Below, in pieces: positions 1-38,895 of a stretch of 38,895 nucleotides of DNA; the first letter of the stretch is position 1; every line of letters begins with the position of its first letter. Both the position numbers and the translations under genes were made by a program. The notes under the pieces were generated by a model. That model saw nothing but the letters and a program-made list of their open reading frames with translations. It had not been told where the DNA came from and did not search any database. This stretch comes from a bacterium (GTDB lineage Bacteria; Patescibacteriota; Minisyncoccia; Moranbacterales; UBA1568), in assembly GCA_021821305.1 (NCBI GenBank), contig JAKACP010000001.1, positions 707,526 through 746,420 of the forward strand. Direction: 5' to 3'.

Positions 1-1827
1 TTTTTCCTCGGCCGGAACCGCTTCGGGTTCTGCCGGAAGGGGGGCCGGCGGCGCCTTCACCTCCTCGGTCGGCTCGATTTTCGCATACGAAAGGAGGAAT
101 TTCATCACGTCGCCGAACACCGGCGCGGCCGATGATTCGGCCCAGATGACATCCTTCGGATTGTCTATCTTCGAAAGGACCACGAATTTCGGGTCGCCTA
201 CGGGAGCATATCCCACGAAGGAACCGATGGTCAAACCGTTGTCATATCCCTTCTCGCCCTCCTTCGCGACCTGCGCCGTCCCGGTCTTGCCGCCGACACG
301 GTATCCGGGAACCGCCGCGCGCTTGCCGTGTCCGTTGAGCACGACCCCTTCGAGCATCTCGCCCATGAGACGGGCGGTCTCCTCGCTCACGACCCGTCGT
401 TCCTCCCCTCCGGAAGCGACCACCTCGCGGCCATCCTCATACATATATCGGTCGATGATCCTCGGCTTCATGAGGACTCCGTCGTTCGCGAGCGCTCCGT
501 ACGCGGCGGCGAGCTGTATCGGCGTCGCCGTCAGCCCCTGGCCGAACGACGCGGTGAAGAACTGGATATCCCCCCTCGTGTCGGAAAGGTTCCTCATGTT
601 TCCGGCGAGCTCGGCCGGCAGTTCTATCCCCGTCTTCCGCCCGAAGCCGAACTGTTCGAGGTATTCGCCGAACCTCCGGTTACCGACGAGCTTCTCGACG
701 AATATCACGCCGGTATTGATCGACTCCTCGAGCACCTTGCGCATCGACGAGCGTCCGTAGCACTTCTCCTCGGCGTTCCTGATCGTATATCCCGCCTCGA
801 CGACGGCGCACGGATCCGTGAATTCGGTATCGGGCGAGACCTTGCCCTCCTCGATTCCGATCGCCATTGTGAGCGGCTTCATGATCGACCCCGGCTCATA
901 GGTCTGGCTGACCACCGGATTGAGGAAACGTGAGAAGTCCTCGGTCTTCGAATATTCGTTCGGATCGAACGTCGGCTCGGAAGCCATCGCGAGGACGTTC
1001 CCCGTTTTCGGTTCCATGACGACGATCGAACCGGAATCGGCACCGTGTTTCTCGACCGCCTCGCGGAGGATGCGTTCCACCTCATGCTGGATGACGCGGT
1101 CTATGGTCAGGATGATATCCGGCCCCTCTTCCGAAGGGTCCATTTCGCGATCGCTCGTGGAAATCCATCGCCCCGCCGCGTCGCGATCCTGTTTCACCCG
1201 TCCCGTTTTCCCCCGCAGCTCGGCATCGAGCGACGCTTCCAGGCCGTATTTCCCGACCTCGCCTCGTCCTCCGTCTCCCGTGCTCACGAAGCCGACCGTC
1301 TGCGCGGCGAGCACGCCCGCGGGATAGAAGCGGTATTTTTCGTTGAGAAAGTGGACGCCTTCGGCATCGAGCTCGCGGATACGGGAAGCCTCCTCTTCGG
1401 AGATCTTCTTCTTGATCACCTCGAAGGGATCGTTCTTGTCGGCGAATTTCGGAAGGATCTCCTCGAGCGGGATACCGGTGATACCCGAGAGCGCGGCGGC
1501 CGTACCGGGAACATCCTCGACGTCGCGAGGGACGACGTAGAGGAGCGGATATTCACGATTCACCGCGGCCGGATACGTCGTATTCCCCTCGCGGAAAAAT
1601 ATCTCCCCGCGATCGGGCAGGATCTCCGCGGAAACCGAATGTTGGTTCTCCGCCAGCGCGGCCCATCGCTCATGGCCGAACACCTGTATCATGGCGAGCC
1701 GTGCGACCGCGATAGCTCCGATCGCGAAGACAAAAAAGAGGAGCGTATTCGATCTCCCCGCCGAAAATGTGTCATTCCCGTCCGATGCGGAGCGGGGAGC
1801 CGATGGCGCTCTGTGTTTTCGTATCAT
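1..1827 (-). CDS. ftsI: Class B penicillin-binding protein (FtsI/PBP2-type transpeptidase), 3' end runs off the window
   Basis: Absent from the ORF track because there is no stop in the window. Read manually from ATG at 1827: N-terminal TM segment, YEPGSIMKP (SxxK) near 875-900, VGGKTGTAQV (KTG) near 270-300. Downstream of mraZ-rsmH-ftsL. Confidence 0.9.
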   Translation of the reverse strand, partial: MIRKHRAPSAPRSASDGNDTFSAGRSNTLLFFVFAIGAIAVARLAMIQVFGHERWAALAENQHSVSAEILPDRGEIFFREGNTTYPAAVNREYPLLYVVPRDVEDVPGTAAALSGITGIPLEEILPKFADKNDPFEVIKKKISEEEASRIRELDAEGVHFLNEKYRFYPAGVLAAQTVGFVSTGDGGRGEVGKYGLEASLDAELRGKTGRVKQDRDAAGRWISTSDREMDPSEEGPDIILTIDRVIQHEVERILREAVEKHGADSGSIVVMEPKTGNVLAMASEPTFDPNEYSKTEDFSRFLNPVVSQTYEPGSIMKPLTMAIGIEEGKVSPDTEFTDPCAVVEAGYTIRNAEEKCYGRSSMRKVLEESINTGVIFVEKLVGNRRFGEYLEQFGFGRKTGIELPAELAGNMRNLSDTRGDIQFFTASFGQGLTATPIQLAAAYGALANDGVLMKPRIIDRYMYEDGREVVASGGEERRVVSEETARLMGEMLEGVVLNGHGKRAAVPGYRVGGKTGTAQVAKEGEKGYDNGLTIGSFVGYAPVGDPKFVVLSKIDNPKDVIWAESSAAPVFGDVMKFLLSYAKIEPTEEVKAPPAPLPAEPEAVPAEEK

Positions 1828-1836
1828 AGGTGTCCG

Positions 1837-2181
1837 CTATCGGGCCGCCGCAAGCGACCCTCTTTCCTCGATGGTCCGGATCGTCCCGGTCGCGCTCATC
1901 TCGCGCGAGAGGGCCTCGGCCTCGATTCTCGCGAGCGAGAGGGCCTCGGCTTCCGAGAGCTTCAGTTTCCCGTTCTCCTTCTTCAGCTCCGCGATCTCCC
2001 GTTCGAGGGAACGCGTCTCGTATCCTTGGACCGCGCCGCGGTTGAGCGCATAGAGATACCCGGCACCGGCAAGAAAAAGCGCGAACAAGGCGAACAGCAC
2101 CGCCGGATGCACCGAACCGGCGAAAGAAATTCCCTGGGCGCGGTCACGTCGCCGCCGAAAAATACGGTAATCCCTTGTCAT
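1837..2181 (-). CDS. ftsL: FtsL-like cell division protein (single TM helix plus coiled coil)
   Basis: C-terminal 114 aa of ORF 1837..2730 (MTRDY... start). Hydrophobic helix followed by GYETRSLEREIAELKKENGKLKL heptads. Canonical position between rsmH and ftsI. Confidence 0.7.
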   Translation of the reverse strand: MTRDYRIFRRRRDRAQGISFAGSVHPAVLFALFALFLAGAGYLYALNRGAVQGYETRSLEREIAELKKENGKLKLSEAEALSLARIEAEALSREMSATGTIRTIEERGSLAAAR

Positions 2182-2215
2182 ACGCTTGCCCCCTGATTGT
2201 TTTTTTATTTTTACC

Positions 2216-2250
2216 GCCTTGCCCCTTGCTTCTTGTCCCTTGTCACTTAC
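2216..2250. repeat. Degenerate heptamer tandem repeat (5 units) between rsmH and ftsL
   Basis: GCCTTGC CCCTTGC TTCTTGT CCCTTGT CACTTAC. Confidence 0.6.
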
Positions 2251-3209
2251 AGTTTCTCCGCTCCGCGAAGCTTCGCGCTCCGCGACCTCGGATTCCGATC
2301 GATCTCCTCGTCGCTCGGCCGTACGAATCGGGGCGAGAGCAACCTGAGCTCCGGCTTCCGTCCGCATCGGCATTCCGGAAACGCCGGAGGACACACGCAC
2401 CCTTTGGCCATTTCCGCGAACACCTTCTTCACGAGCGCATCCTCCCCCGAATGGAACGTGATCACCGCGATCCGCCCCCCGGGAGCGAGCATCGGCACCG
2501 CCGAACGGAGAAACCGTTCGATGACCCCGAGTTCGTCGTTCGTCTCCATCCGGATACCCTGGAACGTCCTCGTCGCCGGATGCAGCTTCATGCGCCGCGT
2601 CTCCACCGCCGAAAATGCGCCCTTCACGCACTCCGCGAGATCCGCCGTCCGCTCGAACACTTGTTCCTGACGTCGGGCGACGATCGCTCGGGCGATCTTT
2701 TTCGCCTTCGGCTCGCCGCCGTAGCGCCACAGTATCCGGACGAGGTCCGCCTCGTCGTATCCGTTCACGATATCGGCCGCGGTCTTCCCTCCGCTTCGAT
2801 CGAGCCGCATATCGAGCGGTCCGTCCGCAAGAAAGGAGAATCCCCGTTCGGGAGCATCCACCTGATCGGAGGAGAACCCGAAGTCGGCCAGTATCGCATC
2901 GACACCTTCATACCCGAGAGCATGGAGCGTTTCCCCGATACGGGAAAAATTTTCCCGCACGGCGACCAGCCGTTTCCCTTCGATCGCTTTCCGGAGAACC
3001 TCATCGGTTTCCGCCGACCGGAGAAAACGCTCCACCGCCTCGCCATCCGCATCGACCGCGACAACCCTCCCACCGGGGAGCACCGAAGAGAGCAATGCCC
3101 TCGTGTGCCCGCCGCCTCCGAGTGTCGCGTCGACCGCCACTGCGCCCTTGTGAAGGTTCAGCATCGCTACCGCCTCATCGAGCAGGACCGGAATGTGTCT
3201 CGTAGCCAT
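2247..3209 (-). CDS. rsmH: 16S rRNA m4C1402 methyltransferase RsmH (MraW)
   Basis: HIPVLLDE, DATLGGGGH, DFGFSSDQVD, RGFSF, GPLDMR, HPATRTFQGIR, ITFHSGED, NPRSRSAKLR. Confidence 0.97.
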   Translation of the reverse strand: MATRHIPVLLDEAVAMLNLHKGAVAVDATLGGGGHTRALLSSVLPGGRVVAVDADGEAVERFLRSAETDEVLRKAIEGKRLVAVRENFSRIGETLHALGYEGVDAILADFGFSSDQVDAPERGFSFLADGPLDMRLDRSGGKTAADIVNGYDEADLVRILWRYGGEPKAKKIARAIVARRQEQVFERTADLAECVKGAFSAVETRRMKLHPATRTFQGIRMETNDELGVIERFLRSAVPMLAPGGRIAVITFHSGEDALVKKVFAEMAKGCVCPPAFPECRCGRKPELRLLSPRFVRPSDEEIDRNPRSRSAKLRGAEKL

Positions 3210-3293
3210 ACAACCCAGGAATCAACAATGAAATCACTTTCTGCCTCCGTTTTCATTTTTGATTTCTGTTCTGCATCCGATCCGACGGAATCG

Positions 3294-3728
3294 CTAGTAC
3301 ACTCCGAGCTTCCCGAGTTCTTCCGCGATCTTGCCGGTGTTCTTTTCCGCGCCCGCCTTGTACGCCTTCCACTTCTCCTCACCCCAGATCTCGAGCCGAT
3401 TGTAGAGCCCGACGACGACGACGTTCTTGCGGAGACCGGCGTAATCCTTGAGGTAGTCGGGGATGAGGACGCGGCCCTGGCCGTCGAGCTCGACATCCGT
3501 CGCGCCCGCGAGCATGAGCCGGGTGAAACTGCGCGTCGACGATTCGCCGATCGGCAGACTGCCCAGTTTTTCGGCGAGCGTCTCCCACACCTTCATCGGA
3601 TAGACGAAGAGCGACGCATCGAGTCCGCGCGTCACGACGACGCGGCTGCCGAGTTCACTCCGGAATTTCGAAGGAAGCGCGACGCGCCGTTTCGGATCGA
3701 TGGAATGTGAGTACTCGCCGATAAACAT
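3294..3728 (-). CDS. mraZ: Division/cell wall cluster transcriptional repressor MraZ
   Basis: MFIGEYSHSIDPKRRVALPSKFR, DGQGRVLIP, VGLYNRLEIW. Start set at MFIGEY. Confidence 0.97.
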   Translation of the reverse strand: MFIGEYSHSIDPKRRVALPSKFRSELGSRVVVTRGLDASLFVYPMKVWETLAEKLGSLPIGESSTRSFTRLMLAGATDVELDGQGRVLIPDYLKDYAGLRKNVVVVGLYNRLEIWGEEKWKAYKAGAEKNTGKIAEELGKLGVY

Positions 3729-3735
3729 AGTTTCA

Positions 3736-3798
3736 CCACATTTCCCCACTTCTTAGTTCTTCCTCGACATTTTACGCCACTTCTCCTCTCCCTGTCAA
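3736..3798 (-). promoter_or_regulatory. mraZ promoter with MraZ-type GTGG direct repeats
   Basis: TTGACA (3798-3793), 18 nt, TAAAAT (3774-3769). GTGG/GTCG boxes at 3780, 3768, 3749 and 3739, the last two 10 nt apart, consistent with MraZ autoregulatory repeats. Confidence 0.65.
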
Positions 3799-3984
3799 CA
3801 CAAACGAAAAAAGGCTTGGAAAGCCTTTTTTTATAGGAGAAATGAGGGCTACGGGGAGGGAAAAGACCTTTTCCGCAAAAAATCGAAAAAGGCTGTCTGA
3901 AAGAAGCTTTCCCGAGGGGCACTGTATTAACAAGGATACGGACAAATATCATGCGATACCCCTCTTTCTTTCATCCCTCTACAT

Positions 3985-4641
3985 GTGCGTATGTCCTACG
4001 AAGGATTTCTCAGATATTCGGGAGGCGCGTACATAGCCGTCGGGCTCGGTCTTCTGCTGTTTCCGAAGGAATGGTTCCCCTCCTTTTACGATCCCGTGTT
4101 CATGGGATCGGTCGCCCTCGCTTCGCCTTTCCTCGTATACCTGCCGAAGATGTCCGTGAATGCCGACACGCCGGAGAAAAAACGTACCGTCATGAAAATA
4201 CGCGCCATGATAATGGCCTCGCTCATCATGGGCGGAATCGGCGAACTCGGACTCTACCAGCTGTATCGGATCGGGTTCGAATATGACAAGCTCGCCCACT
4301 TCACGATCTCGATGCTCCTGACGTTCATGTGCGTGGAAAGCCTCATGGCATGGAAACACTCCTCCTTCCGGAAGCTTCTCTGGTTGGTCGCTCCGTCCGT
4401 TCTGATCGCGGGAATCCTCTGGGAGGGATTGGAAGCCGCCTCGGATACGGTTTTCGGAACGGAGGTATGGGGCATCTACGGAAGTTTCATCGCCCGCGAC
4501 ACCCTGTGGGACATCTATTTCAACACGTTCGGAATACTCGCCGGCATGATCGCTCTTCTCACGCGGCATCCCCGAGCGCCGCGCGAGAACCGAAGCTTCA
4601 TCCGACACGTGACACGATACCGGGGCGCCTGCTCACGGTAG
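3985..4641 (+). CDS. Integral membrane protein (YjdF/DUF2238/VanZ-like)
   Basis: Several TM helices. YDKLAHF, ILWEGLE and DTLWDIYFN motifs are typical of this membrane superfamily. Start may be 3991. Confidence 0.65.
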   Translation: MRMSYEGFLRYSGGAYIAVGLGLLLFPKEWFPSFYDPVFMGSVALASPFLVYLPKMSVNADTPEKKRTVMKIRAMIMASLIMGGIGELGLYQLYRIGFEYDKLAHFTISMLLTFMCVESLMAWKHSSFRKLLWLVAPSVLIAGILWEGLEAASDTVFGTEVWGIYGSFIARDTLWDIYFNTFGILAGMIALLTRHPRAPRENRSFIRHVTRYRGACSR

Positions 4642-4677
4642 CGTGATATACTGAAAAAAAATAATTAAGGAAACCAT

Positions 4678-6513
4678 ATGCGGCGCATCTCGATCGTCTC
4701 GGGGTTTTTCATTTCGTTGATTTTTTCCATCCATCCGTCCATGGCGGCGTACGCGGCTCCGGGCATCGTCATACACGAGGTACGGACGGAAGGAGCGGGC
4801 GGTGCGAAAGACGAGTTCATACGCCTCCTCAACGATGGGGACGGTGATCCCATCAGCCTCTCCGGTTTCAAGTTGACCAAAAAAACGGTCTCCGGCGGGA
4901 CATGCAAGGAACAGTCCCTCGTCAGCGCGGCTCATTTCGACGGCAGTATCGCGGCGAAAGGAACGTTCCTCATCTCTCATCCCGGATACAAGGATGCGTA
5001 TCACGCCGATCTCGACTATTCGAGCTCGTCTTACTACCTCACGGATGACACGGTTATCCTTCTCTATGACGCGGACGGGAATCTTCTGGACAGGAAGGAG
5101 ATCGGCGACGCGTGCGACATCGTGGAAACCGTTCCCGACACGGATCCCGCGCCCGGACCGGATCCGATACCGGAATCGGGCGATATCGCCGTCCGTATCA
5201 ATGAGCTCTTCCCGAATCCCAAGGAAGGCGGCGAAAAAGGAGAGTTCATCGAACTCCGCAACCTCGGGGACGCGGCCGCGGATATTTCCGGATTCGTTCT
5301 CCGCGATGCCTCCAAGAGCGGCAAGTACGTCCTCCCGGCAGGGAGCGTCATCGCCGCGAACGGCTACCTCGCCGTCTCCCGCGCCGAGAGCGGTCTTTCC
5401 CTCAACAATACCGACGAGACCGTCTCCCTCTTCGATCCGTCCGGAAACCCTGTCGACTCGGCGTCCTACGGAACGACCAAGGAAGAAGCGTCGTACAGCC
5501 ACGACGGATCGTCGTTCCGATGGAGCCGCTACCTCACCCCCGGAGCGGTGAACCGGTTCGGTGACGCTCCCTCGGGCACGAAGACCGATATCCCGAAAAG
5601 GGCTTACAAGGATGTCCCGACGACTTTTTCCGCATCGGGACCGGATGACCGGAAATATTTCTGGGACTTCGGCGATGGCGGCACGAGCCGCAAGCAGGAG
5701 GCCACGCATACCTATGAGGAGAGCGGCGAATATGCGGGCACGCTCACGATAAGCGAAGGCATCGAGGAGACCGTGAAGGCGTTCACGGTGGACGTCGAAA
5801 AATTCCCCAAGCGCAAGGTATCGATCGCGGCCGTCTCGGCGAATCCGACCGGCGACGATGCCGAGTCGGAATGGATCTCGCTTCGAAACAAGAGCAAGAA
5901 GAAGATCGACCTCCTCGGATGGAGTATCGCGACCGGGTCGAGCAGAAAAAAAGTCTCCGATCATCCGATCCGGGAGTCGTTCGTCCTCAAGCCGGGCGAA
6001 GAGCGTGCCATCACGCGGGAAGTCGCGGCTTTCTCGCTTCCGAACAAAGAGGGCTACGTCGAACTCCGACAGCCGGACGGAAAAGTCCTCACGAAGACAT
6101 CGTATGCGAAAAAAGGCGGAGTCAAGGAAAACGAGGTCTGGCGGAAACAAGACGGCGGAGCATGGACATGGGGATGGGAGAGGTCTCCCGATGTTCCCGA
6201 TATCGAACCGGCGGCGGAACCGGACGAGCGCGAGGCGGAAGAATCCGGACCGGTCGCCCCGCCTTCCCCCGGGCCGGAGACGCCCCGGACGGTCACGCTC
6301 GATGATCTCTCCCCCGAGGACCTCGCACGCCTCGAGGCGCAGGCCGAAGAAAAAGTGAGGCGGCGGATCTTCGCCGAACTACTCGAGCGCGAGACCGCAC
6401 CTGTAGCGGAAGAAGGAGTGGTGCTTGGAGCATCCGACGAGCGCGACGGATACTCCGGAACGATATTCCGGACGATCAATCAGGCCTTGAGCGGAATGCT
6501 CTCGGATAAGTAA
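4678..6513 (+). CDS. Secreted/surface lamin-tail-domain protein with PKD domain
   Basis: Signal peptide. LTD motifs IHEV..EFIRLLN, INELFPNP..EFIELRN, ANPTGDD..EWISLRN. PKD motif YFWDFGDG..ATHTY. Confidence 0.85.
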   Translation: MRRISIVSGFFISLIFSIHPSMAAYAAPGIVIHEVRTEGAGGAKDEFIRLLNDGDGDPISLSGFKLTKKTVSGGTCKEQSLVSAAHFDGSIAAKGTFLISHPGYKDAYHADLDYSSSSYYLTDDTVILLYDADGNLLDRKEIGDACDIVETVPDTDPAPGPDPIPESGDIAVRINELFPNPKEGGEKGEFIELRNLGDAAADISGFVLRDASKSGKYVLPAGSVIAANGYLAVSRAESGLSLNNTDETVSLFDPSGNPVDSASYGTTKEEASYSHDGSSFRWSRYLTPGAVNRFGDAPSGTKTDIPKRAYKDVPTTFSASGPDDRKYFWDFGDGGTSRKQEATHTYEESGEYAGTLTISEGIEETVKAFTVDVEKFPKRKVSIAAVSANPTGDDAESEWISLRNKSKKKIDLLGWSIATGSSRKKVSDHPIRESFVLKPGEERAITREVAAFSLPNKEGYVELRQPDGKVLTKTSYAKKGGVKENEVWRKQDGGAWTWGWERSPDVPDIEPAAEPDEREAEESGPVAPPSPGPETPRTVTLDDLSPEDLARLEAQAEEKVRRRIFAELLERETAPVAEEGVVLGASDERDGYSGTIFRTINQALSGMLSDK

Positions 6514-6518
6514 CAAAG

Positions 6519-6552
6519 AAAAAACGCCCCGGCATGAATGCCGAGGCGTTTT
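6519..6552. terminator. Bidirectional intrinsic terminator
   Basis: AAAAAACGCCCCGGCAT-GA-ATGCCGAGGCGTTTT between convergent genes. Confidence 0.8.
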
Positions 6553-6570
6553 CGCTAAGCCGGTGAAAGC

Positions 6571-6768
6571 TTAGGCGCGGGACACACCCGTCGCTGCCGG
6601 GCCCTTCTCGCCCTGGACGACTTCGAAGGTGACGGTATCGCCGACCTTGAGCTCATCGAACAGCACACCGACCAACTCCTTGGAGTGGAAGAAAAGGTCC
6701 TTCTCCTGTCCTTCGACGGAGATGAAACCGAATCCGCGATCCGTGAGGGTCTTGATTGTTCCTGTCAT
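6571..6768 (-). CDS. cspA: Cold-shock domain protein
   Basis: RGFGFI (RNP1), DLFFH (RNP2), GEKGPAATGV; 65 aa. Confidence 0.95.
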   Translation of the reverse strand: MTGTIKTLTDRGFGFISVEGQEKDLFFHSKELVGVLFDELKVGDTVTFEVVQGEKGPAATGVSRA

Positions 6769-6933
6769 AGGTTCAATTTAGGATTGTTTACGCTAAGACG
6801 CTAAGAAACTCGACTCTGTTTCCGTGCCTCATGCACGTTCAAAGTATAGCGTAAAAGCGCAGTCTTGTCAATGATACCCGAAATGAGGCCGATAAAAGCC
6901 ACGGCTTCGGTCGCGCCGGAAACGGCCATAGGA

Positions 6934-6991
6934 TTGACAATCCTCCCGAAGCCGGGCTATGCTCTCCCCTACTTGTTCATTACAATGGAGG
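6934..6991 (+). promoter_or_regulatory. sigma70 promoter, boxA-like motif and SD upstream of tmk
   Basis: TTGACA 6934-6939, 18 nt, TATGCT 6958-6963, GTTCATTACAA 6975-6985, GGAGG 6987-6991. Confidence 0.65.
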
Positions 6992-6998
6992 AAACATC

Positions 6999-7691
6999 AT
7001 GAAAACGAGACTCACCCCATTCATCGCGATCGAAGGCATGGACGGCTCCGGAAAATCGACGCTTGTCCGTCGGCTTCAGGAACGGCTCTCGCTCATGTCG
7101 GATCACCGCTACGTCTTCACCCGCGAACCGGGAGGAACGCCGGCCGGAGAAGCTATCCGGAACATCCTGCTCGACGGGAATCTCTCCGGAAACGCGAGCG
7201 GCAAGACGCAGCTGCTCGGTTTTTTCTACGCTCGCTCGCATCACCTGGAAATGATCGGGGGAAAACGGAAAGCAGGATTCACCGTCATTTCCGACCGTTT
7301 CGACGGAAGTACGTTCGCCTATCAGGTACACGCGCAGACCGCCGACGGCAACGAGCGCGAGGAGCTCGACGACCTGTTTTGGACACTCCGGAACAACATC
7401 GTGTACGGCGAGAACGCACCGACACTCTATCTCTATCTCGACCTTCCGCCAAAAACCGCGTACGCCCGCAGGGATGCCGACTCGTCGCAGGCGAAGAATC
7501 ACTACGACACGATGCCGCTCGCTTTCTACGAGCGACAGCATGCCGGGTACGATGACTTCCTTTCGGAAATCGAGCGCCACGGCGGATCGGAGGTCGCACG
7601 GATCGACGCCTCGCAATCCCCCGACGAGGTCTTCGAAGACGCCTTCCAGGCCATCCTCGAACACATCCGGTCACGCTTGATTCTTCCATGA
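6999..7691 (+). CDS. tmk: Thymidylate kinase
   Basis: FIAIEGMDGSGKST P-loop, FTREPGGT, VISDRFDGSTFAYQ, RIDASQSPDEV. Confidence 0.93.
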   Translation: MKTRLTPFIAIEGMDGSGKSTLVRRLQERLSLMSDHRYVFTREPGGTPAGEAIRNILLDGNLSGNASGKTQLLGFFYARSHHLEMIGGKRKAGFTVISDRFDGSTFAYQVHAQTADGNEREELDDLFWTLRNNIVYGENAPTLYLYLDLPPKTAYARRDADSSQAKNHYDTMPLAFYERQHAGYDDFLSEIERHGGSEVARIDASQSPDEVFEDAFQAILEHIRSRLILP

Positions 7692-7697
7692 AAGCCG

Positions 7698-7731
7698 CCG
7701 CTCCCTGCAAACGCACGGAGCGGTTTTTTTT
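7698..7731 (+). terminator. Intrinsic terminator of tmk
   Basis: CCGCTCC...GGAGCGG followed by T8. Confidence 0.75.
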
Positions 7732-7748
7732 GTTTGCCCGGGAAAAGT

Positions 7749-7777
7749 AAAACGCCGCACAATTTCTTGTGCGGCGT
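7749..7777 (-). terminator. Intrinsic terminator of the 7811-8101 gene
   Basis: ACGCCGCACAA/TTGTGCGGCGT stem with an A tract on the left. Confidence 0.7.
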
Positions 7778-7810
7778 CGTCGTTCCGCGGGACGTACCCG
7801 CGCCGGCCGA

Positions 7811-8101
7811 TCAGGCGGGAATCAACTCGTCGAGGAGTCGCCGGCAGGCCCTGGCTTCGGACATGGTCATCGCGGTCGTCGCATCGTAATTGCGGGTATC
7901 GCCCATCAGGATCATCGTCTTGTCTTCCTTGATGGCCAAAAAGGGTGACTTGAGCACCTGACCGCCGATTTTCCCATGGATCGCGTACATCTTGAATCCC
8001 TTGGTGGGAATGACCTGTGGAGATCCGGCGATCTTCACCGTCTTCGGCATCTCGTTTAATGCCATGGCTTCGATACGGAGTGTATCCGACTTCTTATTCA
8101 T
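7811..8101 (-). CDS. Hypothetical protein, 96 aa
   Basis: Has its own promoter (TTGACA-17-TAGAGT, 8207-8179), GGAGG SD and terminator. No family recognised. Confidence 0.7.
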   Translation of the reverse strand: MNKKSDTLRIEAMALNEMPKTVKIAGSPQVIPTKGFKMYAIHGKIGGQVLKSPFLAIKEDKTMILMGDTRNYDATTAMTMSEARACRRLLDELIPA

Positions 8102-8203
8102 CAGTATTGCCTCCTGTAAAAAAGAACGAATCCCGTCGCCGCATGACGATGGGGCCAGTCGATTGACTGACGAAGGATACTCTACGATATATCGCGTACC
8201 CTG

Positions 8204-8974
8204 TCAACGCTGGAGTTTTCCCCGCTCCTGCGCTCCGACCGCGGCCACGTAGGCGCAGTAGTCGCACTCGGGCGAGGCTTCGGGGATATCCTCTCCGCGC
8301 AGACACGCGTGTGCGTCGCCGAGCGCGCCTTCGACCCACGCGGCATCGCCCTCGTACGGGATGAGCGTCACGTCGAACTCGAGCCTGCCGTCGAACGCCT
8401 CGCGGTCGGTCCGACCGTTGCAGTAGACGAAGTACCCGGTATCCGAGACGGGATAGCCGTTGTGCCGGAGGAGCCACTGGTAGACCTCCATCTGCCGCTT
8501 GTATCCGATCTGCCAGGCCTTGTCGAGCGCGGTGATGTCTCCCGCCTTGGACGTGGCCTTGTAGTCGACGACGATATACTCCCCGTTCGAGCTCTGCCAG
8601 AGATCGTCGATCGCGCCGTACACCAGGAAATTCGTCGGCTCGTGGAGATACCGCACGCCGGTGAAATTGTGCCGCCACTGTTCGAGGTCCTTGTGCGGGA
8701 CCGGCCGCGCGTCCACGCCGTACCGCTCGATGAGCGGATGCGCCCCGCCGTTCGCACGGTAGATGTCGAACTCCTGCTTGAGGAGGTGGTCGACGGCCGA
8801 GTTGAGCGCGAACGGAAACCCGGGCGGCCGCCCCACGCCGAGCCGGCGGTCGAGATAGAAGCACCGCGGACAGTTGAGAAACAGATCGAGCTTGGAACGC
8901 GACAGCTTGAACGGTTCGGCCGAAGCCGGATCGTAGAGCCCTCTCACCCGTTGCGCGGTATGGTATTCGGACAT
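8204..8974 (-). CDS. PD-(D/E)XK nuclease, Cas4/RecB-like with putative Fe-S cysteines
   Basis: LSRSKLDLFLNCPRCFY, GAIDD, VVDYKAT, RQMEVY (QxxxY), C-terminal CDYC. Confidence 0.85.
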   Translation of the reverse strand: MSEYHTAQRVRGLYDPASAEPFKLSRSKLDLFLNCPRCFYLDRRLGVGRPPGFPFALNSAVDHLLKQEFDIYRANGGAHPLIERYGVDARPVPHKDLEQWRHNFTGVRYLHEPTNFLVYGAIDDLWQSSNGEYIVVDYKATSKAGDITALDKAWQIGYKRQMEVYQWLLRHNGYPVSDTGYFVYCNGRTDREAFDGRLEFDVTLIPYEGDAAWVEGALGDAHACLRGEDIPEASPECDYCAYVAAVGAQERGKLQR

Positions 8975-8984
8975 AGGATCGAAG

Positions 8985-9473
8985 TTACAGGTAGAGCTTC
9001 CAGAGAAACACGAGGACCATGACGATGCCGAGGATCAGCTTGATCACCGTACCACCGAGGAATCCGAGCACGCTCCCCCATCCGGCGCGGAGCGACTGAT
9101 GCAGGTCCTTGCGGGCGAAGATCATCTCTCCTGCCGCCGCACCAAGGAAGACGCCGATCACGAGTCCGGGGATATTGAACGCGACCAGCCCCGCGATGCC
9201 GCCCACGACCGACCCCCCGACTCCCCACCCGGTCGATCCGAAACGCGACGCACCATAGGCGCTCGCGAGGAAATCGAAGATCATGGAAACGAGCGAGACG
9301 AGACCCAGGACGACGAGCGTCACGACACCGATCCCGTCCACGCCGAAGTAAAGCACGTGGACCAGTATGCCCGCGAAGATGAGCCCGACCCCGGGCAGAG
9401 CGGGTACGACCGTCCCCGCGAGCCCGACGAGGATGACCGCCCACACGACGACGCTGACGATGATGGATTCCAT
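8985..9473 (-). CDS. DUF456 (YqgC-like) membrane protein
   Basis: GLAGTVVPALPG, FDFLASAYGASRFGST..GG...GG, GVFLGAAAGE. Confidence 0.85.
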   Translation of the reverse strand: MESIIVSVVVWAVILVGLAGTVVPALPGVGLIFAGILVHVLYFGVDGIGVVTLVVLGLVSLVSMIFDFLASAYGASRFGSTGWGVGGSVVGGIAGLVAFNIPGLVIGVFLGAAAGEMIFARKDLHQSLRAGWGSVLGFLGGTVIKLILGIVMVLVFLWKLYL

Positions 9474-9537
9474 ATTACTTACAGTATACACCCACGACCG
9501 GGTAAAAAAAGACCGGCAACAGTGATGTCGCCGGTGT

Positions 9538-10461
9538 TCAGCGGATTTTCCGCGGGATGACTTCGAAGGAGAGATGCTCCTGGTCCTTTCTCGTGAACGG
9601 ACGCGGATAGAGGTCCGCGCCGCGGAACGGAAGCGTCTCTCCCTGATATTCGAAGAATTCGTCGAAGAGATCGACGAACCGTTCGAACCGATCGGCGCTT
9701 CCGGTAGGACTCGTCTCGAGGAGAGCGGAGAGCACGGGGAGGTATTTCCCTCCGATGAGCTTCCGCGCGACGAGCCACGCGAGGAAGTGATCCGGGACCC
9801 GGCCCTCCTCGTACCAATCGCGTATCTCGCGTGCTTCTCCGAAATCGGTCGGCCAGAAGATCGTCGAATCGCGCGCCGCTTCGCGCATCCCGTCCGAATA
9901 CGCCCACAGCTTGCGGTTCACGTCCCGGGAGACGAGCCATTCGGACGCCTTCCGCCGCTCCAGATCCGCGAGGAGTATTTGCAGGAGAAGTGCCCGATCG
10001 CGGAGCGAGACCGAAAACGTGATACCCCTGCGGCGCGGAATCTCCTTTTCCCAGACGAGACCGGATTTCCTCCACCGCGGAAAGTACATGGTGACCCGCC
10101 GCGGATCCTTTCTCCACCGCCGCATGCGCTCGTGGGCGATCGCGACGATCCCGTCCACGAGATGCGGCCAGAGAGCTCGCAACCGGGTACCGAGGAGCCG
10201 GTTCCCGCGGAACGTCGGATAATCCTTGTAGGGATATTCCCGCCGCATCCCGATCATCGAGACGAGCTCGAGCCCGTGCGACCCGATCTCCCAGACGACG
10301 ATCGATTCCTTTTTCCCGTTCGGGATTTCCTTGGCGACACCCGTCTCCCGTCCGAATCGGACCGGATACGAATGCTCGAGGATGGGATGCCCTCTCCCGT
10401 CGAGGAGGAAGGTCTGCCGGTACGGCAGGATCTCTCCTTGGTCGAACAATTCCTTCTGCAT
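9538..10461 (-). CDS. Hypothetical protein, 307 aa
   Basis: Promoter TTGAAC-17-TAGAGT (10523-10495), GTTCTTTG, GGAGG SD, terminator at ~9504-9535. No family recognised. Confidence 0.7.
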   Translation of the reverse strand: MQKELFDQGEILPYRQTFLLDGRGHPILEHSYPVRFGRETGVAKEIPNGKKESIVVWEIGSHGLELVSMIGMRREYPYKDYPTFRGNRLLGTRLRALWPHLVDGIVAIAHERMRRWRKDPRRVTMYFPRWRKSGLVWEKEIPRRRGITFSVSLRDRALLLQILLADLERRKASEWLVSRDVNRKLWAYSDGMREAARDSTIFWPTDFGEAREIRDWYEEGRVPDHFLAWLVARKLIGGKYLPVLSALLETSPTGSADRFERFVDLFDEFFEYQGETLPFRGADLYPRPFTRKDQEHLSFEVIPRKIR

Positions 10462-10541
10462 GATGGATTCCTCCGTGACAAAGAACAGCCCGATACTCTA
10501 TCACGCCGCGCCCCACGGTTCAAGCAGCCCGCTCTCGGGAC

Positions 10542-10574
10542 AAAAAAAGGCGACCGGTCATTATGACTGGTCGC
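10542..10574 (-). terminator. Intrinsic terminator
   Basis: GCGACCAGTCAT-A-ATGACCGGTCGC followed by CTTTTTTT on the minus strand. Confidence 0.75.
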
Positions 10575-10596
10575 TTCGTCCGAACCGCCACGGGAG

Positions 10597-11061
10597 TTAT
10601 CCCGCGGAAGGAACGCGGATCAGGCGGAACCGCCTCGCGAGACGATCGTGCCATTCCTCGCAATGGCGATCCCACAGCACATCGAGACTCGGTTTATAGC
10701 CGTGCTTCTTGGTCCACTCTTTCGCATGTTCGGAAGCTATGAGGAGAAACGCGAACGCTCCCCAGGCTTCCGGCGACACGGCCTTCTGCAGACCGCAGGC
10801 CTCCAAGGAAAAATGTTCCGGACCGCCCGACTTGAGCCAGTCCTCTTCCCTCCGCTCGAGCGGACAGTCGACGACGGACTTGCAGCGCAGGCAGGCTTCG
10901 TGGATTTCCTGGTTCTGTTTTTCGTACAGGGCGATGAGGCTGCAGACTTCGGCCATGGTGCCCGATGACTTGATGGATGCCAGCCACTCCTCCGCCGCCG
11001 ACGGATTCATTTCTTTGAAAAGACCGAGAAGCCGGTCGAACTCAGCACATTCCTGTTCCAT
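10597..11061 (-). CDS. Hypothetical Cys-containing protein, 154 aa
   Basis: Start MEQEC after GGAGGGG. Promoter TTGACA-17-AAGAAT (11121-11093). CLRC..C cluster. Own terminator. Confidence 0.7.
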   Translation of the reverse strand: MEQECAEFDRLLGLFKEMNPSAAEEWLASIKSSGTMAEVCSLIALYEKQNQEIHEACLRCKSVVDCPLERREEDWLKSGGPEHFSLEACGLQKAVSPEAWGAFAFLLIASEHAKEWTKKHGYKPSLDVLWDRHCEEWHDRLARRFRLIRVPSAG

Positions 11062-11203
11062 GATCCCCTCCGTATAAGAAGAACATGTCGACATTCTTCT
11101 CCTTTGCACCTCGGTTGTCAAGGACGCCGATTTTCGCGAAAAAACCGCGCGAATAGCGTTGCCGATAAGCGGATATGATTTGTCAGACGTTGATCCGTTC
11201 AGA

Positions 11204-12250
11204 TCACGAGGCCAGGTGCCGCCGGAAAAACTCGGTTGTCTGTCGCATGAAGTCCGTCCAGCGCGGACCGAACTCGTGCGCTTCCCCGTCATAGACGACA
11301 TAGTCGAGCGCTTTCCCCTCCGTCTTCATGAGCTCGGCAGTCCTATCCGACCACTCCTTGGGCACGCTCTCGTCCCTCGTCCCCTGGAAGAGGATCATCG
11401 GCACCGAGATCCGCTCGACATAGGTCGCGGGCGAGAGGGCATCCCATACGGGACCGTTCTCCTCGGGGGTGCCATAGCGCTCGCGGATGCGCTCCGCCCG
11501 TTCGGGATTCCTCGCCATGTATTTGAAATACGAATCCCGATAGTCCATGGAGATCGGCGCGTAGAGCGCGATGGCGTCGACCAGATCCGGTTTCGCCACC
11601 GCGATCGTCTGTGCGATTCCTCCGCCCATCGAGTGTCCGAGCATGCCGATATTTTCCTTGTCGAAATACGGGAGCGATGACGCGCGTACCGCATAGACAG
11701 CGTTGATCACGTCCTCGACATATCCGAGTCGGTTCTCGAGTTCGCCGTCGTCCACGCGGCTCGACTGCGCGTGATTGCGGTAGTCCGGATGGATCACGAC
11801 GAATCCCTGCCGGGCGAGATAGTCCTGCTCGCGGCGCAATCCGCGCCCGTTGGTATAGATGGCCGGATCGATATAGCCGTGGTTGAGGATGAGCACCGGA
11901 AACGGTCCGGCGCCCGAAGGCACGTTCATGATGCCCGAGATCGAGAGCTCGCCGCTCCGGTAGGTGATGTAGTAGCGGGTGTACGCGTCGTGACGCTCGA
12001 GTATCTGTCCCACGGAAAGATCCCTCCCGTCGAAGTTCTTGTCAACCAGCTCCTCGATGGACGGCCACGTCGGAGATACGACCGCATTCGGGTTCGGCGC
12101 CTCGGCCGGGTCCGACGACGTATCGCCCGCGCGCTCCGGAAGTACGGCGACGCCGGGAGCCGATTCCGGACGCATGAGAAAAAACGCGACGAGCCCGACC
12201 GTCGCGACGACGACGGCGATGACGATGATCGGTCGTGCGGAAAAAATCAT
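11204..12250 (-). CDS. Membrane-anchored alpha/beta hydrolase, S9 peptidase-like
   Basis: N-terminal TM, ILNHGY, GHSMGG nucleophile, QGTRDESVP (Asp), GEAHEF (His). Confidence 0.9.
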   Translation of the reverse strand: MIFSARPIIVIAVVVATVGLVAFFLMRPESAPGVAVLPERAGDTSSDPAEAPNPNAVVSPTWPSIEELVDKNFDGRDLSVGQILERHDAYTRYYITYRSGELSISGIMNVPSGAGPFPVLILNHGYIDPAIYTNGRGLRREQDYLARQGFVVIHPDYRNHAQSSRVDDGELENRLGYVEDVINAVYAVRASSLPYFDKENIGMLGHSMGGGIAQTIAVAKPDLVDAIALYAPISMDYRDSYFKYMARNPERAERIRERYGTPEENGPVWDALSPATYVERISVPMILFQGTRDESVPKEWSDRTAELMKTEGKALDYVVYDGEAHEFGPRWTDFMRQTTEFFRRHLAS

Positions 12251-12313
12251 ACGCTCCGGGTCGGGTTACGATGAGTATTACAATCGCACCGGATATCTCT
12301 TCCCGCGCGAGCT

Positions 12314-12535
12314 CTAAAGCTTCTCGAGTTCCTTGAGGTCCTTGTCGGGGAAATAGAGTATGGCGAACCCGACGATGATCCCGCCTATGGCGGTCCAGAG
12401 ACCGTTGCCGGAAAATACCGCGACGTCGACCCAGTCGAGGATATGCCATATCCCCCGCCAGATGATGACAAGCCCGACGACGATACCGAGGTTCTTCCCG
12501 AAATAAGCGATGAGCGAACGTTTCATGATTCTCAT
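12314..12535 (-). CDS. Small membrane protein, ~73 aa
   Basis: Two TM helices with IIWRGIWHILD. Start at 12535 or 12526; the longer ORF overlaps the exonuclease gene. Confidence 0.75.
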   Translation of the reverse strand: MRIMKRSLIAYFGKNLGIVVGLVIIWRGIWHILDWVDVAVFSGNGLWTAIGGIIVGFAILYFPDKDLKELEKL

Positions 12536-12612
12536 GGATGCGTATCGATTATGAACGGATAAACAGGGGTCGTTTGGAATGATACCACGGAAATACCGGG
12601 AAGCGTTCCGGA

Positions 12613-13353
12613 TCAGGATGTCGAGCCTTTGAGGTAGTGGTCGAGGGTGTAGATCCAGTTCTCGTCGTCCTCCTCGCCGCGCTCCCTCGCCATGACCTTC
12701 TGATTGAGGAGCCACGCGAGATAGCTCGCGTCCTCGGACGCGACTTTTTTCACATCCTCACCGGAATATTTCCCGAAATTGAATTTTCGGATGAGGATCG
12801 GGCGAGCGGACACCGCGAGCATCTCATGGAGCACCGCTCCCTCGTCGCCGAGCGTCCCGAGCATCTTCGTGAAATGGAAGTCGAACAGCGCGCGGAGCAC
12901 GCGCACATCGCCCAAGGCATCGTGCGCCGAGGCATCCTCGACGTCGAGGTCGTGGTAGTAGCGCAGGTACTGCAGATTGTATTTCGGGATCTCCCCCGTG
13001 ATATCGAGGTGATGCGCCACCTTGAAGGTGTCGATCATCCCCCCGACCGCGATCCCCTCGCGCGCGAGCATGTCCGCGTCGAATTTGGCATTGTGCGCGA
13101 CGAGGACGGCGCCCGAGGCGAAGATATCCGAGAGCTCCCGATGCATCTCCGATTCCGCGAACGGTGGGAACGCTCCCACCATCTTGTTCGTGATCCGCGT
13201 CACGACCATTGCGTCGATCGAGATCGGCACGGGCGGACAGAAAAGCGACTCGGCCTCCTGGCCGCCGAACTCGTACGCCACCTGGCACAGCCGGTCCTCC
13301 GGCCCGATGCCCGTCGTCTCCGTGTCGAGAAATATGAGTTTGGTCCTGTCCAT
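12613..13353 (-). CDS. DEDDh 3'-5' exonuclease, ExoX-like, with C-terminal FGKY (DUF3820-like) domain
   Basis: IFLDTETTG, VAHNAKFD, IDTF, AHDALGDV, FNFGKYSG...DASYLAWL. Confidence 0.9.
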   Translation of the reverse strand: MDRTKLIFLDTETTGIGPEDRLCQVAYEFGGQEAESLFCPPVPISIDAMVVTRITNKMVGAFPPFAESEMHRELSDIFASGAVLVAHNAKFDADMLAREGIAVGGMIDTFKVAHHLDITGEIPKYNLQYLRYYHDLDVEDASAHDALGDVRVLRALFDFHFTKMLGTLGDEGAVLHEMLAVSARPILIRKFNFGKYSGEDVKKVASEDASYLAWLLNQKVMARERGEEDDENWIYTLDHYLKGSTS

Positions 13354-13409
13354 AGGCTTTTCTTGATATATTTCTCTCCAGTATACACCTGTCCGGTCCA
13401 TCTGTCCGC

Positions 13410-13443
13410 AAAAAAAAACGGGATAGTCATAATGACTATACCC
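13410..13443 (-). terminator. Intrinsic-terminator-like hairpin with no adjacent upstream CDS on this strand
   Basis: GGGTATAGTCAT-T-ATGACTATCCCG followed by T9 on the minus strand. Confidence 0.6.
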
Positions 13444-13555
13444 TCAGGGCCTTGCAGAGAACCGCGGCGGACGCAAGGACGGAATGGAAAAAATTCCATC
13501 GTCAACTGTAGTACAGGGTACGGCACCTTCACAACCCGTTTCAGAGGAGACCATC

Positions 13556-14095
13556 ATGGCCAAGAAACCCCGTCGCACCGTCCCCGTACCCGCCTCGCTC
13601 GCCGAAGCCAACCACTCCCTCTTCCGCCTCGGTGCCATCGACCGCGCGGTCGCCGCCATCGAAAGCGGGCTCGAGGAAGAGATCGCCCGGCTTCGCAAGG
13701 AAGCCGAAGAAAAAAGCGCTCCCTTGCTCGCGGAACACGCCGATCTCGCGACCGGCCTCGAGGTCTTCGCCCGGGCCAACCGCGAGACGCTCCTCGCACG
13801 CGACAGGAAGTCCGTCCGGACCTCGGCCGGCACCTTCGGCTGGCGCGTCACTCCGTACAAGGTGGAGTTCCTGCGCGGCGCCGACAAGGTCCTCGCCGCG
13901 ATCAAGAAACTCAAGCTCAAGAAATATATCCGCGTCACGGAGTCGATCGACAAAAAAGCCCTGCTCAAGGACCGCCCCGTCATCGCCGGCGTGAAATACG
14001 CACGGCGCGAGGAATTCTTCTATGCAGTCTCCTCGGAGACCACGACGGATCCGGATGCGCCGGCCGATGCCGCCCTATTCGCCAAAACCGCCTAA
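13556..14095 (+). CDS. Mu Gam-like host-nuclease inhibitor (DNA end-binding) protein
   Basis: Long N-terminal coiled coil, then FARANRETLL..RKSVRTSAGTFGWR.TP, YIRVTESIDKKALL, IAGVKY..REEFFY. SD GAGGAG at 13544-13549. Confidence 0.85.
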   Translation: MAKKPRRTVPVPASLAEANHSLFRLGAIDRAVAAIESGLEEEIARLRKEAEEKSAPLLAEHADLATGLEVFARANRETLLARDRKSVRTSAGTFGWRVTPYKVEFLRGADKVLAAIKKLKLKKYIRVTESIDKKALLKDRPVIAGVKYARREEFFYAVSSETTTDPDAPADAALFAKTA

Positions 14096-14109
14096 GGGTC
14101 TCCCCTCCG

Positions 14110-14141
14110 CCCGTCAGTCATCGTACTGCCGGGCTTTTTTT
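14110..14141 (+). terminator. Intrinsic terminator of the gam-like gene
   Basis: CCCGTCAGT...ACTGCCGGG followed by CTTTTTTT. Confidence 0.65.
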
Positions 14142-14386
14142 CATATCTTCCCGATCAGTTCGAGCTTCTGGGCGCGGGAGAGCCGCTTGATACGGGATTC
14201 CTCGCGGGACGCCTCCGAACGATTCTCGAACGCTCGCGAGAAAACGAGCGAGACCGGTCTTCGCCCCCGCGTATATTTCGCCCCGAGCGTCGAACCGTTG
14301 TGCTCGAGAATCCGACGCTCCACATCGGTCGTGATGCCCACGTACAGCGTCTTGTCCGCACATTGGAGGATATAGAGGTGATACAT
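14141..14386 (-). CDS. GIY-YIG nuclease (UPF0213, YhbQ/YazA-like)
   Basis: YHLYILQCADKTLYVGITTDVERRILEHN..GAKYTRGRRPV..EASREESRIKRLSR. Confidence 0.92.
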   Translation of the reverse strand: MYHLYILQCADKTLYVGITTDVERRILEHNGSTLGAKYTRGRRPVSLVFSRAFENRSEASREESRIKRLSRAQKLELIGKI

Positions 14387-14495
14387 GGTTCCATTCTACT
14401 CCCAAGTCGTCAAATCAGGATATGGTTACGTAAGTGCCAAAAAGGTACTTGCCTGCCCGCCTGTGGAGGAACGCCTTTTCTTCTCTTCGCCGAAA

Positions 14496-15932
14496 TTATG
14501 CCTGCAATATTTTCTTTAATCGATTCACCAAAAACTCGTCAAATCTATCCGGATCCTCCTTGCGCGTTCTAATCATCTCAATGAGATCGCCACCACCAAT
14601 TGGGAATATTAAGCACCTCTGAGCGAGAAAGTGTCTACGTGCTCTTTCGATATCTTTGTCCTGAACTTCTTTCCTTGATATTAGAAACACCAACTCTCTA
14701 CCATTTGCAAGAGTGTACGCCCTCCCCTGGTTGAATTCGTCGTTAGAAATTCTGCTACTATCATAGTTTTTCGCTTCAATAACCAGAAGTCCAGATTTGA
14801 TTTGCTGGTTTCTTATCATTTTGAAAAGTGGCGTGTTTGCACCATTTCCGAAGACAACGTCGTATCGAAAAATACCATCTACCGAACAATCCTCTCGTGT
14901 CCCGCTCGTTAGATGGCCATCATACAGCGCAGTAAAAATCTTTCTGAGAAACTCGGAAAATCTGCTAGCACCGCCTTTTCCAGAAGGGATTTTTTTAAGC
15001 TCCTCAATATAAGAACTCCAGTTTTCCTTTCCTTTTTTTCTTTTCTTACGCCGCTCATCATCAAAGATATTTGGGTTTCCAACATAATCAGCTACCAGCT
15101 CTGGTCTATTTTTGGCAATTTTTCTGATTGCAGCCGTCTTCTTACCGAAACGACTCTTCAAGTCATTTTCTACTTGCTTCAGAGAAACTTTCGGCTTCTT
15201 ACCTATTGATCTAGTTGTTATTATTCGCTGCTCCTCCTCGTGCTTTAAAAAATATCTCAAATAATTCTGATAAAATCCTTCCGGACTGAAAATTGGGATC
15301 TTCCGAACTAGGTGCTTGGGCACAAAAATCCTCGGTTCGCAAAATCCGTCTTCTTCGAAGTAGGGAAGCCTCACTCTTGGTATGGGGCGCCACGTAAATG
15401 AAAAGGGGTCTAATGCACGCTCAATTTGAATATCAGTCGTTTTAAGCCCGTAAAGTTTTACCTGTTCCTCTGTATATTGGATTAGATACGAAATACCAAA
15501 ATTCGCCACCAAATCTGAAAGCGTATCCGGACCAACTTTAGGAATAACGATCGACATCTTGGCAAGAGCCTCTACTCCGACTTCATGCACAGTTTCGTTA
15601 TCGAAGATTTCATTCTTTATTGCAATCGCTTTTTCCTCCGCCCCTCCCCTTCCATTTTTCCCATTTTTACAGTAACCGAGAGCTATATGGCTAACTTCCG
15701 GAAATTCAAGCGCTGCTTCAAGCTCATCTGAAGTTATCGCGCCCTCTCTATAAGAATTTAGGTAACGATTAAAGTATTCGTAAATAAGAGCCTGCACCTT
15801 GTGCCATCTGGTTTCTGGTGAATGATACAGGAGATTCAAATCAATATAAACAGGAGTGTCGTCCTTGCTGGGAAAAACGAAATCGACTTCATGCGGTTTA
15901 TACTCCTTTATCAATTCGCCGAGAGTAATCAT
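14496..15932 (-). CDS. Uncharacterised protein with C-terminal PD-(D/E)XK (restriction endonuclease-like) domain
   Basis: C-terminal FSEFLRKIF..RYDVVF..LVIEAKNY..EFNQGRAY. The N-terminal ~300 aa (DTPVYID, LGY..GxG, VGPDTLSD, YTEEQ) is not assigned to a named family. Confidence 0.7.
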   Translation of the reverse strand: MITLGELIKEYKPHEVDFVFPSKDDTPVYIDLNLLYHSPETRWHKVQALIYEYFNRYLNSYREGAITSDELEAALEFPEVSHIALGYCKNGKNGRGGAEEKAIAIKNEIFDNETVHEVGVEALAKMSIVIPKVGPDTLSDLVANFGISYLIQYTEEQVKLYGLKTTDIQIERALDPFSFTWRPIPRVRLPYFEEDGFCEPRIFVPKHLVRKIPIFSPEGFYQNYLRYFLKHEEEQRIITTRSIGKKPKVSLKQVENDLKSRFGKKTAAIRKIAKNRPELVADYVGNPNIFDDERRKKRKKGKENWSSYIEELKKIPSGKGGASRFSEFLRKIFTALYDGHLTSGTREDCSVDGIFRYDVVFGNGANTPLFKMIRNQQIKSGLLVIEAKNYDSSRISNDEFNQGRAYTLANGRELVFLISRKEVQDKDIERARRHFLAQRCLIFPIGGGDLIEMIRTRKEDPDRFDEFLVNRLKKILQA

Positions 15933-15945
15933 TTACATGGAAAAA

Positions 15946-16461
15946 TCAGATTAACCCTAATTCTTTAGCCCTGTAATATACCGCCTGCCCGGAAACTCTG
16001 AAGATAGATGCGATCCTGGCTTTCTTAAAGTCGATATCTTCCCTTATCGCATTCCATCTTTCAATAAAAATCTCCTCAGGCATCAGAAATGCCGCGGAAA
16101 AATGATCGCAAAACCTTTCTTCTCCGCTTGCGGAGTATATCTCCCCCTCGGAAAAACCAAAGGCTTTTTCGGAATTTCTGATAATATGTGCAATTTCATG
16201 ACACAACGTGAAGCGCTGCCGATACTCATAATCTCGACCGTTGACGAAAATCCTATACTCCCCGATTCCCGGATCAAAATACTCGAGACCAGAAACAGTA
16301 AACTCATCGGAATTCTTGAACGAAACAGTTATTCTTATGCCGAAATTTTCTTCTGTCCATCGAATCAGCGACAAGATGGATGGCATCGTGTCCCCGAGAC
16401 TGGAATATATGGCGCCTGCTGTTTGTTCGGCATCATTATTTATTTTTTCAAATCCATCCAT
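15946..16461 (-). CDS. ImmA/IrrE family metallo-endopeptidase
   Basis: RQRFTLCHEIAHI (HExxH), EERFCDHFSAAFLMP, C-terminal HTH IASIFRVSGQAVYYR. Confidence 0.92.
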   Translation of the reverse strand: MDGFEKINNDAEQTAGAIYSSLGDTMPSILSLIRWTEENFGIRITVSFKNSDEFTVSGLEYFDPGIGEYRIFVNGRDYEYRQRFTLCHEIAHIIRNSEKAFGFSEGEIYSASGEERFCDHFSAAFLMPEEIFIERWNAIREDIDFKKARIASIFRVSGQAVYYRAKELGLI

Positions 16462-16464
16462 ATG

Positions 16465-16791
16465 TCATTTCAAACGGTCAATCATACCCTCGATAATACG
16501 AACGTCCTCATCATTGCTTATGTTATATTTTTTCCTCAAATATACCTTGAGAGGTGCATGATCATCCTGTTCAGCATCAATGACTTTCAGCATATCGAGA
16601 ATCTCCTTCACTTTGACATTGAATCCTTTAGCCAGCTTGATAATCGTAGCGAGAGACACATTCCTACTATCGAAATCCCCTTTTTCGATTCGAGAGAGAA
16701 AACCCTTGGACAAATCAGTTTTTTCGGCCAACTGTTCAAGCGTATCAGCCGAGTTTTTCCTGTAATCCGCAACGAGATTGCTGAGTTTCAT
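16465..16791 (-). CDS. XRE-family helix-turn-helix repressor (ImmR/CapH-like)
   Basis: TLEQLAEKTDLSKGFLSRIEKG..NVSLATIIKLAKGF. Sits 3 nt upstream of the peptidase. Confidence 0.92.
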   Translation of the reverse strand: MKLSNLVADYRKNSADTLEQLAEKTDLSKGFLSRIEKGDFDSRNVSLATIIKLAKGFNVKVKEILDMLKVIDAEQDDHAPLKVYLRKKYNISNDEDVRIIEGMIDRLK

Positions 16792-16795
16792 ACTG

Positions 16796-16842
16796 GTAAA
16801 ATAAGTTTACTTTAGATTACACGAGGCGCAGAAGGTTGTCAA
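16796..16842 (-). promoter_or_regulatory. Promoter and candidate operator of the XRE-peptidase-nuclease operon
   Basis: TTGACA (16842-16837), 17 nt, TAATCT. Inverted repeat GTAAA-N5-TTTAC (16796-16810) overlaps AAGT-N2-ACTT just downstream of the -10. Confidence 0.55.
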
Positions 16843-16998
16843 GAATGCTTTATTATAAGCAAAAAAGGAGCTACAGGCTCCTTTTCCCATTCAAGCTTCC
16901 AAAGATTCTCACTATGTATCCGCCGGATTTCTTATTCACATCGCTCTCACATATGCGGATAACTTTCCAGCTTTCTTTTTTCAATTACCTATTCCTCT

Positions 16999-19317
16999 TT
17001 ACAATGGAAGTTTCTCCCAATCACCCCAATCACCTTTCTCGCATTTGTCCCAGTTGTAAGATTTCTCGCTATTAAGAAGCCACCCGCCGTTGTGTTCAAT
17101 GGCAATGCCTCCAAAGAGGTCTTTCCGATTTTGCGAGGCAATCCATGCTTGAAGGGCTTCCGCTTTGGCCTTGGTCGTCGTCTGACCTTCGCGATCGGTT
17201 TTGTGTTTCACTTCGAAAGTACCGATACTCCCATCGGAAAAACGGATGATATAGTCCGGATAAAAGGTATTGACCCCATCCGAATACTCGTATCGGATGC
17301 CGAAGTAGTCCTGCTTATTCTCGCCGTTTTTCCACCACCAAGAAATCTGCGTCGCATTCGAGTCGAGAAACTTCTCGAAATGTTGTTCCGGTTCTGAGCG
17401 GTCCGTGCCGAGATAACATTTATCATACGCATATGGCGCGATGGTCGAAACCAGCTCGTCGGTATGCTCGTTGAAAAACTGTTCCTCCGGTAAATCGAAT
17501 TCGTAGAAGCGTTCGCTTGCGGCGACCTTCTCACGGACTTCCCTGTCCTTCACGGACTTATATTCGTCGATCGCCTTGGAAACGATGCTCTCGAAAATTG
17601 CCCGATTGCCATTGTGCACGAAAATCTTCTGTATCAACAGTATTTCCTCGTGCCAGTTCTCTGATCCGAGGCTCCTCTTGAACCAACTGTAGATGGCGGT
17701 CTTCACGGTCGGGACGGACCGCTTCATGCCACGGAAAGTTCCGAGGTTGTTCTTGATGGTCTGTTCGAACAGCGTCTGTAGGTCATTCCCGGCGATAGTC
17801 AGACGTGCGAGCGCGTCCGGTGTGATCTTTCCCTCCAAGTCATCGAACGACTCCCCGTCCAATTTCGTGTCGGCGATGATTTCCTGCTCGTACCGCTTCA
17901 CGTCCAAGGATATCCCGCTCTTCTCAACGAGTTCCACGCACTGCTGAGGAAGCATCCGACTTCCGTCGATGCCGAAGTGTTCGTTTGCGACCCGACTGAA
18001 GACGGCGGTAAAGCTTGAGGTTACATCCCCATAATCGACGCGGGCTTTGTAATAAGAAACAAGCTTGATCGGCTGATAGCTCGGAATTCGATTCGCTTTG
18101 AGATGTTTGATGATGTTCGGATTGTATTCCTCCTTCTTCACCATGATGCTCTGCACGTTGGTGTAGATGTAACCGGTATTGAGACTCTCGTCATCATAAT
18201 GTTTCTGCTCCGGCATACGAAGGATACGACCAACTGTTTGGATCTCGAAAATTGCGCTTTTCGATTCGCGGAATTTCACCAAGATGTGTGCCCGCGGACA
18301 ATCCCACCCTGTATCGATAGCCTGCTTGAAAATGAGAAATTCAATCTCGTTGTCCGACTCGGAAATCCAGTCGATTGTGTCGGATTTCTGCTCCGAAAGC
18401 CAGATTGCAAGTTTGCGATTCTTCTCGGTCACGCCCTTCCCGGAAAGGAATTTTTTCACGGCCGCGATCTTTTCCTCACCAGCCTCGGCAGTCGGAATCT
18501 GGATAAGGACGAGCGGATTCACGGAAGAACCCATATGAACGAACGCATCCTTCAATTCGAGCCGCTTACGATATGCGGCTTCAAGTACGATTTCCTGGGA
18601 ATCCGTTTCGCTCTCTATGATCTTGCCAATTCCCTCGTTGATGATCAGTTCTTTTTTGATCATCCCCTCCTCGATAACATCCTTGGAATTCACCTTCACA
18701 TACCCCGCAGACTTGTCGATGATTTCATCGGCGCTCGGCTTGAGCCTTGGTGTGGCGCTCATTTCGATGACAACGTCCGCGGCGATTTCGTCTCGGAGTT
18801 CGTTGGTGCGTGCCGCGGTGGAACCGATATGACTCTCATCAATGATCATGATAATCCGTCGCTGTTCCCTTGTTTTGGAAAGAACATCGCGGAAGCTTAA
18901 GTTCTCTCCATCTTTCATAAGGAGGTTTTTCCACTCGCCCTCCTTGTCCTTCGACCGGAGCTTTTCCCAGTTCGCTACTACAACCTCATTGCGGACTATA
19001 CGCCTCCGACCTCCGTTGAATTCCTCCTCGACAAGGGAAACCCGCGGCGACCCATCAAAAATACGCTCGAGGCTGTGTTTGCTCTGCAGATGCAGGTCGC
19101 CCTTGCCGATACTCATCCAGACGAAACAAAGATCCTCTTCCGGAAGTTCCCGGATGATGCTTTCGATAAATTTAGCGGTCATGATGGTCTTACCACTCCC
19201 TGTCGGCGCCTGGAAGACACACACCTCGCCATCCCCCGGACGGTCAAGGAGATGTTTTACGGAAGTAGTCAGTTCATCGACCGCTCGATCCTGATAGGCT
19301 TTGAGTTCAATATTCAT
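16999..19317 (-). CDS. res: Type III restriction enzyme, Res subunit (SF2 helicase plus PD-(D/E)XK nuclease)
   Basis: QAPTGSGKT, IIDESH, EMSATP, GWDCPRA, QTVGRILR, FYPDYI..FEVK. Start MNIEL overlaps the mod stop. Confidence 0.93.
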   Translation of the reverse strand: MNIELKAYQDRAVDELTTSVKHLLDRPGDGEVCVFQAPTGSGKTIMTAKFIESIIRELPEEDLCFVWMSIGKGDLHLQSKHSLERIFDGSPRVSLVEEEFNGGRRRIVRNEVVVANWEKLRSKDKEGEWKNLLMKDGENLSFRDVLSKTREQRRIIMIIDESHIGSTAARTNELRDEIAADVVIEMSATPRLKPSADEIIDKSAGYVKVNSKDVIEEGMIKKELIINEGIGKIIESETDSQEIVLEAAYRKRLELKDAFVHMGSSVNPLVLIQIPTAEAGEEKIAAVKKFLSGKGVTEKNRKLAIWLSEQKSDTIDWISESDNEIEFLIFKQAIDTGWDCPRAHILVKFRESKSAIFEIQTVGRILRMPEQKHYDDESLNTGYIYTNVQSIMVKKEEYNPNIIKHLKANRIPSYQPIKLVSYYKARVDYGDVTSSFTAVFSRVANEHFGIDGSRMLPQQCVELVEKSGISLDVKRYEQEIIADTKLDGESFDDLEGKITPDALARLTIAGNDLQTLFEQTIKNNLGTFRGMKRSVPTVKTAIYSWFKRSLGSENWHEEILLIQKIFVHNGNRAIFESIVSKAIDEYKSVKDREVREKVAASERFYEFDLPEEQFFNEHTDELVSTIAPYAYDKCYLGTDRSEPEQHFEKFLDSNATQISWWWKNGENKQDYFGIRYEYSDGVNTFYPDYIIRFSDGSIGTFEVKHKTDREGQTTTKAKAEALQAWIASQNRKDLFGGIAIEHNGGWLLNSEKSYNWDKCEKGDWGDWEKLPL

Positions 19318-21010
19318 AGATTTCTTGGTAGATATCCAAAATCTTCTGCGGAATGGGGTCCAAACGTACACCGGACCACATGGAAAAATCATCCTTATCC
19401 AAACCAAGCGGATCGAGCGTGAAGCAGTAAAGCAGCTTCTCCCCATCCAACTTGTCCAACTCTTTCTTGAGACTCTTCAACGCGGCGCGTTCGATGGAAT
19501 AATATACCGCCATGAGCCGATCGTTCTGTCGGAAAATCCGATAGTCGTCGCTGCTTGCCAACTCGTCGAATATCCCTTCCCGCAGGCACAGCATCTCCGT
19601 GCACTCCCGCGCGACACGGATCTTAAGCTCGTCCCGGTTGACACTCTTTTTCACGAACTCGGTCTTGAAATACTTAAGATTGCCGCCGAGACCTTCTACC
19701 TTCGAGCCCTTTTCCGTCTTATAACCAGCCATCACATTTTTTACTCGAGGATAACAAACATCTACACAAATCCCATTTTCATTATTAGTAGTCAGAATAA
19801 ATGACCTATGGCCACCATCCTTATTCAATTCAAGAATCGCGTGGCCAGTCGTGCCGGAGCCAGCAAAGAAATCCAATACCACTGCATCCTTCTTATGTTG
19901 AAGAAGAAGTTCAAGTGGTTTAATAACGGCATGCAAAGACTTCGGGTAATCAAAGGCCTTCCTTTTTCCGAGAATTTTTTGCAATAAAACCGTCCCATGG
20001 GAAGATGCATCGAACATTGGATCAATCCAGATTGTCTTCGGCTTCCTACCATCTTTTATCCTGTCCTTCATTAAAACGGTATACCCGTTTTTTGTCTTCT
20101 TTATAACCATATCGCCACGCGCCACAGCAAGCATAAGCGAAGGGCGAGTCTGGCGCCAGACTCGTTTTTTCCCCGAGCTATCTATTGGAATAATTTCAAC
20201 ACAGCCGGGTATATTTTCTATGCCAATATAACCATTTTCCTCATTGTAGTAAATCGGATAATGCGAATTCGGACGCTCTTCAGGAGTAGAAAGGCCGCCA
20301 CTTCGTCGAAATGGGAGCAGGCGATATCTTGATATATCATCTTCAAACTTGAAAACCGCCGCCTGTTCATCGGTAAGCGGCATATTTTTCAACTCGGCCG
20401 TTTCTGCATTTTTTGCATAAAAAAGAATGTACTCGTGAGAAGTAGCGAAAAACTTATTCGTGGTGCGACCCCGCGGATTTATTTCGATTGCCAGGATGCC
20501 GACCCTGTTCTGTTCCCCAAAAATCTCATCTAACAATAAACCTATTGGAAACAACTCATAGTCATCAATAGTCAACACAAAAAAACCATCCTCTTTAAGA
20601 AGGGCGCGAGCTAAACGCAACCGTTTACTCATGAATGAGAGCCACTTGCTATGGCGAAATGAGTCATCAAGATCGACGTAATCATTGTTGTAACGCCAGC
20701 TTTTGTTTCCGGTATTGTATGGAGGATCGGCATAAATAACATCTATCTTTCCAGCGTGGGTATAATTCAAAACCGATAAGGCGTGATAATTATCACCCTC
20801 AATCAAAATGTTCGTCGGCTTGCTCGAATCAGTTGCAATTTCCTTGCCCTTGATTTCTTTCAAAACCGGCAGTGCATTTTCTGCCTCCTTTTCGAATTGC
20901 TCTTTCGTCCGTTCCTCATCCCAAATCAACCCGTATTTTTTTCGGGATTCCAGTTTTTCAATAGCCTTAAGCAAGTCCTCTTTTTCAAGTTTTGAATAAT
21001 CTTTTGCCAT
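19307..21010 (-). CDS. mod: Type III R-M methyltransferase, Mod subunit (beta-class N6-adenine)
   Basis: KKYGLIW, NILIEGDN, IYADPPYNTG, FRHSKWLSFM, FDYPKS, VLDFFAGSGTTGHA. Confidence 0.95.
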   Translation of the reverse strand: MAKDYSKLEKEDLLKAIEKLESRKKYGLIWDEERTKEQFEKEAENALPVLKEIKGKEIATDSSKPTNILIEGDNYHALSVLNYTHAGKIDVIYADPPYNTGNKSWRYNNDYVDLDDSFRHSKWLSFMSKRLRLARALLKEDGFFVLTIDDYELFPIGLLLDEIFGEQNRVGILAIEINPRGRTTNKFFATSHEYILFYAKNAETAELKNMPLTDEQAAVFKFEDDISRYRLLPFRRSGGLSTPEERPNSHYPIYYNEENGYIGIENIPGCVEIIPIDSSGKKRVWRQTRPSLMLAVARGDMVIKKTKNGYTVLMKDRIKDGRKPKTIWIDPMFDASSHGTVLLQKILGKRKAFDYPKSLHAVIKPLELLLQHKKDAVVLDFFAGSGTTGHAILELNKDGGHRSFILTTNNENGICVDVCYPRVKNVMAGYKTEKGSKVEGLGGNLKYFKTEFVKKSVNRDELKIRVARECTEMLCLREGIFDELASSDDYRIFRQNDRLMAVYYSIERAALKSLKKELDKLDGEKLLYCFTLDPLGLDKDDFSMWSGVRLDPIPQKILDIYQEIYEY

Positions 21011-21014
21011 ATCT

Positions 21015-21185
21015 TTATTTCTTCCAATCCTTTATCATCACCCCACCGTGAACCCGTTTCACGACCACCTTCTGTTTTTCCTTCCAGCCAAGCTCACGAA
21101 CCAATTCGATCGGGATCGTCAGCCCGATGGACTTTCCGCCCAATTTGGTGAGTTTTCTGATATTCTTCTCGTTTTCCTTTTTCAT
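21015..21185 (-). CDS. AbrB/MazE/SpoVT-like DNA-binding micro-protein, 56 aa
   Basis: Below the ORF-track cutoff. Manual translation MKKENEKNIRKLTKLGGKSIGLTIPIELVRELGWKEKQKVVVKRVHGGVMIKDWKK. Stop lies 4 nt before the mod ATG. Confidence 0.8.
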   Translation of the reverse strand: MKKENEKNIRKLTKLGGKSIGLTIPIELVRELGWKEKQKVVVKRVHGGVMIKDWKK

Positions 21186-21207
21186 GACATCTCCATGTTA
21201 TTTCCAG

Positions 21208-21279
21208 CGCCCTGAGGAGGAGTCGAACCTCCGAATCCTCGATAGAAGCGAGGCGGTTTATCCATTAGCCTACCAGGGC
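21208..21279 (-). tRNA. tRNA-Arg(TCT)
   Basis: Acceptor stem GCCCTGG/TCAGGGC, D loop AATGGATA, anticodon arm CCTCG-CTTCTAT-CGAGG, T arm GGAGG-TTCGACT-CCTCC. CCA not encoded. Confidence 0.93.
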
Positions 21280-21428
21280 GAAACAGCACGGTTTTCCCGT
21301 ACGTCTTCCCTTCTCGGCTGTGTGGAGCTTCATCTGGCGCATAGCTCAAAACTACGTAATCGGTTACGTAACTCGTTATAGACATTCTCCCACGATAAAA
21401 CCCGCGTGTAAAGCGGGATTTTCGTTTC

Positions 21429-21953
21429 CTAGGCGGGAAATGTCGTGATGAATGCCGAGGGGTCCCTCCAGTACGATTTCTTGGTCCTGCCCTGCCCTTT
21501 CTTCCAGTACCCGGGGAGGATCGTGCCTTGCCACGGGCCGGTATAGATGGCGAAGTGGAGATGGGCTTCCCACCATCCGTTGTCCGGCGTATATCCCTCG
21601 CCGATCGTCCCGATGGCTTCCCCGAGCTCGACCGGGTCGCCCCGCTCCTTGATCCGGCGTCCGAGGTGCGCGTAGAGGGAGAAGAAGTTTTTCCCGGTCT
21701 CCGGATGCTTGTGCGCGATGATGACGATATTCCCCCAATTCCCCTTGTCCCCCGAACCCGGGTGGAGCGCGGAATAGACGACGCGGCCGCGGCCGGCGGC
21801 GCGGACCGGGGTGCCGGCCGGGGCATCGGCGTCTTCGCCGAGGTGAATGCCCCAAGAGACGCCGCCGTAGGAGCGCTCCTCGCCGAAGCGCGGCCCCGTC
21901 ACGACGTACGGATCCATGGGGAACACCAGTTGTCTCGCGATCGGATAGGCCAT
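21429..21953 (-). CDS. M23 family metallopeptidase
   Basis: IHLGED (HxxxD), SLYAHL, AHLHFAI (HxH). Confidence 0.92.
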   Translation of the reverse strand: MAYPIARQLVFPMDPYVVTGPRFGEERSYGGVSWGIHLGEDADAPAGTPVRAAGRGRVVYSALHPGSGDKGNWGNIVIIAHKHPETGKNFFSLYAHLGRRIKERGDPVELGEAIGTIGEGYTPDNGWWEAHLHFAIYTGPWQGTILPGYWKKGQGRTKKSYWRDPSAFITTFPA

Positions 21954-22051
21954 GCATCCAGTATACCAGAACGGCCGATATCTTCCCCGGATCGTCGAAA
22001 AAAAAACGGGGTTCCGTGTTCGGAATCCCGCGATGTCTCCATTGTGGAGCG

Positions 22052-22438
22052 TCAGTTGAGAAGGTGCGACCTTTGCCTGTCCGGGAAATACCTGTTGAGG
22101 AGGTCATGGATCCCTTCCACGTATTCCTCCTCGCTCGTGCCGGTGGATTCGCACAGGAGCAGTGCATCGATCCGCGCCTCGAGGTCGGACTCGAATTCGA
22201 GCATGCCTCGCAAGAAAAGATCGATATCCTCGGGGAGCCCGGACTCGCGGATCTCGAAGAGGAGTTTGTCGCGCTCCCGGTCGCCGATCAGGTCGTCGAA
22301 GTAATATTCGCTGACGACCGCCCGGGCGTCCTTCCGACAGAAGACGACATTCGACATCACGGCCCTTCCCAAATCGACATAGCCATGCCGGCCGCATTCG
22401 CCACAGACCGTGAAACGGACTTCGGAAACGGTACTCAT
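22052..22438 (-). CDS. Hypothetical protein, 128 aa, N-terminal CxxC..H..C
   Basis: Start MSTVSE after GGGAGGG. Promoter TCGACA-17-TACGGT. Terminator at 21998-22030. Confidence 0.7.
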   Translation of the reverse strand: MSTVSEVRFTVCGECGRHGYVDLGRAVMSNVVFCRKDARAVVSEYYFDDLIGDRERDKLLFEIRESGLPEDIDLFLRGMLEFESDLEARIDALLLCESTGTSEEEYVEGIHDLLNRYFPDRQRSHLLN

Positions 22439-22592
22439 ATCGCTACCCTCCCTTTCTCCAAAGAACGGAAACTCTTTTCCACGCCCCCACCGTATCACGG
22501 GAATATCCGCCTGTCGAGCGGTCGGACGGTTGACAGGGAGGGGAAACGAGTATATAAGTGATGCACCGTACTTTTCAATGAAAGGAAGCGAA

Positions 22593-23063
22593 ATGCCCCA
22601 CCACAGCGTCGTGACATGTACGCGCTACGAGCTATCACTCCTCATGGCCGAGGAACCCGGATTGCGGCATATCAAGGATCTCGCCCTCAGCGAACAGGTC
22701 GCCCGCTCGGAAGAACGGGTGGACGAGATCGCCATGGGGTGCCTCCAGTGGCTCGCCGCGGCGTTCACGCTCCCGAGGGGTGCCGAGCTCCTCATGTTCG
22801 AGGGACGGGTGGAATCATTCCTCCGTCTCGTCATCCTCGACACCGAGTTCTTCAAGCATCTCTACCGGAGATATGCCGACTATCCCATCCGCTACAAGCC
22901 GCTTACGATAAGCCGGGAAAACATCGGACCGTTCCGAGGATACATCGATTGGACGATCGAATACCTCCATGGCACCTTCGGGGACGCGCTCCATCCGGAG
23001 CTCGCCAAGTGGGAGCATGCTCACCACATCAAACTGCTCCCTACCGGCATCGCCAGCCGCTAG
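22593..23063 (+). CDS. Hypothetical protein, 156 aa, distantly resembling the GRDP/DUF1399-like family
   Basis: Promoter TTGACA-17-TATAAG, SD AAAGGA, terminator 23067-23112. VESFLRLVILDTEFF and WTIEYLHGTFG...W patterns. Confidence 0.65.
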   Translation: MPHHSVVTCTRYELSLLMAEEPGLRHIKDLALSEQVARSEERVDEIAMGCLQWLAAAFTLPRGAELLMFEGRVESFLRLVILDTEFFKHLYRRYADYPIRYKPLTISRENIGPFRGYIDWTIEYLHGTFGDALHPELAKWEHAHHIKLLPTGIASR

Positions 23064-23178
23064 CCGAAAAAACAGAGACCCGTCTCCAAATGGAGCCGGG
23101 TCTTTTTCTTTTCCGGTTCGGGAGATTCGAAAAGAAAAAAGCCGATCTGTCGATCGGCTTCGAATCCCCCGTGAGCCG

Positions 23179-23514
23179 TCACCGGCTTCGGAAGAAATCC
23201 CCTTCCGGCCTCACGGTCGCCAGCGCGCCGGATGTCCGGTAGTAGGCCAGGAAATCCACCGTCCCCGCCTCGCGGCCAGAGAGGAGCGCATCGAGGAGAT
23301 CCCGGTGCCCGATATTCCAGGCGAAGAAATCCTCGCCGCCCGAGAGCGTCCGCATCCACCGGTAGAGCGTGGCCGGAAGCCCGCTTTGCGAGGCGGCGTC
23401 CTTTACGGCTTCTCCCAACCGATGCTCCTGTCCCTCCGGGTCGCCCAAGACCATCTTGGGCCGGAGCATGACGACGATACACATGCCGCACCACGTGATA
23501 TTCATCTGTTGCAT
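23179..23514 (-). CDS. Hypothetical protein, 111 aa
   Basis: Promoter TTGTCA-17-TACTCT, SD AAAGGAGG, terminator ~23130-23160. Confidence 0.65.
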   Translation of the reverse strand: MQQMNITWCGMCIVVMLRPKMVLGDPEGQEHRLGEAVKDAASQSGLPATLYRWMRTLSGGEDFFAWNIGHRDLLDALLSGREAGTVDFLAYYRTSGALATVRPEGDFFRSR

Positions 23515-23643
23515 CTCTCGGCCCTCCTTTCGTCAGGGTAAAGAACACGAAATCGCCCCGAGAGTACCACGTCGGAGGCCGTCTGACAAGAAAAACGAAA
23601 ACCCGCCACAGAGGGCGGGTTTCCCATGCTGTCGGACACGTCG

Positions 23644-24852
23644 CTACTTCACCGGGATCTCCTTGGCCGGAAGCGTGCCATCCGTGCCTTCGAGCGGAAC
23701 AGTCGGGGCTATCGTCCCGAGCTGTGCCATGACCGTGTCGCAGTCGCGTCCGGCTTCATGCTCGTTCCAGATCGCGGCACCGGCACCGCCATAAGGATAC
23801 TCCGTGGTTCCTTCGGTCGGACCATCCGCGGCCAGAGAGAAGGTCGCGCAGAGCTCGAATTCCCCGACACGACCGGCACCTTCCATGCGCGACGGCGTGA
23901 CGACACGGTAGCCGTAGTCCTCCTTCGTTTCCGGATCCTGCATGAATTCGGCGCAGTAGGCGTACTGGCTCGATTTTCGGAGGTCGCTGAACGATACGGG
24001 AAGCTGGCCGAGATCCCTGGCATATCCCTCCACACAACTCGAGAGCGCCGCGAGGCCGTTGGCCCGTTCCGCATCGAATGTCCGCTGGCGCGTCGTCTCG
24101 GGTGAACCGCCCGCGAAGAATCCGAACACGATACCGAGCACGACCAGCGCCGTGACCACGGTGGCGAAGTCGCGGAATACCTTCTTCGGGATGTCTTTCT
24201 TGTACTGGATCTTCCTACGTTCGAGAAAGTAGAATCCGAAGATACCGCCGGCGATCGCGAATATGATAAACGCCTTGAGAAAGAACCGTGCACTGATCTC
24301 GCCTTGGAGAAAGGTGAAGACGACGGTGATGAGGTCGCCCACGACGGTCACCGACGCTATGAGCAAGACGAGATAGGTGAGCCATCGGGAAAGCTTGGAC
24401 TCGATCCTGCCCTCGTCCTCGCGGAACGTGCGAAACCAGATCCGCATCGCGATGTAGTAGAGCGGATATCCGATGAGAAGCGCCGCTATGGCATAGTGGA
24501 TGGCGCTCGTCGATGCCGCCTCGCCGTACCAGTTCATCGCGTCGAGCGGATCCGGGAACGCCTTGTTGATGACCTGGAAATAGAGCGTGCCGAGCGCGGT
24601 CGCCACGATACCGAGCAGGATGAACGAGAAGAAGTTGACCACGATATCGGCCGCGGAGGACCGGAGCGAAAGCGTCGGTCGGATGCCCTCGTGCGGTACG
24701 GGGGCACCGAGCGCGATCACGCCGTCGCGATATGCCGCGTCCGCCTCCTCTTCCGACCAGCCGACGGCCAAAAGTTCCTCTCTGAGCTCCGCCTTGGAAA
24801 TGCCTGTCCGTATACGTCCTGCCACGTACTGCGAAAGCGTATTCGTATCCAT
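23644..24852 (-). CDS. DUF5671-like membrane protein with C-terminal extracytoplasmic Cys-containing domain
   Basis: AIAALLIGYPLY...SKLSRWLTYLVLLIASVTVVGDLI...GEISARFFLK; DPETKEDYGY, FELCATF. Terminator 23591-23622. Confidence 0.8.
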   Translation of the reverse strand: MDTNTLSQYVAGRIRTGISKAELREELLAVGWSEEEADAAYRDGVIALGAPVPHEGIRPTLSLRSSAADIVVNFFSFILLGIVATALGTLYFQVINKAFPDPLDAMNWYGEAASTSAIHYAIAALLIGYPLYYIAMRIWFRTFREDEGRIESKLSRWLTYLVLLIASVTVVGDLITVVFTFLQGEISARFFLKAFIIFAIAGGIFGFYFLERRKIQYKKDIPKKVFRDFATVVTALVVLGIVFGFFAGGSPETTRQRTFDAERANGLAALSSCVEGYARDLGQLPVSFSDLRKSSQYAYCAEFMQDPETKEDYGYRVVTPSRMEGAGRVGEFELCATFSLAADGPTEGTTEYPYGGAGAAIWNEHEAGRDCDTVMAQLGTIAPTVPLEGTDGTLPAKEIPVK

Positions 24853-24925
24853 AGCGCTTTGCTTAACGGTTTAATTGCCGATTTATTATACCACAACGAC
24901 CCCCCGAAACGACCGGAGGTATCTC

Positions 24926-25183
24926 CTACCGCGTGATGGCACCTTCCTCACGGAGGAGACGCGCCTTTTCCGCCTCGCCTCGATTGTACTGCCCGAGAGC
25001 GCCGTCGCTCCGGATGACCCGGTGGCACGGCACGCGCGGATCGAAGTTCCGGCGGAGAATCGACCCGACCGCACGCGACGCACCGGGGCTCCCCGCGCGG
25101 CGCGCGACCTCGGCATAGGTCAGGGTCTCCCCCCGCGGGATACCCGCCACGACCGACAACACTTTTTCAGTGAAGGATGCCAT
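24926..25183 (-). CDS. MGMT/Ogt-family alkylated-DNA binding/repair protein
   Basis: IPRGETLTYAEVA..RAVG..VPCHRVIRSDG. Confidence 0.92.
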   Translation of the reverse strand: MASFTEKVLSVVAGIPRGETLTYAEVARRAGSPGASRAVGSILRRNFDPRVPCHRVIRSDGALGQYNRGEAEKARLLREEGAITR

Positions 25184-25193
25184 GGTATTTCGT

Positions 25194-25640
25194 CTATGAT
25201 TCTTCGAGCGGAAGCGGTTTCACCGGAGCGAGCACCGCGTGCGGGTCCGTCTTCCATGCATCCGAGACATCGGCATAGAGCTCGAGTTCGTTGCCGTCGG
25301 GGTCGAGGACGTAGAGACTGTGCGTGACCGTATGGTCGCTTGATCCGACGATCGTGACCCCTTTCGCGGAAAGCTCGCGATACGCCGCACGCACGTCCTC
25401 GGGAGCGTCGCCGATCTTGAACCCGATATGGTAGAGGCCCGGCTCCGGCGTATGCTTCGCCCTCGGCGATCCGCCGACTTCGAGGAGCAGGAGCTCGTGA
25501 TGCGTGCGTCCCGAGGAATAAAGCGCCATCCCGCGCCGCCGTTCGATCTCGCGGAATCCGAGCGTGTCGCGATAGAAATCGGCGGACCGGCCGAGGTCCG
25601 AGACGTAGAGTACGACGTGTCCGAGTTCATGTATCTTCAT
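25194..25640 (-). CDS. VOC/glyoxalase family protein
   Basis: LGHVVLYVSDL, HHELLL, GLYHIGF, SLYVLDPDGNELELY. Confidence 0.9.
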   Translation of the reverse strand: MKIHELGHVVLYVSDLGRSADFYRDTLGFREIERRRGMALYSSGRTHHELLLLEVGGSPRAKHTPEPGLYHIGFKIGDAPEDVRAAYRELSAKGVTIVGSSDHTVTHSLYVLDPDGNELELYADVSDAWKTDPHAVLAPVKPLPLEES

Positions 25641-25662
25641 AGCATGGGCGAAGCGGATTATT

Positions 25663-26247
25663 TCAGCCTTCCACTTCCATCAGGATCTCGTTTTTCATGA
25701 AAAAGGGCGGGGAAAACGGAGCGTCCGAGAGCACGAGTTCGGGATCGCCGATCGCGGTGAATCCGTCGCGCAGGAGGAGCGACTCGAGCTCGGACGCCTT
25801 GCGCATGATGCGGTCGGGCGTCGGATACCAGCCGAACCGCATCGCGGCGACCACGCGGCCCGGGTAGAGCCGGGTCGAGATCCGCGGATCGAGCGACTTG
25901 GCCGCCGCGGCACCCGCGTCTTCGGAGATCGCCACCGACACCGTGTGCGTCGGCGCGTCAGCCGGTATCCGTCCCCTCTCGGTCGGAGCTCCCTCCGCGG
26001 TATCCGGCCCGTCGGCGAGGATGTGTCGGGAAAGGAGGGTGAAGCCTTCGCCCGATGCGCCGGCGATATCGCCTTTCACGTCCGTCTCCGCCGCGATGAA
26101 GGGCTCGTAATCGCGCAGTTCGTACCGGTCATGCCGCTCGATCACGACATAGTTCCCCTCCGGGACGCCGCGAAAGACGCGCAGGCTCGCGTACCGCCAG
26201 AACGCCACGCCTCCTATGAGCACCAGAATAAGAAAAATCCACAGCAT
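25663..26247 (-). CDS. SOUL heme-binding family protein with N-terminal TM
   Basis: YELRDYEP..AET, GFTLLSRHI, VAAMRFGW, PFSPPFFMKNEIL. Confidence 0.75.
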   Translation of the reverse strand: MLWIFLILVLIGGVAFWRYASLRVFRGVPEGNYVVIERHDRYELRDYEPFIAAETDVKGDIAGASGEGFTLLSRHILADGPDTAEGAPTERGRIPADAPTHTVSVAISEDAGAAAAKSLDPRISTRLYPGRVVAAMRFGWYPTPDRIMRKASELESLLLRDGFTAIGDPELVLSDAPFSPPFFMKNEILMEVEG

Positions 26248-26275
26248 ATCGTCTCCGTTCGGAATATGCCCTCAT

Positions 26276-26755
26276 TTATACTACCGTTTCTTTGCCGAAA
26301 GCTTTCACGTCCGCGAGGATTTCCTCGGCATGATCGTCGGGATCCACATCCTCGTAGATCTTGGCGATCGTTCCCTCCGGATCGATGAGAAAGGTCGTGC
26401 GGAGCGTTCCCATGTATTCCCGCCCCATGAATTTTTTCTTGATCCACACGCCATATTCCCCGACGACGGTTTTCTCCTCGTCGGAGAGCAGCGTGAACGG
26501 GAGCGAGTACTTCTCCGCGAATTTGGCATGTTTTTTGACCGGGTCGATCGAGACACCGAGGACGACGATGCCCGCGCGTTTCAACCTCGAGAAGCTGTCC
26601 CGGAACGAACACGCTTCCGCCGTACACCCCGGCGTATCGTCCTTGGGATAGAAATAGAGCGCGACCCACTTGCCGAGATAGTCCTTGAGCGCACGCATCT
26701 TCCCATCCTGGTCCGGCAGGCTGAATGCCGGCGCTTTTTGCTTGAGCTTCGGCAT
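26276..26755 (-). CDS. bcp: Thioredoxin-dependent thiol peroxidase (BCP/PrxQ)
   Basis: LYFYPKDDTPGCTAEACSFRD, RTTFLIDPEG. Start MPKLK. Confidence 0.95.
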   Translation of the reverse strand: MPKLKQKAPAFSLPDQDGKMRALKDYLGKWVALYFYPKDDTPGCTAEACSFRDSFSRLKRAGIVVLGVSIDPVKKHAKFAEKYSLPFTLLSDEEKTVVGEYGVWIKKKFMGREYMGTLRTTFLIDPEGTIAKIYEDVDPDDHAEEILADVKAFGKETVV

Positions 26756-26837
26756 AGTATTGTCGTTACGGCTTATCATGACAGTATACGCCATCCTGGC
26801 GCCATAAACAAAACAGCCTGTCAGTTCTGACAGGCCG

Positions 26838-27032
26838 CTAAAGGTCCATGGGCTCATGGAGCAGGTGAAGCGGGACTTCTCGCGCTTTCCGGAGTTCGGC
26901 GATGACTCTGCCGATACCCCGGCACGTGTCGGCGATCTCCTTCTGCCCTTCGGGTGATTTCAGCCATTTCTCGAGCCTTTCCCTCTCTTCCGGAGCGATT
27001 CCGGCCCTTATCGGTTCCTCGGTGGTCGGCAT
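26838..27032 (-). CDS. Small hypothetical protein, 64 aa
   Basis: SD GAGGAGGT, promoter TTGCCA-16-TATAGT, start MPTTEE. Confidence 0.65.
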   Translation of the reverse strand: MPTTEEPIRAGIAPEERERLEKWLKSPEGQKEIADTCRGIGRVIAELRKAREVPLHLLHEPMDL

Positions 27033-27160
27033 GGTCGATACCTCCTCTCGTAATGTACTGCGGTCACTATACAACTTCCACCGAAAATGGCAACTGGAGC
27101 CTCTCTCAAAAAATCAATGAAAAAAGCCCGTCGACGTGTCGTCGAGGGCTTTCTGGCTGC

Positions 27161-27304
27161 TTACTGTCCGGAGGTATCGGTGGGATCTATCCCCGCCGAA
27201 TCGAGACCGAACGCGAAACGGGCCTGCTCGAAGAAATCTCCGAGAATGAGCGACCCGGTATTTCCCGTATCCGAGGGATCATTGTCCTTCGTGTCGTTTT
27301 CCAT
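27161..27304 (-). CDS. Small acidic hypothetical protein, 47 aa
   Basis: Manual translation MENDTKDNDPSDTGNTGSLILGDFFEQARFAFGLDSAGIDPTDTSGQ. Followed by terminator 27120-27152. Alternative start 27316. Confidence 0.5.
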   Translation of the reverse strand: MENDTKDNDPSDTGNTGSLILGDFFEQARFAFGLDSAGIDPTDTSGQ

Positions 27305-27425
27305 AAAACATTCCATCCGTAATTCCTATTCCATTGTAAAAAAACAAAACCCCCTCGCGAGGGTACTTCGATGCCGTGAGTCAGGACGACTCACGGCCAT
27401 ATTCTCGCACGTTTTCCGGCATCTG

Positions 27426-28652
27426 TCAATCCCCGATGAAATCGACGTACTTCCTCCCCCGGAGCGCCTCGGGAAGGTAGTCCTGCTTCGCCTCCTCCTG
27501 GTCCTTGAAATCGGGGGTATATTTGTAGCCTTTGCCGTAGCCGATCTCCTTCATGAGTTTGGTGGGGGCGTTGCGCAGGTGGATCGGGACGGGTTCGTTC
27601 GGGAACTGCCGGACGTCCTCCTTGACGTGGCCGTAGCCGACGTAGAGCGCGTTGGATTTCTTGGATTTGGCGAGGTAGACGACCGCCTGCGCGAGCGCGA
27701 GCTCGCACTCGGGCATGCCGATCATATGGCACGCCTGGTGCGCGGCGACCGCCTGCGGAAGCGCGAAGGAATTGGCAAGCCCCACGTCCTCGGACGCGAA
27801 CCGCACGAGCCGACGCGCCACGTAGAGCGGATCCTCGCCAGCCTCGAGCATACGCCCGAGCCAGTAGAGCGCCGCATCGGCATCGCCGCCGCGCATGGAT
27901 TTGTGGAGCGCGGAGATGATGTCGTAGTGCCATTCGCCGCCCTTGTCGTAGAGGAGGTGCGAGCGGTTCACGATCTTTTCGACGAGTTCGGGCGTGATAT
28001 GTCGGGCGCTCGCCGCGCACGCCTCGAGGATATTGAGGGCGTTGCGCGCGTCGCCGCCCGAGACATCCGCGATGAAGGCGAGCACGCCGTCTTCCACCTC
28101 GATCGCGGCATCCTTCAATCCCCGCTCATCGGAAAGCGCCCGCGACAGGACCTCGACGACCTCGTCGGTCGAAAGTTTCCCCAGCACCAACACGCGCATC
28201 CGCGAGAGGAGCGCGGCGTTGACCTCGAAGCTCGGGTTCTCGGTGGTCGCGCCGATGAGCGTCACGAGACCGTGTTCGACATGCGGCAGGAGCGCGTCCT
28301 GCTGGGCCTTGTTCCACCGGTGGATCTCGTCGATGAAGAGGATGGTCTTCTTGTCTGCCTTGCGGTTCTCCTCGGCCGCGGCGATCACCTTTCGGAGCTC
28401 GGCGACGCCGCTCCCGACCGCGGAAAGCTGGACGAATTCCGACTTCGTCTCCCGAGCGATGAGGAGCGCGAGCGTCGTCTTGCCACAGCCGGGCGGCCCC
28501 CAGAAGAGGAGCGACGGCACGCGATCCGCCGCGATCGCATCGCGCAGGAACGATCCCTCGCCGAGGATCTTTTCCTGCCCGAACACCTCGGAGAGTTTTT
28601 CCGGGCGCATCCGATCCGCGAGCGGGGTGGTATCTTTTTTTCTTGTATTCAT
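27426..28652 (-). CDS. rarA: Replication-associated recombination protein A (MgsA)
   Basis: PLADRMRP, WGPPGCGKTT, FIDEIHRWNKAQQD, GATTENPSF, ISALHKSMRG, ASEDVGLA, VPIHLRNAPT. Confidence 0.96.
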   Translation of the reverse strand: MNTRKKDTTPLADRMRPEKLSEVFGQEKILGEGSFLRDAIAADRVPSLLFWGPPGCGKTTLALLIARETKSEFVQLSAVGSGVAELRKVIAAAEENRKADKKTILFIDEIHRWNKAQQDALLPHVEHGLVTLIGATTENPSFEVNAALLSRMRVLVLGKLSTDEVVEVLSRALSDERGLKDAAIEVEDGVLAFIADVSGGDARNALNILEACAASARHITPELVEKIVNRSHLLYDKGGEWHYDIISALHKSMRGGDADAALYWLGRMLEAGEDPLYVARRLVRFASEDVGLANSFALPQAVAAHQACHMIGMPECELALAQAVVYLAKSKKSNALYVGYGHVKEDVRQFPNEPVPIHLRNAPTKLMKEIGYGKGYKYTPDFKDQEEAKQDYLPEALRGRKYVDFIGD

Positions 28653-28927
28653 AGGATGCTGAACTCAACTTCGTCGGAAACGGGCGGGATCGCCTCGTGC
28701 GTGAGATCATCCACACGGGCCGCTCCCGACCCATGTCCCGCCCATGCGAGGAATGTCTGTACGGAGGATTCCTCTCCCTGCACTTCGATATCCACACTTC
28801 CATCCTGCTCATTGCGCACGAAGCCGGTGAGACCGAGCCGCCGGGCTTCCCGTCGGGCGTTCGCGCGGAAGAACACACCCTGGACCCGACCTTGAATCTT
28901 CATACGGACACGGATAATATCAATCAT
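28649..28927 (-). CDS. acyP: Acylphosphatase
   Basis: GRVQGVFFR, GFVRNEQDGSV, ARVD. Confidence 0.93.
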   Translation of the reverse strand: MIDIIRVRMKIQGRVQGVFFRANARREARRLGLTGFVRNEQDGSVDIEVQGEESSVQTFLAWAGHGSGAARVDDLTHEAIPPVSDEVEFSIL

Positions 28928-29062
28928 AAAGCACAGGACACAGAGTCACAAAATTCCAAACGAAACCCAAAACACAGATCCCAAAAACACAAGGCTTGAA
29001 TTCGTTTGTGCTTCGGACTTCGTCCTTTGTTTGGCTTTTTGTGTTTTGAACTTTTGTGTTTT
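28928..29062. repeat. Heptamer-periodic inverted-repeat element, copy 1
   Basis: A/C-rich arm (AAAGCAC AGGACAC ... AAAATTCCAAAC) and T/G-rich arm (TTGGCTTTTTGTGTTTTGAAC TTTTGTGTTTT). Similar to 31405-31536. Confidence 0.75.
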
Positions 29063-29872
29063 CTAAAGCGTAAGCTTGAGTCCGACCGGACAGTGGTCCG
29101 ATCCCATGACCTCGGGGAGGATGAACGCGTCCGTGACGGCGTCCCGGAGCGCCTCGCTCACGAACACGTAGTCGATACGCCAGCCGACGTTGCGTGCCCG
29201 GGAGTTCGCCCAGTGCGACCACCAGGAATAGTGCCCGTTGCCTTCGTGGAACATCCGGAAGGTATCGACGAACCCGGCTTCGACGATCCGGTCGATCCCC
29301 TCGCGCTCCTCGGCCGTGTAGCCGTGCTTGCCCTCGTTCTCCTTTGGCTTCGCGAGATCGTCGGGACCGTGCGCGACATTGAGATCGCCGCAGAAGATGA
29401 CCGGTTTTTTCTTCTCGAGCTCCTTCATATACGCGAGGAACGCCGGATCCCAATGTTCGTGCCGGAGATCGAGCCGGGAGAGGTCCTCCTTGGAGTTGGG
29501 GGTATAGACCGTGACGACGAAGAATCCGGCGAATTCCGCCGCGATCACCCTCCCCTCGCTCTCGGAATTCCGATCCGCGCCGTCGATGAGGTGGTAGCGC
29601 TTCGCGATATGCTCGGGGAATCCGTTCACGACCGCGATCGGCTTCTCCTTGGTGAAGATGGCCGTCCCCGAGTAGCCTTTCTTCTCCGCCGAGTTCCAGT
29701 ACTCCTCGTAGTCGGGAAGGTCGATCTCCGCCTGTCCGCGCTCGGCCTTGGTTTCCTGAAGACAGATGATATCCGGCTCGTACTGCGCGACGAACGGGGC
29801 GAACACGTCCTTGCGTACCACCGCGCGGATGCCGTTGACGTTCCAGGAAATGAGGGTGAGATCCTTCTTCAT
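29063..29872 (-). CDS. xth: Exodeoxyribonuclease III / AP endonuclease
   Basis: ISWNVNGIRA, CLQETK, GYSGTA, EGRVI, VYTPN, CGDLNVAH, GWRIDY, GSDHCPV. Confidence 0.96.
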   Translation of the reverse strand: MKKDLTLISWNVNGIRAVVRKDVFAPFVAQYEPDIICLQETKAERGQAEIDLPDYEEYWNSAEKKGYSGTAIFTKEKPIAVVNGFPEHIAKRYHLIDGADRNSESEGRVIAAEFAGFFVVTVYTPNSKEDLSRLDLRHEHWDPAFLAYMKELEKKKPVIFCGDLNVAHGPDDLAKPKENEGKHGYTAEEREGIDRIVEAGFVDTFRMFHEGNGHYSWWSHWANSRARNVGWRIDYVFVSEALRDAVTDAFILPEVMGSDHCPVGLKLTL

Positions 29873-29962
29873 AGGTTCATTGTACGATACCACCCGAAGG
29901 AAAGGAAGGCAAAAAGAAAGTCGCTTTTGTTTCCAAAAGCGACTTTAGACGGAAGCCTCCCA

Positions 29963-30115
29963 TCAGGAGAAAGCGTGAACAAGGACGGCCAGGACAGCCA
30001 GGACAGCCACTACGATGGCTATCCACATCATGAGCCCACCCCATCCCATCGGCAAGCGTGGCATATCCCACTCGGGGTCGAAATCTTCAATGGGGAAAAT
30101 CGGTTCGCGTTTCAT
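29963..30115 (-). CDS. Small single-TM membrane protein, 50 aa
   Basis: Manual translation MKREPIFPIEDFDPEWDMPRLPMGWGGLMMWIAIVVAVLAVLAVLVHAFS. SD AAGGAGG, promoter TTGTCA-17-TTTAGT. Confidence 0.7.
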   Translation of the reverse strand: MKREPIFPIEDFDPEWDMPRLPMGWGGLMMWIAIVVAVLAVLAVLVHAFS

Positions 30116-30186
30116 TTCAACCTCCTTGGGGAAAGAAAAGAACTGTTTTCACTAAACCACGTCGTCAAAAAATTGACAACGTAATA

Positions 30187-31398
30187 TTATAGCACAAAAA
30201 AATTACTTTGTAAAGGGTCACTTTTGGCTTCCTTGCCTATCAGATATTCGCGGCCGGACAGCGTCAGTACGAGGTGATCGAGCTCCCGCTGGCGGCGTCG
30301 CTTCTCTTCGATCGGCACGTCGTCTCGCATCCCCTTGGTCGCGGCCGTCCCGGGGCGGGGCGAATACCATGCGATATAGGCCTTGGCGAAACCGACCCGC
30401 CGGGCGAGGTCGAGCGTATCCTGGAAATCCTCCTCCGTCTCCCCCGGAAATCCGACGATGATGTCGGTCGTGAACGAGACATCAGGAATCCGCGCGCGGA
30501 TCCGGTCCACGAGCGCGAAGTATTCGTCGCGGCTGTACCAGCGGTTCATCGCCTTCAAGATCCGGTCGCTTCCCGCCTGCACCGGCAGATGGAGCAGGCG
30601 ATCGACATTGGGATTGCGCGCGATCGTCTCGATGAGCTCGTCCGAGAAATCCCAGGGATTGGACGAGATGAACGATACCCTCCGCACGCCGGGAATCCGG
30701 GCGACCGTCTCGAGGAGATGCGGGAAGAGGGTCGGGACCCGATGACGGTTGAGGTGCTTCACCATGACCGGCTTCACCGTTCGGCCGTCCGGGAGCGCAT
30801 ATTCCTCCCCTTCGCGGATCTTTTCTGCGAGAAGGTCGGCCCCGTAGGAATTCACGTTCTGCCCGAGAAGCATGATCTCGTCGCGACCGTCCGCGACGGC
30901 CGATTCCGCCTCGCGCACGATATCCCCGAACGGGCGGGAGATCTCCTTGCCGCGGGAGAACGGCACGATGCAGAACGCGCAGTAGTTGTTGCAGCCGTTG
31001 GAGATGACGATCGACGCCATCTTCGTACCGCTCCGGAGCGGCGGGTGTTCGAACCCGATATCCTCGAGCGGGAGGAACTCCGCGTCCGGCAGGCGGGCCT
31101 GGATACGCTTGAGCATCTTCCCCGACGGTTCCCGCGCCGCCGCGCCGATGAGGCATCCGGTGACGACGATGCGCGCGTCGCGGTTCCCGTGGAGTCCTTT
31201 GCGGATATTGCGCACGAGGCCGTAGACCTTCTCCTCCGCCCGATCGCGCACGACGCAGGTATTGAGGACGATCACGTCGGCCTCATCCATGTTTTCCGCC
31301 GCGCCGAATCCGCGCGCCTCGTACGAGGCCGCCACCCGCTCGGAGTCCGCCGTATTCTGCTGGCACCCAAACGTTTTGATATAGTATGTTTCCATCAT
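30187..31398 (-). CDS. miaB: MiaB-family radical SAM tRNA methylthiotransferase, apparently lacking TRAM
   Basis: TFGCQQN, LNTCVVR, VTGCL, GCNNYCAFCIVP, LLGQNVNSYG, TTDIIVGFPGET, YSPRPGT. Confidence 0.88.
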   Translation of the reverse strand: MMETYYIKTFGCQQNTADSERVAASYEARGFGAAENMDEADVIVLNTCVVRDRAEEKVYGLVRNIRKGLHGNRDARIVVTGCLIGAAAREPSGKMLKRIQARLPDAEFLPLEDIGFEHPPLRSGTKMASIVISNGCNNYCAFCIVPFSRGKEISRPFGDIVREAESAVADGRDEIMLLGQNVNSYGADLLAEKIREGEEYALPDGRTVKPVMVKHLNRHRVPTLFPHLLETVARIPGVRRVSFISSNPWDFSDELIETIARNPNVDRLLHLPVQAGSDRILKAMNRWYSRDEYFALVDRIRARIPDVSFTTDIIVGFPGETEEDFQDTLDLARRVGFAKAYIAWYSPRPGTAATKGMRDDVPIEEKRRRQRELDHLVLTLSGREYLIGKEAKSDPLQSNFFVL

Positions 31399-31404
31399 AT
31401 TCGA

Positions 31405-31536
31405 TCAAAAAACACAAAGCTCAGAGCACAAAATTCCAAACAAAGCACGAATTTCACAAAGCACAGATCATGCCACGCTTGCTTCCTGTGTTTTGTGTTC
31501 TGTCTGGCTTTTTGTGTTTTGAATGTTTGTGCTTTG
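31405..31536. repeat. Heptamer-periodic inverted-repeat element, copy 2 (overlaps rlmN 3' end)
   Basis: AAAACAC AAAGCTC AGAGCAC AAAATTCCAAAC AAAGCAC ... CTGGCTTTTTGTGTTTTGAATGTTTGTGCTTTG. Confidence 0.75.
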
Positions 31537-32571
31537 CGGCGTATTCGCCGCCAACTGTCCGCAGGCCGCGGCGATATCGTCGCCCATCGTCCGACGCCTG
31601 GTCGCGACGACGCCCGCCGCTTTCAGCCGCGACTGGAACCGTTCTATCGTCTCCTCGGTGCTCTTGGACAACCCTCCTTCGGTGATATTGTACGGGATGA
31701 GGTTGATCCGGACCTTGCCGACGCGGCGGGCGAACCGGATGAGGGCGTCGGCGTGCGCGTCGGTGTCGTTGACGTCCTTGAGCATGATGTATTCGAACGT
31801 GAGGTGCCGCCGTTTCTCCGAGAATTTCCGGAAGTAGGCTTCCGTCCATTCGGCGAGCTTGTCGAGGAATCCCTCGTACGATGTCGGCATGAGCTCCCGC
31901 CTCGTCTTCGGATCGGCGGAATGAAGCGAGACCGCGAGGCGCACCGGCGGCCATTCCGGGTCGTCGAGCGTGCGCGTGAGCATCGGGACGAGGCCGACGG
32001 TCGATACCGTGATGCGCGTGGGACCGATACCCATGCGGTCGATGAAGGTCCGGAGCGCGGCGCGGACCTGTTCGTAGTTCGAGAGCGGTTCACCCATGCC
32101 CATGAAGACGATGTTGGTCACCGCTCCCTCCGTCTCCGGATGCCGTGCGAGGTATCCGTTGAAGAACCGCACCTGGTCGACGATCTCATCGGCCATGAGA
32201 TTGCGGGAGAAGCCCATCTTCCCCGTCGCGCAGAACGTGCACGCCATGGCGCAGCCGACCTGGGTCGATACGCATACGGTGAGCTGTCCGCGGCTGTTGC
32301 GCATGAGCACGGTCTCGATACGGTTCCCGTCCCCCGTCTCGAGGAGCGCTTTCCAGGTGTCCCCTTTCATACTCGGCAACACCGCGATCTCGCGGAAGGC
32401 GTTCCACGGGATTTCCGCGGCGAGCCTCTCACGGAGCGGTTTGGAAAGGGCCGTCGCCTCGTCCCAACCCGCATTGGCGGGCGAAAAAAGCGCCTCGACA
32501 GCCTGTCTGGCGCGAAAGGCGCTCTCGTCCGCGAGGAGCGCGCGTATCCGTTCTTCCCGAGTCTCTATCAT
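31468..32571 (-). CDS. rlmN: 23S rRNA/tRNA m2A methyltransferase RlmN
   Basis: IETVLM, CVSTQVGCAMACTFCATG, NIVFMGMGEP, AVSLH, FEYIML, NLIPYN, GDDIAAACGQL. Confidence 0.96.
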   Translation of the reverse strand: MIETREERIRALLADESAFRARQAVEALFSPANAGWDEATALSKPLRERLAAEIPWNAFREIAVLPSMKGDTWKALLETGDGNRIETVLMRNSRGQLTVCVSTQVGCAMACTFCATGKMGFSRNLMADEIVDQVRFFNGYLARHPETEGAVTNIVFMGMGEPLSNYEQVRAALRTFIDRMGIGPTRITVSTVGLVPMLTRTLDDPEWPPVRLAVSLHSADPKTRRELMPTSYEGFLDKLAEWTEAYFRKFSEKRRHLTFEYIMLKDVNDTDAHADALIRFARRVGKVRINLIPYNITEGGLSKSTEETIERFQSRLKAAGVVATRRRTMGDDIAAACGQLAANTPQSTNIQNTKSQTEHKTQEASVA

Positions 32572-32609
32572 AACCGTATAGGGTACGCGGAAAACCGGGA
32601 CCCGTCAAT

Positions 32610-32939
32610 CTACCGCTCCTTCTTCATGCCGGGAATGGGAACGAAGAAATCGTTTTCGATCTCGAGATCCTCTTCGTGCAGCCGCGATCGCTCGTCAGCT
32701 GTCTCGACGGCCTTTCGGAAATCCGATTCCTGGAAGACGGTTTCCTGGAAGGCCGACTCCGCGTAGCGTCGGCGCTCCTCGTCGGTCCAATCGCCCCGAT
32801 AGACATTGTCATACCAGAAATACATGCCGGCTCCGATCGCGACGAAAAAGAGAGCTGCGAAGAATGCCTGCGCATGCCGGAACCAGAAGAGCGCGAGCGC
32901 CCTTCCCGAGATATGCAATTTTTTCAGCTTGAGTTTCAT
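32610..32939 (-). CDS. Membrane-anchored hypothetical protein at the end of the pil operon
   Basis: Single TM. Tightly coupled downstream of the pilO-like gene. Confidence 0.7.
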   Translation of the reverse strand: MKLKLKKLHISGRALALFWFRHAQAFFAALFFVAIGAGMYFWYDNVYRGDWTDEERRRYAESAFQETVFQESDFRKAVETADERSRLHEEDLEIENDFFVPIPGMKKER

Positions 32940-32942
32940 AAG

Positions 32943-33638
32943 CTATTCCAGATAAACCGCTATCTCGAACGAGGCGTTGACGCGGAGATCCTCCGCTGAC
33001 GAATCCGGCTCCGTGGCGGTTTCCGAGGATGAAGCGGAGAAGAGATCCCCCGCGACATCGGAACGTCGTTCATCCTCGGGCGCCGGGCGGAAATCGACGG
33101 ACAGCACGTCGAGTCGGTACGGCATCGTCTCGACCTTGTGGAGGAAGTTCGCCGCCTCCGCATAGGCGCCGGAAAACCGGATCTTGAGCCGGAGCGACTT
33201 CTCCCACGGAAGGCTCTCCTCGATGGTTTTCGGTTTGGCCGGAACGGAAGCGTCGGCGCCATCCTTGTCCTTGGGTGCTGCGGCCTTGGCCGGCGCCGGA
33301 GCGGGGGCCGCACCTTGAGCGATGGTCACTTCGCCGCCCGTCTTGCCGGCGAGCGTCTCTATCTCCCGTATGAAATCGACGACGCGATTCTCCGACAGCA
33401 TGAGGCGGATCCGGTCCTCGCTCTCACGGATGATCGCGTACTGCGATTCGAATTCCGGGAGACGCGATATCTTCCGCTCGGAATTCTCGGTCTTCGCCAG
33501 GATCTTCTGTATCTCGTCCCCTTCCGCGCGGATCCTCTGGTGCAGGGGCAGGATCACGAGGAACAGCACCGCGAACGCGGCGATGAACACCAACACGGCG
33601 TACGTGAAATGATTTTTCAGGAGAGTCGATATCTTCAT
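32943..33638 (-). CDS. pilO: PilO-like type IV pilus assembly protein
   Basis: TM plus coiled coil, FIREIETLA, IRFSGAYAEAANFLHKVETMPY. Follows pilN. Confidence 0.75.
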   Translation of the reverse strand: MKISTLLKNHFTYAVLVFIAAFAVLFLVILPLHQRIRAEGDEIQKILAKTENSERKISRLPEFESQYAIIRESEDRIRLMLSENRVVDFIREIETLAGKTGGEVTIAQGAAPAPAPAKAAAPKDKDGADASVPAKPKTIEESLPWEKSLRLKIRFSGAYAEAANFLHKVETMPYRLDVLSVDFRPAPEDERRSDVAGDLFSASSSETATEPDSSAEDLRVNASFEIAVYLE

Positions 33639-34201
33639 AGGTTCGTCGCGCTCTTTATGCATTCCGGTTTGACCGAAAAATCTATCTGGAACTCGACATT
33701 CTTCTCGGAGAACAGGTTCGTGACCGGGGCCTTGATGTCGGGAAAGCAGGATTCCTCCTTCAGCCGTTTCTCCATTTCGAGGAAATCTTCGCGCTCTTCG
33801 GCCATCCCGACGACGAAGACCTGATAGTCCTTGGTGGAGAGACTGACGATCGCCACGCCGTCCGGTACGATCCGATCGAGACGGCGCAGAAGTTCGGTCC
33901 AGCCGATATGCTCGCGATCGAAACGGTTGGATTGATCCGAGAGGCGGTTCGCGTCGCGGAACTTCGATTCGTAGGATGCGAGCGCCTTCGCCTCGACCTG
34001 GGTCCGCGCGCGTTCCGCCTCGGCCTCCGCGGCGATCGCATGCTTCTCCCGGACCACGAGGAACACCCCGCCGAGTATGACAAGGTAAAAGACTTCTATG
34101 GAGAGAAGGAGCATGGATTGCCAGAAAAAGAACCTGGCGTAGTATTTCCGGCGGATGACCGCCCGGCCTTCCTCGGGAAGGAGATTAAGCAACACTCTCA
34201 T
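33635..34201 (-). CDS. pilN: PilN-like type IV pilus assembly protein
   Basis: LNLLP N-terminal motif, TM, coiled coil, WTELLRRL..VPDGVAI. Confidence 0.8.
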   Translation of the reverse strand: MRVLLNLLPEEGRAVIRRKYYARFFFWQSMLLLSIEVFYLVILGGVFLVVREKHAIAAEAEAERARTQVEAKALASYESKFRDANRLSDQSNRFDREHIGWTELLRRLDRIVPDGVAIVSLSTKDYQVFVVGMAEEREDFLEMEKRLKEESCFPDIKAPVTNLFSEKNVEFQIDFSVKPECIKSATNL

Positions 34202-35279
34202 ACTCGTCGAGGGCGCGGAGCGAAAGCCCGATCGCCGTTGAATATTGTACCGCTCGTTTCCGGTCTATCGGCGGGATCTTCCCGTCGAGGTTCACGTTCA
34301 CCCATGGGTTTCCGAGCTCGATGTTCTGATGCAGCCGTTTGGACAGGTAGGGAAGGATTCCGTGGGTGTTCGCCCCGCCGCCGCAGAGGATGACCGCGTC
34401 GATAGCCTTGGAGTATCCGATGCTCGTGAAATAGAAATCGAACGAACGCTCGATTTCCGCGGCGAGATTCTCGAGAATAGGCTGTACCGCCTTCAACTGG
34501 GGGCTCGGTATGGCGAGCGACCCCAAACCCGCGGTGATCTTGAGCTTCTCCGCCGCCTCGAAGGACAGTCCCATCTCCTTGGCGATCGCGTCCGTCATCA
34601 TCTGCGAGGACAACGGCACGCTCGACGTGAACACCGGGATATTGCCGACCGCGATGAGGAAGCTCGTCCGGCGATCGCCGAGATCGACGATGAGCGTCGT
34701 CTCATTGTCGTGGTTCTCGGACAGGAGGCTCCGCGCCTGGGCGATCGACTCCGTCTCGAGACCGACGACCTCGAGCCCGGCCTTGCCGAGCACCGATCGG
34801 AACTGGTCCACCATGGACCGCGCCACCGCCACCACGAGCACGCTCACCTTCTCCTCTCCCGGGGAGAACACCGATCCAAGGATCTGCCAATCGTAGTACA
34901 CCTGGTCGAGCGAGAGCGGGATGTTGGCCTCGATCTCCCACTTGATCGCCTCTTTCGCCTCCTCGGGGTCCATTTTCGGGAGGGTGACGATCCGGAGGAA
35001 CGCCTTGGTCTCCGGAAGCGAGCAGACGACTCGACGCGTCTTGATCTTTTTCGGACCGGAGCGCGCGAGCAACGTATGGACCGCCTCGATAATGGCGCTC
35101 TCGTCCATGATCTCGCCATCGACGATGCTCCCCTTTGACAAGGGGACGGATCCGTAGCTCTCCACCCACTCGTCGTCACCCTGGCGGGCGAGCCATACCG
35201 ACTTGAGCGACAGATCGCTCATGTCGAGGCCGAACGGCGGCGGGAAAAAATCGAAAATTTTCTTCTGCAGGAATCCCAT
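34185..35279 (-). CDS. pilM: Type IV pilus assembly protein PilM
   Basis: FGLDMSDLSLK, WEIEANIP, LIVDLGDRRT, ILCGGGA, YSTAIGLSLR. Confidence 0.93.
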   Translation of the reverse strand: MGFLQKKIFDFFPPPFGLDMSDLSLKSVWLARQGDDEWVESYGSVPLSKGSIVDGEIMDESAIIEAVHTLLARSGPKKIKTRRVVCSLPETKAFLRIVTLPKMDPEEAKEAIKWEIEANIPLSLDQVYYDWQILGSVFSPGEEKVSVLVVAVARSMVDQFRSVLGKAGLEVVGLETESIAQARSLLSENHDNETTLIVDLGDRRTSFLIAVGNIPVFTSSVPLSSQMMTDAIAKEMGLSFEAAEKLKITAGLGSLAIPSPQLKAVQPILENLAAEIERSFDFYFTSIGYSKAIDAVILCGGGANTHGILPYLSKRLHQNIELGNPWVNVNLDGKIPPIDRKRAVQYSTAIGLSLRALDEYESVA

Positions 35280-35334
35280 CGGTTTCTTCGTTTCTGTTTA
35301 TGTCACTGCCCTCCCATCATACCACATTCCGTGG

Positions 35335-36738
35335 CTACAATTCTTCCCACAGGTCGATCAGATACTGTGTCCCGGTCGGGAAGTACGGCGGCGGGCCGTA
35401 GAGGAGGTGGTTGTCATAATAAAGATTCCGTATCTGATATCCGGTTCCGTCGGTATAGGCGAATCCGTATCGTTGATTGGTCACGATGGCGCCATAGACC
35501 GTGATGACCGATTTGACGACGTTGCCATAGTGGTCACGCCCGACGCGTCCCTGCGCGGCGACGAGTGCGGCGTCGATACGGAGATCGGTCTCGCTGTCAC
35601 GGATGATCTCCACGTCATTCTGCGCGAGCACGCCGATGACATCGGTCCCGTCATAATTGGTATAGGTGATATCGTTGCCGATGAATACGCTTTTCAACGA
35701 GGAGGACTGCAGGTTAGCAGCCGCTATCGTTACCCGTTCCCCGTTTATGGCCCCCTCGAGCCAGACATGGTTCTCCACGAAAATGACCCCGTTGTCGGGA
35801 ATGGGGTATGTCGCCCATCCGCCCTGGTAATTGTTTATGCCGTTCGTACTCGAATTGAAGCTCCGCACCGTCCGGATGCTGAAAGTGCCGTCCGGATGCA
35901 GGATGATATGCCGTCCCTGGTTCGCGTTGTCGAAATAACGGCTTCCGTTGACGCCGGCCAGCGCCTCGCTCTTCATGTAGGCGAAGTCCCCGAGCACGCC
36001 GTTGAAATCCTTGCTCACCGCGGGGAACTCGCGTCCGGCCTCGAAAACGTCCGTCCGATCCGGCAGGGCCGCGGGCGGCAGGGGGTCCGTCGGGCTGTCG
36101 TGCGTGTGTACGCCGAATTCGTTCCCGCCGGTATGGTCCGGATCGTTGTAGTCCGCAACCGAGCTCGTGACCAGATTGTGCGCGAGCCCGTCGAACCGTA
36201 TGCCCTGGTTCGAATGGAGTTTCCCGAACACCTCCGTCCCCGCGCCGAACCGCATGAAGTCGTTGGCGAGCACCGACCATTCGCTCCACGACGGCCGTCG
36301 GAAACGGACCTGTATCGTCCGGGTGTTCGCGGGATATTTCGTCGTCCAGCCGGTCGATTTCGCCATGGCGACGGTCGATCCTCCGGAAGGCGGGATCACC
36401 TCGATCCGGTATCGGCCGACCACCTCGCCCGATGAGGGATCGGTATAATCGGCCTCATAGGGTACGCCGACGCCGTACGCGGTTCCGGAATCCCAGAAAG
36501 CCTGAATCTGCTGGGTCGTCCGGCCGTCGGTATTGTGCGCGAGGTACCATTTGTAGAAATGGATACCCGATTCGGCGATCTGGAACGACTGCTCGCGCGC
36601 GTTCGTATAGAGGCTGTTCTTGATCTGCGCCGTCACGAACGTGAGGATGGACGTGAGCAGGATGGATACGGACGCCATGATGACGAGCCCGTACGCGAGC
36701 GCCGATCCCTGCCTTGTCCCCGTGCGGTTATTGCGCAT
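35335..36738 (-). CDS. PilX-like minor pilin-associated protein
   Basis: RQGSALAYGLVIM, QSFQIAESGI (PilX N-terminal pattern), GKLHSNQGIRF. Confidence 0.8.
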   Translation of the reverse strand: MRNNRTGTRQGSALAYGLVIMASVSILLTSILTFVTAQIKNSLYTNAREQSFQIAESGIHFYKWYLAHNTDGRTTQQIQAFWDSGTAYGVGVPYEADYTDPSSGEVVGRYRIEVIPPSGGSTVAMAKSTGWTTKYPANTRTIQVRFRRPSWSEWSVLANDFMRFGAGTEVFGKLHSNQGIRFDGLAHNLVTSSVADYNDPDHTGGNEFGVHTHDSPTDPLPPAALPDRTDVFEAGREFPAVSKDFNGVLGDFAYMKSEALAGVNGSRYFDNANQGRHIILHPDGTFSIRTVRSFNSSTNGINNYQGGWATYPIPDNGVIFVENHVWLEGAINGERVTIAAANLQSSSLKSVFIGNDITYTNYDGTDVIGVLAQNDVEIIRDSETDLRIDAALVAAQGRVGRDHYGNVVKSVITVYGAIVTNQRYGFAYTDGTGYQIRNLYYDNHLLYGPPPYFPTGTQYLIDLWEEL

Positions 36739-37360
36739 AGTCGTTGAGATTGCGGAACTCCGTGAACGACTCGATATTGGTGTCGTCCGGGGCGTTGTTG
36801 GGGTCGATATTGATGACCAGGCGGACCTTGGCGAGCCGCGCGGCGCGTATGCTGATCGGGGTGGCGAGCGGATTGTTCACGGTGTCGCCGGGATAGTCCT
36901 CGTTGTAGTAGGTGAAGACCGGTTCGGTCGGTTCGTTCGCGATATCGGAGGCGAGCGTCGTCACCGTCCCGTCCCCGCTCGCGTAGGTCACCGGCTGGGT
37001 CGCGGACGGTTCCCGGATGCCGCGCTTGAAATCCCCGTTATCGAGGAAATAGTGCACGCGTTCCGTCACGCCGTCCTCGTCGATATCGATATACGCGGTC
37101 AGATCGAAATCATCCCCCGCCTCGATCGGATAGTCGCCGTTGTCGCCCTGCCGGACCTTGCGGAGCTCCGAGACCGTCACGCTGACCGCGCGGGAGGCGG
37201 CGGCCGAAGCGAGGCCGGTCTCGACGAGGAACGCGTTCGACTGCCAGCTCCGGAGGAAGAGTATCGTGAACCCCTCCATGGCGACGAGCACGATGAAAAT
37301 CGATACCATCACCTCGACGAGGGTCATGCCGCGAAGCCGATTGTACCGGTTCCGTCCCAT
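36728..37360 (-). CDS. Prepilin (PilW/GspJ-like minor pilin)
   Basis: RG|MTLVEVMVSIFI type IV prepilin cleavage/methylation motif. Confidence 0.85.
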   Translation of the reverse strand: MGRNRYNRLRGMTLVEVMVSIFIVLVAMEGFTILFLRSWQSNAFLVETGLASAAASRAVSVTVSELRKVRQGDNGDYPIEAGDDFDLTAYIDIDEDGVTERVHYFLDNGDFKRGIREPSATQPVTYASGDGTVTTLASDIANEPTEPVFTYYNEDYPGDTVNNPLATPISIRAARLAKVRLVINIDPNNAPDDTNIESFTEFRNLNDYAQ

Positions 37361-37361
37361 A

Positions 37362-38777
37362 TCAGTTCGCGGTCAGGGTTATGGCCTTTTTCTCGAGCAC
37401 GTTGCCGGCGACATCCACGGTCCCCGTGTCCGTCCCGTATCCGGTCGCGCTCGTCTCGATGTCATACGTCCCCGCGACGAGCGCCGGGAGCGCCGTCGGG
37501 AAGAACGCCTGCCCGTTCGCGTTCGTCGTGACCGTCGCATCGTAGACGAGCGTCGCGTTCGTAAGGCGGACCGACGCGCCGGCTATACCGGCTCCGGACA
37601 CGCTGTCGCTCACCGTCACGAGGAGCGACCCGACGGATTTGTCGAGGAGGACGATGGTCGCGGTCTTCGTCTCGCCGGGAAGGACGTCGATCTTCTCTTC
37701 GGCCGCCACGATCGAGTCGCTCCCATGGAAAATCTCGTATCCGGTCTCGCCGGCGCCGAGCGTGAAGACATACTGTCCGTAGCTCTCGTCCGGATAGGAG
37801 ACACTGCCGCTCCCGCCCGTGGTATCGGTCCGGAGGAACGCGTATACCGGGTCGGGCGGATTCGAAAGCGTGACGGTGCCGAGCTGTCGTCCTCCCTCGA
37901 GCGTGAAGTCGATATCCGGAATCGCGGTACCGAACGGGTCCTTCGTCGCGATCGTGATGTCGGCTTCCCGGTCCATGACGAGGGACTTCTGGTTGATCGA
38001 CCCGGCGACGACGGACGCATGGAGATCGAGCGGATCGAACGATGACGCCGGAGGAGCCGGATACGTCCGGGCTCCGTAGTATCCCGCCTTCGTCACGATG
38101 ATCTCGTACTCCTGGTTGCTCGGGGCGGCGCCGAGCCGTATGAGGTTGCCGGTCGCGTCGGTGAGGTCGGTGAAGTCGAGTCCGAGGGTCGTGTTCACGA
38201 CCCGGACCGTGGCGCCGGGAACGCCGGAACCGGACGCATCGAGCACGTTGATCGACAACACGCCCGTATTCGAGGCGGACTCCACGCCGTCGGGAGAAAC
38301 CGTCGTGAAGGTCACCACCTCGTGCGCCCACCCGCCCGTGCCCCACGATACCGCGATGCGCACGCTCTTGTAGTCCGTCGGAGATGAGTCGTTCGGACTG
38401 CCACCGACGGTCCCGTCGTACGGATCGTCGATATACCTCACCGACGTGTGCACCTCATAGGTCGAATTGCTCGCGGCGACGGTCTCGTATTCGAGGATAT
38501 CGCCGGCGGGAATGCCGTATACCCATGCGGAGCCGTTCCAGTACTTCGTGCCGATGATGTCGTAGTCGAGGCTCCGGACGATCTCCATCCTCTGGTTCGC
38601 GAGCGCCGTCGCGCCGAGCCGGTTGCGCGCGTCGAGCATATGCTGCGTGCTGAGCGACCAGGTCGAATAGAAGCTCGTGGTGATGACGGAAAAGAGAAAG
38701 AGGAGCGTCAGCGCCTCGATGAGCGTGAAACCCGCCGCCTTGTTCCTTGTTCCTTGTTCCTTGTTTCTTGGCATCAT
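37362..38777 (-). CDS. Prepilin (PilV-like) with carboxypeptidase-regulatory-like repeats
   Basis: AG|[10 protein letters not shown]. Repeated [19 protein letters not shown] and [14 protein letters not shown] modules. Confidence 0.85.
38738..38765 (-). repeat. Perfect heptamer tract (AACAAGG)x4 in the prepilin leader
   Basis: CCTTGTT x4 on the + strand plus a degenerate fifth unit; encodes [10 protein letters not shown]. Confidence 0.9.
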
Positions 38778-38895
38778 TTGATATTTTCCAGCACGCTGTA
38801 CATCGGCTGGAGCATGGCGATCGCGAAAAATCCGACTCCGCCGCCGATGAAGAGCATGAGTACCGGCTCGATGATGGACGACATGTTCTTGGTGA
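38774..38895 (-). CDS. pilC: PilC / type II secretion system F family protein, C-terminal fragment
   Basis: Manual translation ...[39 protein letters not shown]-stop. Confidence 0.9.

Follow-up and report, generated by a model that had tools for sequence, protein, structure and literature searches.

Ten genes in the window, by which we mean the whole 38,895-nucleotide stretch of DNA analysed here, carry a leader motif close to a strong Shine–Dalgarno (SD) sequence. An earlier note had reported such motifs before these genes, and all ten strings were recovered at their positions and strands, as listed below (bits refer to a genome-derived 13-column matrix with a threshold of 10 bits or more).

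6934..6963, + strand: tmk promoter TTGACA-18-TATGCT
6975..6986, + strand: tmk leader box GTTCATTACAAT, 13.4 bits; SD GGAGG at 6987, ATG at 6999
6999..7691, + strand: tmk, thymidylate kinase gene, 230 aa
7811..8101, − strand: orf96, without Pfam or NCBIfam family; terminator-like hairpin 7778-7751
8116..8127, − strand: orf96 leader motif GTTCTTTTTTAC, 12.1 bits; SD AGGAGG at 8115
8149-8133, − strand: small hairpin 5′ of the orf96 motif
9538..10461, − strand: orf307, without Pfam or NCBIfam family; terminator-like hairpin 9535-9512
10475..10486, − strand: orf307 leader motif GTTCTTTGTCAC, 13.8 bits, 8 nt past the -10 TAGAGT; SD GGAGG at 10474
10597..11061, − strand: orf154, without Pfam or NCBIfam family
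11073..11084, − strand: orf154 leader, weak motif GTTCTTCTTATA, 8.8 bits
11121-11093, − strand: orf154 promoter TTGACA-17-AAGAAT; motif 8 nt past the -10
13523..13534, + strand: gam leader motif GCACCTTCACAA, 10.5 bits; SD AGGAG at 13545
13556..14095, + strand: gam, Mu Gam-like gene, 179 aa
22052..22438, − strand: orf128, without Pfam or NCBIfam family; weak terminator-like hairpin 22025-22012
22455..22466, − strand: orf128 leader, weak motif GTTCTTTGGAGA, 8.3 bits; SD GGAGG at 22451
22530-22558, + strand: orf156 promoter TTGACA-17-TATAAG; motif 9 nt past the -10
22568..22579, + strand: orf156 leader motif GTACTTTTCAAT, 13.4 bits; SD AAGGA at 22582
22593..23063, + strand: orf156, without Pfam or NCBIfam family, genus-only
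23179..23514, − strand: orf111, without Pfam or NCBIfam family; terminator-like hairpin 23161-23138
23535..23546, − strand: orf111 leader motif GTTCTTTACCCT, 11.8 bits, 14 nt past the -10 of TTGTCA-17-TACTCT; SD AAGGAGG at 23529
26838..27032, − strand: orf64, without Pfam or NCBIfam family; terminator-like hairpin 26839-26812
27047..27058, − strand: orf64 leader, weak motif GTACATTACGAG, 5.2 bits; SD AGGAGG at 27046
27093-27066, − strand: orf64 promoter TTGCCA-16-TATAGT; motif 7 nt past the -10
29963..30115, − strand: orf50, without Pfam or NCBIfam family; terminator-like hairpin 29946-29917
30132..30143, − strand: orf50 leader motif GTTCTTTTCTTT, 11.4 bits; SD AAGGAGG at 30127
30179-30151, − strand: orf50 promoter TTGTCA-17-TTTAGT, read from the sequence; motif 7 nt past the -10
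30214-30186, − strand: second orf50 promoter TTTACA-17-TATAAT

Seven of the ten motifs reach 10 bits or more, those of orf154, orf128 and orf64 being weaker. All ten genes have a strong SD, as the earlier note had claimed, here of five or more matching nucleotides, and the strong-SD genes of the window are essentially these ten. The -35/-10 pair with 16-18 nt spacing that it assigned to nine genes scores 7 or more in eight of the ten and is weak near the motif in gam and orf96; a stricter scan finds promoters for 5/10, with that of orf96 then lying about 50 nt upstream. Terminators, said to follow most of the genes, are represented by hairpins no more than some 40 nt from the stop codon in six of the ten, one of the six being weak. 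The description of the genes as mostly orphans is borne out: tmk and gam alone have a Pfam family, and, these two aside, genes of the window with a Pfam match have neither SD nor motif, again as described. No homologue of orf307 was found in 30 relatives.

Strong SDs are rare in this genome (105 of 823 genes), and most genes, those for ribosomal proteins included, have no SD at all. When the regions 5′ of the SD in 82 strong-SD genes are searched de novo, the result is a 12-13-mer, TGTTCTTTTACAA (RNA consensus UGUUCUUUUACAA), carried by an estimated 70% of these leaders, in which G1 (0.85), C4 (0.79), T6 (0.96) and T7 (0.93) are the best-kept columns; the proposed motif is real genome-wide, but GTWCWTT is too short a description of it. 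The same consensus is returned in all four cross-validation folds. Specifically, the motif precedes 40/82 strong-SD genes against 4/82 on the antisense strand, counted with a matrix that had these 82 genes as its training set; held-out scoring, which avoids the bias, gives 32% (26/82 sense, 1/82 antisense), and shuffle controls give about 2.5%. It precedes only 21/377 SD-less genes (p = 9e-20), where it is not enriched over the antisense strand (14/377), so that both the expected genome-wide enrichment and the tie to the SD are seen. Additionally, 25 of 127 GTTCTTT words genome-wide are followed by GGAG and then ATG, the median for its 42 permuted forms being 3, and the pattern occurs 330 times in 60 relatives against 115 times for its reversed form. 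The pattern is far beyond chance. Composite sites number 72 genome-wide, against 41 with the reversed matrix and a mean of 18.75 with column shuffles, and the composite signal is in part compositional. The association holds in a genome outside the genus (G017; 4/15 versus 3/197), where a de novo search on the 15 leaders did not return the motif; across the phylum the enrichment is weak, at 1.6-fold.

The motif-bearing genes, about 45 to 70 in a genome of 0.83 Mb, are short and mostly lineage-specific, and the suspected link to orphan status is confirmed by Pfam matches in 16/44 of them versus 32/44 length-matched controls. They are more often monocistronic (downstream operon partner in 20% versus 40%) and more often followed by a terminator (33% versus 11%, by a crude call), and annotated members include the nucleotide-related genes for two Tmk paralogues, NT5C and an NTP transferase. 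Phage "moron" cassettes consist of a promoter, a gene and a terminator of their own. The present units resemble them as autonomous promoter–SD–ORF–terminator units with family-less genes inserted between conserved genes, yet their GC content is near that of other genes (0.572 versus 0.589), they are scattered across the chromosome, and only the short box is common to them, with no shared flanking sequence.

The leaders have a compact form, in which the promoter is followed by 1-9 nt, the box, 0-15 nt, a strong SD, 5-8 nt and AUG. The distance from the -10 to the motif G, taken over 29 good promoters, is 7-15 nt in 22, which puts the G at about +1 to +9, and 23-46 nt in the remaining seven; the motif-to-SD gap is -1 to 15 nt in 39/45 leaders. 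The fairly narrow -10 distance would also fit a DNA element specific to one promoter class. Among genes with good promoters, however, the motif is present in 18/44 SD-led but only 4/155 SD-less genes (p = 2.5e-10), which means that it is no general promoter element. In the motif leaders no conserved structure was found, and they are no more structured than their shuffles (mean z = +0.18), as expected if the box is a single-stranded protein site.

BoxA is a single-stranded RNA site for the NusB–S10 (NusE) heterodimer, and its usual place is in rRNA leaders. The gamma-proteobacterial consensus is given as GYTCTTTAANA, in which C4 and T6 are critical for function (PMC5725501), and the E. coli and B. 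subtilis boxes as UGCUCUUUAACA and AUGAUCUUUGAAA (PMC13753749). Judged by its letters, the motif consensus matches boxA. In line with the resemblance anticipated by the earlier note, the top matrix match of each rRNA leader of this genome is a boxA-like box, GCACATTTACAA (11.3 bits) between the 5′ hairpin and the leader–trailer stem of 16S and GAACATTGACAA (10.9 bits) in the 23S leader. At positions 2-3 they read CA or AA where the mRNA consensus has TT, and because matches of about 11 bits have a frequency of 0.72 per kb of intergenic strand, one chance match per rRNA leader is not negligible. Boxes of the form G[AC]AC..TT.A.AA are among the top three matches in the 16S leaders of 9/18 relatives, and the gam box paired with its orthologue in G002 (GCACCTTCACAA / GTTCATTCACAA) links the rRNA-type and mRNA-type variants. 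A further box, AGTTCTTTTCCTC, starts at -14 of the nusB start codon, without an SD; it follows a terminator hairpin and has no clear promoter. Such nusB boxes (scoring at least 10 bits and with a start between -26 and -12) are present in 10/29 genomes from eight genera, against 0.016 expected per window of this kind. No box was found upstream of the S10 gene.

In orthologous leaders of tmk, gam and orf156 the box is conserved, whereas flanks and proteins have diverged. The tmk box is kept in three same-genus genomes (four genomes in all), its distance to the -10 shifting from 11 to 7 nt while that to the ATG stays at -25/-24; the gam box is kept in two genomes; and GTACTTT stands at the same place before orf156 in G004 and G002 (three genomes), 8-9 nt from the -10 throughout, despite a protein identity of only 43-45%.

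The genome encodes NusB (a canonical fold relative, E = 7e-19 to 1EYV), NusA, NusG and S10, whereas searches of the genome for SuhB and Rho found neither, which speaks against the full E. coli model. The motif leaders resemble the suhB 5′-UTR of E. coli and Salmonella, in which an mRNA-leader boxA sits close upstream of the SD, in sharing G1, C4 and T6-T7 and in that a Nus-factor gene, here nusB, has its own box, as in Nus-factor autoregulation. The E. coli suhB effect, however, depends on the complete complex, SuhB included, and culminates in termination by Rho, and this mechanism cannot apply as such because SuhB and Rho were not found. The rrn antitermination complex consists of NusA, NusB, NusE, NusG, S4 and SuhB. 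The boxes of the 16S (in the hairpin/stem interval) and 23S leaders are of the same kind as those of rRNA operons, but 16S and 23S are unlinked here, and the other targets, as short translated mRNAs that have terminators of their own, would have little use for antitermination or an RNA-folding chaperone. Closer in kind are the Citrobacter koseri ParE-like toxin gene and lambda nutL/N translation, for which Nus-dependent repression through a leader boxA is described (PMC5725501); these too are non-ribosomal, accessory or mobile genes, yet they are single cases, lambda also requiring N and boxB, and not a genome-wide feature of one gene class. The survey of gamma-proteobacterial genomes by Baniulyte et al. 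(2017, PMC5725501) gives 0-7 putative boxes and "only a few regulatory targets" per species, compared with the 45-70 or so leaders here, its count coming from a stricter 11-mer.

Taken together, we propose that the motif is this lineage's boxA and marks a greatly expanded predicted NusB/S10 regulon acting on SD-led translation, an interpretation that we hold to be somewhat better than an even bet. The Nus-dependent regulon of the earlier note is partly supported, by the genome-wide, SD-tied and boxA-like occurrence of the motif and by the nusB box in eight genera, and weakened by the failure to find SuhB and Rho; we infer that the box is transcribed and bound by NusB–S10, and that the motif genes deserve the regulon label.

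A Nus-independent 5′-UTR element, either the target of some other RNA-binding protein or a translational enhancer or standby site, would mark a second, SD-led initiation route for accessory genes, such as the separate route that the earlier note gave as its alternative; this is possible but unlikely. The motif adjoins the SD and hardly occurs outside SD-led genes, and a four-domain S1 protein and a cold-shock-domain protein (window positions 6571-6768) are encoded as candidate binders; S1 binds boxA RNA, and CspB prefers GTCTTT-type heptamers. U-rich S1-dependent enhancers and standby sites are, like the motif, unstructured pyrimidine-rich elements immediately 5′ of the SD. The motif nonetheless differs from the low-specificity A/U-rich S1 sites in its well-conserved G and C positions and its ACAA tail, the box occurs without an SD before nusB and in rRNA leaders, and complementarity of the motif to 16S rRNA (best 10/12) does not exceed that of shuffled motifs (10-11).

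We regard as rather improbable an element acting on DNA or at initiation, be it the start region of one promoter class, with effects on promoter escape, sigma-dependent pausing or UTP-sensitive reiterative transcription at T runs, or an operator for a DNA-binding regulator. The preferred -10 distance, its constancy in orf156 orthologues and the nucleotide-related members would suit it; the equally good promoters of SD-less genes that lack the motif, the seven distant motifs, and the tmk leaders that fix the ATG rather than the -10 distance would not. Moreover, the 16S/23S boxes lie far downstream of the promoter, that of nusB has no clear promoter, and the motif is non-palindromic and strictly strand-specific. 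A 5′-terminal determinant of stability or processing (an RNase entry site or a 5′ decay block) is still harder to credit, for it agrees with the extreme 5′ position and the short monocistronic, terminated transcripts but leaves the boxA-like consensus, the nusB box and the rRNA-leader boxes unexplained, and no conserved leader structure was found. A chance or compositional artefact of T-rich intergenic DNA (terminator tails) or duplicated leaders, to which an unrestricted de novo search of all upstream regions yielding T-runs only, the reversed-matrix matches and the many matrix matches in a low-GC island might point, is refuted by the antisense, shuffle, permutation and relatives controls and has next to no probability left, the flanks being dissimilar in the 52 listed leaders, whose sole identical pair (C1:515717 / C1:516438) is below threshold.

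On the boxA interpretation, the box would have spread from the 16S/23S leaders to the extreme 5′ end of the short mRNA leaders, where NusB–S10 would take it (candidate target RNA GUUCUUUUACAA) once the leader emerges from an RNA polymerase carrying NusA and NusG. Since there is little or no gap between box and SD, bound NusB–S10 would be expected to hinder 30S access; repression is the modestly favoured direction of the effect, on the model of lambda N, E. coli suhB and the parE-like gene of C. koseri. Translation of the box genes would then track the free NusB–S10 pool, and with it the state of ribosome assembly, and nusB may be autoregulated through the box against its own start codon. If true, this suggests an unusually large regulon that ties mostly lineage-specific genes to ribosome production.

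In G000, the genome under study, a boxA-like motif of 12-13 nt is tied to the small class of genes that have a strong Shine-Dalgarno (SD) sequence (AGGAG or better). The genome comprises 832,874 bases in 3 contigs, with 58% GC and a completeness rating of 100%, and its gene content (DUF5671, PilM/PilN, lamin-tail-domain proteins, and unlinked 16S and 23S genes) on its own fits a candidate-phyla-radiation (Patescibacteria-type) placement. Genes were called by a custom scorer of in-frame hexamers, start codon and SD, yielding 823 genes over 88% of the genome; counts resting on these calls are approximate, and some small ORFs are missed. A strong SD precedes 105 of the 823 genes and any 4-mer SD 172, and the anti-SD is retained at the 3' end of the 16S gene (...CACCTCCTTT). 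Conserved genes, including ribosomal-protein genes, lack an SD (window examples 21429-21953, 23644-24852 and 34185-35279); they often have an extended -10 (TGGTATAAT or TGGTATACT) 7-40 nt 5' of the ATG, and some appear leaderless.

When all 577 upstream regions were searched de novo without restriction, only T-runs emerged, and the EM search was therefore confined to the 45 nt upstream of the SD, in those 82 strong-SD genes whose intergenic space spans 45 nt or more. From many seeds it converges to TGTTCTTTTACAA, with ~70% of the 82 leaders estimated to carry the motif; the best-kept columns are G1 (0.85), C4 (0.79), T6 (0.96) and T7 (0.93). Four-fold cross-validation gives the identical consensus in every fold, and 26 of the 82 held-out leaders reach at least 10 bits on the sense strand versus 1 of 82 on the antisense strand. 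Full-matrix matches are found in 40/82 strong-SD leaders (antisense 4), 6/53 weak-SD leaders (antisense 7) and 21/377 SD-less leaders (antisense 14), rates that are somewhat optimistic because the matrix was trained on the 82 genes that it scores; the coupling to the SD has a Fisher p of 9e-20, and shuffles match at ~2.5-3%. The recurrence that the earlier note described in the window thus extends to the whole genome, as an attachment of the motif to strong SDs. Additionally, GGAG and ATG lie downstream of 25 of the 127 GTTCTTT words genome-wide, compared with a median of 3 for 42 permutations of the word, in a count that uses neither the matrix nor the gene calls; the next-best words are overlapping or T-run words. 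Composites of matrix match, SD, start and ORF, likewise counted without gene calls, number 72, against a mean of 18.75 (range 10-32) for 20 column-shuffled matrices and 41 for the reversed matrix. The class therefore comprises roughly 45-70 leaders, with composition behind the score of some of them. Chance is excluded as the source of the pattern.

The window holds ten cassettes (tmk, orf96, orf307, orf154, gam, orf128, orf156, orf111, orf64 and orf50), which are essentially every strong-SD gene in it. All ten motif strings reported earlier are present where they had been placed, each between a -10-like hexamer and an SD of at least 5 nt, and the SD-to-start spacing of 5-8 nt across the ten lies within the 4-12 nt criterion of SD-led initiation. 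A -35/-10 pair scoring at least 7 in our own matrix precedes 8 of the 10, or 5 of the 10 in a stricter tool scan, and terminator-like hairpins lie 3' of 6, all of these being consensus matches only. Pfam families are assigned to tmk and gam alone; the remaining eight have no NCBIfam family either. The window's conserved genes had been described as lacking both motif and SD, and indeed the Pfam-positive genes there have neither. The divergent genes orf128 and orf156 share a 154-nt spacer (window 22438-22593) that holds both promoters, with a motif and an SD in each leader.

The window has two further features. A low-GC island (14000-22000; 45-50% versus ~60%) encodes a GIY-YIG protein, an HTH_3 regulator, a MazE-like protein, a ResIII helicase (772 aa) and an N6_N4 DNA methylase (567 aa), ends beside a tRNA gene at 21208-21279 (-), and probably represents an integrated island of the restriction-modification or mobile type. 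The leaders of an acylphosphatase gene and a MiaB-like radical-SAM gene are filled with G/T-rich repeated words (gtgctttgtg, tttggaattttgtg):
window 28928-29020, G/T-rich leader, with shared leader sequence different from the motif
window 31396-31470, G/T-rich leader, with the same shared sequence, different from the motif

The 45 motif+SD leaders of the genome have a common layout. A promoter score of at least 7 is reached in 29 of the 45 versus 10 of 300 random 75-mers, by consensus matches only, and in 22 of these 29 good promoters the motif G lies 7-15 nt past the predicted -10, which would put it at about +1 to +9 of the predicted transcript. The motif keeps strictly to the sense strand; it is separated from the SD by -1 to 15 nt in 39/45 leaders, and its G lies 22-39 nt from the ATG in 38/45. 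Several explanations of this layout fail. Complementarity of the motif to 16S rRNA is no better than that of shuffled motifs, which dismisses an enhancer acting by 16S rRNA pairing; a hairpin of motif and SD that sequesters the latter would pair at least half of the SD in only 15/45 leaders, with folding energy no better than in shuffles; and UTP-sensitive reiterative transcription is rejected on account of the variable distance from the -10 and the conserved G, C and ACAA positions. Leader folding as a whole is no stronger than that of shuffles (mean z = +0.18 over the 45 leaders), and a stability determinant is a rival account of the motif. An initiation element specific to one promoter class is another, in line with the motif's place near the predicted transcript start. 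The motif is not a general promoter element: when promoters of equal quality are compared, it lies after the -10 in 18/44 strong-SD genes versus 4/155 SD-less genes (p = 2.5e-10).

In leaders with more than 15 nt between the -10 and the motif, inspection by eye shows a tendency for a small hairpin immediately 5' of the motif, an order that echoes that of the 16S leader. The four cases are as follows:
window 8133-8149, hairpin before motif
window 22467-22480, hairpin before motif
G000:C1:537300-537332, hairpin before motif
G000:C1:651885-651905, hairpin before motif

Genes that carry motif and SD are shorter than those that lack both (median 150 versus 274 aa; p = 5e-6), and 20% versus 40% have an operon partner downstream. 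A Pfam match (E = 1e-5 or better) is found for 16/44 motif genes versus 32/44 length-matched SD-less controls (p = 0.0012), the latter including ribosomal proteins S6, S10, S15, S18, L1, L19 and L20 as well as EF-P. Among the products of annotated motif genes are two thymidylate-kinase paralogues, NT5C, an NTP transferase, a PhoH2-like PIN-PhoH protein, Mu Gam, an SLT-LysM protein and an RpoD/RpoS-like sigma factor. The gene of this last protein (C1:111967-112836 (-), 289 aa) has a TTG start preceded by GTTTCTTTCACAA and an SD, and the sigma factor may itself be part of the motif class. The label "lineage-specific" that the genes had been given holds, because orf307 is without a homologue among 30 relatives (nor did it have a usable match in the protein atlas) and orf156 has homologues, 43-45% identical, in only two of the four same-genus genomes. 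A foreign origin of the motif genes has no clear signal in GC (0.572 versus 0.589), and membrane or secreted proteins are not enriched (TM-like fraction 31% versus 42%). A 60-nt leader that contains CGAACCTTTCAAT (9.4 bits) is identical in the neighbouring genes at C1:515717 and C1:516438 (-), of 161 and 172 aa, in what looks like a recent tandem duplication of a cassette.

Along with the sequence pattern and its statistics, conservation of the motif is observed directly. In four same-genus genomes the tmk leader retains G[TC]TCATT[AC]ACAA at -24/-25 while the spacers vary; the identity of one of the orthologous proteins is as low as 58%, and TATTCATT occurs in one copy. The orf156 leaders keep TTGACA-17-TATAA[GA], 8-9 nt, GTACTTT and the SD, although the proteins share no more than 43-45% identity. 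GTTCTTT-SD-ATG was counted 330 times in 60 further genomes of the order versus 115 times for the reversed pattern, with the real pattern exceeding the control in 49/60; G000 is the extreme (25 versus 2). At phylum level, over 80 genomes, the ratio is no more than 1.6 (291 versus 179), with a few strong lineages at 13 versus 0. In G017, a genome of another genus with 48% GC, the motif is found in 4/15 strong-SD versus 3/197 SD-less leaders (p = 5e-4) over 400,000 of its 1,111,322 bases, and a de novo search there, with 15 leaders only, did not recover it.

At the level of sequence, the motif consensus is that of boxA. According to PMC5725501, the boxA consensus of gamma-proteobacteria is GYTCTTTAANA, with C4 and T6 critical, and PMC13753749 gives UGCUCUUUAACA for E. 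coli and AUGAUCUUUGAAA for B. subtilis; TGTTCTTTTACAA conforms to the published consensus, including C4 and T6. The genome's own rRNA leaders, with which a comparison had been proposed, also contain boxA-like boxes. The two rRNA genes lie ~460 kb apart, and the same ggccgacTTGACAgctt precedes both promoters:
C1:352507-354000, 16S gene, own promoter
C1:816742-819679, 23S gene, own promoter
The 16S leader runs TTGACA-17-TATACT, hairpin, GCTTCTTTTTTAC (a T-rich box), GCACATTTACAA, and then a leader-trailer stem strand that pairs with sequence 3' of the 16S gene. Specifically, GCACATTTACAA, just 5' of this stem, is the top matrix match of the 16S leader (11.3 bits), GAACATTGACAA is that of the 23S leader (10.9 bits), and GCTTCTTTTTTAC, after the 5' hairpin, is a second candidate box of the 16S leader. 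Boxes like those of G000 are among the top three matches in 9 of 18 relatives' 16S leaders. The rRNA boxes depart from the mRNA consensus at positions 2-3, and the same variants (GCAC, GAAC, GTAC) occur in mRNA leaders; set side by side, the box sequence in question is GUUCUUUUACAA and the rRNA-leader boxes are GCACAUUUACAA and GAACAUUGACAA. The orthologous gam leaders have GCACCTTCACAA in G000 and GTTCATTCACAA in its same-genus relative G002.

A box also precedes nusB (C1:667264-667827 (-)). AGTTCTTTTCCTC (C1:667828-667841) starts at -14 and abuts the start codon, with no SD; it directly follows the terminator-like hairpin of an upstream 69-aa gene. Among the 29 genomes of the order with enough sequence upstream of nusB, 10, from 8 genera, have a match of at least 10 bits that begins between -26 and -12, against an expectation of 0.016 for such a window from the same loci, the relatives being not independent and their flanks unalike. 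Several other genomes have weaker look-alikes at the same position, and by eye four genomes of other families have GCTC..AGACAA-type boxes before nusB; no box was found upstream of the S10 gene of G000. The position pattern of the nusB box is that of Nus-factor autoregulation as described in PMC5725501, and in our view this box, a sequence match, ties the motif to NusB more strongly than any other indirect evidence.

G000 encodes NusB, NusG, NusA, S10 and a four-domain S1 protein, and its NusB is a canonical homologue that aligns with solved NusB structures (E = 7e-19). Among the genes nusB, nusE and suhB, to which the earlier note had pointed, nusB and S10 (nusE) are therefore present, while suhB was not found: PF00459 (SuhB/inositol monophosphatase) has no match in this genome rated 100% complete, and the full E. 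coli-type Nus set (NusA, NusB, NusE, NusG, SuhB) is thus incomplete. Searches for Rho were also negative, with no match to PF07497 and a best TIGR00767 score of 45.7 bits versus a cut-off of 509. Another RNA-binding protein, or an S1 enhancer, acting at the motif is the remaining rival explanation.

The best explanation, that NusB-S10 recognizes the motif, reads it as a boxA that would have spread to the 5' end of SD-led leaders. We infer that the box would be transcribed and bound by NusB-S10, which on the box would control 30S access, most likely as repression, and the expression of motif genes would be tied to the free NusB-S10 pool. Control of 30S access is favoured because short monocistronic genes that have predicted terminators of their own would seem to gain nothing from antitermination, because no Rho was found to be countered, and because the box touches the SD or, in nusB, the start codon. 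Unlike suhB-type regulation, in which a translation block is followed by Rho termination, any control here would proceed where the PF07497 and TIGR00767 searches are negative. Since the E. coli case, according to PMC5725501, needs the full complex and simple occlusion is insufficient, the mechanism here, lacking SuhB, would be a variant.

According to PMC5725501, boxA/Nus is regarded as rRNA-dedicated, acting on a handful of mRNAs per species at most, and mRNA regulation by boxA is known for suhB, a ParE-like toxin gene and lambda N; CRISPR arrays are mentioned as boxA-regulated in PMC13753749. The survey in PMC5725501 lists 0-7 putative sites per genome and few targets per species, figures not strictly comparable with our 45-70 leaders because it used a stricter exact 11-mer. 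Literature searches found no published report of boxA leaders in Patescibacteria/Candidate Phyla Radiation. What is unusual here is the scale, the coupling to a minority SD-led class, and the Rho- and SuhB-free setting.

The motif also bears on annotation. At C1:164295, 216642, 415699 and 669501, GTTCTTT, a strong SD and ATG precede ORFs that the gene caller left uncalled or started elsewhere; because it missed several such ORFs, the motif may help to find real small genes and true start codons.

Taken together, we tentatively propose, as a possibility somewhat short of an even chance, that in a Rho-less, SuhB-less ultrasmall bacterium NusB-S10, formerly devoted to rRNA, has become a regulator that acts globally at the post-transcriptional level. 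In this joint proposal, and with the same reserve, a 5'-terminal boxA set against a strong SD would let the free NusB-S10 pool directly control ~6-9% of genes, almost exclusively fast-evolving and lineage-specific ones, and SD-led initiation would be reserved for this regulated class, core genes being SD-independent. If so, the regulated genes would also include the RpoD/RpoS-like sigma factor and nucleotide-salvage enzymes, and accessory-gene expression would be coupled to ribosome assembly. A boxA-like box in about half of the strong-SD leaders would alter the view of boxA as rRNA-dedicated and would make Nus action in the absence of Rho and SuhB accessible to experiment. To our knowledge, hardly any regulatory element is known in candidate-phyla-radiation bacteria. 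The proposal, if true, would link the rarity of SDs on core genes with the many orphan genes bearing near-perfect expression signals, and would provide a first handle on gene regulation in these bacteria.

What the first reader, a model, noticed from the sequence alone, without database searches (positions are those of the whole stretch)
14496..16842. Candidate new defence module: XRE repressor, ImmA/IrrE protease and uncharacterised nuclease, appended to Type III R-M
Seen: three tightly spaced co-oriented genes (gaps of 3 and 13 nt) with their own TTGACA-17-TAATCT promoter and an operator-like inverted repeat. They are AT-rich and lie directly downstream of res. There is no integrase or divergent excision operon for the pair to control. 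Established: HTH plus HExxH protease pairs (ImmR/ImmA, DdrO/IrrE, CapH/CapP) are repressor-cleavage switches triggered by DNA damage or ssDNA, and CapH/CapP controls anti-phage operons. Inference: infection or DNA damage derepresses the 478-aa protein (unassigned N-terminal domain plus D..EAK nuclease). It could act as an abortive-infection or modification-dependent backup to the R-M system.
Basis: partly seen in the sequence, partly recalled or inferred. Interest (0 to 1): 0.75.

Follow-up and report, generated by a model that had tools for sequence, protein, structure and literature searches.

The report
Damage-switch operon driving an uncharacterised nuclease
Next to a restriction-modification system, in a stretch of foreign DNA, sits a three-gene operon: a repressor, the protease expected to cut it, and a nuclease from a widespread but untested family whose members are repeatedly wired to DNA-damage switches.

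Summary
The three minus-strand genes are real: XRE repressor 16465-16791, M78/ImmA peptidase 15946-16461 (HExxH and Glu intact) and a 478-aa protein 14496-15932, with gaps of 3 and 13 nt. They lie in a 6.8-kb low-GC island (0.40-0.50 against 0.60) at tRNA-Arg, behind a hairpin that ends the Type III res gene. The TTGACA-17-TAATCT site is present but weak. The "operator" repeat is no better than chance.

The 478-aa protein is not unassigned. It is Pfam DUF8370 plus an Mrr-like D..ExK nuclease domain, and it matches PADLOC candidate PDC-M36A (3.5e-28). The PDC-M36B partner is absent. No paper was found on this family.

None of the four loci of close relatives carries the XRE/protease pair. However, 8 of 29 family contexts I examined have a cleavable-repressor or SOS gene beside the DUF8370 gene. 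These are CapH/CapP on three Acinetobacter plasmids, XRE plus ImmA in Rhodococcus, LexA in two Saccharibacteria loci and UmuDC in a cyanobacterial plasmid. In the nearest sampled locus, LexA occupies the slot that XRE+ImmA fill here.

Best reading: a repressor-cleavage switch gating a probable defence nuclease. I rate it a new variant of a known kind.

The parts
16465..16791 (-). XRE-family repressor, 108 aa. HTH at about residues 9-63, plus a roughly 40-aa C-terminal tail. L81-K82 aligns with F82-R83 of a CapH relative.
   Evidence: Pfam HTH_3 2.4e-10. PADLOC capH 7.7e-8 over residues 3-108, model positions 7-99 of 103. Pairwise alignment with the CapH of plasmid locus L007. The CapH cleavage site F82/R83 comes from Lau et al.. 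The cleavage site proposed here is inference.
15946..16461 (-). ImmA/IrrE-type M78 zinc peptidase, 171 aa, single domain. HExxH at codons 16186-16200; third ligand E115 at 16117-16119.
   Evidence: Pfam Peptidase_M78 3e-20. PADLOC capP 2.3e-18, covering only model positions 3-153 of 242. H88, E89, H92 and E115 are invariant in 38 aligned relatives. Codon positions.
14496..15932 (-). 478-aa effector gene: DUF8370 N-terminal domain plus a C-terminal PD-(D/E)xK nuclease domain.
   Evidence: PADLOC PDC-M36A 3.5e-28, residues 14-455. Precomputed PF28123, named DUF8370. PHROG 27295 5.1e-24. 671 relative clusters at E<=1e-3.
15048..15932 (-). DUF8370 domain, residues 1 to about 295. Function unknown. 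Invariant F18, E79, G94, D136, S139, P205; nearly invariant D17, D25, D31, D140.
   Evidence: Alignment A2 of 86 sequences. Stand-alone forms of about 300 aa match this part only. No look-alike outside PF28123 in the Atlas.
15033..15077 (-). Least conserved, strongly basic linker, residues 286-300 (NPNIFDDERRKKRKK).
   Evidence: Column information 0.83 bits, the lowest of all 15-residue bins. Sequence.
14499..15023 (-). Mrr-like PD-(D/E)xK nuclease domain, residues about 304-478. D358 (14859-14861), E386 (14775-14777), K388 (14769-14771).
   Evidence: D358, E386, K388, N389 and Q402 are invariant in A2. 27 of 86 relatives weakly hit Mrr_cat, best E 8.2e-4, but the window protein itself does not. 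Atlas structural neighbours carry Mrr_cat. PHROG 31260 hits residues 306-465. The same domain is fused to Dcm in Bacillus plasmids.
16814..16842 (-). Promoter-like site: TTGACA, 17 nt, TAATCT.
   Evidence: Read. Not listed by the consensus scan because the -10 matches 3 of 6. Function not shown.
16797..16814 (-). Imperfect palindrome TAAAGTAA-AC-TTATTTTA between the -10 and the start codon. It is the only operator candidate.
   Evidence: A repeat of this quality arises in 15% of shuffles, so it is not evidence on its own.
16863..16885 (-). Hairpin terminator of res. It makes the trio a separate transcription unit.
   Evidence: 9-nt perfect arms. Folds with an 11-bp stem, -15 kcal/mol, followed by U residues.
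16999..19317 (-). Type III res gene. The ORF runs to 19446; the probable start at 19317 overlaps the end of mod.
   Evidence: Pfam ResIII 2e-17. PADLOC REase_III 1.3e-18. The start is inferred from the domain position.
19307..21010 (-). Type III mod methyltransferase gene.
   Evidence: Pfam N6_N4_Mtase 2.2e-30. PADLOC MTase_III 2.4e-82.
21015..21185 (-). 56-aa AbrB/MazE-fold protein directly upstream of mod. It is the first gene of the island.
   Evidence: Pfam MazE_antitoxin 1.7e-7. Read.
21207..21279 (-). tRNA-Arg(TCT). The low-GC island begins at its 3' end.
   Evidence: ARAGORN. Rfam tRNA 55.8 bits. GC values by gene.

Best explanation
A horizontally acquired three-gene operon encodes a repressor-cleavage switch that gates a nuclease.

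Proposed mechanism:
1. The XRE protein represses the operon's own promoter.
2. A stress signal, most likely DNA damage or phage replication, activates the short ImmA-type zinc peptidase.
3. The peptidase cuts the repressor in its C-terminal tail, possibly at L81/K82.
4. Transcription of all three genes then rises.
5. The DUF8370 / Mrr-like PD-(D/E)xK protein cleaves DNA.

The operon lies just after the terminator of a Type III R-M operon in the same island. It probably serves as an inducible second layer of defence. R-M cleavage products or phage DNA damage could be the trigger.

Shown here: the genes, their domains, intact catalytic motifs, operon spacing, foreign composition, and the recurrent linkage of this effector family to cleavable repressors.

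Inferred: repression, cleavage, the trigger, nuclease activity and phage protection.
For: Domains and motifs. Gaps of 3 and 13 nt, and a terminator upstream.

Non-orthologous replacement of the regulator:
- In an N-domain tree of 27 family members, the window protein sits in a 100/100 clade with three Saccharibacteria loci.
- Its nearest row is L004 (56% identity), but the branch pairing the two has only 80/59 support.
- L004 has LexA (LexA_DNA_bind 1.8e-16, Peptidase_S24 3.8e-20) ending 4 nt before the DUF8370 start. That is the position XRE+ImmA hold here.
- L003 has a LexA-S24-methylase ORF divergent from a GIY-YIG + DUF8370 pair.

Independent recruitment elsewhere:
- capH (3e-28, 4e-27, 2.5e-27) plus capP (9e-67, 3e-60, 2e-60) lie divergent from DUF8370 genes on three Acinetobacter plasmids.
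- Two of these plasmids share only 44% (CapP) and 47% (DUF8370) identity.
- An XRE plus a 184-aa M78 peptidase lie beside one on a Rhodococcus plasmid.
- UmuD/UmuC lie directly upstream on a Leptolyngbya plasmid.
- Total: 8 of 29 contexts examined.
- The window's peptidase and XRE are only about 30% identical, locally, to the Acinetobacter ones. The link therefore arose more than once.

Defence context: R-M, Gabija, McrBC, TIR/SIR2 or similar genes lie near at least 12 of the 29.

Precedent: CapH/CapP, ImmR/ImmA and DdrO/IrrE switches. A predicted Xre / COG2856 / toxin three-component system. R-M / regulator / effector sandwiches for CapK+CapS.
Against: - No operator beyond chance, and a weak -10.
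- 21 of 29 contexts have no such regulator. 0 of the 4 loci of close relatives has an XRE/M78 pair among the 19 flanking ORFs scanned.
- None of the 40 other ImmA hits shares a longest-contig length with any of the 35 other DUF8370 hits. This is a rough test.
- The peptidase has no sensor domain, so the trigger is unknown.
- The genes are co-oriented, whereas every CapH/CapP case reported by Lau et al. is divergent.
- No member of DUF8370 / PDC-M36 has a published test. Searches for PDC-M36, PF28123 and DUF8370 found 0 papers.
- The PADLOC partner PDC-M36B is absent: 0 of 9 window ORFs scanned.
- The window protein itself gives no Mrr_cat hit.
- No structural model could be made.
Confidence: 0.55

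Rival explanations
1. Three-component toxin-antitoxin or RosmerTA-like module. XRE plus peptidase together act as a split RmrA-type antitoxin that neutralises the nuclease toxin directly or by tight autoregulation. The module stabilises the island, or fires when antitoxin supply fails. Transcriptional induction by DNA damage is not the main point.
For: - The peptidase hits 13 RmrA models (best 1.1e-11) and the XRE hits two (2.4e-4 and 6.8e-3).
- NCBIfam gives a weak hit to the spr1629 repressor/antitoxin family, far below its cut-off.
- RmrA pairs an ImmA protease domain, often with an N-terminal HTH, with diverse toxins (PMC10440598, passages).
- Makarova et al. predicted an Xre / COG2856 / toxin three-component system (PMC2701414, passages).
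- DUF8370 genes lie among TA genes on several plasmids.
Against: - RmrA is a fused protein; here there are two genes.
- The nearest relative replaces the pair with LexA, a pure transcriptional repressor.
- Most DUF8370 genes stand without any antitoxin-like neighbour (21 of 29 contexts lack any such regulator). This argues that the protein is not toxic without a partner.
Confidence: 0.2
2. A DNA-damage (SOS-type) inducible nuclease serving repair, recombination or competition between mobile elements, not phage defence.
For: - LexA lies upstream in L004, and a LexA fusion in L003.
- UmuD/UmuC lie upstream, and a UvrC-annotated gene is nearby, in L017.
- GIY-YIG genes are adjacent in L003 and L028, and in host-GC DNA in the window.
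- Many stand-alone DUF8370 proteins sit on small plasmids. On one 4.56-kb plasmid it is the only annotated gene besides a RepL-like gene.
Against: - R-M, Gabija, McrBC and TIR/SIR2 genes lie near at least 12 of 29 contexts.
- PADLOC lists the family as a defence candidate.
- The nuclease domain also occurs fused to a cytosine methyltransferase, as in restriction enzymes.
Confidence: 0.12
3. Leftover immunity region of a decayed integrative element or prophage (ImmR/ImmA type). Its adjacency to the nuclease gene is incidental.
For: - Repressor, then protease, then a third gene in one operon is the ICEBs1 order as I recall it; no call checked this.
- The island abuts a tRNA gene.
- Phage families match the peptidase (phrog_2439, 1.8e-24).
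Against: - No integrase, excisionase or structural phage gene in the island, nor among the 28 flanking window ORFs scanned.
- No att-like repeat of the tRNA end.
- The 13-nt gap and similar GC (0.40-0.43) tie the nuclease gene to the pair.
- The same kind of linkage recurs elsewhere.
Confidence: 0.05
4. The peptidase activates the effector itself. It would cut the poorly conserved basic linker (residues 286-300) to release the nuclease domain from an inhibitory DUF8370 domain.
For: - The linker is the least conserved segment.
- A 2026 preprint discussion mentions protease sensors that convert operonic effectors from zymogens (10.64898/2026.05.16.725639, Discussion).
- The two domains occur separately in nature.
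Against: - M78 peptidases of this type with a known substrate cleave HTH repressors.
- An XRE substrate is encoded next door.
- LexA replaces the pair in the nearest relative.
Confidence: 0.05

Closest known systems
CapH + CapP (regulators of CBASS, DISARM and other immune operons; Lau et al. 2022 preprint)
   Same: An HTH repressor with a C-terminal tail plus an HExxH zinc peptidase next to a defence-type gene. The window proteins hit the capH and capP models. True CapH/CapP pairs flank DUF8370 genes on three Acinetobacter plasmids.
   Different: The peptidase lacks the linker and GAF domains, and hence the ssDNA groove. The genes are co-oriented with the effector in one operon instead of divergent.
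ImmR + ImmA of ICEBs1 and phage phi105
   Same: A short single-domain M78 peptidase (about 170 aa) encoded right after its XRE repressor. The switch responds to DNA damage (the length of ImmA is recalled).
   Different: No integrase or excision genes to control. The third gene is a nuclease.
RosmerTA, and the predicted Xre / COG2856 / toxin three-component system
   Same: HTH plus ImmA-type protease joined to a variable toxic effector. Defence role shown for some RosmerTA systems.
   Different: The regulator is split into two genes. The effector type (DUF8370 plus an Mrr-like nuclease domain) is not among the RosmerTA or COG2856-linked effectors named in the passages I read (PIN and RelE toxins, and a membrane-depolarising RmrT).
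PADLOC candidate system PDC-M36 (A + B)
   Same: The effector matches PDC-M36A nearly end to end (3.5e-28).
   Different: The archetype locus (Leptolyngbya plasmid: M36A 5.5e-245 plus two M36B genes) has small B genes that are missing here. It has UmuDC rather than XRE/ImmA upstream. PDC systems are untested candidates.
CapK + CapS loci sandwiched between an R-M operon and a second immune operon
   Same: The order is R-M, then a damage-responsive regulator pair, then a second effector. The proposed logic is that R-M damage primes a later layer (PMC13373217, passages).
   Different: A different regulator family (kinase plus STAS-wHTH) and different effectors.
Mrr-type and other Type IV restriction enzymes
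   Same: The architecture is an N-terminal non-catalytic or reader-like domain plus a C-terminal Mrr-like D..ExK nuclease. That this is the usual Type IV layout is recalled.
   Different: The N-terminal domain has no detectable relative outside DUF8370 and carries invariant acidic residues. Modification dependence is untested.

Membership tests
CapH/CapP regulator pair | XRE-type HTH repressor with a C-terminal dimerisation tail | tested here: met
   The capH model matches residues 3-108, model positions 7-99 of 103, E 7.7e-8. This is sequence level only.
CapH/CapP regulator pair | HExxH zinc peptidase with a third glutamate ligand | tested here: met
   H88, E89, H92 and E115 are invariant in 38 sequences and present in the window protein.
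CapH/CapP regulator pair | Peptidase carries the HTH-like linker and GAF domain that form the ssDNA groove | tested here: not met
   The protein is 171 aa. The match covers only positions 3-153 of the 242-position capP model. Domain layout from Lau et al. and the 2026 preprint.
CapH/CapP regulator pair | Pair lies upstream of, and on the opposite strand to, the regulated operon | tested here: not met
   All three genes are on the minus strand, with gaps of 3 and 13 nt. Rule.
CapH/CapP regulator pair | ssDNA-stimulated cleavage of the repressor | not testable with these tools
ImmR/ImmA switch of integrative elements | Short single-domain M78 peptidase encoded beside and after its XRE repressor | tested here: met
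ImmR/ImmA switch of integrative elements | Controls integrase or excision genes of a mobile element | tested here: not met
   No integrase or recombinase family in the 28 flanking window ORFs or in the island genes.
RosmerTA (RmrT/RmrA) | Single antitoxin protein with HTH and ImmA protease domains | tested here: not met
   There are two separate genes. RmrA models hit the peptidase (best 1.1e-11) and the XRE (2.4e-4) separately.
RosmerTA (RmrT/RmrA) | Adjacent toxin that is neutralised by the antitoxin | not testable with these tools
   Needs toxicity and neutralisation assays.
PADLOC PDC-M36 | PDC-M36A protein | tested here: met
   PDLC04597 3.5e-28, residues 14-455 against model positions 19-431 of 457.
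PADLOC PDC-M36 | PDC-M36B protein next to A | tested here: not met
   0 of 9 ORFs around the gene match. The island ends 109 nt after the gene. M36B is seen only in L017.
Pfam DUF8370 (PF28123) | Match to the family model | tested here: met
   Precomputed PF28123.1 on the window's own protein. The name is given. The local Pfam copy lacks this model.
PD-(D/E)xK / Mrr_cat nuclease | D ... (D/E)xK catalytic motif in a conserved core | tested here: met
   D358, E386 and K388 are invariant in 86 sequences.
PD-(D/E)xK / Mrr_cat nuclease | Significant match to the Mrr_cat model or fold | tested here: inconclusive
   The window protein gives no hit. 27 of 86 relatives hit weakly (best E 8.2e-4). Atlas TM scores are 0.35-0.38 to Mrr_cat proteins. 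No PDB sequence hit. No model of my own could be made.
Type IV (modification-dependent) restriction enzyme | Cleaves only modified DNA through a reader domain | not testable with these tools
   The N-domain has no known relative.
Type III R-M (the neighbour) | Mod methyltransferase plus Res helicase-nuclease in one operon | tested here: met
   MTase_III 2.4e-82 and REase_III 1.3e-18. ResIII 2e-17. The genes overlap.

The most novel reading that the evidence does not exclude
DUF8370 may define a large, untested class of "damage-gated" nucleases. Its members are interchangeably placed under three unrelated kinds of cleavable repressor: LexA, short XRE+ImmA pairs, and CapH+CapP. They would act as an inducible second line behind restriction-modification. 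The DUF8370 domain would be a new sensor or second catalytic domain. In the small genomes of Patescibacteria, where few defences are known, such a module could be a main inducible defence.
Probability: 0.3. Interest if true: 0.65.

Novelty: new variant of a known kind. Interest (0 to 1): 0.45.

Why it matters
Repressor-cleavage switches are known to gate CBASS, DISARM and mobile-element excision. This case adds an effector family of at least 671 sequence clusters for which my three name searches found no paper. It also shows that evolution has wired this family to DNA-damage switches several times, with LexA and XRE+ImmA swapped between close relatives.

This gives a simple, testable handle on an unknown domain: induce the operon, then look for what the nuclease cuts. 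It also bears on the proposal that R-M systems prime later defence layers through the damage they cause.

The close relatives are in Patescibacteria. [quoted passage not shown]

Tried and rejected
- **Structure.** No model and no fold search were possible.
- **Complex.** Complex prediction for peptidase plus XRE was unavailable.
- **PDB by sequence profile.** One chance-level hit (E 0.87) with A1 and none with A2.
- **Phage records.** No tblastn match with the window protein or with P0039. Three PHROG families do match.
- **Is the XRE an R-M control (C) protein?** PADLOC Control_protein hits at 1.4e-8, but only over the HTH (residues 17-70). The gene lies after the res terminator and is fused in an operon with a peptidase. 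Rejected.
- **Is the effector LdgA or DdgA,** the Patescibacteria-restricted defence genes of PMC12366544? Rejected on size. The ldgA construct is under 300 nt and the whole Dallas construct is 815 nt.
- **att repeat of the tRNA 3' end at the far island border.** None convincing.
- **A 14-nt exact repeat** (15935-15948 and 19378-19391). By my estimate this is near chance for 7.5 kb. Not pursued.
- **Internal promoter for the nuclease gene.** A 9-of-12 site at 16002-15975 is one of 11 sites against 9.4 expected. Not evidence.
- **A second homologue search with alignment A2** added no named or new proteins.
- **Terminator after the nuclease gene.** None found.
Full report
**What is in the sequence**

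On the minus strand, one search lists three ORFs: 16465-16791 (108 aa), 15946-16461 (171 aa) and 14496-15932 (478 aa). The sequence shows gaps of 3 nt and 13 nt.

Upstream lies the end of a Type III res gene. After it comes a hairpin (16863-16885, 9-nt perfect arms). It folds with an 11-bp stem and a U tail. The trio is therefore a separate transcription unit.

TTGACA (16842-16837), a 17-nt spacer and TAATCT (16819-16814) follow. The -10 matches the consensus at only 3 of 6, so the scan did not list the site. That scan found 11 promoter-like sites against 9.4 expected.

The only perfect repeat is the terminator. The one palindrome near the start (16814-16797, 7 of 8) appears in 15% of shuffles.

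**The island**

GC is 0.40-0.43 for the trio, 0.50 for res, 0.44 for mod and 0.46 for a 56-aa AbrB/MazE-fold gene. It is 0.60 outside.

The island runs from the 3' end of tRNA-Arg(TCT) (21207-21279) to about 14390. I found no att-like repeat. There is no integrase among the 28 flanking ORFs or among the island genes.

The host is probably a Patescibacteria (CPR) bacterium. This is an inference from three observations:
- All close relatives of the effector and the peptidase that carry a source name come from that group.
- The protein is on a contig of 826,099 bases.
- The flanking genes include type IV pilus parts and DUF5671.

**The regulators**

The 108-aa protein is an XRE HTH (HTH_3 2.4e-10). 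It matches the PADLOC capH model end to end (7.7e-8).

The 171-aa protein is an M78 peptidase (3e-20). H88, E89, H92 and E115 are invariant in 38 relatives.

It matches capP (2.3e-18), but only over model positions 3-153 of 242. According to Lau et al. (preprint 10.1101/2022.04.27.489752; passages and section 12) and Calloji et al. (preprint 10.64898/2026.05.16.725639; abstract and Discussion), CapP has a peptidase domain, an HTH-like linker and a GAF domain. ssDNA binds in the groove between the peptidase and GAF domains. The window protein lacks that part. It is ImmA-like, not CapP-like, and its trigger cannot be read from homology.

Lau et al. also state that every capH/capP pair they found is divergent from the regulated operon. 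Here the pair is co-oriented with it.

In a pairwise alignment with a true CapH, L81-K82 of the window protein falls on F82-R83. That is the site at which E. coli CapH is cut. This is a lead only.

**The effector**

The local Pfam and NCBIfam copies give nothing. The protein collection carries the precomputed family PF28123, which the ESM Atlas names DUF8370.

PADLOC matches PDC-M36A at 3.5e-28 over residues 14-455. PHROG 27295 (unknown function) matches at 5.1e-24.

Relatives:
- The word-indexed search found 36 proteins, including the window's own. All but one partial sequence are 473-496 aa. The 35 relatives are 44-62% identical. The few that carry a source name, and the genome loci that encode four of them, are from Patescibacteria.
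- The exhaustive search of representatives found 671 clusters at E<=1e-3 and 164 at E<=1e-10. Most are about 480 aa at about 25% identity. There are also forms of about 300 aa that hold only the N-terminal part, and forms with only the C-terminal part.

In an 86-sequence alignment, F18, E79, G94, D136, S139, P205, D358, E386, K388, N389 and Q402 are invariant. The least conserved stretch is the basic linker, residues 286-300.

The C-terminal part is a PD-(D/E)xK nuclease of Mrr type:
- D358...E386-x-K388 is invariant.
- 27 of 86 relatives hit Mrr_cat weakly, and 7 hit HSDR_N_2. The window protein itself does not hit either.
- Atlas structural neighbours for residues 228-478 carry Mrr_cat.
- The same domain is fused to cytosine methyltransferases on Bacillus plasmids.

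The N-terminal DUF8370 domain has no look-alike outside its own family and no PDB relative by sequence. Other family members carry PDDEXK_3 or DUF8371 in place of this C-terminal domain. DUF8370 is therefore the constant part and the C-terminus is exchangeable.

I could not fold the protein.

**Neighbourhoods**

I examined 29 contexts of DUF8370 genes:
- the window;
- 23 plasmid records, out of 48 distinct records hit.

I chose the plasmid records by rank and variety, so they are not a random sample. A twenty-fourth record holds only the nuclease-methylase fusion and is not counted. A twin of one Acinetobacter plasmid was not counted either.

Among the 19 flanking ORFs of the four loci of close relatives, none is an XRE or an M78 peptidase. 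Instead:
- L004 has LexA ending 4 nt before the DUF8370 start.
- L003 has an ORF with LexA DNA-binding, S24 and methylase domains. It is divergent from a GIY-YIG + DUF8370 pair and lies next to an MvaI/BcnI endonuclease gene.
- L002 has DUF2188 (PDC-S16) upstream and a RelA/SpoT protein (PDC-S33) downstream.
- L001 has a frameshifted copy between DUF2726 and DUF4145 genes.

Further away in the family:
- Three Acinetobacter plasmids carry strong capH + capP pairs divergent from a stand-alone DUF8370 gene. Two of these plasmids share only 44% and 47% identity in CapP and DUF8370. The arrangement is therefore old.
- A Rhodococcus plasmid has an XRE divergent from, and a 184-aa M78 peptidase next to, its DUF8370 gene.
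- A Leptolyngbya plasmid, the archetype of PDC-M36 (M36A 5.5e-245 plus two M36B genes), has UmuD and UmuC directly upstream.

In total, 8 of 29 contexts have a cleavable-repressor or SOS gene within three genes. Five of these are XRE+M78 pairs.

At least 12 of 29 contexts have R-M or other defence genes nearby. These include Gabija and McrBC, TIR and SIR2, EcoRII/Dcm/Vsr, and other R-M sets.

The remaining 21 contexts show no such regulator. A very close relative of one CapH/CapP-linked gene sits beside an HTH + RelE pair instead.

**Tree**

An N-domain tree of 27 rows leaves out L001, which is frameshifted, and L011/L018, which spans the record origin.

The window protein falls in a 100/100 clade with L004, L003 and L002. 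L004, the LexA case, is its nearest row at 56% identity, although the branch pairing the two has only 80/59 support.

Within one clade of four, the slot upstream of the gene is filled by XRE+ImmA, by LexA, by a divergent LexA fusion, or by an unrelated gene. LexA is a self-cleaving repressor, and XRE+ImmA is the two-protein version of the same device. I consider this replacement the strongest argument that the pair is a transcriptional damage switch for the nuclease gene.

The window's peptidase and XRE are only about 30% identical, over short stretches, to the Acinetobacter ones, and about 24% to the Rhodococcus peptidase. The linkage therefore arose independently.

A rough co-occurrence check went the other way. 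None of the 40 other ImmA hits shares a longest-contig length with any of the 35 other DUF8370 hits. This exact trio was not seen elsewhere.

**Mechanism**

I think the operon is autorepressed by XRE. A stress signal activates the peptidase, the repressor is cut, the operon is induced, and the nuclease acts on DNA.

Only the parts list and the comparative pattern are shown here. Every step of the mechanism is inferred.

The position after an R-M operon matches what is described for CapK+CapS. [quoted passage not shown] The authors propose that R-M damage primes later layers (PMC13373217, passages).

The rivals are:
- a split RosmerTA or three-component Xre / COG2856 / toxin module (PMC10440598 and PMC2701414, passages);
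- an SOS-type repair or element-competition nuclease;
- a decayed element's immunity region;
- zymogen activation of the effector.

**What is known**

Full-text searches for "PDC-M36", "PF28123" and "DUF8370" found no paper. A search for ImmA together with anti-phage, repressor and defense island (papers from 2022 on) added nothing relevant.

The Patescibacteria-restricted defence genes ldgA and ddgA of PMC12366544 are far too short to be this protein (section 10 and supplement file 6).

The kind of system is known: a repressor-cleavage switch plus a defence or toxin effector. The effector family is already flagged as a candidate and as a DUF. What is new is this combination, its co-oriented layout with a sensor-less peptidase, and the repeated wiring of DUF8370 genes to damage switches. 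I rate it a new variant of a known kind, of moderate interest.

**Left open**
- bioRxiv supplements were closed. The CapH/CapP operon list of Lau et al. may bear on novelty.
- Cluster-member names were unavailable.
- There is no structure or complex prediction.

Noticed in passing
window 21015-21185 (-): A 56-aa AbrB/MazE-fold protein (PF04014, 1.7e-7) is the first gene of the island, 4 nt upstream of mod. It may be the controller of the Type III R-M operon.
   Followed up: partly
L003 5665-7530 (-): One uninterrupted 621-aa ORF joins a LexA DNA-binding domain, an S24 peptidase and an N4/N6 DNA methylase (PADLOC MTase_II 7e-131). It lies next to an MvaI/BcnI endonuclease gene. This would be an R-M methylase fused to a self-cleaving repressor, unless it is an assembly artefact.
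   Followed up: no
L014 (Bacillus cereus 4,560-bp plasmid) and L008-L010, L016, L019-L024, L026, L029, L030: Stand-alone DUF8370 proteins of about 300 aa, without a nuclease domain, are common cargo of small plasmids. On L014 it is the only annotated gene besides a RepL-like gene. In Actinomycetota plasmids a conserved co-oriented gene of about 135 aa with no Pfam family precedes it (L016, L023, L024, L030). Two loci also carry DUF4192, and one of them an ArdC-like gene as well. An anti-defence or plasmid-maintenance role for the short form is not excluded.
   Followed up: partly
L025 (Bacillus cereus plasmid) 2373-4061; hits H53, H54: The C-terminal nuclease domain of the family (35% identical to P0039 residues 298-460) is fused to a DNA cytosine methyltransferase.
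   Followed up: no
L002 7757-7987 and L015 4718-4897: Small PADLOC candidate genes sit directly upstream of DUF8370 genes: DUF2188 (PDC-S16, 9e-25) in L002 and PDC-S38 (4e-18) in L015. Lau et al. report DUF2188 operons among those linked to CapH/CapP.
   Followed up: no
window 14141-14386 (-); L003 7609-7965; L028 2195-3388; L017 7830-8447: GIY-YIG-type nuclease genes lie next to or near DUF8370 genes in four contexts. In the window the GIY-YIG gene has host GC (0.585), so there the adjacency may be chance.
   Followed up: partly
window 12613-14095: Host-GC genes beside the island encode an ExoX/DEDDh-like exonuclease (also PADLOC PDC-S48, 1.3e-10) and a Mu Gam-like DNA-end-binding protein (4.9e-27).
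   Followed up: no
L001 8001-9523: The DUF8370 homologue of this Patescibacteria contig is split into two overlapping ORFs (304 and 209 aa). This is a frameshift or a pseudogene.
   Followed up: no
window 15935-15948 and 19378-19391: An exact 14-nt direct repeat (ACATGGAAAAATCA on the plus strand). One copy lies in the ImmA-nuclease junction and the other near the mod-res junction. By my estimate this is near chance for the region.
   Followed up: no
L028 1-4871: On a Paenarthrobacter plasmid, a DNA methyltransferase, a DEAD-box helicase, a GIY-YIG/T5orf172 nuclease and a 496-aa DUF8370 protein form one tightly packed co-oriented set. It may be a different multi-gene system built around DUF8370.
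   Followed up: no
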